DNA from: Chrysemys picta bellii
Lineage: Eukaryota
Length of the DNA: 64,000 nt
Reading direction: 5' to 3'
Assembly (NCBI RefSeq): GCF_011386835.1
Contig: NC_088797.1
Span: 29,450,001-29,514,000 of the forward strand
In this document: piece after piece, positions 1 through 64,000 of the stretch
Layout: every line of letters starts with the position of its first letter
Numbering within the stretch: the first letter of the stretch is position 1
Translations under genes and position numbers: made by a program
Notes under the pieces: model-generated
What the model was told of the DNA's origin: nothing
Databases searched by the model: none
Seen by the model: only the letters and a program-made list of their open reading frames with translations

Positions 1-300
1 GTTGTTTTGGTGAGGGTTGTTTGGCTTCTTGCTTTTCAAAGGGGGTGGGGTGAAGGATGTTTATCCTGCGTGTGTGTAAGGGATGGGTATGTGGTGTCGG
101 GGGGTGGGGGTGTTGCCAGGTGTGTCTATGTCTACTGTTTCAGGTGTGTAGTATCGGGGTATGTGTCTGCGTCATTTCAGGTATGTCTGTGTGTAGTGAC
201 GGGGTGTCTGTGTATGGTGATGGGGTGTCTGTGTGTGATGCTGGGGGTGTCTGTGTGTCATTTCAGGTGTGTGTGTGGATGGTTGATGTTACAGTTGAGA
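1..300. repeat. GT-rich low-complexity repeat (gtgtct/gtgt-type)
   Basis: Reiterated gtgtctgtgt and ggggtgtctg motifs; the V/C-rich ORFs here are artefacts of this composition. Confidence 0.7.
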
Positions 301-607
301 TATTAGAAACAGATGTTTCCTCCCCCCATACAGATATGTACAGACCAAAGAAACCAGTCCGTAGACTCTCGCCTTCCCTCCCAGCCAGTGGGCCTCTCCT
401 GTCCATGGGCAGGTGGGATGACGATTGGGAGGCACCGCATTGTGGTACCCGATGGGTCCCTGCAGCTACCCACATCCCGAGCCTCAATGCCCACAGCTAC
501 CCCTACATCCCAGGGAACCCCACAGATCAGCGATCCCACGTGCGTCCCCTACATCCTGTGCTGCTCTGGGGGGATGAGAAAACTCACTATCCTCGTCCCT
601 TCCCCAG

Positions 608-792
608 GTTCCTCTGCCTCGCTTAGGCTTCACTGCCTGGCATAGCTAGCCTTGTGTGGCATGGATCCCATTGCAGGGGAAGGCCGGAGAGCCAGCATCT
701 GGGGGCTGCACAGGCCTCTGCACATGGGCAACCCATGGCAATCCATAGGGGCAACTCAGAGCAGGGAGGGTTTTGGCCTTCAGGATCAGCTG
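608..792 (+). other. Possible non-coding 5'UTR exon of PELI3
   Basis: Pyrimidine-rich acceptor ccttccccag at 598-607 and donor CTG|gtgagg at 792/793; the first coding exon has an acceptor one base before its ATG, so an upstream exon must exist. Splice signals only. Confidence 0.3.
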
Positions 793-889
793 GTGAGGGG
801 GCGAGGGGGAATAGGATGTGGGGTCTTTCCCTTCTAGATGGCTGGCTCTGACCCAGCCTGAGTGAGGGGGGACCAACTGAAGGGAAAGT

Positions 890-1124
890 GTTTTCCTGGT
901 AACAAGAGGGGTATTAAAGATCTAAAATGTCACTGTGATGACAGGGATTCCAGTTCAGGAATGTTGCCATGGAAACAATGGGGTTGTTATGGTCTGGAGC
1001 ATCGCCATGATGATAGTGGATATCAGAAATCAGGGATGTTGCCATGGTAACATGGGGTTGGGAGAGCTCAGGAGTGTTGCCATAGTGACAAGAGGTTAAG
1101 TGTTAGGGGCATTGTCGTGGCAAT
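890..1124. promoter_or_regulatory. Array of RFX X-box-like palindromes with ~37-bp period
   Basis: GTTGCCATGGAAAC 963-976, GTTGCCATGGTAAC 1038-1051, GTTGCCATAGTGAC 1076-1089; degenerate copies at 890, 929, 1001 and 1111. Confidence 0.5.
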
Positions 1125-1374
1125 GTCAGGGTGGGGATGGACAAGGGAGGGGGCAGAGTCCTGAGCTGCCCAGCTTTCTGTGTTCCTGTTAGACATAGGG
1201 GAGGTGGGAGGAGAAAGGGGCGGGGAGGTTAACACTTTACCTGCCATGTGGTTGGGACCCACTTCCTTCCTCCCTCCAGATGCACACCATCCACCCATCC
1301 AAATACAGTGGATAATCAGCTGAACATGAGTAAACAGGGTAGTCTGAAATAGGAGAAGGGAGGTTCTGTGTGGC

Positions 1375-1745
1375 GCTGGTGCGGCTGCTGCTGGAATCCT
1401 GCATCCAGTTCTGGTGCCCACGATGCAAGAGGGATGCTGATAAATTGGAGAGGGCTCAGAGGAGAGCCACCCAGAATGAATAAAGGGCTGGAAAACATGC
1501 CTTGTAGTGAGCGACTCCATAAGCTGAATCTGTTTAGCTTAACAAAGAGAAGGTTAAGGGGTGACTTGACCTCAGTCTAGAAGTACCTAGGTGGGGAACA
1601 GCAATGTGATAATACAGAGCTCTTCAGCCTCGCAGCCAAAGATCTAACAAGAACCAAGGGCTGGAAGTTGAAGCTAGACAAATTCAGAGTAGAAATAAAG
1701 TGCAGATTTTTAACAGTGAAGGTAATTAACCATTGGAACAATAAC
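1375..1745 (+). mobile_element. CR1 LINE 3' fragment
   Basis: CR1 ORF2 C-terminal and 3'UTR-type sequence (GLENMPCSERLHKLNLFSLTKRRLRGDL; gctggaagttgaagctagacaaattcag). Confidence 0.85.
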
Positions 1746-1853
1746 TAGATGGGGGTGTAGGGGGATGGATGGACAGAAGGGTAGATAGAGAGATGGGATC
1801 TAAGCCCCAGGTTGCATTAATTATCACTTCATCCCCTCTTCTTTCTCTGCAGG

Positions 1854-4800
1854 ATGGTGCTGGAGGGCAGCCCCGAGGCCGTCAACTCCCAGTCCCTGGA
1901 TCTGCGGCGCTCCTGCCCCAAGGGCTCCCGGGTCTTCCCCTCTGCTGGAGAGGGCTCCCTGCTGAACAAAGAGGCGGTGAAGTATGGAGAGCTCATTGTG
2001 CTGGGGTGAGTGGGGACTAGGGATGAGGTATGATAGGGGGAGCCCTGGGGGTATGCAGGTTGGTTTGTTAGTCTGTCTAGAGTCTCTAGGAGCATTGGGG
2101 CTGTGCAGGCCAGCTTGTTGTAGCATCTCCAGGGGTGCTCGGTATGCATGCTGGTTTGTTATTGTAGGGTCTCTTAGGGATGCTGGGGCTGGTTTATTAT
2201 GGAGGGATAAGGCAAACAAGAGCCCTCTCTGGTAACACAGATCCAGCTGGAGTGGGCACCTTGCCTGGACAGGACTCAGGATACCTGGGTTCTATTCCCA
2301 GGTCTGCCACTGACCTTGGGCAAGTCCCATCCCCTTCTGGAGCCTCAGTTTCCCTCCCACTCCTTGGCTATTCAGACTGTGAGCTCTTTGGGGCAGAGAC
2401 TCTCGCTCACTTTGTGTCTGTGCAACACCCAGCACCATGTGTGTTTGGCGGTGCTGGGACTGCTGCCTTCCTTAGAAGCACTGTTTAACCCTTTGTATGC
2501 TGCTAAGGTACCAGTCAGGCAGCAGGCAGGGCTGGGCTCCCAGACCCATTCCCGGCTATCCCAGAATTCTTTGCTCATTGGTGTTGCTGTGCTGGCCCCG
2601 GGGGAGGGGTTCGGCACTGCCATGACACCTGGTTTCTCTTGCTTGTGTTGCCATCCTGGACCCAGAGAGGAGTGTCTGGCATGGTGGGGGCTGGGCCTTG
2701 TGCTGGCTCAGGAGGGGAGGGTGGTGTGTGTGGGGGAACAGTGTCTGTATGGGACTAACCTCTCCCCCCACAGATACAATGGCTCCCTGGCCAGTGGGGA
2801 CAAGGGCCGACGCCGCAGCCGCATCGCACTCTTCAAGAGGCCGAAGGCCAATGGGGTGAAGCCGGATGTGATACACCACATCTCCACCCCCCTTGTCTCC
2901 AAGGTGAGCCATGCCCCTGCAACCACTGCCCCATGGCCATGGCTTCCAGCAGGCCCACAGGCAGTGCTGCTGCCTGCTTTGGCCACCAAGGGGAGATACT
3001 GCACATAGACACAGCACTGGGGGGCGCCAGCTCTGATCCAGCCCCAGGGCAGGGGACACTGGCTGGCTCGGGGTGAGGTGGGGTGGGGCGGGAGGAGACA
3101 GGGAATGGGATACGGGCCCTTTCCCCACTAGGGGGCGCCAGCTCTGATCTGACTTGGGGGGACAGGGAATGGGGCATGGGGGTGGTGCTGGGGCCATCTG
3201 GCTCAAGTAATGCTCTCTGCTCCCCCAGGCGCTCAGTAACAAGGGCCAGCACAGCATCTCCTACACGCTGTCCCGCAGCCACTCGGTGATTGTGGAATAT
3301 ACGCATGACTGTGATACGGACATGTTCCAGGTACCACACCGTAGCTACCCACAATGCACTGTGGCTCCCCCCTCTCCCCCCTCCATGGCCACTTGCCCAT
3401 GACATCTTAGCTCAGCCACTGCCCCTTCCACCACTGCTTAACTTAGGCTGGGGTCAGGGTGCCCCCTTGTGGCAACAGCAGGCAGAACAGGCTAGGAGCC
3501 AAGGCTTGGCTAGAGCCTCCCCTTTGTGCCCATCAAAGCCCTTGTCTGGCCCTTCTGAGCCAGACACTGACTCTATGGATCCCATTTTGCCTCCCTGAAG
3601 CCTCCACCTGCAGTTCTCACTCACATCCTGACCTAGACTGTTGGGCATTATTGCTGTGCAGCCCCCATGCCCACCCCAGAGGTGGCTGCATCTCAGTGGT
3701 AGGTAAGGGATCCCTGTTTAACCAGCCCCCATGCCCACCCCAGAGGTGGCTGCATCTCAGCGCCAGGTGTGGGGAATCTCGGTATAAACAGCCCCGACAC
3801 CCTACTCCAGAGGTGTCTGCATGTCAGTATTGGGTGAGGAATCCCTGTATAAACAGCCCCCACATCCCACCCCAGAGGTAGCTGCCTCTCAGCCCGGAGG
3901 GGGCAGGAGGAAGCTGGTCGCTCAGAACTAATGTCTGTACAGATTGGCCGTTCTACGGAGAACATGATTGACTTTGTGGTGACGGACACGGCACCCGGGG
4001 GCAGCTGCGCCAGTGAGGGGCAGTCAGCCCAAAGCACTATCTCCCGCTATGCTTGCCGCATCATCTGTGAGCGCAGCCCTCCCTACACCGCTCGGATCTA
4101 CGCCGCAGGCTTCGACTCCTCGCGCAACATCTTCCTTGGAGTGAGTGAGTCCTGACAGTGTCGAGAGGGGACCTCCCCTCTCAGGGCGCTGGCTGCAATC
4201 TGGCTCCTGACCAGTGTCACTGCCTGGCTCAGGGGTCAGGGAATGGGACACAGGGCCTTTCCCTCTAGGTGGTGTGGCTTCAATCTAGCCCCAGGGTAGC
4301 TGGTCCTCGGGACACTTGTTCAGGGAAGCACGTGCCTGAGGTCCCTGCCCTCAGTGGCTGTGAACCCCGAGGGAATACTGGAGGGGGAGCAGGAGCCATA
4401 GGTCATCGCTGGGCAGGGTGCTGGTCAAGGCTGGTGCCCTGTGGCTGAGGGATCTGGGGGTCTTCTCCTGGGTATGATGGGAGTCCAAGCATGGGGGGCA
4501 GCAAGGTCAAGCCCTGGGGAATGGACTGTAAGGGTCGCCCTTGCCCTGGATCACTGGGAATAATGCAGGGGGCTGGGACCCATGAGTAGCAGGGTTACTT
4601 GGCCCTGGTCCTGGTGAAGGTACTGGGAGCCTCTGGGTCCTGGAGGGTGTTGGGTGCATGTGTTGGGCATGGAGGAGGATGGGGCAGATGGCCCCCTTGG
4701 GGGAGGAACAAGGAGCTGGGTCCAGATGGGGGGATTCAGGGGAGGAGCTATAAGGAGTCTCCTCCCTCCCCCCCCCCGTGTTGCCATGACCCCTGGCTGC

Positions 4801-6117
4801 TCTCATTGGTAGGAGAGGGCGGCCAAGTGGAGGACGCCGGACGGGCTGATGGATGGGCTGACGACCAATGGGGTGCTGGTGATGCACCCCATAGGGGGCT
4901 TCAGTGAGGACTCGGCACCCGGCATCTGGCGCGAGATCTCGGTGTGTGGGAATGTGTACGCCCTGCGTGACAGCCGCTCCGCGCAGCAGCGGGGCAAGCT
5001 GGTACGTGGGGCCCCCAACACCCTCCTGGGGGGCCCCGTTCACTGCCAAAGGGGGGCACCTGCCCCACCCCTCCAGGAGGTTCCTCCTGCCCAGGGGGTG
5101 CTCCCACACCCAGCTAGGGGTTTGCAGGGACCTGACTATAAGTCTGTGGGAGGCCCCAGTCCCTTTGGTGGTCATAGAGGAAACCTCCCCCTGCCAATCC
5201 AGGATGGACTCAGCACCCAGAGGGATGCCCCTGGTTTGGAAAAAAAACCCAACCCTTTGGCCTGGTGCTCTTGCCCTGTCAGGAGCACCCCTCCCAGACC
5301 CATGTGTCATGCCCCCTGGCCTTGTATCCTCCCCCTAGCCTGAGCCCCCTCCCCCACACACCCCCAGTCTAGTGATCCTTCCCCCAACGCCCCTCCAACT
5401 TGACCCCGCCCCACCTGTCTGGAGCAGATATCTCCCTCCCTTGGTCCGTCCTGACTTCCCCTTTCCCCTCCCCAGCCCCCACAGCTTAACCTCCCTCCCT
5501 TGGAACTGATGCTCTTATGCCTCCGGCTCCCCGATGCCCATGTCCTGCAGGTGCAGACCGAGTCCAACGTGCTGCAGGACGGCTCGCTCATCGACCTGTG
5601 TGGGGCCACACTGCTGTGGCGGACCACAGCGGGGCTGCTGCTGACACCCACCCTCAAGCAGCTGGAGGCGCTGCGCCAGGAGACCAATGCCGCCCGCCCC
5701 CAGTGCCCCGTGGGCTTCAACACGCTGGCCTTCCCCAGCCTGGCCCAGCGCGGCGTGGTGGACAAACAGCAGCCCTGGGTCTACGTCAACTGCGGCCATG
5801 TCCACGGCTACCACAACTGGGGCTTCCGCAAGGAGAAGGGGGGGCTGGAGCGGGAGTGCCCCATGTGCCGCCGAGCCGGGCCCTATGTGCCGCTCTGGCT
5901 GGGCTGCGAGGCCGGGTTGTACCTGGACGCAGGCCGGCCCACCCACGCCTTCTGCCCCTGTGGCCACGTATGCTCCCAGAAGACTGTGCAGTACTGGGCC
6001 CAGATCCCGCTGCCCCACGGCACCCATGCCTTCCATGCCGCCTGCCCCTTCTGCGGCACCTGGCTCACAGGCGAGCGGGGATTTGTGCGCCTCATCTTTC
6101 AGGGCCCCATGGACTGA
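1854..6117 (+). CDS. PELI3: Pellino-3 E3 ubiquitin ligase, 6 coding exons, 445 aa
   Basis: Exons 1854-2005, 2774-2903, 3229-3330, 3943-4140, 4813-5001, 5551-6117; all GT-AG, total 1338 nt, frame continuous. Pellino motifs VKYGELIVLGYNGSL, IGRSTENMIDFVV, DGLTTNGVLVMHP and RING-like CGHVHG...CPMC...CGHVC...CPFC. The N-terminus MVLEGSPE and the position before DPP3 favour PELI3 over PELI1/2. Confidence 0.95.
2251..2450 (+). mobile_element. MIR/CORE-SINE-like fragment with L2-type tail
   Basis: cctgggttctattcccaggtctgccactgaccttggggcaagtc...gcctcagtttccc resembles the MIR head and core. Confidence 0.55.
3659..3896 (+). repeat. ~64-bp tandem repeat (4 units) of a dispersed intronic motif
   Basis: Unit (tataaa)cagccccc...cccaccccagaggtggctgcatctcag; single copies recur near 30510, 40160, 41220, 44000-44090, 46010, 51357, 52360 and 56755. 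Confidence 0.75.
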
Positions 6118-6410
6118 GCCCGGGGACTCAGCAGGGGGACGTGGACTGAGCAGATGGGGCGGGGCAGGGCCCGGGGACTCAGCAGGGGCGGGGCCCATGG
6201 ACTGAGCCGGGGTACCTGGCGGGGGCCATGGACTGAATGAGGAGCCAGGCAGGAGCGTAAGTGGAGGAGGAGCCTGTGGCCAAAGCGTGCGCGTGCGTGT
6301 GGTGAGGTGAAGCCTGTGGCCTGAGCGGGGGGGACATGGCATGGCTCTGTGGACAGAGTGGGGGATGGGGCAGGTGCGCGGGGATGCCCATGGACTGAGT
6401 TTGAGTGACC

Positions 6411-6416
6411 AATAAA
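6411..6416 (+). terminator. PELI3 polyadenylation signal AATAAA
   Basis: Canonical hexamer about 295 nt after the PELI3 stop codon. Confidence 0.7.
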
Positions 6417-7476
6417 ACAGCAAAAAACCTGGGGGGGGGGACTATCTACAAAGACTAAATGGGCGTGTCCATGTGTCACTTACTGCCCGCCCCCAGATGG
6501 ACCCACTGCCCTGTCCTGCTGTACAGGTCCCCATCTCCTCCCCATCCAGCCCAGTATCCATCCCCGCCACAGCAGGGGCAGGGTGTGCCCCCTGCAGGCT
6601 GTTATCCCAGCCAATGCCCCCTGCTGCAAGAAGTCCCACAGGTGAGGAGAAATGGGGGCAGTAACTAACCCCAGGAACGGGTGCCCCAGCTCCTCAGGGT
6701 CCCTAAGTCTAGTGCCCAAGGGTCCTGAGATGCAGGCTGGGGCAGCGGTGTCAGCCCAGTTCCTGCTAGCGAACATGGCTCACGTGGGCAGCCCCCTAGA
6801 TGCAGCTGCCCTAGCGAGGACCCAGGAGTCCTGGAGGAAACCAGCTGGCTGGGCGCTCCCTGCAGGACACAGGATCTGAGAACTAAGGCAGCCCTGGGTG
6901 TATAACCAGTGGGGAGAGGGAGGTCCCCTGTGCATACTGCAGTGAGGAGACTGTACCCAGTTATGGGGCACGGCGTGTCAGAGAGGAGCTATGAGAACAA
7001 GGCTAGTCTGGACATCCCGAGACTCAGGGAGCCCCTTGGAAGAGCTCCTCTGAAGGAGGATCCCAAAGGGACTCAATCCCAGTCTCTCAGCCCCTCCCCT
7101 TCTGGGAGCAAGGGGTTCCTCCATCCCACAGACAAAGGCCAAGCCAGAACCCCAGGGCCAGGAGCCGATGCTGGTCACATTTGGCCTGGAACGAAGGGGC
7201 GGATGGGGAAGAGCTGACTGACTCTCCATCACTCAGTGGCTGGGGGGCATTGCCAGCCTAGCTGATGCAGGGGTCAGAACAGCCGTTTCTGGCCTTGAAA
7301 TCTATGGAGCAGGATATGGAACAAGAGGTTCTTGGGGACAATTGACTCTTGGCTGTCACTGGTGTGACTCACGCTAACCCTGTGTGGCTCTCTGGCTCCT
7401 CCTGGTGGTCAGAGCCATCAAGAGGTTTGTGAGTGGCCTGTAGCCTTGGAGCTGCCACAGCCGCTCCTTTAGCTCA

Positions 7477-7762
7477 GGCCAGGTCTACACTACCCCCCTA
7501 ATTCGAACTAAGGTACGCAACTTCAGCTACGTGAATAACGTAGCTGAAGTTCGAAGTACCTTAGTTCGATCTTACCTCAGTCCACACTTGGCAGGCAGGC
7601 TCCCCCGTCGACCCCGCAGTACTCCTCTCGTCTAGCTGGAGTACCGCAGTCGACGGCGAGCACTTCCGGGTTCGACTTATCGCGTCCAGACTAGACGCGA
7701 TAAGTCGAACCCAGAAGTTCGATTGCCAGCCGCCGAACTAGCGGGTAAGTGTAGCCAAGGCC
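7477..7762. mobile_element. PIF/Harbinger-type MITE
   Basis: Imperfect TIRs GGCCAGGTCTACACTACCC / GGGTAAGTGTAGCCAAGGCC; 3-bp TSD TCA at 7474-7476 and 7763-7765; internal palindromes. Confidence 0.85.
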
Positions 7763-7863
7763 TCAGACACAGGAATCTGCCTTTACCTTCAGGGATCCCG
7801 GGCTCAGTCCCTGAGATGCGGAGGGGAGTTACATTTATTCTGTGACAGCTAGAGGCTCAAACT

Positions 7864-8364
7864 GGCCCCGTCGCGCTGGGTGCTGCACAGACCCTGACTG
7901 AAATCAGGGCCCCGTCGAGCCGGTGCTGCGCAGACCCGGATTGAGATCAGGGCCCCGTCGTGCCGGGTGCTGCGCAGACCCGCCGGGTGCTGCGCAGACC
8001 CGGACTGAGATCAGGGCCCCGTCGCGCCGGGTGCTGCGCAGACCCGGACTGAGATCAGGGCCCCGTCGCGCCGGGTGCTCCGCAGACCCTGACTGAGATC
8101 AGGGCCCCGTCGCGCCGGGTGCTGCGCAGACCCTGACTGAGATCAGGGCCCCGTCGAGCCGGGTGCTGCGCAGATCCTGACTGAGATCAGGGCCCCGTCG
8201 CGCCGGGTGCTGCGCAGACCCTGACTGAGATCAGGGCCCCGTCGAGCCGGGTGCTGCGCAGACCCTGACTGAGATCAGGGCCCCGTCGCGCCGGGTGCTG
8301 CGCAGACCCTGACTGAGATCAGCGCCCCGTCGCGCCGGGTGCTGCGCAGACCCTGACTGAGATT
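7864..8364. repeat. CpG-rich 44-bp minisatellite, ~11-12 copies
   Basis: Unit gggccccgtcgcgccgggtgctgcgcagaccctgactgagatca repeated head-to-tail with few substitutions and one partial unit. Confidence 0.95.
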
Positions 8365-9009
8365 GGGACCCATCACACTGCACAGACCCAGCAGAAATAA
8401 GGGCACCCTCAGGCTGGGAGCTGCACAGACACACGGTGAGAGACAGTCCCAGCCCCAAAGAGCACTGTCTGGGATTCTGATTATTGGGCATGCAAAGCAA
8501 GGTCACACCCTTTGTTGCTTATGTAGACCAAGCTGTATTCCCAGCCGGGTCCCTCGCCCCCAAATATGGCCAGCCCCTCGCCCCATTCCGACCGGGTCCC
8601 CCAGCCAGGCCTTTATTTGCATTTTAAAAGCTGGATAACACAGAGCTCAGCCTCCCTGAGCAACGACCTGTGTGACCCTTTAGTGAAGTAAACTGGGGCA
8701 CCAGCTTTGTCCGGGACTGGGACACAGGAGCTTGCCCCTAAAGGGGGGTACCGGCTGCAGTCTGGCTCCAGGGTGGGGGACTGGCTGGTTCAGGTGGGCA
8801 GGACCCTCTCCTTTCTGGGCAGGCCCAATAGAGAAGCTGAGGACTGAATGGCCCCGGGCCCAAAGCCCAGCCCAGGGCTGTCCCTTGGGATGGGGGCAGT
8901 GCATCCCTGGGGCTGCTGGGAGGGGGAAATGTAGCTGGCTTCAGCTTCCAGCTGTTGGTTCTTGTTCTGCCTTTCTCCGTGAGCCTAAAGAGCCCTTTAC
9001 TAACGAGTA

Positions 9010-9455
9010 TTGTCTCCCTGTGACACCATCATCAAGTCACCTCTCTACTTTCTCTTTGAGAAGCTCAACGGATGGAGTTCTTTAAGTCACACTCTAAGGC
9101 ACTTTCTCCAGCCCCGCGACCATTTTTGTGGCTCTTCTCTGCACCCTCTCCAATTGTTCAACACCCTTTTTAAAATGTGGCCCCTCCTCATGAGTTGGAC
9201 GCACCACTCCAGCACTGGTCTCCCTAGTGCCATTTGCAAAGGTAACATTCCCTCCCTGCTCCTACTCACTATGCTCCAGTCTACACAGCCAAGGGTCGCA
9301 CTGGCCCTTTTTGCCACAGCATGGCACTGGGAGCTCATGTGGAGTTGCTTGTACGCTGAGACCCCTAAATCCTTCCAGAGTCACTGCTCTCCAGGATATA
9401 GTCCCCATTCTGTAGGCGTGGCCTGCAGCCCTTGTTCCTAGACTTGATCAAGTTT
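9010..9455 (-). mobile_element. CR1 LINE fragment
   Basis: The reverse strand reads KRASATLGC...LGRPVLEWCVQ...KWSRGWRK, typical of the CR1 ORF2 C-terminus. Confidence 0.8.
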
Positions 9456-9459
9456 GCAC

Positions 9460-10245
9460 ATGACACACAAATTGGGGGAGTGGTAAGTAATGAAGGGGAC
9501 AAGTCACTGATTCGGAGTGATCTGGATTGCTTGGTAAACTGGGCGCAAGCAAACAAATAGTGTTTTAGTACAGCTCAATGTCAACGTATACATCTGTGAA
9601 CAAAGAACATGGGGCATGCTTACAGGATGGGGGACTCTATCCTGGCAAGCAGTGACTCTGCAAAAGATTTGGGGGTCGTGGCGTGTAATTAGCCAGTCAG
9701 GAGCTACCGGTGTGACACTGTGGTCAAAATAGCTAATCCGATTTTGGGATGCATAAACAGGGGAATCTCGAGTAGGAGTAAAGAGGATCTTTTACCTCTG
9801 TATTGGACACTGGTGAGATCGCTGCTGGAATCCTGTGTCCAGTTCTGGTGCCCACAATTCAAGAAGGATGTTGATAAATAGGAGAGGGTTCAGAAAAGTC
9901 ACAAGAATGATTTAAGGATTAGAAAACATGCCTTATAGTGAGAGACTCCAAGAGCTGAATCTGGTTAGCTTAACAAAGCAAAGGTTGAAGGGTTACTTGA
10001 TCTCAGTCACCTACATGTAGAATAAATATTTAATAATGGGCTCTTCAATCTAGCAGGGACCGGTATAACACGATCCAATGGCTGGAAGTTGAAGCTAGAC
10101 TAATTCAGACTGGAAATCGGGCATAAATATTTAATGGTGAGAGTAATTAGCCATTAGGACAATTTACTAAGGGCTGTGGTGGATTCTCTGTCACTGACCA
10201 TTTTAGAATCAAGACTGGATGTTTTTCTAAAAGATCTGCTCTTCT
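9460..10245 (+). mobile_element. CR1 LINE 3' fragment
   Basis: Degenerate ORF2 end and 3'UTR (gctggaatcctgtgtccagttctggtgccc; VVDSLSLTILESRLDVFLKD). Confidence 0.85.
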
Positions 10246-10662
10246 TAAAGAACTTCCAGTTTCCATTCGAATTTTTTCCATCTAAATTTTTCCCCCCAAT
10301 CAATTTCACATATAATGTTCCTCAACTTTGGGAAATTAGCCCTTCTGAAGAATCAAGTCTATGTTACTGGTTGGGACTGTTTTCTGTTTGCCCATTTGGA
10401 ATGTAATCGGGTCATGATCTCTGGTCCCTAGGCAACCAGCACCTTCCAGGCCAGTGATTCATTCCTCTTTATCTGTGTATGGTGGAACACCTCTGGGCTG
10501 ATGCCAATGGCCTTCAGACCCTGCAGTACCTGCCAAAAGGTGTGGCAAAGGTGGCTGGATAGCTCATTTAGCTCAACACAGCGGAGCCCATTCATGACAT
10601 CCGATGCAGTGTTGTTTGCAGTGTTGGGCCCAGGATATTAGAGAGACAAGATGGGTGAGGCT

Positions 10663-11087
10663 CAGGGCCGGCTCCGGATTTTTGGCCACCCCAAGCAAAA
10701 AAAAAAACCTGCAGCGCAGCCGGAGCCAGGGTGCAGGGGGACTCCCTGCGCTGCAGATGTGCCCCGGCTAGCGGGGGAAGGGGGAGGGAGCAGGGGGGAA
10801 GAGAGAGAGAGAAGGGGGGCGGCCAGGGCTTCAGCGGGGCGCTGCCACGCGGCCCCGCCGCCTGCCGGGAGGGCTCTGCGCTGCTCCGGTCGGCTGGGAG
10901 GGAAGGACGCGGGCTGCCCTGCTCGGCTTGCTGCGGGGCGCTTCCGTCCTCCACGCCGCGCGGCCAGAGCGGAACACCACAAAAAAAAAAAAAAAAAGCA
11001 GCCATGCCGCCCTAGCATTGGGCGGAATGCCGCCTCCTACAAGCTGCCGTCCCAAGCACCAGCTTACTCAGCCCGGAGCCGGCCCTG
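10663..11087. mobile_element. hAT MITE nested in a Penelope-type short repeat
   Basis: TIRs CAGGGCCGGCTCC / GGAGCCGGCCCTG; 8-bp TSD gtgaggct / gtgaggcc. The host repeat (about 10620-11210) matches the element at 36555-36760. Confidence 0.9.
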
Positions 11088-11229
11088 GTGAGGCCATATC
11101 TTTTATTGGACCAACTTCTGTTGGTGAGAGAGACAAGTGTTGAGATACACAAATGTACCTTGAAAGCTTGTCTCTTTCACCTACAGAAGGTGGTCTCTGC
11201 ATTTTGATTGTCTCACAAGCTGCATGTGA

Positions 11230-12650
11230 GGGTCTGTTTCTATTTTCAGCTTGCCCGCTTGGTGTCCGTCTCCCTGAGATATGTCTTTCCTAATTGCCGA
11301 AAGTCCATGCTGTCACACAGGTGTGGCAATTGAGCCAAGTAATTCACCATCTGTGCCATCTCCCTCATATGACCAATGAAACCGTTGCATGCAAGTTAGC
11401 TGTAGAGCAAGGATGGTGATTGGTTGAGTTACCTCTGATCTCACAATGGTCTAGAACTCTTGGCCTGGCGTGGATACATGCCTTACTGTAGCTGTACACA
11501 ACACAGGAGTAATTTGTAAAGTCAAAATGGCTGAGAACTTAAAAAATGGACAGTAACAAACTGCGAAACCCAGTGATGATCGAACCTGGTGATATTCTGA
11601 ACCAAAAGAGCTCACAGCCATGCTTATAGCTGCTTCCATCCCTTCACACTGACTCCACAGACAGTGTAGGCCTCCGAGTGACACACACACACACGTGACA
11701 ATTGTGGAATCTTATTATATAGATATTCTGATATAGTGCTGGATAGAGCTCCCAGTGACTGTTCTTCCTCCTTTCACACGTTGAAGGTATTCTCGTGTTG
11801 TGCTATTATCAGATCCATGGCTTGTACTGCCCAGCAGCGGGTGGTGCTTCTGTATATCAACTACTGTGAGCTCCAAGCAATGTCTCTTGTCTCGTGGGTT
11901 TCTTATCAAGCACCTGCATTTGCCCACTAGCCTCCAGCACTTAGTCACATTCCTCCAGTCTAATATTGGTGCTCATCATTGTTGCTGGGATTACATTGCA
12001 GCTGGCTTTGCAGTCCAGCTGGAGTCCAATCGGTTGTCGATCCAATAGCATAGTTGCAAATATGGCAGTTGAATGGTGGGCAGCTTTCTCCTGCAGTGCA
12101 TGGACACTGAGTGAATGTCTCTGGACCTGCTAAAGTTATACTGTAGATCTCCTCTTCCCCACTGAAAGTCTCTACATCCTTAGTCACTACATACACTGGC
12201 ATGGAGACACGAAGTGGTTCTATATTCCACATCCCTTGCACCATTGTCCATAGACTGGGCATTTTCCTTTCTGCCTTTCATGCCACTCACTGGACCATGA
12301 TGGCTGCATTCTTGGCCGGTATGTCTCTGTCCTGCTTCCTGGGTTCCTTTAGCTTGAGCCTGTGTACTTGGTCTGCACCAGTGACTGTCACTGTTTTGCT
12401 CCTTCCCCAGACAGTTTAGTTGCCCTTGCTGTTCGGAGGCATTTCTCTAGGGTTAGATCGGTTTCTTTCCACAATCTTTCCAATAAGCTGGAATCATGTG
12501 TCCCACAAATGATCCTGTCTCTACTTAGGGAATCTTTAATGTCTCCAGAGTTACATATGGATGCCTGTGTTCTCAGCTCTTTAACATAATTATCTATTTC
12601 CTGTTCTGATTCTTGTTTCCAGGTTAAAAAAGGTATCTCTCTACAATCGC
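11230..12650 (-). mobile_element. Degenerate Gypsy LTR-retrotransposon gag/protease fragment
   Basis: The minus strand translates to YVKELRTQASICNSGDIKDSLSRDRIICGTHDSSLLERLWKETDLTLEKCLRTARA and a zinc knuckle CPVYGQWCKGCGI*NHFVSPC; contains stops. Confidence 0.75.
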
Positions 12651-12761
12651 TTTCTCTTCTGGGGTTGCCATATGCAGGCCTGGCTCCCTGCTCTAACCAC
12701 TAGATTCCACTCCCCTCACCTGAGTTCTGTCCCTGGCTCTGGGAGGAGAATGGGGTACAGT

Positions 12762-13135
12762 TAAGGCTACGTTTTAGTCATGGGTATTTTTAGTAAAAGT
12801 CATGGACAGGTCATAGGTAGTAAGCAAGAATTCATGGCCTGTGACCTGTCCATGACTTGTACTACATATCCCTGAGTAAATCTTGGGTGCTCTGGGGGTG
12901 GCGGCTCAGGGGTGCGTGGGTGCTCTTGGGGGGACAGCGGCGTGCAGCCTGGGACCCCCACTGCTACTCAGAGGCGGGTGCGCAGTGGCTCGAGACTGCC
13001 CCAGCAGCGGCTGGTGTGGCTGGCCCACAGACTGCCCGAGCTGCTTGGGTGGCCCCCAGGCCAGCCACACCAGCCACTGCAGAAGTCACAGAGGTCCCGG
13101 AAAGTCTCAGAATCTGTGACAGACTCGCAGCCCTA
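12762..13135. mobile_element. hAT MITE
   Basis: TIRs TAAGGCTACG / CGCAGCCCTA; 8-bp TSD ggtacagt / ggtatagt. Confidence 0.85.
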
Positions 13136-13287
13136 GGTATAGTGTGTTGGGGAGTGGGCAGGGGCTGGTCGTCAGGACTCCTGGGTTCTATTCCTGGCTC
13201 TAGAAGAGGAGAGAGGGGGAAAGTTAAAGGGAGGGGATGTTAATTAGATTAATTATGATATTTGCATAGAGGTTCCCTGCAGCCTTG

Positions 13288-13480
13288 AAAGTCAGGGTGG
13301 AACACTTGCTAGAGCACTAGACTGCAATTTAAGAAACCTGAGTTCTGATCCTTGCTCTGTCACAGACCCGTCCTCGCTCTGTGCCTCAGTTTCTCCATCT
13401 GTAAAATAGGGATAATGATACTGACCTCCTTTGTACAGTGCTTTGAGATGCATTGATTAAAAGTGCTGTATAAGAGCTAT
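13288..13480 (+). mobile_element. MIR/CORE-SINE
   Basis: ctctgtgcctcagtttctccatctgtaaaatagggataatgatactgacctc is the CORE sequence. Confidence 0.75.
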
Positions 13481-14056
13481 GGATTATTTTATAACTCAAA
13501 TTTATATTACATATAAAGGGGATGTGATATAGTGGATGATATCCCAAGCTGTATCTTGGTATTGGTAGCAGCATTATGCTGAAAACGAATTTTTGGAGAG
13601 GAAAAGGCCTGGTTGATATTGCTCTTGGTACGGGCACTGATGGAGTAGGTGAACAGAACAGTGGCAGACATGCCTGCAGGAGTTTGTGTTGCGTTTTGAT
13701 GAGTACACTGGACCAACTTCATATAGTCCCCAGAGCACCAAGTCCTGGGAGCTCCATCACTGGGGCTGGATGACCAGAAATGGAGCTAAGAGCCACTTTC
13801 CTTTGCTTTGGGCTTGGGCTGGGACAGTTCAGGAGTCGCAGAGGCTCCTGTTATCCAAAGTTGTCGCTGACATTGGCCAACGTGAACCTGCAGCCAGATG
13901 CACATGCTATAGGGAGCCCTTTCCAGGACCCAAAGATGTGATGGGATTACACTGGACCCTGGATTCAATTATCAAGCAATACAAACTAGAAAGAAGATGA
14001 AGCTAACGAACCAGCGAAGACAAGAAGAGGAGTGGCTTGATGACTCCCCACCCAGA

Positions 14057-14341
14057 TTTCAGAGTAGCAGCCGTGTTAGTCTGTATCTGCAAAAAGAACA
14101 GGAGTACTTGTGGCACCTTAGAGACTAACAAATTTATTTGAGCATAAGCTTTCGTGGGCCACAGCCCACTTCATCGGATGCATGTAGTGGAAAATACAGT
14201 AGGAAGATATATATATACACAGAGAACATGAAACAATGGGTGTTACCACACACACTCTAAGGAGAGTGATCAGTTAAGGTGAGCTTTTATCAGCAGGAGA
14301 GAAAAAGAACTGTTTGTAGTGGTAATGAAAATGGCCCATTT
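14057..14341. mobile_element. Penelope-like retroelement fragment
   Basis: Starts tttcagagtagcagccgtgttagtc; flanked by an 11-bp direct repeat CCCCACCCAGA (14046-14056, 14342-14352). Confidence 0.8.
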
Positions 14342-14499
14342 CCCCACCCAGAGGTAGCTTTGGTGGTGGTGGCGGTGACACCAAGAAACAACTTGACGGG
14401 GTGAGGCCGCAGGTGTGCTGAGACCAGACACCCTCTCATGCTGACCACTACTGTCTCACTGTTACCTTGTGCTCCCCCATCTCTCTGTCTCTCTACCCC

Positions 14500-14725
14500 T
14501 CTGTAAAAAGCAACAGAGGGTCCTGTGGCACCTTTGAGACTAACAGAAGTACTGGGAGCATAAGCTTTCGTGGGTAAGAACCTCACTTCTTCAGAGGCAT
14601 CTGAAGAAGTGAGGTTCTTACCCACGAAAGCTTATGCTCCCAGTACTTCTGTTAGTCTCAAAGGTGCCACAGGACCCTCTGTTGCTTTTTACAGATTCAG
14701 ACTAACACGGCTACCCCTCTGATAC
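14500..14725. mobile_element. Penelope-like pseudo-LTR in inverted (palindromic) configuration
   Basis: Perfect inverted arms 14500-14595 and 14600-14695 with a 4-nt loop; flanking duplication tctacccctctgt (14492-14504, 14726-14738). Confidence 0.85.
14601..14639 (+). ncRNA. Minimal hammerhead ribozyme-like motif (mirror copy on the minus strand at 14556-14594)
   Basis: CTGAAGA-[stem II gtgagg...cccac]-GAAA-GC-TTAT-GC-TC fits the CUGANGA/GAAA/UH core known from Penelope repeats; helix I is not evident. Confidence 0.55.
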
Positions 14726-15229
14726 TCTACCCCTCTGTTGTCTCCTGGCTTATACTTAGATTGTAGGCTCTGCGGAGCAGGGTCTGTGTGTTCTGCATTT
14801 GAACAATGCCTAGCACAATGGGGCCCTGTCTGTGAACCAGGCTCCTAGGTGCTGCGGTAATACACATAATAAATAATCACAATCATGTAAAATTGCCAGC
14901 AGACACGACTCTCGCGGCATGGTTTGGTTGCGAGCTTTCTGGAAAATCGGAAAAGCCACTTGCACTTAAAAAGCAGGCTGACCCCCTCCCCGGCCTCCAG
15001 GAGCAGGGCAGCCTGTGACCTTCTGGGAAAGTAAAGCGAGGTCTAATCCGGTTTGTCAGTGAAAGGAAGCAGGGACCTTTCCCCTCTCGGGGCACCAACC
15101 CCGATCCAGCCCCAGGGCAGGTGGACTGGCAGGCTCGGGGGTGGGCAATGGGATTTGGGACCTTCCCTCTCCCGTTAATTACATGACAACAGCACCTGAG
15201 GCGGCAGAGCACGGACCAGCCCTTCAGGG

Positions 15230-15410
15230 TAACGCGTGTGGCAGCGGAGGAGCTCGGAAAGCGAAGTCCTCCCCCATCCCGAAGCACGATTGGCTGCAAA
15301 GAGTGTCCGTCTCTCTGGCAGAGCGCACGGATTGGTGGGTGGGCGAGGGCCGAGGTTATGAATGGAAAGCCGCTGGGGGCGGGGCTGCAAGCAGGAAGTG
15401 GCGGCAGGTG
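15230..15410 (+). promoter_or_regulatory. DPP3 CpG-rich promoter and probable non-coding exon 1
   Basis: Inverted CCAAT boxes (ATTGG at 15289 and 15331), GC box GGGGCGGGG about 15376-15384, ETS site CAGGAAGTG 15392-15400, candidate donor CAG|gtgggg at 15407. Confidence 0.6.
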
Positions 15411-16147
15411 GGGGCTCTGAGCGCGTGCTGTAGCGTGAGTTGGGTGCAAGGCGGGTCTCGCGCACCCTGCCGGGAGGAGGGGCGTGCATAGGGGTCTTGG
15501 GGGGAGGGGGAATCCTCAGAGCGGTGGAGGTTCTGGGGGGTGGTGAAGGCCCCTCCCCGCGGTGCAGGGGGCATAGGCCTTGCCCGGACTGGGGAGGCAC
15601 CAGGTGTGAGCTGGGGGCTGGGCACAGGGAGAGTGGAAGGGGATGCACTGGGGTATGTGCAGGCACTTGTGGGTGCAGATGTTGCTGCAATATAAGGGTG
15701 CACCGTGCAATTAGGGCACTGTCATGGGGTGTGTGTGTGATGCTAAGATGTAGCCGCCTCTGGGGTGAGGCATGGGGGCAGTTTATACAGGATCCTTTAT
15801 CTAGCCGCCTCTGGGGTGCTGCATCTTGGGGTGGATGTGTCATTGTACAGTTGTGCTTGGGAGGGCAATTGTGTGGTTGTGTAGGTCAGTCAGATAGGCC
15901 ATTGCATGAGCGTGTGGTTGTGCATGTGGCTGTGTCCCTGGTTGTGCACATGCCACATTGGCTCAGCTGTGGGGCAATAGCCCTGTCTGTCCTCATTGAC
16001 CTTCTGCTGTAGCTGTTACGGGCGGGGACAATAACCAACCTAGGGATGAATATGGAAGTGGGAAGGGAGTGGGGTCTTGTGGTTCGATCACAGGCTGTGG
16101 GTTGGGACTGAGGGCACCCATGCTCTCCCCGCAGGCTGGCCAGCAAA

Positions 16148-19100
16148 ATGGTGGACTCGCAGTACGTGCTGCCCAATGACGTGGGGCTGGCGCTCCTGGA
16201 CTGCAGCGAGGCCTTCCGGCTGCTGCTGCGGGGCGAGCGGCTCTACGCCCACTACCTGTCACGTGCCTGCTGGTATGGGGGGCTGGTTGTGCTGCTCCAG
16301 ACCTCACCTGAGGCACCAGCCATCTATGTGCTGCTCTCCCGCCTCTTCCGTGCCCAGGACCCTGACCAGCTGGGGGAATTGGCACGCTCCACTGGCCTCA
16401 CTGACCAGGAGTACCAGGTACCACCATATCCAGATACCTGGGTTCTGTCTCTAGCTCTAGAAGGGGAGTGGGGTCTAGTGGGTTAGAGCACTGGGGAGGG
16501 GCTGGGAGGTTGGTCTCCTGGGTTTCTTTGGCTCTGGGAGGGGATTGGGTGTTAGTAGGTTAGAGTGGGGGGGAGGGAGGGAGGGAGCCAGGATTCCTGG
16601 GTTCTCCCTGGCACTGAAGTGCCTGGCTGGACCCTGATCTTTCCTCTCCCCACCTAGGCGTTCCTGGTTTACGCTGCTGGCGTCTTTTCCAACATGGGGA
16701 ACTACAAATCTTTTGGGGACACCAAGTTTGTGCCCAACTTGCCCAAGGTGAGTCTGTGGATGCAAGGGGTGGAGGGAGGGGCCACATGCCAGAGTCATGG
16801 GGATGGAACATATTTTGGAGTCTCCATGGGGAGACACTGCTCCCCAGACACAGCATCATCCTCTTGCCAAGAGCTCTGTGCCAGATGCCTTCCCTCTCTT
16901 TGGCTATGGGGCAGGTCCCTGATTGAGTTGAATGTTCCATGGAGGGAGACTGTTTGGCCCTCCCTCACCTCATGGCTCCAGCCCACTTATCCCCCCCTCC
17001 ATCACAGCTGTACCCCTTTCCCCCCAGGATAAGCTCCGACGACTGATCTGGCAGAGCCAGGCATTCCAGGAGCAGCCGGAGGAGATGAAGTTGCTGTGGG
17101 ATAGGTGTGGGGAGCTGATGTTCTCGCTGGACGCACAGCAGAGACAGCTGGGGCTTAGAGAAAAGGTAATGTCCCATGCATACACATGTGATGATTCTAG
17201 TCTGGGGAGGGGAGGGGTGGGGCTTGAGAGCAACCAGGATGGATTGATTTAAATAATCTATTGTCATCTTGTTTTGCCTTTGTACTTTTTAGTTGTTTTC
17301 CTAAAGAAAGGTTTATTCTCATTGGTTATTATAAATCATTCAAACAGATTGATTTATAGATTCATGAATTCTAAGGCTACGAGGAACCTCTGTGGTCATC
17401 TAGTCTAATCTCCTGTATAACACAGGCCATAGGACTGCCCTGAATTAATTCCTGGTTGAACTAGAGCAGTGGTTTTCAAACTTTTTTCCAGGGACCCAGT
17501 TGAAGAAAATTGTTGATGCCTGTGACCCAACGGAGCTGGGAATGAGGGGTTTGAGGTGTGGGAGGGGCTCAGGGCTGGGGAAGAGGGTTGGGGTGCGTAG
17601 GTGAGGGCTGTGAGGTGGGGCCAGGAATGAGGGGTTCAGGGTGTGGGAAGGGGCTCTGGGCTGGAGCAGGGGGTTGGGGTGCAGGAGGGGGTCAGGGCTC
17701 TGGGCTCGGGGTGCAGGTTCTGGGCTGGGGCTGCGGATGAGGAGTTTGAGGTGCAGGAAGGGCTCTGGGTTTGGGGGAGCTCAGGGTGGGGGCAGGGAGT
17801 TGGGGTGTAGGAGGGGGTAAGGGCTCTGGGTTGGGGGTGCAGGCTCTGGGGTGGGGTTTAGGGTGCAGGAAGGGGTTCCAGGTTTGGGGGGGCTCAGGGC
17901 TGGGGCAGGGGATTGGAGCACGGACTTACCTCCGGTGGCTCCCGGTCAGCAGCACAGCTGGGGTGCAGAGGCAGGCTTCCCAACAGTCCTCGCACCGCGG
18001 ACTGTGCTGCACCTGAAGCAGCCAGCAGGAGGTCCGGCTCCTAGGCAGAGGCGCGCAAGTGGCTCTGCGCAGCTCTTGCCTGCAGGCACCGCCCCTCCCC
18101 CAGCTCCCATCAGCTGGGAACTGGCCAATGGAAGTGCGGAGCTGGTGCTTGGGGCAGGGGCAGTGCACGGAGCCCTGTGGCCCCCCTGCTTAGAAGCTGG
18201 ACCCGCTGCTTGCCACTTCCAGGCTGCAGCACGGTGTCAGAATAGGTAGGCACTAGCCTGTCTTAGCTGGGCAGCACCGCTGACGGGACTTTTAACGTCC
18301 CGGTCGGTGGTGCTGACCAGAGCGACCCAGTGCCTTCCATGCTGCGACCTGACCCAAACTTTGAAAAACACTGAACTCAAGCACTAAATTAAGGCGGAAG
18401 CTTTTGTGCAGAACAGAAACTGAAAGAGCTGTGGTTTGAGGTAATGCAGATAGCAAAGTTTGCTCATTGTCAAACTAATGGCGTGCCCAGGTCTCACTCT
18501 GCTCCAGCATCAGGACACGTAGGCCGTTGTGACATGTATAAAGCTTGACTCGTCCTCAGCCATTAAAGATGGTTTAGCCCCAATTGCTCATATAATTAAA
18601 CAAGCCGTGCACTTTCCCCCTTAAAGATTTGAGGAGGGCTCATCCATGCAGCATATTATATTATTGTGTATTTCTTTCAGTGTTTCTGTTGGTTTGCAGT
18701 AAGTTTTGGCCTTGCCAGAGCCTGTCAGAAGTTCAAACTGAATTTGAAACACATTGAAGAACAGTTAGCCAAAGAATCAAAAAGTTAATAGCACTTTTTT
18801 TTTTTAAAGGACATCAGAAGCAAAAAAGCCTGCTAAACAACCAGTGGGGCCACTGGACAATGGAGATGCTAAAGGAGCACTCAGGATGATAAGGTCATTG
18901 CAGAGAAACTAAATGAATTCTTTGCATTGGTCTTCACGGCTGAGAATGTTAGGAAAATTCCCAAACCTGAGCCATTCTTTTTAGGTGACAAAGCCAAGGA
19001 ACTGTCACAGATTGAGGTGTCATTAGAGGTTTTGGAACAAATTGATAAACTAAATAGTAATAAGTCACCAGGACCAGATGGTATCACCCAAGAGTTCTGA

Positions 19101-22100
19101 AGGAACTCAAATGTGAAACTGCAAAACTATTAACTGTACTTTGTGTCATTTAAATCAAATGACTGGAGGATAACTAATATGGTCAGTTAACTCCCGCGAT
19201 TAACTCAAAAAAATTAATTGCCATTAATCACACAGTTAAACAGTAGAATACCAATTGAAATTTATTAAATATTTTTGGATGTTTTTCTACATTTTGAAAA
19301 ATATCAATTTCAATTACAACACAGAATACAAAGTGTACAGGGCTCTCTTTATATTATTTTTATTACAAATGTTTGCACTGTAAAAACGATAAACAAAAGG
19401 AATAGTATTTTTTCAGTTCACCTCATACAAGTACTGTAGTGCAATCTCTTTATCATGAAAGTGCAACTTACAAATGTAGGTTTTTTGTGACATAACTGCA
19501 CTCAAAAACAAAACTTTAGAGCAGGGGTGGGCAAACTTTTTGGCCACATCAGGGAATAGAAATTGTATGTCGGGCCATGAATGCTCATAAAATTGGGGTT
19601 GGGGTGCGGGAGGGGGTGCTGGCTCTGGGTGGGGCTGGAGATGAGGAATTTGGGGTGTAGGAGGGTGCTCTGGGCTGGGACCGAAGGGTTCAGAGGGCAG
19701 GAAGGGATCAGGGCGGGGGGAGGGGTGCGGGAAGGGGTGCAGGTTCTGGCTGGTGGTGCAACTCTGGGGTGGGGCTGGGGAATGAGAGATTTGGGGTGCA
19801 GGAGAGTGCTCCAGGGTGGGATCGAGGGGTTTGGAGAGGAGAATCAGAGCTGGGGCAGGGGGTTGGGGCACGGGGAGAGGCTCAGGGGGTGCAGGCTCCA
19901 AGTGGCGCTTACCACAAACGACTCTCAGAAGCAGTGGCATGTCCCTTCTCCAGGTCGTACGCGCAGGCGCAGCCAGGCGGCTCTGCTCGCTGCCCCATCT
20001 GCAGGTGCTGCCCCTGCAGCTCCCACTGGAGCATGTAGGAGCCGGAGCGGTTCCGGAACATCCCACAGCTTCCGGGAGTGGCGTGGTGTGGCCCCGACCC
20101 AGCGCCCCAGACAGAGCAGGGCCAAGCCATATGGTGTAGCCAAGACCCAGCGCCCCGGCTGGAGCGCCAGAGCAGGGCCAAGCCACTGATGCGGCTCGCA
20201 GGCCATCTGAAAACGGCTCTGGGCCGTAGTTTGCCCACCCCTCCTTTAGAGCCTACAAGTCCACTCAGTCCTACTTCTTATTTAGCCGATCGCTAAGAGA
20301 AACAAGTTTGTTTACATTTACAGGAGATAATGCTGCCCACTTGTTAATTACAATGTCACCTGAAAGTGAGAACAGGTGTTCACATGGCCCTGTTGTAGCT
20401 GGTGTCGCAACAGACTTACGTGCCAGATGCGCTAAAGATTCATATACTTCTTCATGCTTCAGCCATCGTTCCAAAGGACATTCTTCCATTCTGATGACGC
20501 TTATTAAAAAAAAAAATGCGTTAATTAAATTTGTGACTGAACTCCTTGGGGGAGAATTGTATGTCCTCTGCTCTGTTTTACCCGCATTCTGCCATATATT
20601 GCATGTTATAGCAGTCTTGGATGATAACCCAGCACATGTTGTTCATTTTAAGAACACTTTCACTGCACATTTGACAAAATGCAAAAAATATACCAATGTG
20701 AAATTTCTAAAGATAGCTGCAGCACTCGACCCAAGATTTAAAACTCTGAAGTGCCTTCCAAAATCTGAGAGGGACGAGGTGTCGAGCATGCTTTCAGTCT
20801 TAAAAGAGCAACATTCCGATGTGGAAACTACAGAACCCAAACCACCAAAAAAGAAAAATCAACCTTCTGCTGGTGACATCTGACTCAGATGACGAAAATG
20901 AATTTGCATCAGTCCGCATTGCTTTAGATCATTATCAAGCAGAACCCGTCGTCAGCATGGACGCATGTCCTCTGGAATGATGGTTGAAGCATCAAGGGAC
21001 ACGTGAATCTTTAGCACATCTGGCATGTAAATATCTTGCAACGCCGGCTACAACAGTGCCATGCAAACACCTGTTCTCACTTTCAGATGACATTGTAAAC
21101 AAGAAGCAGGCAGCATTATCTTCTGCAAATGTAAACAAACTTGTTCGAGCGATTGACTGAATGAGAAGTAGGACTGATTGAACTTGCAGGCTCGAAATTT
21201 TTACATTTTTATTTTTGAATGCAGGTTTTTTGTACATAATTCTACATTTGTAAGTTCAACTTTCATGATAAAGAGATTGCACTACAGTACTTGTATTAGG
21301 TGCATTGAAAAATACTGTTTCTTTTGTTTTTTTACAGTGCAAATGTTTGTATTAAAAATAAAGTGAGCACTGTAGACTTTGTATTTTGTGTTGTAATTGA
21401 AATCAATATATTTTAAAATGTAGAAAACATCCAAAAATATTTAAAGAAATGGTATTCTATTATTGTTTAACAGCACGATTAATTGCAATTAAATTTTTTA
21501 ATAGCTTGACAGCCCTAGTTGAAACTATAGTAAAGAACAAAATTGTCAGACACATAGATGAACTTAATTTGTTGGGGAAGAGTCAACATGGTTTTTGTAA
21601 AAGAAAATCATGCTTCACCAATCTACTAGAATTCTTTGAGGGGGTCAACAAGCACGTGGACAAGGGGGATCCAGTGGATACAGTATACTTAGATTTTCAG
21701 AAAGTCTTTGATGAAGTCCCTTACCAAAGGCTCTTAAGCAAAGTAAGTTGTCATGGGATAAGAGGAAAGATCGAAAACAAAGGGTAAGAATAAATTATCA
21801 GTTTTCAGACTGGAGAGAGGTAAATGATGGTGTCCCCCAGGGATCTGTACTGGGCCCAGTCCTATTCAACATATTCATAAATGATCTGAAAAAAGGAGTA
21901 AACAGTGAGGTGGCAAAATGTGCAGATGATACAAAACTACTCAAGATAGTTAAGTCCCAAGCAGACTGCGAAGAGCTACAAAAGAATCTTACAAAACTGG
22001 GTGACTGGGCAACAAAATGGCAGATGAAATTCAATGTTGATAAATGCGAAGTAGTGCACATTGGAAAACATAATCCCAACTATACATATAAAATGATGGG

Positions 22101-25100
22101 GTCTAAATTAACTGTTACCACTCAAGAAAGAGATCTTGGAGTCATTGTGGAGAGTTCTCTGAAAACATCCATTCAATGTGCAGCAGCAATCAAAAAAGCG
22201 AATAGAATGTTGGGAATCATTAAGAAAGGGATCGATAATAAGACAGAAATATCATATTGCCTCTATATAAATCCATGGTATGCCCACATCTTGAATACTG
22301 CTTGCAGATGTGGTCGCCCCATCTCAAAAAAGATATATTGGAATTGGAAAAGTTTCAGAAAAGGGCAACAAAAATGATTAGAGGTACGGAACAGCTTCCC
22401 TATGAGGAGAGATTAATAAGCCTGGGACTTTTCAGCTTGGAAAAGAGACGACTAAGGGTGCTATGATAGAGGTCTATAAAATCATGACAGGTATGGAGAA
22501 AGTAAATAAGGAAGTGTTATTTACTTCTTCTCATAATACACAAACTAGAGGTCACCAAATGAAATGAATAGGTAGCAGGTTTAAAACAAACAAAAGGAAG
22601 TATTTTTTCACACAACACATAGTCAACCTGTGGAACTCCTTGCCAGAGGATGTTGTGAAGGTCAAGACTATAACAGGGTTCAAAAAAGAACTAGATAAGT
22701 TCATGGAGGATAGTTCCATCAATGGCTATTAGCCAGGATGGGCAGGGATGGTGTCCCTAGCCTCTGTTTACCAGAAGCTGGGAGTGGGCAACAGGGGATG
22801 GATCACTTGATGATTACCTGTTCTGTTCATTCCCTCTGGGGCACCTGGTATTGGCCACTGTCGGAAGACAGGATACTGGGCTAGATGGACCTTTGGTCTG
22901 ATCCAGTATGGCTGTTCTTATTTTCTTTGGAAAGAGAAATTGATAGAATGATAAAAAATTAATGTAAAGTAAAAAATGTGATTTAAAAAAATGAATTTCT
23001 ATCTGACCTGGCAGCCTGAGGAGATGAGGAGTCAGTGGGCATGGCTGGCGGCAGGGGTGTCTCAGTGGACGTGGCTGACAGCAAGGAGACAGGGGTGCCT
23101 CAGTGGGTGTGGCTGGTGGCAGGGAGATGGGGGTTCAGTGGGCATGGCTGGTGGCAGGGAGGGGTGTCTCAGTGAGCATGGCTGGCAGCAGAGAGATGGG
23201 GGGTCAGTGGGCATGGCTGGCGGCAGGGAGGGGATGTGTGAGCGGTTTTGGTTGGTGGTCTCTCTGTAACACCCTGCCCTCCCCCTCAGGGTACCACCAC
23301 CTATTTCTCTGGGAACTGCTGTTTGGAGGATGCCCAGCTAGCCCAGAAATTCCTCGACTCGCAGGTACTTGCTGGCGCGCTGACATGGGACATCTCCCCG
23401 GTTCCCCCCAGGCAGCCCCAAGGCCTGACCACCTCCGTGGGGTGTGTCTGCTGCCTCTGCATTGCTACGGCCCTTGTGTCCATAGGGCAGTGCCCAGCAT
23501 CAGACCTCCTGGGGTCTGCGCCCTCCAGGTTTCCCATCCCCCACTCTGATTCCAGTGCCTCTGCATGGGGTTGTCGGGTGCCCACTGAAGTGGGGGGTCA
23601 GATGGGGTAAATCTCCCACCCCCTCCAACACCATCTCTGCATCTTTCAGAACATCAGTGCCTACAACACACGGCTCTTCAAGGAGAAGGACAAGGCAGGG
23701 CAGACATGCTACGAGGTGCGACTGGCATCAGTGCTGGGCACTGGTAAGACTCCCCCTTCTCTGCCCCCTCACTGCTTGGATCCCCCTGGTTTGTGCTCCC
23801 CACAGTGCCCACCTACCTCAGCTCCTCTGACCTGTGCTTCCTGGATCTCTCCCCAATCCCCCAACCTGTACTCCCCCCTCACCTGCTGCCTGGATCCCAC
23901 CCTCATGCTTGGCTCCCAGCCTGTGCTCCCCACTCTCTCCCTTCCCCCATTGAATTATCTGTCTCTCTGGGTCTCTCCCCAGATGCACCCGTCGACCATG
24001 AGCTGGCCCCCAAGCTACGCAGCTTTGAGTTTGAGGGCTGCACGTTCCGTGTGACCCGCGGGGACTACGCACCCCTGCTGGAGAGAGTGGTGGAGAACCT
24101 ACAGCGCACCAAGGCATGTGTCCCCCTGCCGCCCCCGCTCTGTGTGTGCACTGAGCTGTGGGGGGCTCTGTGGTGGCGGGGAGGGAGGTCTCTCCAGTGG
24201 CTTTTGTAGGTTTTAAACCCCAACTCTGCCACCAAGGGGAAACCTTAGTTTTATATCCAGAGAGAGAAGATAGTCTTAGGGACAAAGGACTGAGAGCCTG
24301 AACTCCTGGGTTCTGTTCCCAGTTCTGGGAGGAGAGTGGGGAGGAGCTGGGAGCCAGGACTCCTGGGTTCTCACTTCCTGGGGTTGAGATGGTGATGGGG
24401 GAGGAGGAATTTATTGGGGGGTGGGGAGAGGAATGGCTGAAGCCAGAGGAATAGTCGTTGATGAGCTACGTGTCTGCCCCTCTTCTCTCCCAGGCTCATG
24501 CTGCCAACACCAACCAGGAGCACATGCTGGAGCATTACATCCGTAGCTTCACTCAGGGTTCCATTGCGGCCCACAAGGAAGGTTCCCGCTGCTGGATCCG
24601 TGACAAGGGGCCTATTGTCGAAAGGTGGGGGCTGGGAACCGGGACTCCTGGGTTCTGTCCCCAGCTGTGGGAGGGAAGTGGGGTTCAGTGGGTTAGAGCA
24701 GGGAAGGCTGGCAGCCAGGGGTTTTGAGAGAAGTCAGGTGCCAGCTGCGGGGGGGGGGGGGGGGGCTGGGAGAGGAGAGGGGTTTGTTGATAGGGACATT
24801 TGCCTCCTGGGATCAGCGAACCAGGGGGCTTGTCTCTTAGAGCCTCCCCAGTCCAGGGCAGGCCAGGCCATTTAATGTGCTCTCTCCCTCCACAGTTACA
24901 TCGGCTTTATTGAAAGCTACCGAGACCCCTATGGCTCCCGGGGGGAGTTTGAAGGTAAAACACGAGGCCCCCAGATCCCAGCCTCAAAGGACCCTGGGGA
25001 ACCAGGAGGGGTTGGAGTAGTGGGAGGGAGGGGGGGGATGGGTAGGCTGTGGACGTGTGTGTGTTTTTTTCTGGGTGTGATTTTGTGCTGTAACTGTTAG

Positions 25101-28100
25101 GGTGTTTGCGGGGGGGGAGTTGGTTGTGTAGTCGTGTAATGTCATTCTTTCAGTGGGGGGTGTGGCTGGGTGTCCCTTGCAATTGTGTACTGTAGGTGTG
25201 TTTTGGAGATGGTGGTCGTATATTGTAATTGCTTTGTGGGAGTTAGAGGGGAGGGGTATAGTTTTGTGCGACTGTTGGGGTGTTTTGTGGGGGGTTGCTT
25301 TCCTCAGTGGGTTTGGGGGGGTTGAGGTGGTGATGGTGGGCAGAGGGTGGCTGGCTGTCAGGGACGGGGCAGTACTATCCAGCCCCGTCCACAGCACCCG
25401 CTTTCCCCCCCTCCCAGGATTTGTGGCTGTCGTGAACAAGGCCATGAGCGCCAAGTTTGCGCGGCTGGTGGAGTCGGCTGAGCAGCTGCTGCTGGAGCTG
25501 CCCTGGCCCCGTGCCTTTGAGAAGGACACCTTCCTCACGCCGGACTTCACCTCGCTGGATGTGCTGACCTTCGCAGGCAGTGGGATCCCGGCTGGCATCA
25601 ACATCCCCAACTGTGAGCACTACCCACAATCCTCTGTGCCTGCGCCCCTGCCCACAGTGCTCTGCACCTCCCCAGGGGCTACCCAGAATCCTCTTTGCCT
25701 GCATCCCTTCCCAGAATCCCATGTGCCTCCCAGGAGCTATCCACAGTTCTCTTCCACCCTGACACTATCCAAAATCCCCTGCATCTGCATTGCTGGGGGG
25801 AGTTGGTTGTGTAGTCGTGTCATGTCATTCTTTCAGTGGGGGGTGTGGCTGGGTGTCCCTTGCAATTGTGTACTGTAGGTGTGTTTTGGAGATGGTGGTC
25901 GTATATTGTAATTGCTTTGTGGGAGTTAGAGGGGAGGGGTATAGTTTTGTGCGACTGTTGGGGTGTTTTGTGGGGGCTTGCATTCTTCAGTGGGTTTGGG
26001 GGGGGTTGCGGTGGTGATGGTGGGCAGAGGGTGGCTGGCTGTCAGGGACGGGGCAGTACTATCCAGCCCCGTCCACAGCACCCGCTTCCCCCCCCACCCC
26101 CCTCCCAGGATTTGTGGCTGTCGTGAACAAGGCCATGGCCATTGGCATGGGAGACCAGACCATATGTAAGGCCCGCTGGTCTGTCCCCTTGACATGCTCT
26201 TGCCTCATGGTGAGTGTTGGCCTCAATGCCCTAGCAAGGCCCTATGGGGCGCTATGCTGCAGGGAGGATTCAATAGGGGGTGTTTTCCCCTTGCAATCAG
26301 TTCTGACCCCAATGCAGCACTAGGGGGCACTGTGCTGCAGCGAGCAGGGTGGCGGGTACAATAGGCGCTCTTGTTACACTCCAGCCCAGGGACAGTTTTA
26401 AAACTGGAGTTTTATTAAGCTCTGTATCAAAACCCGAACACACCCCCACACGTTGCACAAGCCCCATTACTGCTCAGTGCTTTCAGAGCACAGATGCTGC
26501 TGCTGCAACCAGAGCTTCCCCTTTGGACCCCCTTGGCAGACCTTCAACCTTTAAAGGGACATGGCACAGGTAAATCTAACCCTGACCTTCCCTTTAGAGT
26601 ACTACATTCCCCCCATTCATGTAATGTCTTCCCAAGCAAAATAGAACCCAGTCCATCCGTTTGCGTTATTAGCAATAGTCCCAGCACATCACTGTCCTTG
26701 TCATTCGAGCCTCTCGTCCGTCACAAGTTCTGGGACTGATGATGGGGCCTTCTGCAGCTCTCTCCCATTTATTTCACATTCAGCAGAAAGCTTCTGCAGC
26801 AATTTTAGTTCCGCTGTCCAACAGAATAGTCGGTTCTGAACACCTTCAATTAGGGTGACCAGATGTCCCTATTTCATAGGGACAGTCCTGGTATTTGGGG
26901 CTTTGTCTTATATAGGCGCCTATTACTCCCCACCCCCTGTCCCAATTTTTCACACTTGCTGGTCACCCTACCTTCAGTCCCCAAAGATGTTCATATCTTA
27001 TGGAATAACAGTTCCTATGTGATTGGTGGCATCACCATGTAACTCCAAGTCATTGGGCATATGGCAAGCTACTTAGAAAAACACACTAAATTAACAGAAT
27101 TACAAACTATCTAGAGCCGTAAAACGCTGTAGATCAACATCCACAGTGTAATTCAATATCCCCTACATCAGTCTTGGATAGAATGGCGGATAAGGTGCAG
27201 GAATAGGTACTGGGTATGACATGTGACAAACATGAGGACACCCTCCTGGTGCATTCACCGGTCCAATAGTTGGATTTAGATATTGATAAGTAGGTGCCCT
27301 AACTGTTCGTATATCAGCATCTGCAGGGCTCTTCTCTTCCTAGTCAGCCGACCCTGTGTGTCAATGATCTGTCCTCCGGGGAGCACTGCTGGTTTCAGGT
27401 TCCATGGTCACATTTTGATAATCCTGTCTTTCAACGGCTCTTGCAAATGTCCCATCAATGTGACCAGCAGTTTCCCAACATACAGGGTCAACAGGATCCT
27501 CATTTCCCAGCTGGGGAAGAAATATATGTGGATTCAGAGTTTCTGTGCCATGGGCAGCATCGGATACCATCAGCAATGTAGTTCATCTTCACTCTCACTT
27601 TGAGTCCCTGGAGTCCGATTTCCTGTCCTCATCTTGATTTCCTTCGGTGTTAGTTTGCCTTGTCCTGCGTGTCTTCTGTAGTGGTGTTACGTCCAAGGGG
27701 AAGTCAGAGGGAAGTAGAAGATAGGGTTCTTCACTGCAAACATTTCCTTTCCTGTCTTCTGCTTGTGCTTCATAGACTAAACTAGGGGTAGTCAATAGGC
27801 GGATCACGGGCCCAATCCAGATCGCCAGATGCTTTTGAACATCTTTTTATTTACTTATTATTATTGTTGTTGGGTTTTATTATTTTCCCTGGAGTCTGGA
27901 CCTTGACTATACCTTGACCAAGAAATTTGGACTTGGACCAAAATATAATTGACTACCCCTGGACTAGACAGTCCCCTTCCCTGTGAAGTACTATTTGATT
28001 TTTTTATCTTCCCACTACAATCTTAATTTGTCTGGTCCCCTTCTCTCTGGGAGACTCTGGATGAGTACTGGTGCACCTGGCAAGAGGGCAGCACCATGCA

Positions 28101-31100
28101 CTTTCTAATCACAGTGATTCCTTTCGTGAGTAGCAGATTTTTGAGAACATGTTGATGCTGGTTTGTAAGCTTCTTTCATCTGCTGTCTTCATTTCTCAGC
28201 ATAATCTTTACGGTTCCCAGGTGCAGATTGAGAGTTTATAGATCAACCAAATGCAACGTCAATGGGCAAATATGCTGAACTTCCATATAATAAACAGAAG
28301 GATGAGAACCGAGTAGCTCATTTCATGTACAGTCATAGGCAAAAATCACTTTATTAAGGGAATCCTACCAATTTGACTTTTGTTCTTCTGGCAAGGTTTT
28401 CAACCTACTCAGCAGAGCCTGATTCAGCCTTTCCACATGCCCTTTGCCCCATGGATGCTTTGGAGTTGTGCAGGGAGTTTCAGTTTTACTGTAGTGCTGT
28501 AACCTTTGGAATAAATGATTTTCAAACTCTGCCTCTTGGATCCTTTGGGGGAAAACAAATTTTAAAACAGTCACCGAAGATCTAGTCTGCCATGGTGTTT
28601 CCTGACTCGGTGGTGGGAGGGAAGGTTTAGACATACCTAGTGAAGTGATCCCTTATGTCTAAGATGTATTCATATCCTCCTTTGCTTCTATCTAGATGCA
28701 AGAAGTCTCTTGATACAAGCCCAAATGGTTCTGTTGTAACTGTGAGTTAATGATGCTCTGGTAGGCTGGTGAGGGTTCTTTTGCTTGTTGCGTGGACAGA
28801 CTCCAGTGACAATGTCTGTCTCTCTTCGTCTGTGGCCAATAAAACCAATCTCTTGCAAGACTGATTACTTGCTCTGCTCCTCAATGTCCCATCTCTTCAT
28901 GTGGTTCTTGATGTACCTGCTTTTGGATTTTTCAGGTAATACGAGGTAGCTTGGTTTCCAGTAAAGTCATATCTGTAGCACAGCATCATATTTTCAGTGA
29001 GAATCAGACCTCTGAGGCAGACAGTACTTTCTGTCTCAGATCAAGGGCTGGGAGTAGCAAATCCTGAGATGTGTCATCTTGTGCTGCTCTTGAGAGCTGC
29101 AGGGGAAGTTCAGTTGCATCTTTTTCCTGGTAATAGGACCTTAATATACCCTTAGTTCTGGCAGGCTCTGATTAGATCACAGCTTCCATTGTCTCTGCCT
29201 CAGCGTACCCCTTTTGAATTCCACTTTCAGTTTGATAAGCCAGACTGTTTAGGCTTAGCCTGTCCTCTTGGTTGGCGTTCCCCGTCTGTCTTGTTCTAAA
29301 ATCTTTCCTTAGAGTTAGTTCTATTTTCTGGGATGGGGGTGGCAGATTTTTCCCCAGGGGTTTGGCTTGTTAATTTCATTCATACTTTCCTGAGACTATA
29401 TTTCAAGCCATTTAAATATTTCAGCACTCTGTGTCTGAATTGTCTCTTCTTCAGTTGTTTCTGTTTGCTCCCCGTTTGCTGCAGCAATGATCTTATCTTG
29501 TAATGCCAGCAACTTAGACAGTCCCTGATCCTCCAACTCTTCCTGCAATGGTTTACATATTTGATTAAAGCAAATCGACATTTTGCTGCAGTTTCACTGC
29601 GACTTGTCCCAGAAATGCCCAGAGAGTCGCAGACCATCCTTTGGCTGGTATAAAAGTCCTCCTACCTCCATGTGACAGTCCTCTAATGCTCTCCCAGCCA
29701 AAGTGTTTGTAAATAATGAAATCTTCCCTGGCAGCTTTCCCTGGAACAGTTTACAGCAGCTTCTAGGGAGGTTCATCTCCTGGAGAGGTCAGATCACTGC
29801 AGTTCAGCCTCTCCTGGCTGGGAGTGTAACTCTCCCCTCTCCTAGTCACTGCTGACCCTAGTGCGGTGCTAGGGGGCACTGTGCTTCAAGGAGAAGGTTT
29901 GGGGCCACAGTATGGGGCAGGTGGGGCTGAGCCAAGTGTCTGCTTCCCCCACCTCTCCAGATGACGACATCCGCCAGACCGAAGGTTTCAAGAATGTGTC
30001 CCTGGGCAACGTGCTGTCAGTGGCTTATGCCACCCAGAAGGACAAACTGACCTTCCTCGCTGAGGAGGACAAGGTGTGTGGGAGCCCGGAGCTGTGGGTC
30101 AGGGTTGAGGGGCATTGGCAGAGCTGTGGGGGTTGGGGCAAGGCCAGGGCTGGGATAGCAGCGGTTCTGGGTTGGGACTGAGGGGCACTGAGAGAGCTGG
30201 TCAGGAGCCCATGGCTGGGATAGCAGGGGGGCAGTGAGTCAGGATTGAGGGGCACTGGCAGAGCTGGGGAGCTTTGGGAGAAGCCAAGGCTGAGATAACA
30301 TGGATTGTGGGTTGGGAGGAAGGGGCACTGCACACCATAGCTGGCTGAGGCTGTGGGTCTCTTGCAGGACCTGTACATTAAGTGGAAGGGGCCATCATTT
30401 GAGGTGCAGGTCGGGCTTCACGAGCTGCTGGGGCATGGCAGTGGGAAGCTCTTTGTGCAGGTAAGCACCCCCTTGGCAGGGGATGTGGGTGGGGGAGGGG
30501 GAAAGGATCCCTGTATAAACAGCCCCTGTGCTCCACCCCAGAGGAGGCTGCATCTCTGCTGCAGGCGAGGGATCCCTGCACACAGTGTTTGGGATGATGC
30601 TTCTCCCCATGGGCTAGCACGGCTGGTGCGGCGCAGCAGTGCTGGCTGAGGGTGGATGCTAACGTCTCCCCCATTCCACAGGAGGAGAAGGGCACCTGTA
30701 ACTTCGACAGAGAGGCTGTGATCAACCCGGAGACGGGGGAACTGGTAAGGGGGCTGGGAGGGAAAGTGATGGCGATGGGGGAGGGTGGGGAGAGTAATGA
30801 TCTTAATGGAGGAAGGGAAGTGGCAGAGCCAGCTTACACTGAACATCTGTGATCACCTTGGGGTGCCCCCCACCTGCCAGCCCTGCACCCCAACCCCTAT
30901 AATGTCCTCATGCGTGTCTTCCCCAGACCCCTCCTCCCCACATTACCTATAGGGTCCCATTGGGTATCAGTCCCAGCCCCCTAGCCCTGCCCCCCACATT
31001 GCCTATAGGGTTCCCTCAAGTGCCAGCCCTGCCCTCTAACTTTGTCCCCCCCACAGATCCAGAGCTGGTACCGGGGTGGCGAGACGTGGGACAGCAAGTT

Positions 31101-33131
31101 CTCCACCATCGCATCGAGCTACGAGGAGTGTCGAGCCGAGTGCGTGGGGCTCTACCTCTGCCTCAACAAGGACGTGCTCCGGTGAGGGGCCTGGGTGGGG
31201 GGGACAAGGCCTATCGCCAGGGCTGGAAACCGTAGGCGGATGGGAAGGGTCACCTGGATGGTGGGTGTGGCTGTCATGGGGGGGGGTGATGTCATATTAC
31301 CTGGGTATGGAGGGGACGGTGGGTGGTGAGGTGGGGGCTGTCACTGGGGACTGTGAGACAGTGTGGGGAGGCTGGGGGATGGCAGGGTCTGGGGCTCGGG
31401 ATAATGCTGCTGTCCTGCAGATACCCAGAGGGGCGTGTCCTTGCACTTGTTGCTGCCCCCCACTGTCAGCAAGTCCCGTCCCCCCCCCCGGCTTTTGTAT
31501 CCAGGCCCCCACATCCAGACACATCCCCTGTTCTACAGTGTGGGACCTGGTGTATTTGCAGGGGGCTCATCGGGGGTGGATCATGGATGGGGGAACCTTG
31601 CGGAGTTTTGGGGGGGTCATGGCTGGGGGGACAGAGGGGGTACCCTACAGAATTTGGGAGAGTTGTCTCGGAATTCAGCTACAGCCCCCCCCAGTGGGGG
31701 GGATGAGAGGTTGGGGGTTCCCCAGTGGGCCTCCCTCACTCCCTCCTGCCCCCCCCCCAGGATTTTTGAGCTGGAAGGCGAGGATGCGGAAGACGTGATC
31801 TACATCAATTGGCTGAACATGGTGCGGGCTGGGCTGCTAGGGCTGGAGTTCTACACCCCTGAGACCGGCACCTGGCGCCAGGTGAGTTGGGGGGGGGCAC
31901 TGGCCCTTTAAAAGGAGGCAGGGCAGCCTTTGACTCCTCCTCTGGGGGGGGGTGGCAGGCAGGGCTGTAGTGTGTGGGGGGAGCCAGGGTTCTATCCCAG
32001 CCCTGGGAGGGGAGTGGGATCTAGTGGATTAGAGCGGAGGGGGGCTGGGAGCCAGGACTCCTGGGCTCATCACTGCACCTTGCTGCTCTCCCCCAGGCTC
32101 ACATGCAGGCGCGCTTCGTGATCCTGCGGGTACTGCTGGAGGCAGGCGAGGGGCTGGTGTCGCTGCAACACACCACGGGCGCTGACGGCAAACCCGATGC
32201 ACTCATCACTCTCAACCGCAACAAGATCCTGCCTGTGGGGAAGCCGGCCATCGAGCGGTTCCTGCGCAGGCTGCAGGTGAGGGATAGGGCAGGGCTGCAG
32301 GGAGCAAGCTGGGGGCTCAGTAGGGGGCGCTCTCCTCTCACAGTCAGTGCTGGCCCCAATGGAGGTGCTGTGCTACTCGACAGTGGGGCTCAGTGAGGCA
32401 GTGCTTGTTCTTGTGCGGGGGACCATGATGGGGGTGGTGGGGCCATGGCTGTGTTGTGGGGGCACGGGGCAGTTCTGCCGGGGGCAGCCTGGCTGGGTCT
32501 CAGCCCCCTTTGTGTTGCAGGTGCTGAAGTCGACGGCGGATGTGGCGGGGGGCCGGGCGCTCTACGGGGGTTTCTCAGCCGTGACAGACGAGGGGCCTGA
32601 GCGTTTCCTGAGCCTGCGCGACACCGTGCTGCTACGCAAGGAGGCACGCAAGATGTTTGTGCAGGCCAACACCCGCCTGGAAGGTATGGAATCCCCCGGC
32701 ACTGCCCAGCCTTCTATCTACCTCACTACGGGGTAACACTGCCTGGAGGGTATGGAGTCCCCCCAATTTCCCCATGCACCCTGCTCTGGGGTGACACTCA
32801 CGTGGCGGGTACAATTCTGCCACACAACTCCCACCCAGCTCCCCCGCTCAGGTAACTGAGCCTTGGTTTACCCCAGTCCTATGCCAGCTGGGAGTTCAGA
32901 CCCTTGGGGCATTGGTGCCAGGTGGAGAGGGTGCAGAGAAGGCGTGGTGGGCTAAAATTGGAGCCCAGGCCATGAGGAGTGATTGACGTGACAAGGTAGG
33001 GGCAGGTGGAAGGGTACAGGAGCAGGGGGTGGGTGCAATATAGAGGGCTGTGATGGAGCAGGGGGTGGGGGAAACACTGTGACCCCCTCTCACCTCCTCT
33101 GCCTCTGCAGGCAAGAACATGAGACATGACC

Positions 33132-33168
<37 letters not shown>

Positions 33169-33396
33169 AAGGAGTGGGGTGAAGGTGAGGTGGGGGGCTG
33201 TGATGAGGACAATGCCATGACCCTGTCTCCCCCCTCCTCCTCAGGCGAGGATGTGACCCTGGTGCAATACGAGGGTACCGCAGCCGGACTGATCCGCTCC
33301 TTCTCCGAGCGATTCCCTGAGGATGCTGAGCTCTTGGAGCGCCATCTGCTGGAGCTGTCGGACGCCGACTCCCACTTCTGGGCAAGCCGGGGCTGA
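16148..33396 (+). CDS. DPP3: Dipeptidyl peptidase 3 (M49 zinc peptidase), 17 coding exons, 730 aa
   Basis: Exons 16148-16417, 16658-16747, 17028-17165, 23290-23364, 23650-23743, 23983-24113, 24494-24624, 24896-24954, 25418-25612, 29961-30073, 30368-30460, 30682-30744, 31057-31181, 31761-31881, 32097-32276, 32521-32683, 33245-33396; total 2193 nt, open frame. HELLGH at 30419-30436, EECRAE in exon 31057-31181, ETGE at 30730-30741. Confidence 0.97.
17467..18373. mobile_element. Non-autonomous hAT element
   Basis: TIRs CAGTGGTTTTCAAA / TTTGAAAAACACTG; degenerate 8-bp TSD aactagag / aactcaag; inserted at the end of a short CR1 3' fragment (about 17345-17466). Confidence 0.75.
19185..21517. mobile_element. 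Fold-back non-autonomous hAT element with transposase C-terminal remnants on both strands
   Basis: hAT dimerisation-domain-like peptides on minus ([27 protein letters not shown]) and plus (AALDPRFK...; [26 protein letters not shown]); left and right arms are reverse complements; right TIR ends gacagcccta. Confidence 0.8.
19522..20243. mobile_element. hAT MITE nested in the fold-back hAT
   Basis: TIRs CAGGGGTGGGCAAAC / GTTTGCCCACCCCTC; perfect 8-bp TSD CTTTAGAG (19514-19521, 20244-20251). Confidence 0.92.
23032..23237. repeat. Degenerate ~35-bp minisatellite, ~6 copies
   Basis: Unit cagtgggcatggctggcggcagggaggggtgtct. Confidence 0.8.
25795..26137 (+). repeat. Local duplication of DPP3 intron sequence plus acceptor and first 29 nt of exon 25418-25612
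   Basis: Near-identical to 25112-25446, including cctcccag|GATTTGTGGCTGTCGTGAACAAGGCCATG (copy exon start 26109). Confidence 0.93.
26851..26970. mobile_element. 120-bp hAT MITE inside the Gypsy element
   Basis: TIRs TAGGGTGACCAG / CTGGTCACCCTA; TSD ccttcaat / ccttcagt. Confidence 0.9.
27783..27961. mobile_element. hAT MITE inside the Gypsy element
   Basis: TIRs TAGGGGTAGTCAAT / ATTGACTACCCCTG; TSD gactaaac / gactagac. Confidence 0.88.
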
Positions 33397-33734
33397 GAAC
33401 AGGGAGACCCAACCCCCACACTGCACAGGGGACTCAATACACTCAGCTTTTGTACCTGCCTCTCGTCTCTTTCTGCTGCGTCTGATGTGTCAAACAAGGG
33501 TGGGGGAGCTCGTCCCACATGAGCATTAATGGGGCTCCTCACCAAGCCTCAGCAAAATGGCAGGAGGTTTAATGGGCCTTAGTGTCTAACACCCACCCCC
33601 CCAACTTCTGCCAGAAGTCCTGGCTCCCATTCCCTTCCACCAGCACAAGCCACCAAAACAACTTCCTTCCCAGAGTCGGGCATAGAACCCAAGAGTCCTG
33701 GCTTCCAGTTCCCCCTGCTCTAACCACTAGACCC

Positions 33735-34330
33735 TACTCCCTTCCCAGAGAACCCTGAGAAGTTTCAGTACATCCAAATTCAAGGTAATATGTCTGGGAG
33801 CCGACAATGCAGGTTCAGGCAGTGACTCAGAAAAGGACGTAGCTGGCATCAAAAATAATTGCCTCACTATGAGCTCCCAGTGCAGCCCTGCAGCCAAAAG
33901 GGCTAATGTGACCCTTAGGTGTACGAGCCGGGATAGCAAGTAGCAGGGAATGATCTTGCCTATGCCCCCAGTGTCAGTGTGATTGCTGCTCGAATGCTGT
34001 GTTCGGTTTGGGTGTACACACTTCCAGCAGGGTGTGGAACGTTCAAACGTTCAAAAATGAGCCAGGATTGCATGATGGGCTCAGTCTATTCAGCTGATCG
34101 AAGCTAAGGGTGAGAGCTGATTTGATCGCTGGGTGTAGGTACTTACACTTGGAAAAGAGAGCAGGTAGTGGAGACTTTTCACCATGGCTGCAAAGACATA
34201 GCAAGACCCAACAGCTGGAAGTTGAATTTAGACCGATTTAACCTTGATCTCAGATGCAAGTTCCACAGCCATTCAAAGGGCTTCCCCAAAGAGGTGGAGG
34301 GATTCACCATTGCTTGGAGCCTTTAACAAG
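33735..34330 (+). mobile_element. Old degraded CR1 fragment
   Basis: Residual CR1 ORF2 and 3' similarity (gcagccctgcagccaaaagggctaatgtgacccttagg; gctggaagttgaatttagac). Confidence 0.6.
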
Positions 34331-35018
34331 ACATCTTACTTTAATCCAGCACCTGGGAGAAATGATACAGCCGGTGTGTGCTGGAGGGCTTGGGCTGGAT
34401 GGGTGTGGTAGTCTGTTTTGGGCATGGAATCTCTGAATTCCCCTGTTCATTCCCTTTCCTGTCATGTCACAGGGGGTGATCCTCTTTCTGCAGAGCCCTA
34501 TGAAGTATCTGGGCCTGGCCTCAGCTCAGCTGGGATCTCCAGGAGCCAGACCTGTGCATTTCAGCCTCTCATTTTCAAAGGAGAGTGGCCCGGCTGGCTT
34601 AGGGGGCAGGGGAAGGGGCTGCTGGCTCTGATCTGGGCCTTGGGCTTTGGAGGGACTGGTTGGTGCGGAGGTATGGGATACAGGGCCTTTCCCCTCCTGG
34701 GGACACCGGCACTGGTGCCTGTACTGTGGGTCAGTCAAGTTGGGGGTCCCAGCATAGCTCTTAGGGGGACCATCTTCTCCCTTGGAGGCTGGATCCAGGA
34801 GGAAGTCAGGTTCTTGGGGTGACTCCTCCCTTGCAGGAGCTGCTCTGCTTCCACTCTCTGCCCGCCCCCCTCCCGTCGCCGCGCGCCCCAGAGTCAGTGG
34901 GGGTGGATCCGGAACCTTGAGTTGCTAGGGTTAGTCTCCCCCGGAAGGATCCTTTTGAGTGCGACACCGTATCTGGCTAGGGGACTGTTTTCCGGTTACT
35001 CCCATCCACAGCCATTGG

Positions 35019-35032
35019 GTTGCCGTAGCAAC
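35019..35032. promoter_or_regulatory. RFX X-box in the BBS1 promoter
   Basis: GTTGCCGTAGCAAC matches GTNRCC(N0-3)RGYAAC, 27 nt upstream of the BBS1 ATG, within a GC-rich segment starting about 34855. Confidence 0.75.
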
Positions 35033-35058
35033 AGATCCTGCCAGTCCTGCAGAAGGAC

Positions 35059-38000
35059 ATGGCGGCCGTCTCCTCCTCCTCCTCCAGCAGCGAGAGGTGT
35101 GTGTGGCGGGGGTGTTGGTGATCCCTGAACCCCTCTTTCATGGGCCTGATTAACTGGGGGTGGCAATGTCTGGGATCCTCTTCCCAGCGCAGGGAGGGGC
35201 TGGGAGCCAGGAGCCAGGACTCCTGGGTTCTATCCCAGCTCTAGGAGGAGAGTGGGGGCCAGTGGTTAGAGTAGGGGAGGGGCTGGGAGCCAGGACTCCT
35301 GGGTTCTAGCCCAGCTCTAGGAGGGGAGTGGGCTTTAGTGGTTTGAGCAGATGGGGAGGCATTGGGGCGGCTGGAATTTCTGTTCCATGTGTTGATTGAA
35401 ATATATCCCAGTTTCTCATTGTCGCTCTGTGTCTACCTGTCTCTTTGTGTCCCCACCCTGTCCACGTCCCTCTCCAGTAATGAAGCCAACTCCAAATGGC
35501 TGGATGCCCATTACGACCCCATGGCCAATCTCTACACCTTCTCCTCCTGCATCGGTAAGTCCAGGATCCTCCCATAAAGTGCCCTGAGCTGAGAGAGCTG
35601 GGGAATGGGCCAGTGGGATTCTCCTGGGTGGAGGCCCATTGAGTGGTTAGAGGTGGGGAGGGAGGGGGAAAAGGGCCAGGAGTTCTGGCTCTGCAAGGTG
35701 AGTGAGGGCTAGTGGTTAGATTGGAGGGGGGCTGGGAATCAGGACTTTTTGTTTCTATTCCAGTGGTTATAATGTGTGGGCGGTGGGGTGCTGAGAATCC
35801 AAACAGCTGTGTTCTGTTCCTGCCCCTGCCATGTTGTCTCTGTAGGTGCTTAGATAAGTCCCTTCCCTTATCTGCTCCCCACATTCTCCATCAATAACTT
35901 AGTGAGGTACCTTGCAAAGGAAGCTCTTCTCAAGGTCACTTAAGCATGTGTGGTGCTGGCGGATGGCAAAGCGTAGTTATGTACAGAGCCATGGAATCCC
36001 AACCCTGGGAATACAAAATAAACCCTCCCTCCCACCCACCCAGGTTTGTTAACACTCAATGGGAATGGGACTCCATAGACTCCTGTCTCTCAAGGTGAGT
36101 GTGTGAGACGCACAGCCACAGCAAACAGGACGTGGAACTTAAAAACACAGGGAAAGGCAATGAAGGGGACGGTCTGATGCTTATTTAACTCTGAGGCCTG
36201 GTTGGCAGGAAAGTGTTCTCCATTAAGGATTTAACCCCCTCCAACCCTTCAGTGACAGAGCCCCAGCTCCACATCTCTAGGTCCTCCAAGGAGAACTCAT
36301 TGGAAAGCAGCTGTTGCATTCCTGATAGTGCTGGGAAGAAAACCTTATAATTGTGTTCATTATCTCCTCCCAGAACTGGGGATAAACCCAGGAGTCCTAG
36401 CCCCCCAGTTCTAACCTCCTGGACCCCACTCCACTTCCAAAGCTGAGGTGAAAAACTTGGTTCCCAGCCTCCCTCGGATCACCATTAAATAACTAACTGT
36501 AGCGCATAGCAAGCTTCCAGGGCCCTGTGTAATCCTTTCTAATTGTTGTATGCAGTGTAGTTGTAGCTGTGTCAGTCCCAGGATATTAGCGAGACAAGGT
36601 GGGGGATTGAATATTTTTTATTGGAACAACTTGTGCCGGTGAGAGAGAGAGACACTTTCAGAGTACCTTTCCCACACCTGAGGAAGAGCTCTGTGTAGCT
36701 TGTCTCTTGTAACTTGTCTCTCTCACCAACAGAAGTTGGTCCAATACCTTGTCTCTCTAACCCCTTCTATGGCACTTTGCCTTCATCGTGTCCACCACTA
36801 ACATCCCTGGGAGGGGAAGATGGATGGGAGCTGTGCTGCTAGGGATAATGACTAATACTGCTGGGCTCATGCTAGCTAGGGCCTGTGGAGGGCCACCCAT
36901 TACAGGGGTCTCCCCTAGGATATATCCCCCGACCTTTCATGCCACTTGTGGACATTTATGAGACCCTGCTGAGAGCATCCCAGAGGGGAACCAGACGCAC
37001 AGCAGTGATAGACACAGCCCTGTGGTTACAGAGCACTGAGCATAGTGGTTAGATGGTCTGCCTTACAGAGCTGGGGATAGAACCCAAGAGTCCTGGCTCC
37101 CATCCCATCTGCTCTAACCACTAGTCCCCACTCCCCTCCCAGAGTTGGGGATAGAACCCAGGAGTCCTGGCTCCCAGTCATGCTCTTACACTCCATGTTT
37201 CCAGAGCCCCTTTCATCTCAAAGTCCTTCAAATTATTACATGGCTCTGGAGCACAAGCCTCCTCAGTTGGTATGGAATGAGCCAATGCATCTGCGAGGAG
37301 AGAACACCTCCTACTAATTCCACTCCCTGCAGCACAGTGCCCCCTGTCACTATGCTGGGGCACTGTGGTCAGCATTAATTGGGAGGGGAGAGCGTCCCCT
37401 TGGTCTCCCATGCAGATACTGGGCATGGCTGGACCTGTTTAGCACGGGGGGAGGTTGTCAGGGATGCTGACTCCACATCTGTCTTTTGTTCCAGCACTGG
37501 CTGACCTGCATGGTGATGGAGAGTACAAGGTGAGGAAAGCTGGCCTGCCTGCCCCCCCACCCCAACCCCCAGGCAATGGGCCTATCCAGCCTGGTACCTC
37601 CCCCCCCCCACCACCTCCCAGATCAGCCTGGTATCCCTCACACTCCACCCTGGCTTTGGCACCCCCCCCCCAGGGGCAAACAGCATCTGGATGGGGATTG
37701 TGTCTCTTGGGGCGGGATGGGGGCAGACATTTAGGGTGGGGGTTGTCTCTTGGGGTGGGAGTGAGTATTCTGGGCCGGTTGCCTCTCTGGGCAGGAGGGA
37801 GTGAGGGTGCCTGTGCCCAGCTCAGAAGGTGGGAGCTGCCCTGGGGTGGGGGTGAGGACCCCCCAGCACTGCCCTTCTGTCTCTGTCTCCTCCCCCCCCA
37901 CAGCTGGTGGTGGGTGACCTGGGCATGGCTGGGCACACCATGAGGCTGAAGGTGTACCGGGGCACAGGGCTGGCCAGCGAGAGCACCTTGTTGGACCTGC

Positions 38001-41000
38001 CGTCTGCTGTTGTCACCTTCCTGATGGACCAGAATGAGCCACGCACGCCTGCCGTGGCTGTGACCTCCGGCCCATTTGTCTATGTCTACAAGAACCTGCG
38101 GCCCTACTTCAAATTTACCTTGCCCCCCCTGGATGCCAACCCCCTGGAGCTGGACGTCTGGGAGCAGGCCAAAGAGGTGAGCAGGTGGGGGGTGGCATGG
38201 CCATCCCAGGGTACCAGTCCACACCCCTGTCCCCCACCTCAAACCAATGGGCCCACCCCTCCCTGGCACTCCACATCAGACCCAGCTCTGGGAGTGGAGT
38301 CTAGTGGTTAAAATGGAGGGGCTTGGAGCCAGGACTCCTGGGTTCTATTCCCAGCTTATAGTCATGTGCCTTCCCATCTCTCTCTATCTGCATCTCGTTC
38401 CAGGACATGATCGACCCCCTGACTCTGAAGGAAATGCTGGAGGGGATCCGGTGAGTGTCTCTTCCTTCCCCCCATGGACTGTCACATCACCATGCCCCCC
38501 CAAAAACTTCGTCCTGGTCCTTGGCTTAGCAAGTGCTGGGAGCTAATGCCAGAGGCATTTAACATTCGATCCCTGGGTGTGGACTCTGGGGAGATCCTTG
38601 AGGTTAGAGCCGGGCATGCTGAGAGCCAGGACTCCCGGGTTCTATCCCCAGCTCTGGGAGGGGAGTGGGATCTAGTGGTTACAGTAGAGGGGGTGGGAAA
38701 TCAGGACTCCAGTGTTCTGTTGTGGATGGCAGGGTCTGTGATGGTGAATGTATCGTATTGAGTTTCTGTCCAATGTCTTCCTCTCTGTTCAACATCTTCC
38801 TCTCCTGGTGTGTGTCAGGGACAAGGCGGAAATCCCCCTGTCGGTACGATCACTGAGGTAAGGCCATATGGTACCACTGAGGGCAAGGAGTGGCATGAGC
38901 ACCTCACCCTCCAGCGATTTCCTGGCTAGCACCAAAAACGTGGGCTGGGAGCTCTAGGAGCCTGATTTTTGTAGGGGATTGGAGCAGGGAGATTGAGGCT
39001 GGTGGCCAAAGGAGAATGTGTGAAGGGGTCAGGGCTGGATCCTGGCAACGGGGAAGGCAGATGGTGTAGGGAGCACAGGCTGGGGATTGGGGATCAGGGA
39101 GGGATCTCAGCAGTAGAGGAGGCGGGTAGCGTGCGGAGCACAAGACTGGGAGGTGACGGATCTCGGCAGTGGGGGAGGCGGGTGGTGTGTGGAGCACAAG
39201 CTGAGGGAGGGATCTCGGCAGTAGGGCAGGTGGGTGGTGTAGGGAGCACAAGCTGGGGCGGGGGGGATCGGGGAGGGATCTCAGCAGTGCGGGAGGCGGT
39301 TGTGTGACAAGGGTCGTGTGGGGAGCACAAGCCGGGAAGGTGGGGGTCGGGGAGGGATCTCGGCAGTGGGGGAGGCGGGTGGTGTGGGGAGAACAAGCCA
39401 GGGAGGTGGGGGTCGGGGAGGGATCTCGGCAGTGGGGGAGACGGGTGGTGTGGGGAGCACAAGCTGGGGAGGTGGGGGTCGGGGAGAAAGCTCGGCAGTG
39501 GGGAGGCGGGTGGTGTGAGGAGCATAGGACGGGAGCGGGGACGTTTTCCCAAAGCTTGGAAGGCTCTCAGCAGCAGAGCTCCTGTTCTAAGGGGTAGGGG
39601 GGGACACTGGGCCAGAGGAGGCTGTGTCACTATCCCACAATCCCCTTCTCTGTCTCCCCCACCCCTAGGTTCCTGGCCCAAGATGTACCAGAGATGGAGA
39701 ATTTTGTGAACCTACATAAGGGGCAACCGATCAAGCGCCAGGTGGGTCCCTGCCCTGCCCTGAGTCTGGGGAAAACTCCCCAGTGGACCCTCCCAGAGTA
39801 GGGGACTCGGTGGGGTGGGGGTTAGAGAAAAGGGGTATTCTAGCATTGCCAGTTCCCCACCGATGACTTGCGGGTCCCAGAAGGGCCATCCGGGTACCCT
39901 TACTTCCCAGCATGCCCCTGAGGAGACTGGCACTGCCCACCCTTGGTAGAGAGGGGGACTGGGGAAGGGGGAGGTTCATGCCCATCTCCCTGTCCAGACT
40001 GTCATCACCTGCATGAGCACGCTGAAGAAGAACATGGCGGATGAGGATGCGGTCAGCTGCCTGGTGATCGGGACGGAGAGCGCCGATGTCCTCATCCTGG
40101 ACCCTGAGGCCTTCACTATCCTGGCCAAGGTGAGTGGGGTGCCGGGTAAGGGGGTCTGTATATAAACAGTCCCCGCATCCCACCCCAGAGGTGGCTGCAT
40201 CTCAGCACCAGGCAAGGGACCCCTGATCATATGTAGCTCGTTCCCATGGGTGTGGGGCTGCCCCAGCTCTCCATTTGCTGTTGCAGATGACGTTGCCGAG
40301 CGTGCCAGCCTTCCTGGACGTGATGGGGCAGTTCGATGTGGAGTACCGGGTCACGGTGGCCTGCCGGGACGGGAGCATCTACATCCTGCGCAGGTGACAG
40401 CCATCTGTCTTGGAGCCTGGGGCTGGAATGGGGCAAAGGGGAAGGCAGAGGAGTGCTGAGGAACATAAGATAAGGAACCTGGTATGTCTCCTCCTCCCCC
40501 CGGATCAGACCTATGGTCCTTTCCAGCTTGGTATTCCCTTCCCTCTCCAATCAGACCCATGGGCTTATCCCAATACTCTGCCTCTCTGCTGCCCCACTGC
40601 CCAACAGCCACCCATGCCAGTTGCCCATAATGCACCTCTGTAGCGCTCTCCCATAGGGATGATTCCCTCCATGCAAGGGCTCAGCCAAGCCCAGGTGCCT
40701 GAAGGTTTGGTCTTGCTGTAACATCCCTACGAGTGAGGCCTGTCTGTGCCCATTCCCTGGGCACAGGGGGTGGGTGGGGGAGTGACGGGAGCCCACAAGG
40801 CAGGGGTGCAAGGAGGGAGCTGGGTGGGGCAGCAAGCACTGGGGCGGGCTGGCACTGACCTGTCTGCCCTCCCTTCCCACTCCAGGGAATCCAAGCGGCC
40901 CAAGTACTGCATCGAGCTGAGTGCCCAGCCCGTGGGGCTGGTGCGGGTACACAAGAATATCGTGGCCGGCTGCTCTGACGAAACCCTGCAGGGCTATACA

Positions 41001-44000
41001 CAGAAGGTGGGAGTGGGTGAGGGCACCTGCTACGGGGCACTAGGGGTGGGGCAGCTGGGCAGGTCTTGGAACCTATGTGCCCCCAGATCTGCTCCCTACA
41101 CCACCTGTTACCAAGGTGCCTCTCCCTGGGAGGACCAGCAGGAGATCTCCATACCTCCATTCTAGGTCTGGTCTGCTAAGGGGGCCAGTGTCACAGGGGT
41201 GGCACGCAAGGGATCCTTGTATAAATAGTCCCCCTCCCCCATCCCAGAGGCAGATAAACAGTCTTGCACCAGAAATGGTTACATCTAAGTGCCAGATCTC
41301 TTTCTCTTACAGGGGAAGAAGCTCTGGACAGTCTATCTGCCAGCCCCACTAATGACTATGAGCCTCCTAGACCAGAAATCACGCGGCTTCCAGGCCGTGA
41401 TGGTAGGTCTGGCCAACCAGGAGGTGCACATGTACCGGGACAAAAACCTTGTGGACATCATCCGCACGCAGGTAACTTTCCCACCAGGCAAAGCCAGTGC
41501 CAGGGTTAATGCAGGACTTCTGGGTTCTATCCCAGCTTTGGGCGGAGAGTAGGGTCTCATGGGCTAGAGCAGGAGGCTGGGAGCCAGGCCTCTTAAGTTC
41601 TATCGCTGGTTCTGAGAAGGGAATGGGGTCTAGTGGCTTAGAGTGAGGAGGCTAGGAGCCAGGATTGTGGATCTGATGGTTATGGGGGAGCCAGGACACT
41701 GGCCGAGCTGCCTGATATCACATTTCCACCCCCCCTCGCTCCCTCACAGGACGTGGTCACCAGCATTTGCTTTGGCCGCTATGGGCGTGAGGACAACACC
41801 CTGATCATGACGACTAAAGGTAGGCAAGGGGCATGCCGGGCGGGCACCATTCAGTTCCGTGCAATTGCTTCTGTGCAGTAGTGAATGCACCCTGCAGGGG
41901 ATGCTGCCGGCTGTGTGCAGGACACCCTGCCCAGCCCCATCTGTAAGGACACCCTGACCCTAGCTTAGAAATTCTACTCTCAGGCATCTGGGCATCAGCT
42001 GGGCTCCAGCTGGTGGGTCAGGAAGGAATTCAACTCCCGTGGGACAGTGCAGTGCAGCAAGGGGCATTAAGGAGACAGTACACCATGGGGAATAGGCCCA
42101 CAGGTCTGATCCAGGGAGAGGGGATTCAGGACCTTTGTGCCCATTTGTGGTGGTCCCACCCCACAGGCGGGGGGTTGATCATCAAGATCCTGAAGCGCAC
42201 GGCCGTGTTTGAGGAGAAGGACACGTCGCTGGGCCCTCCTGTGGCCCAGAGCATCCGACTCAGCGTGCCCAAGAAGACCAGGCTGTACGTGGACCAGACG
42301 CTGCGGGAGCGGGAGAATGCTGTGGGTGAGTAGGGCACGAATGGTGGGTTGAGGAGGGGGACTGCTTGTGGGCAGGTTGAGGATGGAGCAGCTGGGAGTG
42401 TAGGGGAATAAGGAGGGGGAATAGAGATTAGGGGTGGGAGGCAAGGTGGGGCATCTCCCATTCCATTTCCCATGCTCCCCCGGCCATGAGTCTCCTCCCA
42501 TGCGCCCAGCCGTAGAGTCACCAGTCCCACTCTGAGCATCAACCATGGGAAAGAGAGAAGCCACTGGATTGGGATTTACTTACCAGCTCAGCATGTCCAT
42601 GCAAATGCACTGACCAGCCACTGGGGGCGCTGTGCTGCAGGGAGCAGGATGGGGACTCAGTGCTGACCCTGGTGCCAGCGGAGCGACACTAAAGGTCCCT
42701 GTGCTGCAGATAAGGCATAAAGCCAAGATCCGTTGTGATTGGTAGAGATCCCCCTTATTGATTGGCTGCTGGCCCCAGGCTGACTGTCTGTCCTCGCTGT
42801 CCCTTCACCCCTCGCCAGCCATGCACCGCGTGTTCCAGATGGACCTCTACCGGCTGCGGCTCATGGCAGCCCGGGCCTATGTCAAGGCGCTGGAGTCCAG
42901 CCTGGTGCCCGTCACATCCACACTTCAGGAGCCCCTTAAGATGAATGCCGTGGTGAGTGGGTCATGGGGACACCAGACCCTTGGAATGAGGAGGGTATGG
43001 GGCATTTGGAGGGAGCCAGGAGACGGGGTGAGAAAATTCAGGATTGCGCAGGCGGAGGCTGTTCTTCCACAAGGATACTGACCCACGGGGGAGGGGTCAG
43101 CGAGGAGCCACGCGAACAATGGAAACCCTGGGCCTCAGGGAGCCCTAGTGGAAGAGTTCCTCTGAGAGAAGGTCCTGAGGGGGCTTGTCCCGGTCTCTCT
43201 GCGTAGTGGGGGGATTTGTGGGAGCAGGGGGTTCATGAAGGTCGCAGACAAAGTCTGAGCAAGAGCCAGGAGCCACCGTCAGCCACAGCCAGTGTTTAGC
43301 AGGGAGAGGGATTTGCCCTTCGGACAACAGGGGGCAGGGAACTCTCCATCGCTTGGGGGCTTTCAATCCAGAGGGGATGTGGCTCTAGCTCAGTGAGCAG
43401 ATCTGGGCTGAACTCCGGAATGGTGGGGGTGAGATTTGGGATTCAATCATCTCTTTAGATTTCCAGGGGTCCCTTCTTGTGGCTCCTGTGATGGAGAACC
43501 CCTCCCCCCCCCCAACCCCAGGCTGACTGGATTGGCTGTGGGATCAAGGACTCCTCTCTCCTTTGCACTGAACCTATGCTCAGGATCTACCCCACCCCCC
43601 CTTCCCCAGGTCCAGGGTATCGGCCCCACCTTCAAACTGACCCTCCACATTCAGAACACGTCAGCTGGGCGCCCCTCCATCAACCTGCTGGTGAGCTTCC
43701 TCTACGACCAGAGCCTCTATGCCATGAAGAGAGCCTTCTTCAAGGTACTCCCACCCCCCAACACCTCTGACCACCCCTACAGGCCCCTGCACTCTGCCTG
43801 ACTCAGCTTTGTCTCCCTACAGGCCCCCATGCTGGTCCCGGGACTGAACTACCCCATTGAAACCTTTGTGGAGTGTCTGAGCGACAAGGGGATCTCGGAC
43901 GTCATCAAGGTTTGTAGAGGGACACCCCACCGCAGAGAGATGCCTGACCCTTTAAAATGCTCCCACCTCCCTCCTGGTGTGGGTGGGTGGGGGGTTAGGA

Positions 44001-44203
44001 CCCAGAGGTGGCTGCATCTCAGTGCCAAGGGAGGGATCCATGTATAAGGAGGCCCTGCACCCCACCCCAGAGGTGGCTGCATCTCAGCACTGGGCGCTCT
44101 GTCTTCTCTCTTGCAGGTGTTTGTATTGCGGGAGGGCCAGAGCATGCCCTTGCTGACTGCCCATATCAACATGCCAGTGAGTGAGGGCCTGGTTGCTGCC
44201 TGA
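35059..44203 (+). CDS. BBS1: Bardet-Biedl syndrome 1 protein (BBSome subunit), 17 exons, 590 aa
   Basis: Exons 35059-35096, 35478-35554, 37495-37529, 37904-38176, 38404-38450, 38819-38857, 39669-39741, 39998-40129, 40287-40393, 40886-41006, 41313-41471, 41750-41819, 42167-42325, 42819-42952, 43610-43744, 43823-43909, 44117-44203; total 1773 nt, open. Motifs [52 protein letters not shown]. Confidence 0.97.
36555..36760. mobile_element. Penelope-type short repeat
   Basis: cccaggatattagcgagacaaggtggg...acttgtctctctcaccaacagaagttggtccaata; same family as the host at 10620-11210. Confidence 0.65.
39060..39530. repeat. G-rich degenerate minisatellite in BBS1 intron 6
   Basis: Repeats of gggatctcggcagtgggggaggcgggtggtgtggggagcacaagc (~60 bp). 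Confidence 0.75.
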
Positions 44204-44662
44204 ACCGCCTCTGGGGGGCGATAGAGACCAGAGCTGCAGTAGATCCCCTAGGAGCCCTCACTGGATCAGAGCCAGGACTGGGAGCCGAGGCCCCCTGCTG
44301 TGCAGTGACCCACCAGCTGCCCCCAGGGTGCACATTGCTGACTTGGGACCATGTAGAGTGGGGTGTCAGGGTTGCTGCTTCCCCAAACCGCCACCTGGGG
44401 TGCAGACCCAGCTGCGTTGTCTGGGATCAGGCCAGCTCCTTACATCAGAGGTGGTGGGGGGAGGTCTTATGCCCAGGCTGGAATTAAGAGCTGCTGGGGA
44501 AAGGGGTGTTTCTCCCCCATCATGGCCCTGGGGGCAGCACCTGGAAACCCCCTTAGCTGTGATCGTAGCATCTCACTAAAGCCAGCACCGTTGCTGTAAC
44601 GAGGGTGCTGGTGTGTGGAGTGCGTAGCATGGTGGGAGTCGGGTGGTACACTCAAGTTAACA

Positions 44663-44721
44663 ATTAAACAACCTCCCCCCATCAAAGGGGCCACACACAC
44701 AGCCCATAAAAGCAGTTTAAT
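44663..44721. terminator. Convergent poly(A) signals of BBS1 (+, ATTAAA 44663-44668) and CTSW-A (-, ATTAAA 44716-44721)
   Basis: Variant hexamers on opposite strands about 50 bp apart between the two stop codons. Confidence 0.5.
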
Positions 44722-44964
44722 GGCAGTTTCACAGGCCCCTTTCGCTGCTGCAGCAAAGGGAAGGAGCATTCGCGTGGAGGCAGTGTTGCTGGAAGGGCCG
44801 AGCCCAGCTCTGGGTACCTGTGGGGATGGAGCTAGAGCAGTCTGAGTATCGAATTCATTCCCCCATCACCCAGGGAAGGCCCGTGGCCCCAGTTAGTTCT
44901 GTCTTGGTGGTAGCAGGGGTCTTGGCAGGAAGTCAGCAGGCTCTCTGCAGCAGCAGCACCCCCT

Positions 44965-47900
44965 TCAGGGCGGGCAGGGGACTTTATGTTCCGGAGCCCC
45001 AACGCGGTGGACGGTGGCTGTTACAGGGAACGTGGTGATGCCGCAGGCGTTACTGCCGCGATGGAGACGGTAATAGCCCTGCCGAGGGGACACGTGGTTA
45101 GGGACAGATGGTACTGGACAGTCTTTCCTCACCTAGGGCTGCTCTACACCGGGAACTGACATTGGCATAGCTCTGTCTCTCGGGGGTGTAACAATCCACA
45201 CACTCCGAGAGACATAGCCGTGCGGCCCTGCCCCCGCAGTAGCCTGCACTAGGTGGATGGAAGAATTCTCCCGCCTCTCACTCCACCTTTGCGTCAAACT
45301 GGAACGGGGTCTGAACCTGCACAGGGAGTGGATAATACAGGGGTAGCCAACCTGTGGCTCCGAGCCACATGTGGCTCTTCAGAAGTTAATATGTGGCTCC
45401 TTATATAGGCACCGACTCCGGGTCTGGAGCTACAGGCGCCAACTTTCCAATGTGCCGGGGGTGCTCACTGCTCAACCCCTGGCTCTGCCACAGGCCCTGC
45501 CCCCACTCCACCCCTTCCCTGAGCCTGTTGTGCCCTCACTCCTCCCCCCTCACACCCTAGAGCCTCCTGCATACCACAAAACAGCTGATGGGGAGGAAGG
45601 GGAAAGGCGCTGATTGGTGGGGCTGCCAGTAGGCGGGAGGTGCTGGGAAGCGGGGTGGAGGGGAGAAGCTGATGGGGGGCTGCTGATGTATTACTGTAGT
45701 TCTTTGGCAATGTACATTGATAAATTCTGGCTCCTTCTCAGGCTTAGGTTGGCCACTCCTGGTATAATAAAAGCCCACACCTCACCCCAGTGAGGGCTGT
45801 GTCTTAGCATTACTCATAGACTCATAGACTCTAAGGTCAGAAGGGACCATTATGATTATCTAGTCTGACCTCCCGCATGATGCGGGCCACAAAAGCTGAC
45901 CCACCCACTCCTGGAAGAATTCTCTCCCTTGACTCAGCTGTTGAAGTCCCCAAATCATGATTTAAAGACTTCAAATTGCTGAGAATCCTTCAGCAAGCGA
46001 CCCCTGTGTAAACAGTCCCTGCACCCCACCCAGAGTCCGTCTCTGTATGATCCCACAGCACAGCCTCCTTCAGACAAAACCAGCCCACACCCTCACAGCC
46101 AGCACTGCCCTGGGGGCAGCCCCATACACTCCCCACTCACCTCCTCTCCCCAGTCTTCCCCCCTGGAGTTCTGGATGACCCAGTACTGCATTTTCTTCTC
46201 TGAAATGAATTGGTGAAGAGAAAGGCACAGTGGTCTTAGTGTTTCTGACAGCTGAGCCCCCTGCCAAACTCCAGTTCATTTAACCCCATCTCACCCCAAT
46301 CCAAACCCTTGTACTGCCCATCCCCACTCACCATGCCCGTAACCAACCAGCAGGCCAACATGATCCACCCGGTCTGGACTACAGCTCTTCACTGAGGGCT
46401 GGGAGATGCCCAGTTTATAATGCTGCAGTGGCACAAAAATGAGCCAAAAGTGAATGGGCGGGGGGTGTCTTAGTGGGTGGATCACCATGGGTTGGGCTGA
46501 GTAGCCAGAGGGCTTCTCCCGCATTGCTAATTGGGAGGCACCTACCTTCATGACAGCTGAGTTCAGGGTAACTGTGATTGGGCCCTTGCTTGCGACGTGT
46601 GCAGCTATTTCTACAAGAGGAAACCCAAAAGTACGGGGTGAGGAGGAGGACCCAGGAACAAACACCCCTGACCCAGGCATGGCCCTACCAGGCTGCTGCT
46701 GTCCCCACACACTGGCTACATTGGCCCTTGCCCCTCTCTGGGCCCTCTACACCCCTCACATTCCCCCTCTGCTGCTCAGAGCTCCCCCAGGGGGAAGCAT
46801 GAAACTAACCAGCCCCTTGTTGGTTTCACACACATCACCCCATGCACCCTCCTGCCCATGCACAGCTGCCTGGAAACTGACCAGGTCTTGATCAGTTCTG
46901 CCCCTGCTTCCCCCCTTCCCTCCCAGCCCTCTTTGTCACCCCCCTAATCCTGTTCTACTGCCCTCACTTGCTTCCTTTGCCCTCACCACTCCCCCTCCTT
47001 GCCCCAGTGCTGGCCCCACCCCAACCCCTCTCCCCACAGGCCTCACCCTCCTCATCTCCAGGTAGTGTCTGGAAGCCCTGGATATAGGCAGCCAGCACAT
47101 TGAGGCTGTCGCATGTTTCCTGTGTCCCTGTGTAGGGGTAGGCATCCTCGCTGGTCAGACCACCTGGGAGGGAGTGTATGTGAAAGGTCTGGGATGGGCC
47201 CAGAGCGCCTCATTCCCTGCTCCATCCTTCCCCTGTTCTGGACTCAAGGGTCACAGTAAACCCCCTCCCCCCAAATTCAGCCTGTCACAGAGTATGGCCA
47301 GAGCAGAGTCTAGGAGTGAAGAGGAATGTCCCTTCTGTATACAGTATTGGGAAAATTGCTCCCAGTCTGGGTCAGGGTCCATGCACCACCTGGCGTAATG
47401 GGGGCTCCAATCTCAGTCAGGGTCTGCGCAGCGTCCAGTGATGGGGGCTGCAGATTGGGCTGGGGGCCCCAATCTCAGTCAAGGGGTCTGTGCAGCACCT
47501 GTGGTGACGGGGGCCCCAATCTGGGTTGGGGTCTGTGCAGTGCCTGGCACAATGGGGGGCCCCAGTATGAGTTGGAGTGAGTCTCCATGCACTGAAGTAT
47601 CCTTACAGTAAACAGTTGTGAGGGGTGAATAGGGGAGAGTCCTGGGAGCTGTGGGGGGCTTTATTGTCTGTAGGGCAAAGGAGCCCACGTCCCTCCAGTG
47701 CCTATATACCCTTGTGTAGCACCGTAGTGAAGGCGTCCCACACGTAGCCCCCTTTGCACCCCACTCCGCACAAGCTGCAGTCCAACACCTCTGCAAGGGA
47801 AGTAGTGGGTGAGCATCAAGCCAGCTCCCCCTCACCCCAGTCAGATCCTGGGATCCTGCTCCTGCTGGGTGGCACACACTGACCAGGAAAGACCCCAGTG

Positions 47901-50900
47901 GGCACTGGCTCATCTGACAGGTGGGACGTCTCACAGTGGCTCCCACTGGGGTGATGAACCCACCCCTGGATGGAGAGACTCAGCACCTGCCACCCCCTGC
48001 TTTAACATCTGGTGGGGGAGAGTTCCACAGGCAGGGCTCAGCTGATAATAGATGCGGGGGGAGGGGAGGTCGGTGAAGGGATCCTAGCCTACCAGGAGGC
48101 AAGTCTGTGGTGGGGCTGTCCCCCCACCCCAGTGAATGCTAATGGGGTGCAAATACATGAACCCCCATGCATGGAGACATGGTCCCTATATACCCCACAC
48201 ACCCAGCCAGCTCCCAGGCCCGTCAAGGGTTACAAGCTCCCAGTTTGGGACAGGAAGTGAAGGGGGTACTTTACACACACACTAACTCTCATTCTCAGGG
48301 GGAGGAGCTTAGAACAGCCCCAGGCGCCCCCTCCTCTGTGCCCCATTCATCCCGGCCTCTGGGGCTGCTGCACACATCAGGGCAGCGCTGGGGTGCCCCT
48401 CCCTGTGCCAGTCGAGGGGGCGAGGCTCCCCACAGCCCCTACCTTGCACCGAGAGGTTCCGGGGCTGGTGGAAGTGGATGTTCCAGAGGGACTCGATGTT
48501 GGCAACGGCAGCGAAGGCCCAGCAGGAGCGGCACTTATCGCCCTGCGGAGAGAGGGGTGAGGCCCAGCGTGGTGCTAGGGGGCACTGTGCTGCAGGGCAG
48601 GAGGGGGCGCTCTCCCCAGCCTCAGCGCTGACCCCAATGCCCCAGCTGAGGGAGGGGGCGCCGGTTGGGGTTAGCAGTGGGGAGAGGGGTGGGAGTGGAA
48701 TGATTTTGTCAGTACTGAGCCCCGCATGGCTCCCCCTGTCCTGCCCCATCTAACTGCCCGTCTGGGGGGTTCCCAACCCCGCCCCTCCCACAACTACCTG
48801 GTCTTTTACGGCCGTCACAGCCCCCGCCTTCCTCCAATCGCAGGACAGGGGCAGCTTCTTCCTCGGGAACCGGGGGGCCTGGCGCATGGTGGGGGGCGGG
48901 GGGCTCCGGAACATCCCCCGGAACTCCTCATCTGGGGAGATGGAGGGTGATGGTGCTGAGGGGGTGCTGGAAGGGAAGGGAGGGGGTGCAGAGCAGTGGG
49001 CGAAGGGAGGACTGCAGAGCGGTCATGTGGGAAATGAGGGGTGCATGGGAGAGGTGCAGAGCAGTGGGCGAAGGAAGGGGTACACGGGAGGGGTGCAGAG
49101 CGGTGGGGGTGGGGAAGGGGGGTGCAGAGAGGTTGGGGCAGGGGAAGTGAAGGGTCCACAGTAGGGGGTGCAGAGCGGTGGAGGCAGAGAAAGGAGGGGT
49201 ACACGGGAGGGGGTGCAGAGCGGTGGGGGCGGGGAAGGGAGGGGTGCATGGGAGGGGTGTAGAGCAGTGGGTGAAGGGGAAGGGAGTGGGTGCAGAGCAG
49301 TGGGGGAAGTGGGGTGCACAGGAGGGGGTGCAGAGCGGTGGGTGAAGGGGAAGAGGGGGTGCAGAGCAGTGGGGGAAGGGAGGGGTGCAGAGAGGTGGGC
49401 GAAGGGGAAAGGAGGGGGGCAGAGCTGCAGGGGAGAGGGATGCGGCGTCGGGGGTCGCTCCCCACCTGTCCAGTCGCTGAAGCGGGTCACCCCGTACTGC
49501 CCCGTGCCCAGCTCCGTCTCCTGCAGCCGCTGCGCCGCGAGCAGGCTCCGCGTGAAGATCCCGAAGCGTCTGCGCTGCTCTGGAGGAGGATGTGGGGGTC
49601 ACGGGCACTGGGGGGCACGACACCCCCCGCCAGTGGCATCGGACACCCTGCCCCCCCCCGACCTCCCCAGGACAAATCGGGCGGAAATTTCCAACCCTCC
49701 CCGCGCCTATTTCCGCTGCCAGCTACAGAGCCGAGCCACAGGGGGCTGGGTGTGAAACCAGCGTGAGGGAAAGAGCGAGACAGCAGCGGAGCCCCCGCCC
49801 CTCCCGCGCATCCCCCCGGCCCTGAGGGGAGGGGAACATGCAGGGCCCAGGGAAGGCGGCTTGCACCAGCCGCGGGCAGGCCGGGCTCAGAGGTGTCTGG
49901 TCACAGAGGCGGAGAGAAGGAGATCGGTCTGGTCTGTCCACCCCCGCCTCAGTCCCATCCGTCCCCCTGCTGCCCCATGTTCTCCACATGCTAACAGCCC
50001 CCAGGAAGAGCCGCCTGCCCCCCCCCCCCCCGTCCGTCCGTCACCTGCGGGGCTCCTGTAGGTTCTGTTGAACTGAATCATAAAATCCTTGAACATTCGA
50101 GTCACTTCAGTCTGAAATGGACAAACCGGCAGGATGGTGGGGAGAGAAGGCGCGTCCCAGCAGCCAGTGCCCCTGCCTCAATTCCTACTCCCAGCCCCCA
50201 GCTACCCACAGCTCTGCTAGTGCCCCCCCATCCGCACCCACAGCCCCGTTAGCCCAACCCTGGTCCCCCCACCCACAGCCCTGCTAGTGCCCCCCCATCC
50301 GCACCCACAGCCCCCTGTTAGCACAACCCTGGTCTCCCCCCACCCACAGCCCTGCTAGTGCCCCCCCCATCCGCACCCACAGCACCCTGTTAGCACAACC
50401 CTAGGCTCTGCACACCCTTCCCAGCTCTGTTCCTGGCCCTCAATCCTCAGCCTTCGGCTATCCCTGCTTTGGGGTGCAGGGTGGAGTCTGCTGCTGTCAG
50501 GGATGGATGGGGGAACATGCCTGTCTAGGTGGGTGGGCATTGGTGTCTGTGTGCAGTTTGGGTGTCAGAGGGGGGAGCACGTGGAGCATGGGGGAGTGTG
50601 CAAGGAGCGTGAGGCACAGACTGGCCCTACCGGACCTTCCCCTCTCGCGGGTGCTGGCTCCAATCCCCGTCCCTGGATTCTCCACACATGCACCAAATGC
50701 TGGGTCTCAGCACAGTAGCCAGTGAGTCTTGGCACAGACACTCGGTGTCTTCTCTGTCCTTCTCTGGCTTTCAGGTCCACTCCGCCCCAAAACTGCTCCC
50801 TCCAGGTGCATCCTCCATCCCTTACCTTGCTGAGTTCAGGGGGCAGGACAGAGCCAGCTGGGAGGGCCCAGACCCACAGCAGCAGGAGGCAGGGACTCAG

Positions 50901-50915
50901 GACTCCAGGCCCCAT
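44965..50915 (-). CDS. CTSW: Cathepsin W-like papain-family cysteine protease, copy A, 11 exons, 343 aa
   Basis: Exons (minus) 50915-50826, 50111-50045, 49579-49466, 48931-48798, 48542-48443, 47790-47710, 47163-47047, 46610-46546, 46422-46332, 46199-46141, 45078-44965; total 1032 nt, open. Signal peptide, I29 prodomain (GVTRFSDWT), [32 protein letters not shown]-terminus [13 protein letters not shown]...VPCPP as in cathepsin W. Confidence 0.88.
45338..45761. mobile_element. hAT MITE specific to CTSW copy A (last intron)
   Basis: TIRs CAGGGGTAGCCAACC / GGTTGGCCACTCCTG; TSD ggataata / gtataata; empty site at 56690-56697 in copy B. Confidence 0.9.
45812..46003 (-). mobile_element. CR1 3'-end fragment specific to copy A
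   Basis: Octamer tail actcatagactcatagactc and CR1 3'UTR; absent from the paralogous position about 56725-56750. Confidence 0.75.
48950..49440. repeat. Degenerate G-rich minisatellite in CTSW intron 3 (paralog at about 59790-60160)
   Basis: Repeats of gggtgcagagc(a/g)gtggggg. Confidence 0.75.
50200..50420. repeat. Minisatellite expansion in CTSW-A intron 1
   Basis: About 3 copies of cacagccctgctagtgccccccatccgcacccacagccc...; only a single unit in copy B. Confidence 0.7.
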
Positions 50916-51484
50916 GGCAGTAGCAGCTCAGTGCCTGCCTAGGCATCCTGTGGGGGGGTTATATGGGGAGGGGCAGGCAGAAGAGTGACGGAAACCACAG
51001 AGCAGAGGAGCTGCAGGTGTGAGATCCGGGGCCAGGGGGCAGATATGTGTATGTGGGGAGGGAATCCAAGGTGTGGGGGTTGGCTTCAGATGTCCAAGCA
51101 GCCTCAAACCTGCTCCTGTGCCCTCAGGGTCCACACCACGGGGGCGGGGGGACGGAGGATGGACAGATTTGGGGACAATGGGGCATTGTTCCATCCATTC
51201 CCATCGCTCATCTGCTCTACTACATTTAGCCCGAGGCACCAGCCCCTGGTGACTACCCTTCCCCCTCCCCCCCGTGGGAGGTAACAGTCCCCCAGAATCC
51301 AGGGACCTCGGGAGCAAAGACGCTTATGGAAACCACAGCACAGTGAACCTCTGTCCTATATAAACAGTCCCCGCATCCCACCCCAGAGATGGCTGCATCT
51401 CAGCACCAGGCGAAGGACTCCTGCTCATATACAGCTCGTTCCCATGGATGTGGGGCTGCCCCTGGTCTCCATTTGCTGTCGCAG

Positions 51485-54400
51485 ATGACGTTGTCGAGCG
51501 TGCCAGCCTTCCTGGACGTGATGGGGCAGTTCGATGTGGAGTACCGGGTCAACGTGGCCTGCCGGGACGGGAGCATCTACATCCTGCGCAGGTGACAGCC
51601 AGCCGTCGGGGTGCCTGGGGCTGGAATGGGGCAAAGGGGAAGGCAGGGGAGTGCTGAGGAACATAAGATAAGGAACCTGGTATGTCTCCTCCTCCCCCCG
51701 GATCAGACCTATGGTCCTTTCCCACTGCCCAACAGCCACCCATGCCAGTTGCCCATAATGCACCTCTCTTTGTAGCACTCTCCCATATGGGTGATTCCCT
51801 CCATGCAAAGGTTCAGCCCAGGCCCCGGTGCCTGAAGGTTTGGTCTTGCTGTAACATCCCTACGAGTGAGGCCTGTCTGTGCCCATTTCCTGGACACGGG
51901 GGGGAGGGGGAGGTGACAGGAGCCCACAAGGCAGGGGTGCAAGAAGGGGAGCTGGGTGGGGCAGCAAGCACTGGGGGGGGGAGGGCTGGCACTGACCTAT
52001 CTGCCCTCCCTTCCCACTCCAGGGAGTCCAAGCGGCCCAAGTACTGCATCGAGCTGAGTGCCCAGCCCGTGGGGCTGGTGCGGGTACACAAGAATATTAT
52101 GGCCGGCTGCTCTGACGAAACCCTGCAGGGCTATACACAGACGGTGGGAGTGGGTGAGGGCACCTGCTACGGGGCACTAGGGGTGGGGCAGCTGGGCAGG
52201 TCTTGGAACCTGTGTGCCCCCAGATCTGCTCCCTACATCACCTGTTACCAAGATGCCTCTCCCTGGGGGGACCAGCTGGAGATCTCCATAGCTCCATTCT
52301 AGGTCTGGTCTGCTAAGGGGGCCAGTGTCACAGGGCTGCCACGCAAGGGATCCTTGTATAAATAGTCCCCCTCCCCCATCCCAGAGGCAGATAAACAGCC
52401 TTGCAGCTCACCCCAGAGATGGCTACATCTGAGTGCTAGATCTCTTTCTCTTACAGGGGAAGAAGCTGTGGACAGTCTATCTGCCAGCCCCACTAATGAC
52501 CATGTCATAACTATAAAGGGAAGGGTAACAGCTGTCCTGTGTACAGTACTATAAAATCCCTCCTGGCCAGAGACTCCAAAATCCTTTTCCCTGTAAAGGG
52601 TTAAGAAGCTCAGGTAACCTGGCTGGCATCTGACCCAAAGGCCCAATAAGGGGACAAGATACTTTCAAATCTTGCGGGGGGGGGGGGGGAAGGCTTTTGT
52701 TTGTGCTCTTTGTTTGGGAGTTGTTTGCTCTTGGGACTGAGAGGGACCAGACATCAATCCAGGTTCTCCACATCTTTCTAAACAAGTCTCTCATATTTCA
52801 AATTTGTAAGTAAACAGCCAGGCAAGGCATGTTAGTTTTTACTTTGTTTTCTCAACTTGTAAATGTACCTTTTACTAGAGTGTTTATCTTTGTTTGCTAT
52901 ACTTTGAACCTGAGGCTAGAGGGAGATCCTCTGAGCTCTTTAAGTTTGATTACCCTGTAAAGTTATTTTCCATACTGATTTTACAGAGATGATTTTTACC
53001 TTTTTTCTTTAATTAAAAGTCTTCTTTTTAAGAACCTGATTGATTTTTTTCCTTGTTTTTAGATCCAAGGGGGTTGGATCTGTATTCACCAGGAGTTGGT
53101 GGAAGGAAGGAGGGGGGGATGGTTAATTTCTCCTTGTTTTAAGATCCAAGGGGGTTGGAACTGTATTCACCAGGAGTTGGTGGAAGGAAAGAGGGGGGAT
53201 GGTTCATTTCTCCCTGCTTTAAGATCCAAGGGGTTTGGATCTGTGTTCACCAGGGAATTAGTGAAGAGTTTCTCAAGGCTTCCCAGGGAAGGGAATCCAC
53301 TTGGGAATGGTGGCAGCGGACCAGATCTAAGCTGGTAGTTAAGCTTAGAAGTTTTCATGCAGGTCCCCACATTTGTACCCTAAAGTTCAGAGTGGGGAAG
53401 CAGCCTTGACAGACCATGAGCCTCCTAGACCAGAAATCACGCGGCTTTCAGGCCGTGATGGTAGGTCTGGCCAACCAGGAGGTGCACATGTACCAGGGCA
53501 AAAACCTTGTGGACATCATCCACACCCAGATAACTTCCCCAGAAAGCAAAGCCAGTGCCAGGGTTAATGCAGGACTCCTGGGTTCTATCCCAGCTTTGGG
53601 AGAAGAGTAAGGTCTCATGGGCTAGAGCAGGAGGCTGGGAGCCAGGCCTCTTGAGTCTTATCCCTGGTTCTGAGAAGGGAATGGGGTCTAGTGGGTTAGA
53701 GTGAGGAGGCTAGGAGCCAGGATTGTGGGTATGATGGTTATGGGGGAGCCAGGACACTGGCTGAGCTGCCTGATACCCCATTACCCCCCCTCGCTCCGCC
53801 ACAGGACGTGGTCACCAGCATTAGCTTTGGCCGCTATGGGCGTGAAGACAACACCCTGATCATGACGACTAAAGGTAGGCAAGGGGCATGCCGGGTGGGC
53901 ACCATTCAGTTCCGTGCAATTGCTTCTGTGCAGTAGTGAATGCACCCTGCAGGGGATGCTACCGGCTGTGTGCAGGACACCCTGCCCAGCCCCATCTGTA
54001 AGGACACCCTGACCCTAGCTTAGAAATTCTACCCTCAGACATCTGGGCATAAGCTGGGCTCCAGCTGGTGGGTCAGGAATGAATTCAACTCCCGTGGGAC
54101 AGTGCAGTGCAGCAAGGGGCATTAAGGAGACAGTACACCATGGGGGATGGGCCCACAGGTCTGATCCAGGGAGAGGGGATTCAGGACCTTTGTGCCCATT
54201 TGTGGTGGTCCCTCCCCGTAGGCGTGGGGTTGATCATCAAAATCCTGACAAGCACAGCTGTGTTTGAGGAAAAGGACACGTCGCTGGGCCCTCCTGTGGC
54301 CCAGAGCATCCGACTCAGCGTGCCCGAGAAGACCAGGCTGTACATGGATCAGACGCTGCGGGAGCGCGAGAATGCCGTGGGTGAATAGGGCAGGAATGGT

Positions 54401-55007
54401 GGGTTGAGGAGGGGGACTGCTTGTAGGCAGGTTGGGGATGGAGCAGCTGGGAGTGTAGGGGAATGAGGAGGGGGAGTGGAGATTGGGCGTGGGAGGTGAG
54501 GTGGGGCATCTCCCACCATTTCCCAGGCCCCCCCGGCCATGAGTCTCCTCCCATGTGCCCAGCCATAGAGCCACCAGTCCCACTCTGAGCATCAACCATG
54601 GGAAAGTGAGAAGCCACTGGATTGGGATTTACTTACCAACTCAAAGTATGTCAGTGCAAATGCACTGGCCAGCCACTGGGGGCGCTGTGCTGCAGGGAGC
54701 AGGGTGGGGACTCAGTGCTGACCCTGGTGCCAGCGGAGGGACACTAAAGGGCCCTGTGCTGCAAATAAGGCATAAAGCCAAGATCCGTTGTGATTGGTAG
54801 AGATCCCCCTTGTTGATTGGCTGCTGGCCCCAGGCTGACTGTCTGTCCTCGCTGTCCCTTCACCCCTCGCCAGCCATGCACCACGTGTTCCAGATGGACC
54901 TGTACCGGCTGCGGCTCATGGCAGCCCGGGCCTATGTCAAGGCGCTGGAGTCCAGCCTGGTGCCTGTCACATCCACACTGCAGGAGTCCCTTAAGATGAA
55001 TGCCGTG
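51485..55007 (+). pseudogene. BBS1: BBS1 partial pseudogene 1 (exons 9-14)
   Basis: Exon copies 51485-51591, 52023-52143, 52457-53529 (split by LTR; donor GT to AT at 53530), 53805-53874, 54222-54380, 54874-55007; exons 1-8 absent, exons 15-17 deleted; 3'UTR homology resumes about 55506. Confidence 0.93.
52503..53411. mobile_element. Solo LTR (909 bp) inserted in pseudo-exon 11
   Basis: TGTCA...TGACA termini; perfect 5-bp TSD GACCA (52498-52502, 53412-53416); internal 3x repeat aagatccaaggggttggatctgtattcaccagg. Confidence 0.93.
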
Positions 55008-56210
55008 GTGAGTGGGTCATGGGGACACCAGACCCTTGGAATGAGGAGGGTATGGGGCATTTGGAGGGAGCCAGGAGACGGGGTGAGGAAATTCAGGATT
55101 GCGCAGGCGGAGGCTGGGAGCCAGGACTCCTGGGTTCTCCACAGCTCTAGGAGGGGAGGGGGGTCTGGTGGGCGTGGGGCTGGGCAGTTTTCCCTACTGT
55201 GGGTTGTCCCTGTGCAGGACTATTTTTAAAATCCCCCTCCCATCCTGCCCTGCAATACCCATTCCCACACCCGCTCCAGCCTTCTTTCTTGAATTTTTAT
55301 CCTGCTCCTGCCATTATGGCAGCAGGACCCTCAGGATCCCCGTCCCGCTGCAGGGTTCTAGGTTGAAGCACATGGTCTAACTACTAGACTAAGCTGCCTG
55401 CTTTGGCAGGGTCACTGGTGGGAGAGAAGCATCTGATTTCTCTGTGCTCAGGGTGGAGGTGCTGGGAGCGGAGCAGGCAGCGCCCGCGAGGCCATTACAG
55501 GATGTTGCAGAGCTACAGTAGATCCCATAGGAGCCCTCACTGGATCAGAGCCAGGACTGAGAGCCAAGGCCCCCTGCTGTGCAGTGAACCACCAGCTGCC
55601 CCCAGGGTGCATGCTACTGACTTGGGACCATGTAGAGGGGGGTGTCAGGGCTGCCGTCCCCAGCCTGGGGTGCAGACCCAGCTGCGTTGTCTGGGATCAG
55701 GCCAGCTCCTTACGTCAGAGGGGGTGTGGGGAGGTCCAGAGCTGCTGGGGAAAGGGGTGTTTCTCCCCCAACATGGCCCTGGGAGCAGCACCTGGAAACC
55801 CCCTTAGCTGTCGTAGCATTTTAATAAAGCCAGCACTGTTGCTGTATCGAGGGTGCTGGTGTCTGGAGTGCGCAGTGCGGGGGGAGATAAGGGGGTACAC
55901 TCAGGTTAACAATCAAACAACCTCCCCCCATCAAAACACACACAGCACATAAAAGCAGTTTAATGGCAGCTTCACAGGCCCCTTTCGCTGCTGCAGCAAA
56001 GGGAAGGAGCATTCGCATGGAGGCAGTGTTGCTGGAAGAGCTGAGCCCAGCTCTGGGTACCTGTGGGGATGGAGCTAGAGCAGTCTGAGTATCGAATTCA
56101 TTCCCCCATCACCCAGGGAAGGCCCGTGGCCCCAGTTGGTTCTGTCTTGGTGGTAGCAGGGGTCTTGGCAGGCAGTCAGCAGGCTCTCGGCAGCAGCAGC
56201 ACCTCCTCCT

Positions 56211-59200
56211 TCAGGAGGGGCAGGGGACGTTATGTCCCGGAGCCTCAACACTGTTGACGGTGGCTGTTACAGGGAACGTGGTGATGCCACAGGCGTTACT
56301 GCCACGATGGAGACGGTAATAGCCCTGCCGAGGGGACACGTGGTTAAGGACAGATGCTACTGGACACTCTTTCCTCACCCAGGGCTGCTCTACACCAGCA
56401 ACTGACACTGACATAGCTCTGTCTCTCGGGGGTTAAAAATCCACACACCCCGAGAGATGTAGCAGTGCCGACCTCCCCCTGCAGTAGCCTGCGCTAGGTG
56501 GATGGAAGAATTCTTCTGTCAGCCCAGTTCCTGCCTCTCAGGGAAGTGGATGAACTTCAGTGACAGGAGACCCCCTGCCACTGGTGGAGTTGGCGGTGCA
56601 GCTGTGTTGTGGTAGCGGTTTAAGTGTAGACAAACCCTCACTCCGCCTTTGCGTCAAACTGGAATGGGGTCTGAACCTGGACAGGGTGTGGATAATAAAA
56701 GCCCACACCTCACCCCAGTGGGGGCCGTGTCTTTGTGTTAGGCAGGGGATCCTGTATAAACAGTCTCTGCACCCCACCCAGAGGCCATCTCTGTATGATC
56801 ACACAGCACAGCCTCCTTCAGACAAAACCAGCCCACACCCCCACAGCCAGCACTGCCCTGGGGGCAGCCCCATACACTCCCCACTCACCTCCTCTCCCCA
56901 GCCTTTCCCCCAGGAGTTCTTGATGATCCAGTACTGCCCTTCCTTCACTGCAATGAATTGGGGAAGAGAAAGGCACAGTGGTCTTAGTGCTTCTGACAGC
57001 TGAGCCCCCTGCCAAACCCCCAGTTCGTTTAACCCCATCTCACCCCAATCCAAACCCTTGTACTGCCCATCCCCACTCACCATCTTCCCCGTAGCCAACC
57101 AGCAGGCCAACATGATCCACGTGGTCCGGACTACAGTTCTTAACCGCGGGATGGGAGATGCCATTTTGATAATTCTGAAGAGGCACAAAAATGAGCTGAA
57201 AGTGAGTGGGGGGGGGGAAGAAGGGGGGGCCTTAGTGGGTGGGTCACCATGGGATGGGCTGAGTAGACAGAAGGCTTCTCCTGCGTTGCTAATTGGGAGG
57301 CACCTACCTTCATGACAGCTGAGTTCAGGGTAACTGTGATTGGGCCTGCGCTTGCGACGTGTGCAGCTATTTCTACAAGAGGAAACCCAAATGTACGGGG
57401 TGAGGAGCAGGACCCAGGAACAAACCCCTGACCCAGGCATGGCCCCACCAGACTGCTGTTGTCCCCACACACTGGCTACATTGGCCCTTGCCTCTCCCTG
57501 TGTCCTCTGGGCCTCCTGCACCCCTCACATTCCCCCTCTGCTGCTCAGAGCTCCTCCAGGGGGAAGCATGAAACTAACCAGACCCTTGTTGGTTTGACAC
57601 ATATCACCCCATGCACCCTCCTGCCCATGCACAACTGCCTGGAAACTGACCAGGTCTTGATCAGTTCTGCTGGCCCTGCTTCCCCCCTCTCCCCTCCCCA
57701 GCCCTCTTTGTCACCCCCTAATCCTGTTCTACTGCCCCTCACTTGCTCCCTTTGCCCCCAGAACTCAACCATAGATGGCCCACTCCCCCCTGGCCCCAGT
57801 GCTGGCCCCACCCCAACCCCTTTCCCCCCCAGGCCTCACCCACTTCATCTCCAGGAAGGGTCTGGAAGCCATGGATATAGGCAGCCGGCACATTGAGGTT
57901 GTGGCATGTCTCCTTTCTCCCTGTGTAGGGGTAGGCATCCTCGCTGGTCAGCCCACCTGGGAGGGAGTGTATGTGAAAGGTCTGGGATGGCCCAGAGTGC
58001 CTTATTCCCTGCTCCATCCTTCCCCTGTTCTGGACTCAAGGGTCACAGTAAACCCCTTCCCCCCAAATTCAGCCTGTCACAAAGAGTGTGGCCAGAGCAG
58101 GGCCTAGGACTGAGGAGGGGTCTCCCTTCTGTATACAGTATTGGGAAGATTGCTCCCAATATGGGTCAGGGTCCATGCACCACCTGGCGTGATGGGGGCC
58201 CTAACCTCAGTCAGGGTCTGCGCAGCATCCGGTGATGGGGGCCGCAGACTAGGCTGGGGGCCCCAATCTCAGTCAAGGGGTCTGTGCAGCACCTGTGGTG
58301 ACGGGGCCCCAATCTGGGTTGGCGTCTCTACAGTGCCTGGCATGATGGGAGGCACCAGTCTGAGTCCGAGTGATTCTCCATGCACTAAAGTATCCTCATA
58401 GTAAACAGCTGTGAGGGGTGAACAGGGGACAGTCCTGGGGGCTTTGGGGGGTTTATTGTCTGCAGGGCAAAGGACCCCATGTCCCTCCAGTGCCTACGTA
58501 CGCCTGTGTAGCACCGTAGTGAAGGCGTCCCATGCGTAGCCCCCTTTGCACCCTGCTCCACACCAGCTGCAGTCCAACACCTCTGCAAGGGAAGTAGTGG
58601 GTGAGCACCAAGCCAGCTCCCCCTCACCCCAGTCAGACCCTGGGATCCTGCTCCTGCTGGGTGGCACACACTGACCAGGAAAGACCCCAGTGGGCACAGG
58701 CTCATCCGACAGGCAGGACGTCCCACAGTGGCTCCCACCGGGGTGATCAACCCACCCCTGCATGGAGAGACTCAGCACCTGCCACCCCCTGCTTAAACAT
58801 CTGGTGGGGGGGGGTTCCAGGGGCAGGGCTCAGCTGATAGTAGACTGGGGGTGGGGGGAGGTGATGGGATCGTAGCCTACTAGGAGGCAAGTCTGTGGTG
58901 GGGCTGTCCCCCCACCCCAGTGAATGCTAATGGGGTGCAAATACATGAACCCCCATGCATGGAGACATGGTCCTTGTATACCCCACCCACCCAGCCTGCT
59001 CCCAGACCCATCAAGGGTTACAAGCTCCCAGTTGGGACAGGAAGTGAAGTGGGTACTTTACTCTCTCTCTCTTTCTCTCTCTCACACACACACTCTCTCT
59101 CTTCCCCCCTCTCACGGCTGGGAAGGGCACGGAGTTTACAACAGTCCCAAGCGCCCCCTTCTCTGTGCCCCCCATTCATCCCAGCCTTTGGGGCTGCTGC

Positions 59201-61470
59201 TCACAGCAGGGCAGCGCTGGGGTGCCCCACCCTGTTCCAGTCGAGGGGGCGGGGCTCCTCCCAGCCCCTACCTTGCACCGAGAGGTTCCGGGGCTGGTGG
59301 AAGTGGATGTTCCAGAGGGACTCGATATTGGCAACGGCAGCGAAGGCCCAGCAGGAGCCGCACTTATCGCCCTGCGGAGAGAGGGGTGAGGCCCAGCGTG
59401 GTGCTAGGGGGCGCTGTGCTGTAGGGCAGGAGGGGGCGCTCTCCCCAGCCTCAGCGTTGACCCCAATGCCCCAGCTGAGGGAGGGGGCGCCAGCTGTGGT
59501 TAGCAGTGGGGAGCGGGGTGGGGCTGGAATGATTTTGTCAGTACTGAGCCCCTCATGGCTCCCCCTGTCCTGCCCCATCTAACTGCCCATCTGGGGGGTT
59601 ACCAACCCCGCCCCTCCCACAACTACCTGGTTCTTCACGGCGGTCACGGCACCCGCCTTCCTCCAATCGCAGGAAGGGGGCAGCTTCTTCCTCGGGAGCT
59701 GGGGGGCCTGGTGCATGGTGTGGGGCGGGGGGCTCCGGAACATCCCCCGGAACTCCTCATCTGGGGAGATGGAGGGTGATGGTGCTGAGGGGGTGCTGGA
59801 AGGGGGAGTGAGGGGTGTAGAGCAGTGGGGGGCAGGCAAAAGGGGTGAAGAGCAGTGGAGACAGGGGAAGGGAGATGGTGCACGGAAGGGGTGCAGAGCG
59901 GTGGGGGCGGGGAAGGGAGTGCAGAGCAGTGGGGGCAGAGAAGGTGCATGGAAGGGGTGCAGAGCGGTTGGGGTCAGGGGAAGGGGGGTGAAGAGCGGTG
60001 GGGGTGGGGAAGGGAGAAGGTGCATGGGAAAGATGCAGAGCGGTGGAGCCGGGGGATGTGGGGTGCAGAGCGGTCAGGGCAGGAAATGGGGTGCATGGCA
60101 GGGGTGCAGAGCGGTGGGCAAAGGGGAAGGGAGGGGGGCAGAGGTGCAGGGGAGAGGGATGCGGCATTGGGGGTCGCTCCCCACCTGTCCAGTCGCTGAA
60201 GCGGGTCACCCCGTACTGCCCCGTGCCCAGCTCCATCTCCTGCAGCCGCCGCGCAGCGAGCAGGCTCCGCGTGAAGATCCCGAAGCGTCTGCGCTGCTCT
60301 GGAGGAGAGTGGGGGGGTCACAGGCACTGGGGGGCACGACACCCCCAGCCAGTGGCATCAGACACCCTGACCCCCCCAGCACTAATCGGGGCGGGGATTT
60401 TCCACCCTCCCCGCGCCTCTTTCCGCTGCCAGCTACAGAGCCGAACCACAGGGGACTGGGTGTGAAACCAGCGTGACAGAAAGAGCGAGACAGCAGCGGA
60501 GCCCCCGCCCCTCCCGCGCATCCCCCCGGCCCTGGGGGGAGGGGAACATGCAGGGCCTAGAAGGCGGCTCGTGGGCAGGCCAGGCCAGGCCAGGCTCAGA
60601 GGTGGCTGGTCACAGAGGCGTGGAGAAGGGGATCAGGGGTGGACAGACCAGCCCGCCTCAGCCCCATCCGTCCCCCTGCTTACCCCCAAAGTTCTCCCCT
60701 TGGTAACAGCCCCCAGGAAGAGCCGCCTGCCCCCCCCCACACCAACAGCCCCCCACTCCCGTCCTGCCCCTCACCTGCGGGGCTCCTGTAGGTTCTGTTG
60801 AACTGAATCATAAAATCCTTGAACATTAGTGTCACTTCAGTCTGAAATGGACAAACCGGCAGGATTGTGGGGAGCGAAGGGGCGTCCCAGCAACCAGTGC
60901 CCCTGCCTCAATTCCCACTCCCAGCCCCCAGCTACCCACAGCTCTGCTAATGCCTCCCAATCCCCACCCAAAGTCCCCTGCTACCCCTACCCCAGCTCCC
61001 GGCTATCCCTGCTTTGGGGTGGAGTCCACTGCTGTCTGGGGTGGATGGGGGGACATGCCCGTCTGGATGGGTGGGCGTTGGTGTCTGTGCAGTTTGGGTG
61101 TGTGTGTGTGGGAGCACATGGAGCATGGGGGAGTGTGCAAGGAGCATGAGGCACAGACTGGCCTACAGTGGTGGGGAATGGCTACAGGACCTTTTCCTCT
61201 CTCGGGTGCTGGCTCCAATCCCCATCCCTGGATTCTCCACACATGCACCAAATGCTGGGTCTCAGCACAGTAGCCAGTGAGTCTTGGCACAGACACTCGG
61301 TGTCTTCTCTGTCCTTCTCTAGCTTTCAGGCCCACTCCGCCCCAAAACTGCTCCCTCCAGGTGCATCCTCCATCCCTTACCTTGCTGAGTTCAGGGGGCA
61401 GAACAGAGCCAGCTGGGAGGGCCCAGGCCCACAGCAGCAGGAGACAGGGACTCAGGACTCCAGGCCCCAT
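56211..61470 (-). CDS. CTSW: Cathepsin W-like cysteine protease, copy B, 11 exons, 344 aa
   Basis: Exons (minus) 61470-61381, 60841-60775, 60298-60185, 59760-59627, 59371-59272, 58582-58502, 57956-57840, 57372-57308, 57174-57081, 56947-56889, 56324-56211; total 1035 nt, open. Canonical [29 protein letters not shown]. Confidence 0.9.
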
Positions 61471-62913
61471 GGCAGTAGCAGCTCAGTGCCTGCCCAGGCA
61501 TCCTGGGGGGTTATATGGGGAGGGGCAGGCAGAAGAGTGGCGGAAACCACAGAGCAGAGGAGCTGTAGGTGTGAGATCCGGGGGTGGGGGAGCATATGTG
61601 TGTGTGGGGGGGAGGGAATCCGAGATGTGGGGGTTGGGCTTCAGACGTCCAAGCAGCCTCAAACCTGCTCCTGTGCCCTCAGGGTCCGCACCACGGAGGG
61701 GGGCAGATTTGGGGACAATGGGGCATTGTTCCATCCATTCCCATCCTCATCTGCTCTACTACATTTACCGGGAGGCACCATCCCCTGGTGACCACCCTCC
61801 CCCCATGGGAGGTAAGAGTCCCCCAGAATCCAGGGACCTCGGGAGCAAAGACGCTTATGGAAGCCACAGCACAGTGAACCTCTGTCTGGGGCCGGCCTGG
61901 CCATGCTGAAATTCGGCCCGGATGCCTGGGTCCGCACCCTGAGTCCAGGGAAAAGGATCAGCCATGACCTCCAGGTAACACTGCACTGGAGAAGTGAGGC
62001 ACATAGCACCCCCTACTGAACCCCCCGCAGCTCAGCACCTCCTAGGGCTGCACTAGGCCATTGGGGCCAGCACTGATTGTGAGGGGCGAGTGCCCCCTAC
62101 TGAATCCCCACCCTGCGGCCTGTCTAGCTAGCGAGGCAGGCCCTGTTCAGAGACATGGCTGAATCCACCCTACCCAGTTCCCCCCACCCCAGGCCTTGAA
62201 CAGGTGCAGGCGCTGAGCTTGCAAACAGCTAATCACCTGACAGATTTCAGCCCTGCAGGCCCCCCCAGCTCATTGTACTCAGCACCACCAGGCTCTGTGC
62301 TTCATCCTGACACAATCAGCCCCCTGCTAGCTTAGCCCAGGGCTCCCCCTGACTCTGCCTCTGCCCCTCCATCCTGACTTGCAGCCCCCCCCCGACAACT
62401 CCTCAGCTTTGGACCCCGTTTATCCCCAGAATCCCGGTCCCTCCTCCTGCCCCTGGCTCATTTAGTTGAACAGTTGCTGTGTTTTAAGGGTCCCACACCC
62501 AGGGCCTGTGTGGGATGGCAAAGGAATCATTAGTGTGAAAGGTCTGAAATCTCCATCACTTCAGGAAACATGGTGCCTGATTCACCAGTGAGTGGGGAGT
62601 CCAGGGCTGGGAGAGCAGGGGGCTGTGGGTCAGGATAGGGCCCAGGGTTGGGGATGGGGATTGGGGAGGGATCTCAGCAGTGGGAGAGGCAGGTGGTGTG
62701 GGGAGCACAAGCCGTGGGGGTGGGGATCGGGAAGGGATCTGGGCAGTGGGGGAGGCAGGGAGCATAGGCTGGGGAGTGGGGGGGACGTTTTCCCAAAGCT
62801 TGGAAGGCTCTCAGCAGCAGAGCTCCTGTTCTAAGGGGTAGGGGGGACACTGTGGGCCAGAGCAGGCTGTGTCACTATCCCACAATCCCCTTCTCTGTCT
62901 CCCCCACCCCCAG

Positions 62914-64000
62914 GTTCCTGGCCCAAGATGTTCCAGAGATGGAGAATTTTGTGAACCTACATAAGGGACAACCGATCAAGCGCCAGGTGTGTCCCTGCCC
63001 TGCCCTGGGTCTGGGGAAAACTCCCCAGTGGACCCTCCCAGAGTAGGGGACTCGGTGGAGTTGGGGTTCGAGAAAGGGGGTATTCTAGCATTGCCAGTTC
63101 CCCACCAATGTCTTGTGGGTTCCAGCAGGGCATCCGGGTACCCTTACTTCCCAGCACGCCCCTGGGGAGACTGGCACTGCCCTCCCTGGGTAGAGATGGG
63201 GACTGGGGAGCTCTTATGCCCATCTCCCTGTCCAGACTGTCATCACCTGCATGAGCACGCTGAAGAAGAACATGGCGGATGAGGACGCGGTCAGCTGCCT
63301 GGTGATTGGGATGGAGAGCGCCGATGTCCTCATCCTGGACCCTGAGGCCTTCACTATCCTGGCCAAGGTGAGTGGGATGCCAGAGGTGGCTGCATTTCAG
63401 CACCAGGCAAGGGACCCCTGCCCATATATAGCTCATTCCCATGGGTGTGGGGCTGCCCCAGCTCTCCATTTGCTGTCGCAGATGACGTTGCCGAGCGTGC
63501 CAGCCTTCCTGGACGTGATGGGGCAGTTTGATGTGGAGTACCGGGTCAACGTGGCCTGCCGGGACGGAAGCATCTACATCCTGCGCAGGTGACAGCCATC
63601 TGTCATGGAGCCTGGGGCTGGAATGGGGCAAAGGGGAAGGCAGGGGAGTGCTGAGGAACATAAGATAAGGAACCTGGTATGTCTCCCCCTCCTGCCAGAC
63701 CAGACCTATGGTCCTTTCCAGCTTGGTATTCCCTTCCCTCTCCGATCAGACCCACGGGCCCATCCCAATACTCTGCCTCTCTGCTGCCCCACTGCCCAAC
63801 AGCCACCCATGCCAGTTGCCCATAATGCACCTCTCTTTCTGGCGCTCTCCCATAGGGTGATTCCCTCCAGGCAAGGGCTCAGCCAAGCCCCCGTGCTTGA
63901 AGGTTTGGTCTTGTGTAACATCCCTACGGGTGTGACCTGTCTGTGCCCATTCCCTAAGGGGCACTAGGGGTGGGGCAGCTGGGCAGGTCTTGGAACCTGT
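62914..64000 (+). pseudogene. BBS1: BBS1 partial pseudogene 2 (exons 7-9; exon 10 deleted; continues past window end)
   Basis: Exon copies 62914-62986, 63236-63367, 63482-63588; intron-6 homology starts about 62650; intron 9 is joined to intron 10 at about 63955-63965. Confidence 0.9.

Follow-up and report, generated by a model that had tools for sequence, protein, structure and literature searches.

The window, meaning the whole 64,000-nucleotide stretch of Chrysemys picta bellii DNA that was analysed, contains no N letters and carries BBS1 on the forward strand and two cathepsin W (CTSW) genes on the reverse strand, together with further pieces of BBS1. An Rfam scan of the window gave 0 matches. 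The features are listed below by window position.

35347..44203 (+), BBS1, the real gene, with exon 2 near 35.4 kb and the stop codon in exon 17
39669-39741, 39998-40129, 40287-40393, 40886-41006, 41313-41471 (+), BBS1 exons 7-11
41750-41819, 42167-42325, 42819-42952, 43610-43744, 43823-43909, 44117-44203 (stop) (+), BBS1 exons 12-17
39031..39540, 66-bp minisatellite in BBS1 intron 6, counterpart of the left-hand edge of unit C at junction J2
40159..51356, unit A, with BBS1 starting 30 nt inside intron 8 and running to exon 17, the entire CTSW-A and 441 bp of upstream flank
44965..50915 (-), CTSW-A, 11 coding exons, 343 aa
50915-50826, 50111-50045, 49579-49466, 48931-48798, 48542-48443, 47790-47710 (-), CTSW-A exons 1-6
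47163-47047, 46610-46546, 46422-46332, 46199-46141, 45078-44965 (-), CTSW-A exons 7-11
51356/51357 exactly, junction J1, CTSW upstream flank fused to BBS1 intron 8
51357..61886, unit B, defined by self-BLAST and by distance per block
51485..55007 (+), unit B BBS1 passenger, exons 9, 10, 12, 13 and 14 with intact splice sites, exon 11 split
52503..53411, 909-bp insert in exon 11 of the unit B passenger, with TG..CA ends
56211..61470 (-), CTSW-B, 11 coding exons, 344 aa
61470-61381, 60841-60775, 60298-60185, 59760-59627, 59371-59272, 58582-58502 (-), CTSW-B exons 1-6
57956-57840, 57372-57308, 57174-57081, 56947-56889, 56324-56211 (-), CTSW-B exons 7-11
61887..62649, single-copy stretch, a longer CTSW upstream flank retained only behind copy B
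62650..64000 (+), start of unit C (junction J2), BBS1 exons 7 (62914-62986), 8 (63236-63367) and 9 (63482-63588)

All exon borders of the real BBS1 gene are AG/GT and its frame is open; in Pfam, exon 4 matches BBS1 (E 8e-37) and exon 15 matches GAE_BBS1 (E 8e-12), and Peptidase_M49 (DPP3) lies upstream of the gene. BBS1 (+) and CTSW (-) are arranged tail to tail with their stop codons 761 bp apart, and a full-length BBS1 (588-589 aa) also adjoins CTSW in Malaclemys and Pelodiscus.

CTSW-A and CTSW-B each have GT-AG at 10/10 introns and open frames, as an earlier sequence-only reading had described for both 11-exon copies, without naming their strand. The models agree residue for residue with XP_065407156.1 and XP_065407160.1, respectively, in RefSeq (both "cathepsin W-like", Chrysemys picta bellii). 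The earlier reading also suggested that the array may continue downstream, and public DNA past the window does hold an intact CTSW-C, an exact match to XP_065407161.1, and a fourth copy, CTSW-D, which is a pseudogene with one extra nucleotide in exon 3 and an in-frame stop in exon 4. The three intact genes A, B and C are already in the NCBI annotation. An exon-by-exon search along the CTSW exons returned Pfam I29 (20-55) followed by Peptidase_C1 (1-20, 22-53, 55-79 and 150-178), with PF08246 and PF00112 both annotated in the identical RefSeq proteins. The assignment to cathepsin W was supported by the closest named relatives, all of which are cathepsin W or W-like (turtles, lizards, crocodilians, amphibians and mammals), with cathepsin F ranking lower at no more than 44% identity, and in a tree the Chrysemys copies fall among turtle CTSW. 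Alignment to cathepsin F (1M6D) showed that the catalytic Cys25, His159 and Asn175 (papain numbering) are present in CTSW-A, that the Cys/His/Asn columns are the same in B, C and D, and that there is one extra residue between the oxyanion Gln and the catalytic Cys. Trp177 of the Asn-Ser-Trp motif is Arg in CTSW-A and CTSW-D. In this alignment CTSW-A has private changes at or close to the substrate cleft, among them positions 58, 61 and 177. The Arg of the CRSCW motif was considered as a defect of copy A and rejected, as the same Arg is found in C, D and Mauremys and is ancestral in turtles, the Gly of B being derived.

Self-BLAST and a repeat finder showed that unit A recurs at 51357-61886, in agreement with the ~11-kb unit and the repeat at about 51357-61890 claimed earlier, with an identity of 86-95% depending on the block. 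The third BBS1 fragment does start at about 62650 as had been claimed, but the stretch 61887-62649 proved to be single-copy flank outside the repeat; Emys, Malaclemys and Mauremys have a counterpart of it upstream of CTSW. Units A and B are separated by a substitution distance of 4.4-6.7% across their BBS1 part and 7-13% across the CTSW body, and the A and B promoters are ~5% apart, like the BBS1 parts. As the CTSW bodies are more diverged than the BBS1 parts and promoters, a one-step duplication of A and B is insufficient to account for the pair. At J1, a four-way alignment showed that the parent sequences have no extended homology at the break, and SINE-mediated unequal recombination, considered because a repeat element lies near both breakpoints, was rejected on this ground.

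The left end of unit C lies at ~62650-62655, within a 66-bp minisatellite matching 39407 in BBS1 intron 6, and public DNA downstream shows that the unit extends beyond the window end to CTSW-C. The next junction, J3, on the side of unit D, has a 3.4-kb spacer and falls at about 74135-77560 when window numbering is continued into the downstream DNA, and unit D consists of BBS1 exons 15-17 and the dead CTSW; no called genes were found beyond copy D in the public DNA downstream of the window. There are at least four units (A-D), head-to-tail direct copies with definable junctions, and the three inter-unit junctions J1, J2 and J3 are all unlike one another. The BBS1 fragments of A, B and C are roughly equidistant (~5% pairwise), with an intron-8 identity of 96% for A-C versus 93% for A-B. 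Unit C as a recent copy of A, arising by duplication of a 23-kb A+B block, was rejected for the CTSW part, since at the protein level CTSW-C is 89.8% identical to A and 89.8% identical to B.

The BBS1 passengers had been described as decayed. This holds for unit B, where exon 11 is split and exons 15-17 have been deleted (43061-44229 in A versus 55116-55508 in B), but not well for unit C, whose ten exons (7-9 and 11-17) have undamaged splice sites and contain no stop, exon 10 alone being missing. The 909-bp insert in unit B is flanked by a 5-bp target-site duplication (52498-52502, 53412-53416), contains an 81-bp internal tandem repeat and looks like a solo LTR. Exons 9-10 of unit B and exons 11-17 of unit C (B exon 10 at 52143, C exon 11 at 64244) join into 384 codons without interruption, a frame that is listed as a (predicted) gene in the NCBI annotation. 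The short distance between the two stop codons and the tail-to-tail layout would explain why BBS1 pieces are carried along; BBS1 is a passenger by position, and the suggestion that it acts as an unusually unstable flank was not upheld.

Spliced RNA contigs with the predicted CTSW exon borders were found in four runs from four studies, with A-type letters in 4/4 runs, C-like letters in 3/4 and B-exact letters in one. The contigs show the presence of spliced transcripts, not their levels, and the B-specific RNA is one short contig from one run, in which 106 nt of exon 7 are joined to exon 8; over that stretch B is set apart from A by 11 sites, from C by 7 and from D by 11. Some RNA contigs and older C. 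picta RefSeq proteins match none of A-D, and the array of other individuals may differ.

Pairwise pN/pS was 0.54 for A-B, 0.33 for B and its Emys orthologue (P 3e-5) and 0.33 for C and its Emys orthologue (P 3e-4). On the terminal branches, nonsynonymous to synonymous changes numbered 14:4 for A (P 1.0), 9:11 for B (P 0.002) and 2:5 for C (P 0.01), and A differed from B and C combined (Fisher P 0.018), these branch counts being small, drawn from crude parsimony and, like the tree, open to distortion by gene conversion. The rate on the branch of A itself is indistinguishable from neutral. CTSW-C is 88-89% identical to every outgroup, compared with 83-85% for A and B. These rates indicate purifying selection on B and C, with C as a probable slow, ancestral-like copy and B as a constrained one. 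The proposal that selection retained the extra copies thus finds partial support, from B and C, but not from A, with its neutral-like rate, or from the pseudogene D.

Comparison of the orthologous locus showed that tandem CTSW copies are also found in Emys, Malaclemys, Mauremys and Pelodiscus. BBS1 pieces separate the copies in the first, third and fourth of these genera and follow the first copy in Malaclemys. The expansion is not specific to the lineage of C. picta, contrary to what had been supposed. CTSW-B has an orthologue in Emys, CTSW-C has orthologues in Emys and Malaclemys, and J2 is common to all three genera. The layout does differ between emydid species: Emys and Malaclemys have other copy orders and a hybrid-looking gene. 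Sea turtles and tortoises have one annotated CTSW gene, and several lizards and amphibians carry extra "cathepsin W-like" genes. No published account of this CTSW array was found in the literature.

The locus is very probably a genuine, old CTSW tandem array that was built in several separate steps. Given the tail-to-tail layout, duplication of a whole CTSW gene would carry with it a 3′ piece of BBS1, and the array would have grown by at least three separate breakage-and-rejoining events, as the three inter-unit junctions are all different. Unequal crossing-over would then have reshuffled the array, which we infer from the copy orders and the hybrid-looking gene of Emys and Malaclemys. The copies would be on a birth-and-death course, with C slow and ancestral-like, B constrained, A transcribed and evolving at a neutral rate after loss of the conserved active-site Trp, and D dead.

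It is highly improbable that the array is an assembly artefact, in which haplotypes or collapsed or expanded reads were placed side by side and the animal has a single BBS1-CTSW unit. J1 does rest on this assembly only, and the older C. picta RefSeq models that are unlike A-D indicate a locus that is hard to assemble. However, the copies are 5-13% apart with private indels, the 909-bp insert and the deletion, far above allelic difference; J2 and the unit C layout recur in the independent Emys and Malaclemys assemblies; A-type, B-exact and C-like spliced contigs come from independent studies; and CTSW-B is matched by a separate orthologue in Emys. A somewhat more plausible, though still doubtful, alternative to stepwise growth is one ancient duplication of the BBS1 3′ end and CTSW in the turtle ancestor, followed by concerted evolution in which gene conversion mimics lineage specificity. 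In both Pelodiscus and Mauremys two CTSW copies are separated by a piece from the BBS1 exon-14 region, the paralogues cluster by lineage in the tree, and the equal distances of ~5% between BBS1 fragments A, B and C are consistent with such an event, but the C. picta junctions differ from the Mauremys junction as well as from each other, sea turtles and tortoises have their one annotated gene, and, given the tail-to-tail orientation, separate duplications would also capture the 3′ end of BBS1.

An adaptive expansion, in which all intact copies including A were kept because they gave the protease of cytotoxic lymphocytes a new or wider specificity and A is under positive selection, is unlikely. 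The intact frame and splice sites of CTSW-A, the A-type letters in every RNA run, the private changes at or near the cleft and a 14:4 ratio that is at or above neutral could all be read in this way. The same ratio is compatible with neutrality, however, and with 18 substitutions a frame would, by our estimate, stay open by chance about half the time; the Trp-to-Arg change is common to A and the dead D, and a changed specificity of A is a prediction from its sequence. Also improbable is a broader reading in which the array would be a fast-turning immune-protease cluster diverging at cleft positions 23, 58, 61, 68 and 177, A would be re-specialised or non-catalytic, and the 384-codon BBS1-like frame of B and C might yield a BBS1 protein truncated at its N terminus. 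Taken as a stepwise array, the locus is an ordinary, old gene-family expansion that is already in public gene lists and common to other turtles.

The protease cathepsin W belongs to cytotoxic lymphocytes, NK and CD8 T cells; both its substrate and its role are unclear, and mammals have one copy of its gene. The turtle genes share with mammalian CTSW (lymphopain) the I29 and Peptidase_C1 domains, the Cys/His/Asn triad, a short pro-region and membership of the same family and orthology group, and the turtle C-terminal tail presumably resembles that of human CTSW. They differ in number, there being three or more intact copies plus a dead one, in lying tail to tail with BBS1, which is not known to adjoin CTSW in human, and in the extra residue between Gln and Cys. 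As in the granzyme clusters and the rodent placental cathepsin L-like genes, tandem protease copies evolve at uneven rates, include a pseudogene and differ in order and number between species, but the turtle array is small (~4 units) and an unrelated housekeeping gene contributes a truncated piece to each unit. These pieces resemble the partial-gene passengers of segmental duplications, truncated neighbours that travel with the duplicated gene and degrade through insertions and deletions, except that the annotated frame predicted across units B and C still spans 384 codons.

For annotation, BBS1 exon copies that are 95-98% identical within 40 kb of the real gene can mislead read mapping, gene models and the assignment of orthology for turtle BBS1 and CTSW. 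The locus neatly illustrates, on a small scale, how duplication of one gene in a tail-to-tail pair produces truncated passengers. With a conserved, a constrained derived, a Trp-less and a dead copy side by side, comparison of the turtle genes could show which residues of cathepsin W matter.

Self-comparison of the window showed that 51357-61886 is a head-to-tail repeat of 40159-51356 and, together with a repeat search, that a third copy starting at approximately 62650-62655 corresponds to 39407 onward, confirming the ~11-kb repeated unit and the third BBS1 fragment at ~62650 described in the sequence-only reading. The window contains no N. Public sequence surrounding copies B and C (CM062324.1, in which the record coordinate equals the window coordinate plus 29,450,000) extends to window-equivalent 83861 and takes in units C and D, giving an array of at least four units, each a cathepsin W gene (CTSW) with a 3′ piece of BBS1. 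The array therefore continues downstream, as had been expected, with an intact CTSW-C and a pseudogene, CTSW-D. The features flanking and extending the A and B repeats are as follows, the cathepsin genes lying on the - strand.

Upstream of the array, + strand: DPP3 (Pfam Peptidase_M49)
Upstream of the array, + strand: BBS1 (Pfam BBS1 and GAE_BBS1)
62650-74135: unit C, BBS1 exons 7-9 and 11-17 and the intact CTSW-C, identical to XP_065407161.1
Between units C and D: spacer of 3.4 kb
From 77561: unit D, BBS1 exons 15-17 and a fourth CTSW

Outside the array, two 340-bp direct copies (25112-25446 and 25795-26137; 96% identity) lie 680 bp apart.

CTSW exon models were built from stop-free pieces and splice signals and transferred to copy B via alignment. 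CTSW-A and CTSW-B each have 11 coding exons with GT-AG at 10 of 10 introns and open frames of 343 and 344 aa, respectively, bearing out the earlier claim that both copies are structurally complete, and exon-by-exon Pfam matches are collinear with the gene (I29, then Peptidase_C1). A single CTSW exon searched against a 1.84-billion-protein library led to turtle proteins; every named relative of these is called "cathepsin W" or "cathepsin W-like", and cathepsin F ranks lower. The models are identical to the Chrysemys picta bellii proteins XP_065407156.1 (CTSW-A) and XP_065407160.1 (CTSW-B), so both genes are already annotated. BBS1 and CTSW-A are arranged tail to tail, with stops at 44203 and 44965 and a 761 bp gap. 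Within 44203-45300, the last intron of CTSW-A is covered by A-type RNA contigs; these may represent BBS1 3′UTR from the opposite strand, in which case BBS1 and CTSW transcripts may overlap tail to tail.

The three inter-unit junctions are each unlike the others. The A/B junction is exact to the base (51356|51357), and a four-way alignment of the junction and its two parent sequences found no extended homology at the break, which points to non-homologous rejoining rather than recombination between repeats. The left end of unit C sits in BBS1 intron 6, within a 66-bp minisatellite. The sequence at 61887-62649, present once in the window, is a longer CTSW upstream flank retained only behind copy B. 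The C/D junction carries the 3.4-kb spacer. Substitution distance between A and B is 4.4-6.7% in the BBS1 part, 7-13% in the CTSW body and ~5% in the CTSW promoter flank. CTSW intron 3 contains G-rich minisatellites (48948-49447 in copy A, 59811-60131 in copy B) and intron 1 a 72-bp repeat (50204-50408); length variation of these repeats among copies explains much of the reduction in block identity.

The proposed decay of the BBS1 passengers (the BBS1 pieces carried in the units) holds for B but not well for C. Passenger B retains exons 9, 10, 12, 13 and 14, whereas exons 15-17 are deleted and exon 11 is interrupted by a 909-bp insert (52503-53411). The insert has TG..CA termini and is flanked by a 5-bp target duplication; it contains an 81-bp tandem repeat and looks like a solo LTR. 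Passenger C lacks only exon 10. The splice sites of its remaining ten exons are all intact, no stop interrupts them, and over 1143 nt they show 27 differences against the real BBS1; by itself, passenger C frameshifts after exon 9. The NCBI annotation includes a BBS1-like gene of 384 aa at 51389-67549, a composite of an ATG in former intron 8, passenger B exons 9-10 and passenger C exons 11-17 (window 51389-55007 and window-equivalent 64244-67549) that spans CTSW-B in antisense. Its frame was reproduced (1155 nt, 0 internal stops), as that of a predicted gene only.

Transcription was assessed for presence, not level. Sampled words of CTSW-A were found in 14 runs at 8-14%, approximately the exonic share. 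Logan contigs from four runs of four studies, aligned to CTSW-B exons 4-11 (56190-59763) at 88% likeness, were typed by comparing their differing letters with A, C and D; their joints coincide with modelled exon borders at introns 4, 5, 7, 8 and 10, and such splicing indicates an RNA origin. A-type contigs occurred in all four runs and C-like contigs in three, and one contig, spliced from exon 7 to exon 8, matched B exactly across 106 nt of exon 7, a stretch in which B is set apart from A by 11 sites, from C by 7 and from D by 11. At some positions (e.g. 56231, 56270, 57123) several contigs have letters that A, B, C and D all lack, and older C. picta RefSeq proteins match none exactly (best identity 94.7% to A, 97.1% to B, 92.1% to C and 90.7% to D), which together suggests that additional CTSW copies or divergent haplotypes exist in other individuals.

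Pairwise pN/pS was 0.54 for A-B (P against neutral 0.0065), 0.50 for A-C (0.0046), 0.42 for B-C (0.00056), 0.33 for B-EmysB (3e-5) and 0.33 for C-EmysC (3e-4). Changes private to one sequence among seven were constrained in CTSW-B (9:11 nonsynonymous:synonymous; P 0.002) and CTSW-C (2:5; P 0.01), whereas CTSW-A was indistinguishable from neutral (14:4 against an expected 77% nonsynonymous; P 1.0) and differed from B and C combined (Fisher P 0.018). In CTSW-D (window-equivalent 79437-83861), exon 3 has gained one base and exon 4 contains an in-frame stop, making this copy a pseudogene, and no protein is called there in the NCBI annotation. The suggestion that selection kept the extra copies is thus supported for B and C but not for A or D; we read CTSW-B and CTSW-C as maintained, CTSW-A as either drifting or changing function, and CTSW-D as lost. 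C is nearest to every outgroup: its identity is 88-89%, compared with 83-85% for A or B and with 81-83% for D. C, D and Mauremys all have the Arg of "CRSCW", which is therefore the ancestral state, and a Trp-to-Arg change in the Asn-Ser-Trp motif (Asn-Ser-Arg) is common to A and the dead D.

The sequence-only reading spoke of extra copies in this lineage; comparison of the orthologous locus among turtles found tandem CTSW in Emys, Malaclemys, Mauremys and Pelodiscus also. The gene orders are as follows.

Emys orbicularis: BBS1, C-like CTSW, spacer with BBS1 exons 15-17, B-like CTSW, the left-end junction of unit C, C-type BBS1 fragment
Malaclemys: BBS1, one A/B-like CTSW, the same junction, C orthologue (95.6%)
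Mauremys reevesii: two CTSW genes with a GAE_BBS1 fragment between, and a TMED10-like gene beyond
Pelodiscus: two tandem CTSW adjoining full BBS1; between the two CTSW lies a 230-bp fragment of the BBS1 exon-14 region

The Malaclemys gene next to BBS1 (L007, 10001-15649) resembles A at its 3′ end (97.5%) and B over its 5′ half (92.9%), the product expected of unequal crossing-over between A and B. In Emys, the copy-B orthologue (L003, gene 10001-15371; NCBI model 387 aa) has GG in place of GT at the intron 9 donor and an exon 11 shorter by one base, and may be decaying. In a protein tree, emydid copies fall into groups of their own, with B and an Emys protein paired (support 95/95), and separate pairs are seen in each of Mauremys, Trionychia, Pleurodira and Chelydra. 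A single annotated gene is seen in sea turtles and tortoises. Given tandem copies across these groups, CTSW duplication is widespread in turtles, either ancient or recurrent. A literature search found no paper on a turtle CTSW array.

The original observation is thus right and its interpretation partly right: the array is already annotated publicly, and this lineage is not alone in having one. The locus is a birth-and-death tandem protease cluster, of the same kind as those already known, with partial-gene passengers.

Follow-up and report, generated by a model that had tools for sequence, protein, structure and literature searches.

Tandem cathepsin W-like genes in the western painted turtle

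The window, a stretch of 64,000 nucleotides from Chrysemys picta bellii (contig NC_088797.1, positions 29,450,001 to 29,514,000), contains a tandem array of cathepsin W-like genes, which self-blastn resolved between positions 39407 and 64000 into units of approximately 11.2–11.6 kb. The cathepsin W array of the western painted turtle comprises at least three units, namely one with copy A, one with copy B, and a third that starts at 62655. Copy A occupies 44965–50915 of the minus strand from start to stop codon and consists of 11 exons encoding 343 amino acids; every intron is bounded by GT..AG, and 20 of 20 splice sites are preserved. Copy B, at 56211–61470 and also on the minus strand, has the same 11-exon structure and encodes 344 amino acids with the motifs CGSCW and KNSWGKGWGEE. 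The joined exon models are identical to XP_065407156.1 (P0137) for copy A and XP_065407160.1 (P0136) for copy B, both of which carry the RefSeq name "cathepsin W-like". A preliminary description of the locus had credited copy A with an intact open reading frame, and this frame indeed runs through all 11 exons without a stop codon.

Copy A encodes an otherwise normal papain-type proenzyme, with a signal peptide, an I29 prodomain and a mature domain containing Gln19, Cys25, His159 and Asn175 (papain numbering). Exon 1 (50826–50915, minus strand, as are all exons described here) supplies the start codon and signal peptide and ends in a GT donor; residues 1–24 are modelled with a pLDDT <50. Exon 3 (49466–49579) encodes the I29 prodomain (Pfam PF08246) with an ERFNAQ-type motif, as defined in a review (PMC11171618), made up of E53, R57, F61, S64, A68 and Q72; five of the six residues agree with the motif, and Ser replaces Asn in both copies. 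The end of the prodomain and the start of the mature enzyme lie in exon 4 (48798–48931), which includes the codon for Gln19 (CAG, 48800–48798), a residue invariant in 194 sequences. Exon 5 (48443–48542) encodes GDKCRSCW, with Arg23 (CGC at 48530–48528, where copy B has GGC) followed by the catalytic Cys25 (TGC, 48524–48522). Catalytic His159 (CAT, 46362–46360) is found in exon 9 (46332–46422), which is one codon shorter than in copy B and whose spliced joint from 46422 to 46546 was recovered in three runs. Exon 10 (46141–46199) carries Gln174, Asn175, Ser176 and Arg177, the last three encoded by AAC TCC AGG at 46170–46162 in place of the AAC TCC TGG of copy B, and exon 11 (44965–45078) includes the stop codon. 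The codons in the window therefore agree with the preliminary description, to the base in the case of the Arg-for-Trp replacement, and also in its statement that the oxyanion Gln and the catalytic Cys, His and Asn are kept.

Sequence comparison places copy A in the cathepsin W orthology group, within the cathepsin F/W subgroup of the C1A proteases. Peptidase_C1 (PF00112) and I29 (PF08246) domains were found exon by exon, and the identical database protein has both; Peptidase_C1 follows the I29 propeptide, and Gln19, Cys25, His159 and Asn175 (Q135, C142, H277 and N297 of the protein) sit in invariant or nearly invariant alignment columns. The one C1A hallmark that copy A lacks is Trp177 of Asn-Ser-Trp-Gly, where Arg299 aligns with the Trp of the KNSWG motif of cathepsin F (1m6d). 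The disulfide cysteines are also kept, with C139, C173, C180, C270 and C318 invariant and C142 and C213 nearly so in an alignment of 58 sequences. Every one of the best database matches of copy A is a cathepsin W or W-like protein from a turtle, and in the tree the emydid clade of turtle CTSW takes in both copies. A word search with the stop-free frame around exon 10 of copy B returned two Trypanosoma proteins and no orthologs, and a search of the literature yielded no relevant account of duplicated cathepsin W genes in turtles. Structure prediction, as proposed in the preliminary description, gave copy A a papain-type fold (pLDDT 86.6, and 95–96 around residue 299) that superimposes on cathepsin F 1m6d with a TM of 0.95 and an rmsd of 1.2 Å and also matches procathepsins K and L.

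Expression of copy A and replacement of Trp177

Copy A is transcribed and spliced. Contigs with joints at introns 5 to 8 occur in three runs (X15, X17 and X4), and at 48443–48545 exon 5 is covered with zero differences by an RNA contig of run X15, so that a lack of expression, which had been named beforehand as grounds for rejecting a functional change, does not apply. The same is true of a sequencing error or rare allele at the AGG codon. It is very improbable that the Arg codon arose in either way: in one contig of run X4 the G run adjoining the codon does contain an additional C, at 46157, but the RefSeq protein, which derives from a HiFi assembly, equals the model, and independent proteins from an older assembly of another individual likewise read QNSR. 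In addition, a DNA contig of run X10, which bears another organism label, covers 46124–46309 with intronic differences only and matches all of exon 10.

The near-invariance claimed for Trp177 holds among 194 relatives, of which 166 have Trp. Arg occurs at this position in 14, every one of them from the painted turtle. Since 12 of 12 turtle outgroups have Trp, the change from Trp177 to Arg is, on this comparison, derived on the A lineage. Copy A has also lost two further residues that are invariant in the turtle outgroups, Leu having replaced the Trp at residue 175 and the Pro at residue 219.

The other two residues that had been singled out are of a different kind. Arg23 is present in copy A, but a change from CGSCW to CRSCW has the direction wrong, as the residue most often found at position 23 of cathepsin W in turtles, lizards and amphibians is Arg. 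Turtles alone show eight states here (R, H, G, N, Y, S, L and Q), Gly is absent from mammalian cathepsin W too (PMC11171618), and Gly23 of copy B is probably the derived state. Similarly, Gln174 is present as described but is a common state rather than an alteration (50 of 194 relatives). Judged against the family, Arg23 and Gln174 are ordinary for cathepsin W, and Arg177 is the sole unusual residue of the three. For annotation, this means that in non-mammalian cathepsin W neither residue 23 nor Gln174 should be taken to mark a changed active site.

In the older annotation, three painted-turtle proteins that resemble A (P0026, P0029 and P0144), either paralogs of A or divergent alleles, combine QNSR with a change of Cys25 to Ser; XP_042705701 and XP_042705699 represent the types of sequence with this change. 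Elsewhere in the alignment of 194 relatives, this change is seen only in Pelusios P0049 and Leptobrachium P0082. Its presence in A-like sequences fits a drift toward a low-activity or non-catalytic protein.

Divergence, selection and competing explanations

Alignment of the models gave 46 substitutions between the two proteins and, in exon 9, an indel of a single codon (GYG-H in A, GYGED in B), in line with the approximately 46 differences and one indel in about 343 residues counted earlier. A recount of exon 10 (46199–46141) that included its split first codon also returned the nine nucleotide differences reported before, all of them non-synonymous, with eight amino acid changes in 20 codons. 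Under neutrality nine of nine is by itself not significant (P = 0.21); against the rest of the gene P is 0.02, uncorrected for 11 exons. Polarisation of the 8 exon-10 changes places 3 to 4 of them on A and the other 4 to 5 on B, and the excess, on these assignments, is common to both copies and not a property of A alone. Polarised changes overall number 24 on B versus 15 on A, and relative-rate tests between the two were flat. Copy B is, by such comparisons, at least as derived as copy A, a point that counts against the explanation preferred below. Pairwise omega between A and B is 1.04 in exons 9–10 versus 0.30 in the remainder of the mature domain, and because these values mix both lineages, the relaxation is not assignable to A alone. 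The neofunctionalisation offered in the preliminary description is not borne out as an effect of positive selection, omega in exons 9–10 being about 1 and not above it.

One way to account for such a pattern is that copy A is a functionless duplicate in decay whose frame is open by chance. The loss of the near-invariant Trp177 and of the two residues constant in turtle outgroups, the relatives of A without Cys25, and the omega of about 1 in exons 9–10 would all suit this explanation, but it is unlikely in view of how well the gene has been preserved. Between A and B, 4037 bases of intron contain 85 gap events, whereas the 1032 coding bases contain a single one, which is in frame (P ~1e-8); at the intron rate, some 15 gaps that shift the frame should have arisen, and none is seen (P ~2e-7). 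Nor is there any stop codon, even though 84 random substitutions leave the frame open in just 4.5% of trials. The intact splice sites, an overall A–B omega of 0.51 that is significantly <1 (P = 0.005), and the splicing of copy A in RNA all speak against decay as well. The reading frames of both copies have, from this comparison, clearly been kept by selection; since the frame-retention tests span the entire period since duplication, a very recent loss of function in copy A may still be compatible with them.

A more plausible alternative, although one to which we give only about a quarter of the weight, is adaptive diversification at the substrate cleft of emydid cathepsin W, perhaps to escape inhibitors made by pathogens or to take up new substrates. 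Arg177, Arg23 and an Arg at papain position 156 would then represent a new specificity of copy A and no defect. Residue 23, with its eight turtle states, lies beside the nucleophile; exon 10 has changed in both copies; and A-like and B-like proteins differ by 3–5% between two painted-turtle assemblies. Moreover, exons 9–10 differ by 16% between A and B, versus 8.1% for introns (P = 0.002) and 3.8% for intron 9 (P = 0.0007). However, synonymous divergence in exons 9–10 is equally high, omega there does not exceed 1, and the relatives with Ser for Cys25 suggest that catalysis was lost and not gained. Gene conversion was also tried as a cause of the uneven divergence and was set aside, the longest identical run being 96 bases versus a 95% shuffle limit of 93 (P = 0.046), which is marginal. 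A related and slightly less probable proposal is that the emydid cathepsin W array is diversifying rapidly, with positions 23, 156, 174 and 177 turning over as in an arms race, and that one sublineage fixed Arg177, after which some of its members acquired Ser25. If true, the array would display naturally, in a single species, the steps that lead from an enzyme to a non-catalytic binding protein.

With moderate confidence, we favor the explanation that copy A is a functional, transcribed, emydid-specific paralog of cathepsin W whose catalytic site has been weakened or retuned. In papain-type enzymes, the indole of Trp177 makes up the S1' wall and shields the His159–Asn175 hydrogen bond from solvent, and in copy A an Arg takes the place of that indole. 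The cationic side chain would be expected to weaken the thiolate–imidazolium pair or shift its pH dependence, and also to change the acceptance of P1' residues, so that the product would be a low-activity or retuned enzyme. On the A lineage, constraint on catalytic efficiency would have been relaxed while the protein overall was still kept.

Copy A among known papain-family systems

Cathepsin W is a protease of cytotoxic lymphocytes and is among the least understood of the human cysteine cathepsins; its substrates, and even whether its activity is needed, are debated. The painted turtle provides a natural set of close copies with Trp177, with Arg177 and, among their relatives, with Ser25. Such a series would be well suited to testing the contribution of Trp177 and residue 23 to catalysis and specificity in the cathepsin F/W subgroup, and it can reveal whether any function of cathepsin W is independent of proteolysis.

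Paralogs with dead or weakened catalysis occur in lineage-specific tandem arrays of the papain family, examples being rodent testin, the placental cathepsin cluster, the SERA proteins of Plasmodium (in which Ser stands for Cys) and sponge silicatein. By analogy, copy A resembles these in being a recent tandem duplicate with an active-site replacement and a kept frame, and the A-like sequences with Ser in place of Cys25 would be of this very type. Copy A itself differs in that it has both Cys25 and His159, the residues whose loss defines a pseudoprotease; because the nucleophile is kept and only the shielding Trp is replaced, sequence alone does not permit it to be called one.

Trp177 had been assigned beforehand to the oxyanion hole and the S1' region. 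Its place in the S1' wall stands, together with its shielding of the His159–Asn175 pair, according to one account (PMC8244254, citing work by Storer and Menard from 1994 and by Gul et al. from 2008), but the oxyanion hole is made by Gln19 and the NH of Cys25 (PMC8244254). A papain-fold protease without this Trp can be active, which counts against a weakened copy A. The example is the Marasmius oreades agglutinin (MOA) protease, which has Gln at the Trp177 position (PMC8244254). MOA is a distant relative, however, in which a Trp swapped into the position of Gln19 compensates, whereas copy A has Gln19 and no such swap.

The closest solved structure is that of human cathepsin F (1m6d), which is 44% identical to copy A over the mature domain. 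All the catalytic residues align, and the two differ in having MCGSCW and KNSWG (cathepsin F) versus DKCRSCW and QNSRG (copy A). The differences from cathepsin W are the Trp177 of human CTSW (PMC11171618), where copy A has Arg; one extra residue in copy A between Gln19 and Cys22; the long insertion before Asn175 in placental-mammal sequences, which copy A lacks; and the occurrence of copy A among several tandem copies, where humans, according to the review, have just one CTSW gene (PMC11171618). In its 11 exons, signal peptide, I29 domain with an ERFNAQ-type motif, and Gln19, Cys25, His159 and Asn175, copy A is nevertheless like cathepsin W (CTSW, lymphopain; PMC11171618), and its residue 23 is other than Gly, as in mammalian CTSW.

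The tandem cathepsin W-like genes

Copy A, with its start codon at 50915 and stop at 44965 on the minus strand, and its neighbour copy B (61470 to 56211, minus strand) each consist of 11 matching exons, with introns that are all of the GT...AG type. The encoded proteins of 343 aa (A) and 344 aa (B) are letter-for-letter equal to database proteins XP_065407156.1 (P0137) and XP_065407160.1 (P0136), respectively, both named "cathepsin W-like" in Chrysemys picta bellii, the western painted turtle, and the window belongs to the new assembly of that turtle at chromosome level (preprint 10.1101/2025.04.01.646645). Searches took the spliced model one exon at a time, with exons joined by coordinates for local counts and alignments, and P0137 was used for later searches, the fold prediction and the PDB alignment. 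Peptidase_C1 and I29 propeptide domains were present in the cathepsin W-like gene models when scanned with Pfam exon by exon.

The genes form a tandem array (39407-64000) with units of about 11.2-11.6 kb. Matches within it, of 39407-40774 to 62655-63974 (89%) and of 40159-43061 to 51357-55116 (93-95%), indicate a third unit that starts at 62655 and is cut off by the window's end. Another painted-turtle gene, P0171 (XP_065407161), encodes a slowly evolving protein with CRSCW and KNSW motifs; it lies outside the window, probably close to its edge. Upstream of the array, a dipeptidyl peptidase 3-like exon occupies an open frame at 25153-25875 on the plus strand (Peptidase_M49, E = 6e-31). Intron 3 holds G-rich minisatellites in A (49053-49440) and in B (59811-60151), with periods of 29-142 bases; intron 1 of A has a 72-base repeat of 2.9 copies (50204-50408) that B lacks, and an 81-base repeat of 2.6 copies lies in the intergenic DNA (53046-53254). 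Intron 10 of A (45310-46100) carries high-copy interspersed repeats, has about 320 bases that are missing from B, and shows summed contig depths of thousands up to hundreds of thousands in each of the four sequencing runs.

Re-reading of both models bore out every sequence statement of the preliminary description. In papain numbering, minus-strand codons of A encode Arg23 of its CRSCW motif (CGC, 48530-48528), the nucleophile Cys25 (TGC, 48524-48522), His159 (46362-46360) and the Asn-Ser-Arg of QNSR (AAC TCC AGG, 46170-46162). Copy B has CGSCW and KNSW instead, with Gly23 at 59359-59357 (minus strand). The two proteins differ at 46 positions and by one codon indel in exon 9, and all nine nucleotide differences in exon 10 are non-synonymous, yielding eight amino-acid changes.

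Active-site residues among relatives

A representative search with exon 5, followed by word searches and cluster look-ups, brought together some 190 cathepsin W and cathepsin F proteins. CRSCW had been described as an alteration of A, but Arg23 is in fact the most frequent state in non-mammalian cathepsin W, so the motif cannot be counted as one. Arg at this site is shared by sea turtles, softshells, Emydura, Mauremys, Platysternon and the third painted-turtle copy, as well as lizards, snakes, frogs, salamanders and a caecilian. Over 194 sequences, residue 23 is Gly in 86, Arg in 63 and something else in 45; the placental and marsupial cathepsin W sequences have no Gly here, and Gly23 is replaced in human CTSW (PMC11171618). 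This position between Cys22 and Ser24 varies freely across turtle cathepsin W, where R, H, G, N, Y, S, L and Q all occur, and the Gly23 of B would, if anything, be the derived state. Residue 23 of B is Gly in this assembly, and Ser in the B-like protein of the older assembly and in that of Emys.

The Lys-to-Gln change at residue 174 also proved unremarkable, since Gln is found in 50 of the 194 sequences. Residue 177 is Trp in 166 sequences and Arg in 14, all of the latter from painted turtle; one further genuine exception is His in a W-like protein of Alligator sinensis (P0013). By this comparison, only the third of these residues stands out.

Transcription and divergence of the copies

Independent sources indicate that the AGG codon is genuine and no sequencing error. 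A DNA contig from run X10, under a different organism label, spans 46124-46309 with four differences, all intronic, so exon 10, including AGG, is identical in it. QNSR also appears in proteins of the older painted-turtle assembly, which derives from another individual. Copy A is expressed as well: contigs of runs X15 and X17 span exons and leave out most introns, and their joints, shared by X4 contigs, match the model exon borders (46422/46546, 46610/47047, 47163/47710, 47790/48443). Exon 5 of A is matched without a difference by one X15 contig; thus, the CRSCW exon is transcribed. The 123 bases of intron 8 of A (46423-46545) keep the frame and contain no stop codon, and their retention would add 41 residues; the spliced form is the one present in RNA contigs. 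Long RNA contigs (1525 and 2524 bases) extend outward from the 3' end of A over 44650-44960, representing either a long 3' UTR or an abutting neighbour transcript.

Among the differences listed for these contigs, X17 and X4 spliced forms have T (minus strand) at 46199, giving Val rather than Glu at the codon split between exons 9 and 10; one X17 contig ends exon 9 in GAGGATG (46332-46336), like the Ser25 form (GYGED); and one X4 contig has an additional C within the G run at 46157. These variants fit further A-like copies or alleles.

Both reading frames have clearly been maintained. No stop codon interrupts either, whereas just 4.5% of trials with 84 random substitutions stay open, and the coding sequence has one in-frame gap in 1032 bases, as against 85 gap events over 4037 bases of aligned intron (P about 1e-8). 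Nei-Gojobori counts between A and B gave an overall omega of 0.51, significantly below 1 (P = 0.005), with 1.04 in exons 9-10 and 0.30 in the remainder of the mature domain. Divergence is 16% in exons 9-10 and 8.1% across all introns (P = 0.002), but this is no proof of positive selection because the synonymous divergence of these exons is equally high. A run-length test for gene conversion was marginal (P = 0.046).

The excess of non-synonymous change noted in exon 10 holds as a count, nine of nine, but not as a property of A. The count has P = 0.21 under neutrality, and P = 0.02 against the rest of the gene when uncorrected for 11 exons. When the 47 differing sites were polarised with 12 turtle outgroups, A had the derived state at 15 and B at 24, with 8 ambiguous, and relative-rate tests were flat with each outgroup (P from 0.39 to 1.0). 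Of the exon 10 sites, three changed in A (Val to Glu, Lys to Gln, Trp to Arg), four in B and one in both. Three residues that are invariant in the outgroups have been lost from A: Trp175 and Pro219, each replaced by Leu, and Trp299 (papain 177), replaced by Arg. In the tree, A pairs with an older-assembly A-like protein (support 100/99) and B with an Emys orbicularis protein (95/90), so that the A/B split appears older than that of Emys and Chrysemys. One emydid clade holds A, B and the slowly evolving third copy (in Chrysemys, Emys and Malaclemys), making the duplications emydid-specific. No paper on turtle cathepsin W duplication turned up in a literature search.

Catalytic-site loss and structural comparison

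Older-annotation painted-turtle proteins 90-95% identical to A combine QNSR with replacement of Cys25 by Ser, in the forms CRSSW and CHSSW. These are unlikely to be divergent alleles of A rather than separate paralogs, since genome-wide heterozygosity is 0.48% (preprint 10.1101/2025.04.01.646645) and the residue difference is 5%; among the differences listed, some variant contigs fit A-like paralogs. W-like proteins from Pelusios (Ser, P0049), Leptobrachium (Ser, P0082) and Elgaria (Gly, P0067) lack Cys25 too. Reptile and amphibian cathepsin W-like proteins have repeatedly lost catalytic-site residues. The older-annotation Chrysemys proteins in this set are P0026, P0029, P0144, P0149 and P0150. 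Certain older isoforms resemble chimeras of exons from separate tandem copies, and P0141 (688 aa) is two copies fused.

Papain Trp177 helps to hold substrate (PMC8244254, citing Storer and Menard 1994 and Gul et al. [quoted passage not shown] It had been placed at the oxyanion hole, but lies outside it, its roles being substrate holding and shielding instead (PMC8244254). Arg at this position could weaken or retune catalysis in A and change S1'. Given the Ser25 relatives, we infer that constraint on catalytic efficiency has relaxed along the A lineage while the protein as a whole was kept. The proposal of a reduced-activity or neofunctionalised A has partial support: of the three residues only Trp177 to Arg bears on it, and the divergence is shared by both copies. 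Copy A belongs to a known gene family that is already annotated, and within it is an active-site variant specific to its lineage.

Fold prediction for P0137 with a 58-sequence alignment gave a mean pLDDT of 86.6, and 95-96 around residue 299. The model matched procathepsins K and L with TM up to 0.88, and the nearest solved relative, mature human cathepsin F (1m6d), with TM 0.95, rmsd 1.2 A and 44% identity. In the 1m6d sequence alignment, Arg299 of A is paired with the Trp in KNSWG and Arg140 with the Gly in CGSCW, and A has one additional residue between Gln19 and Cys22. Loss of activity in A is not certain, because MOA, a protease of the papain fold, works without Trp at position 177 (PMC8244254).
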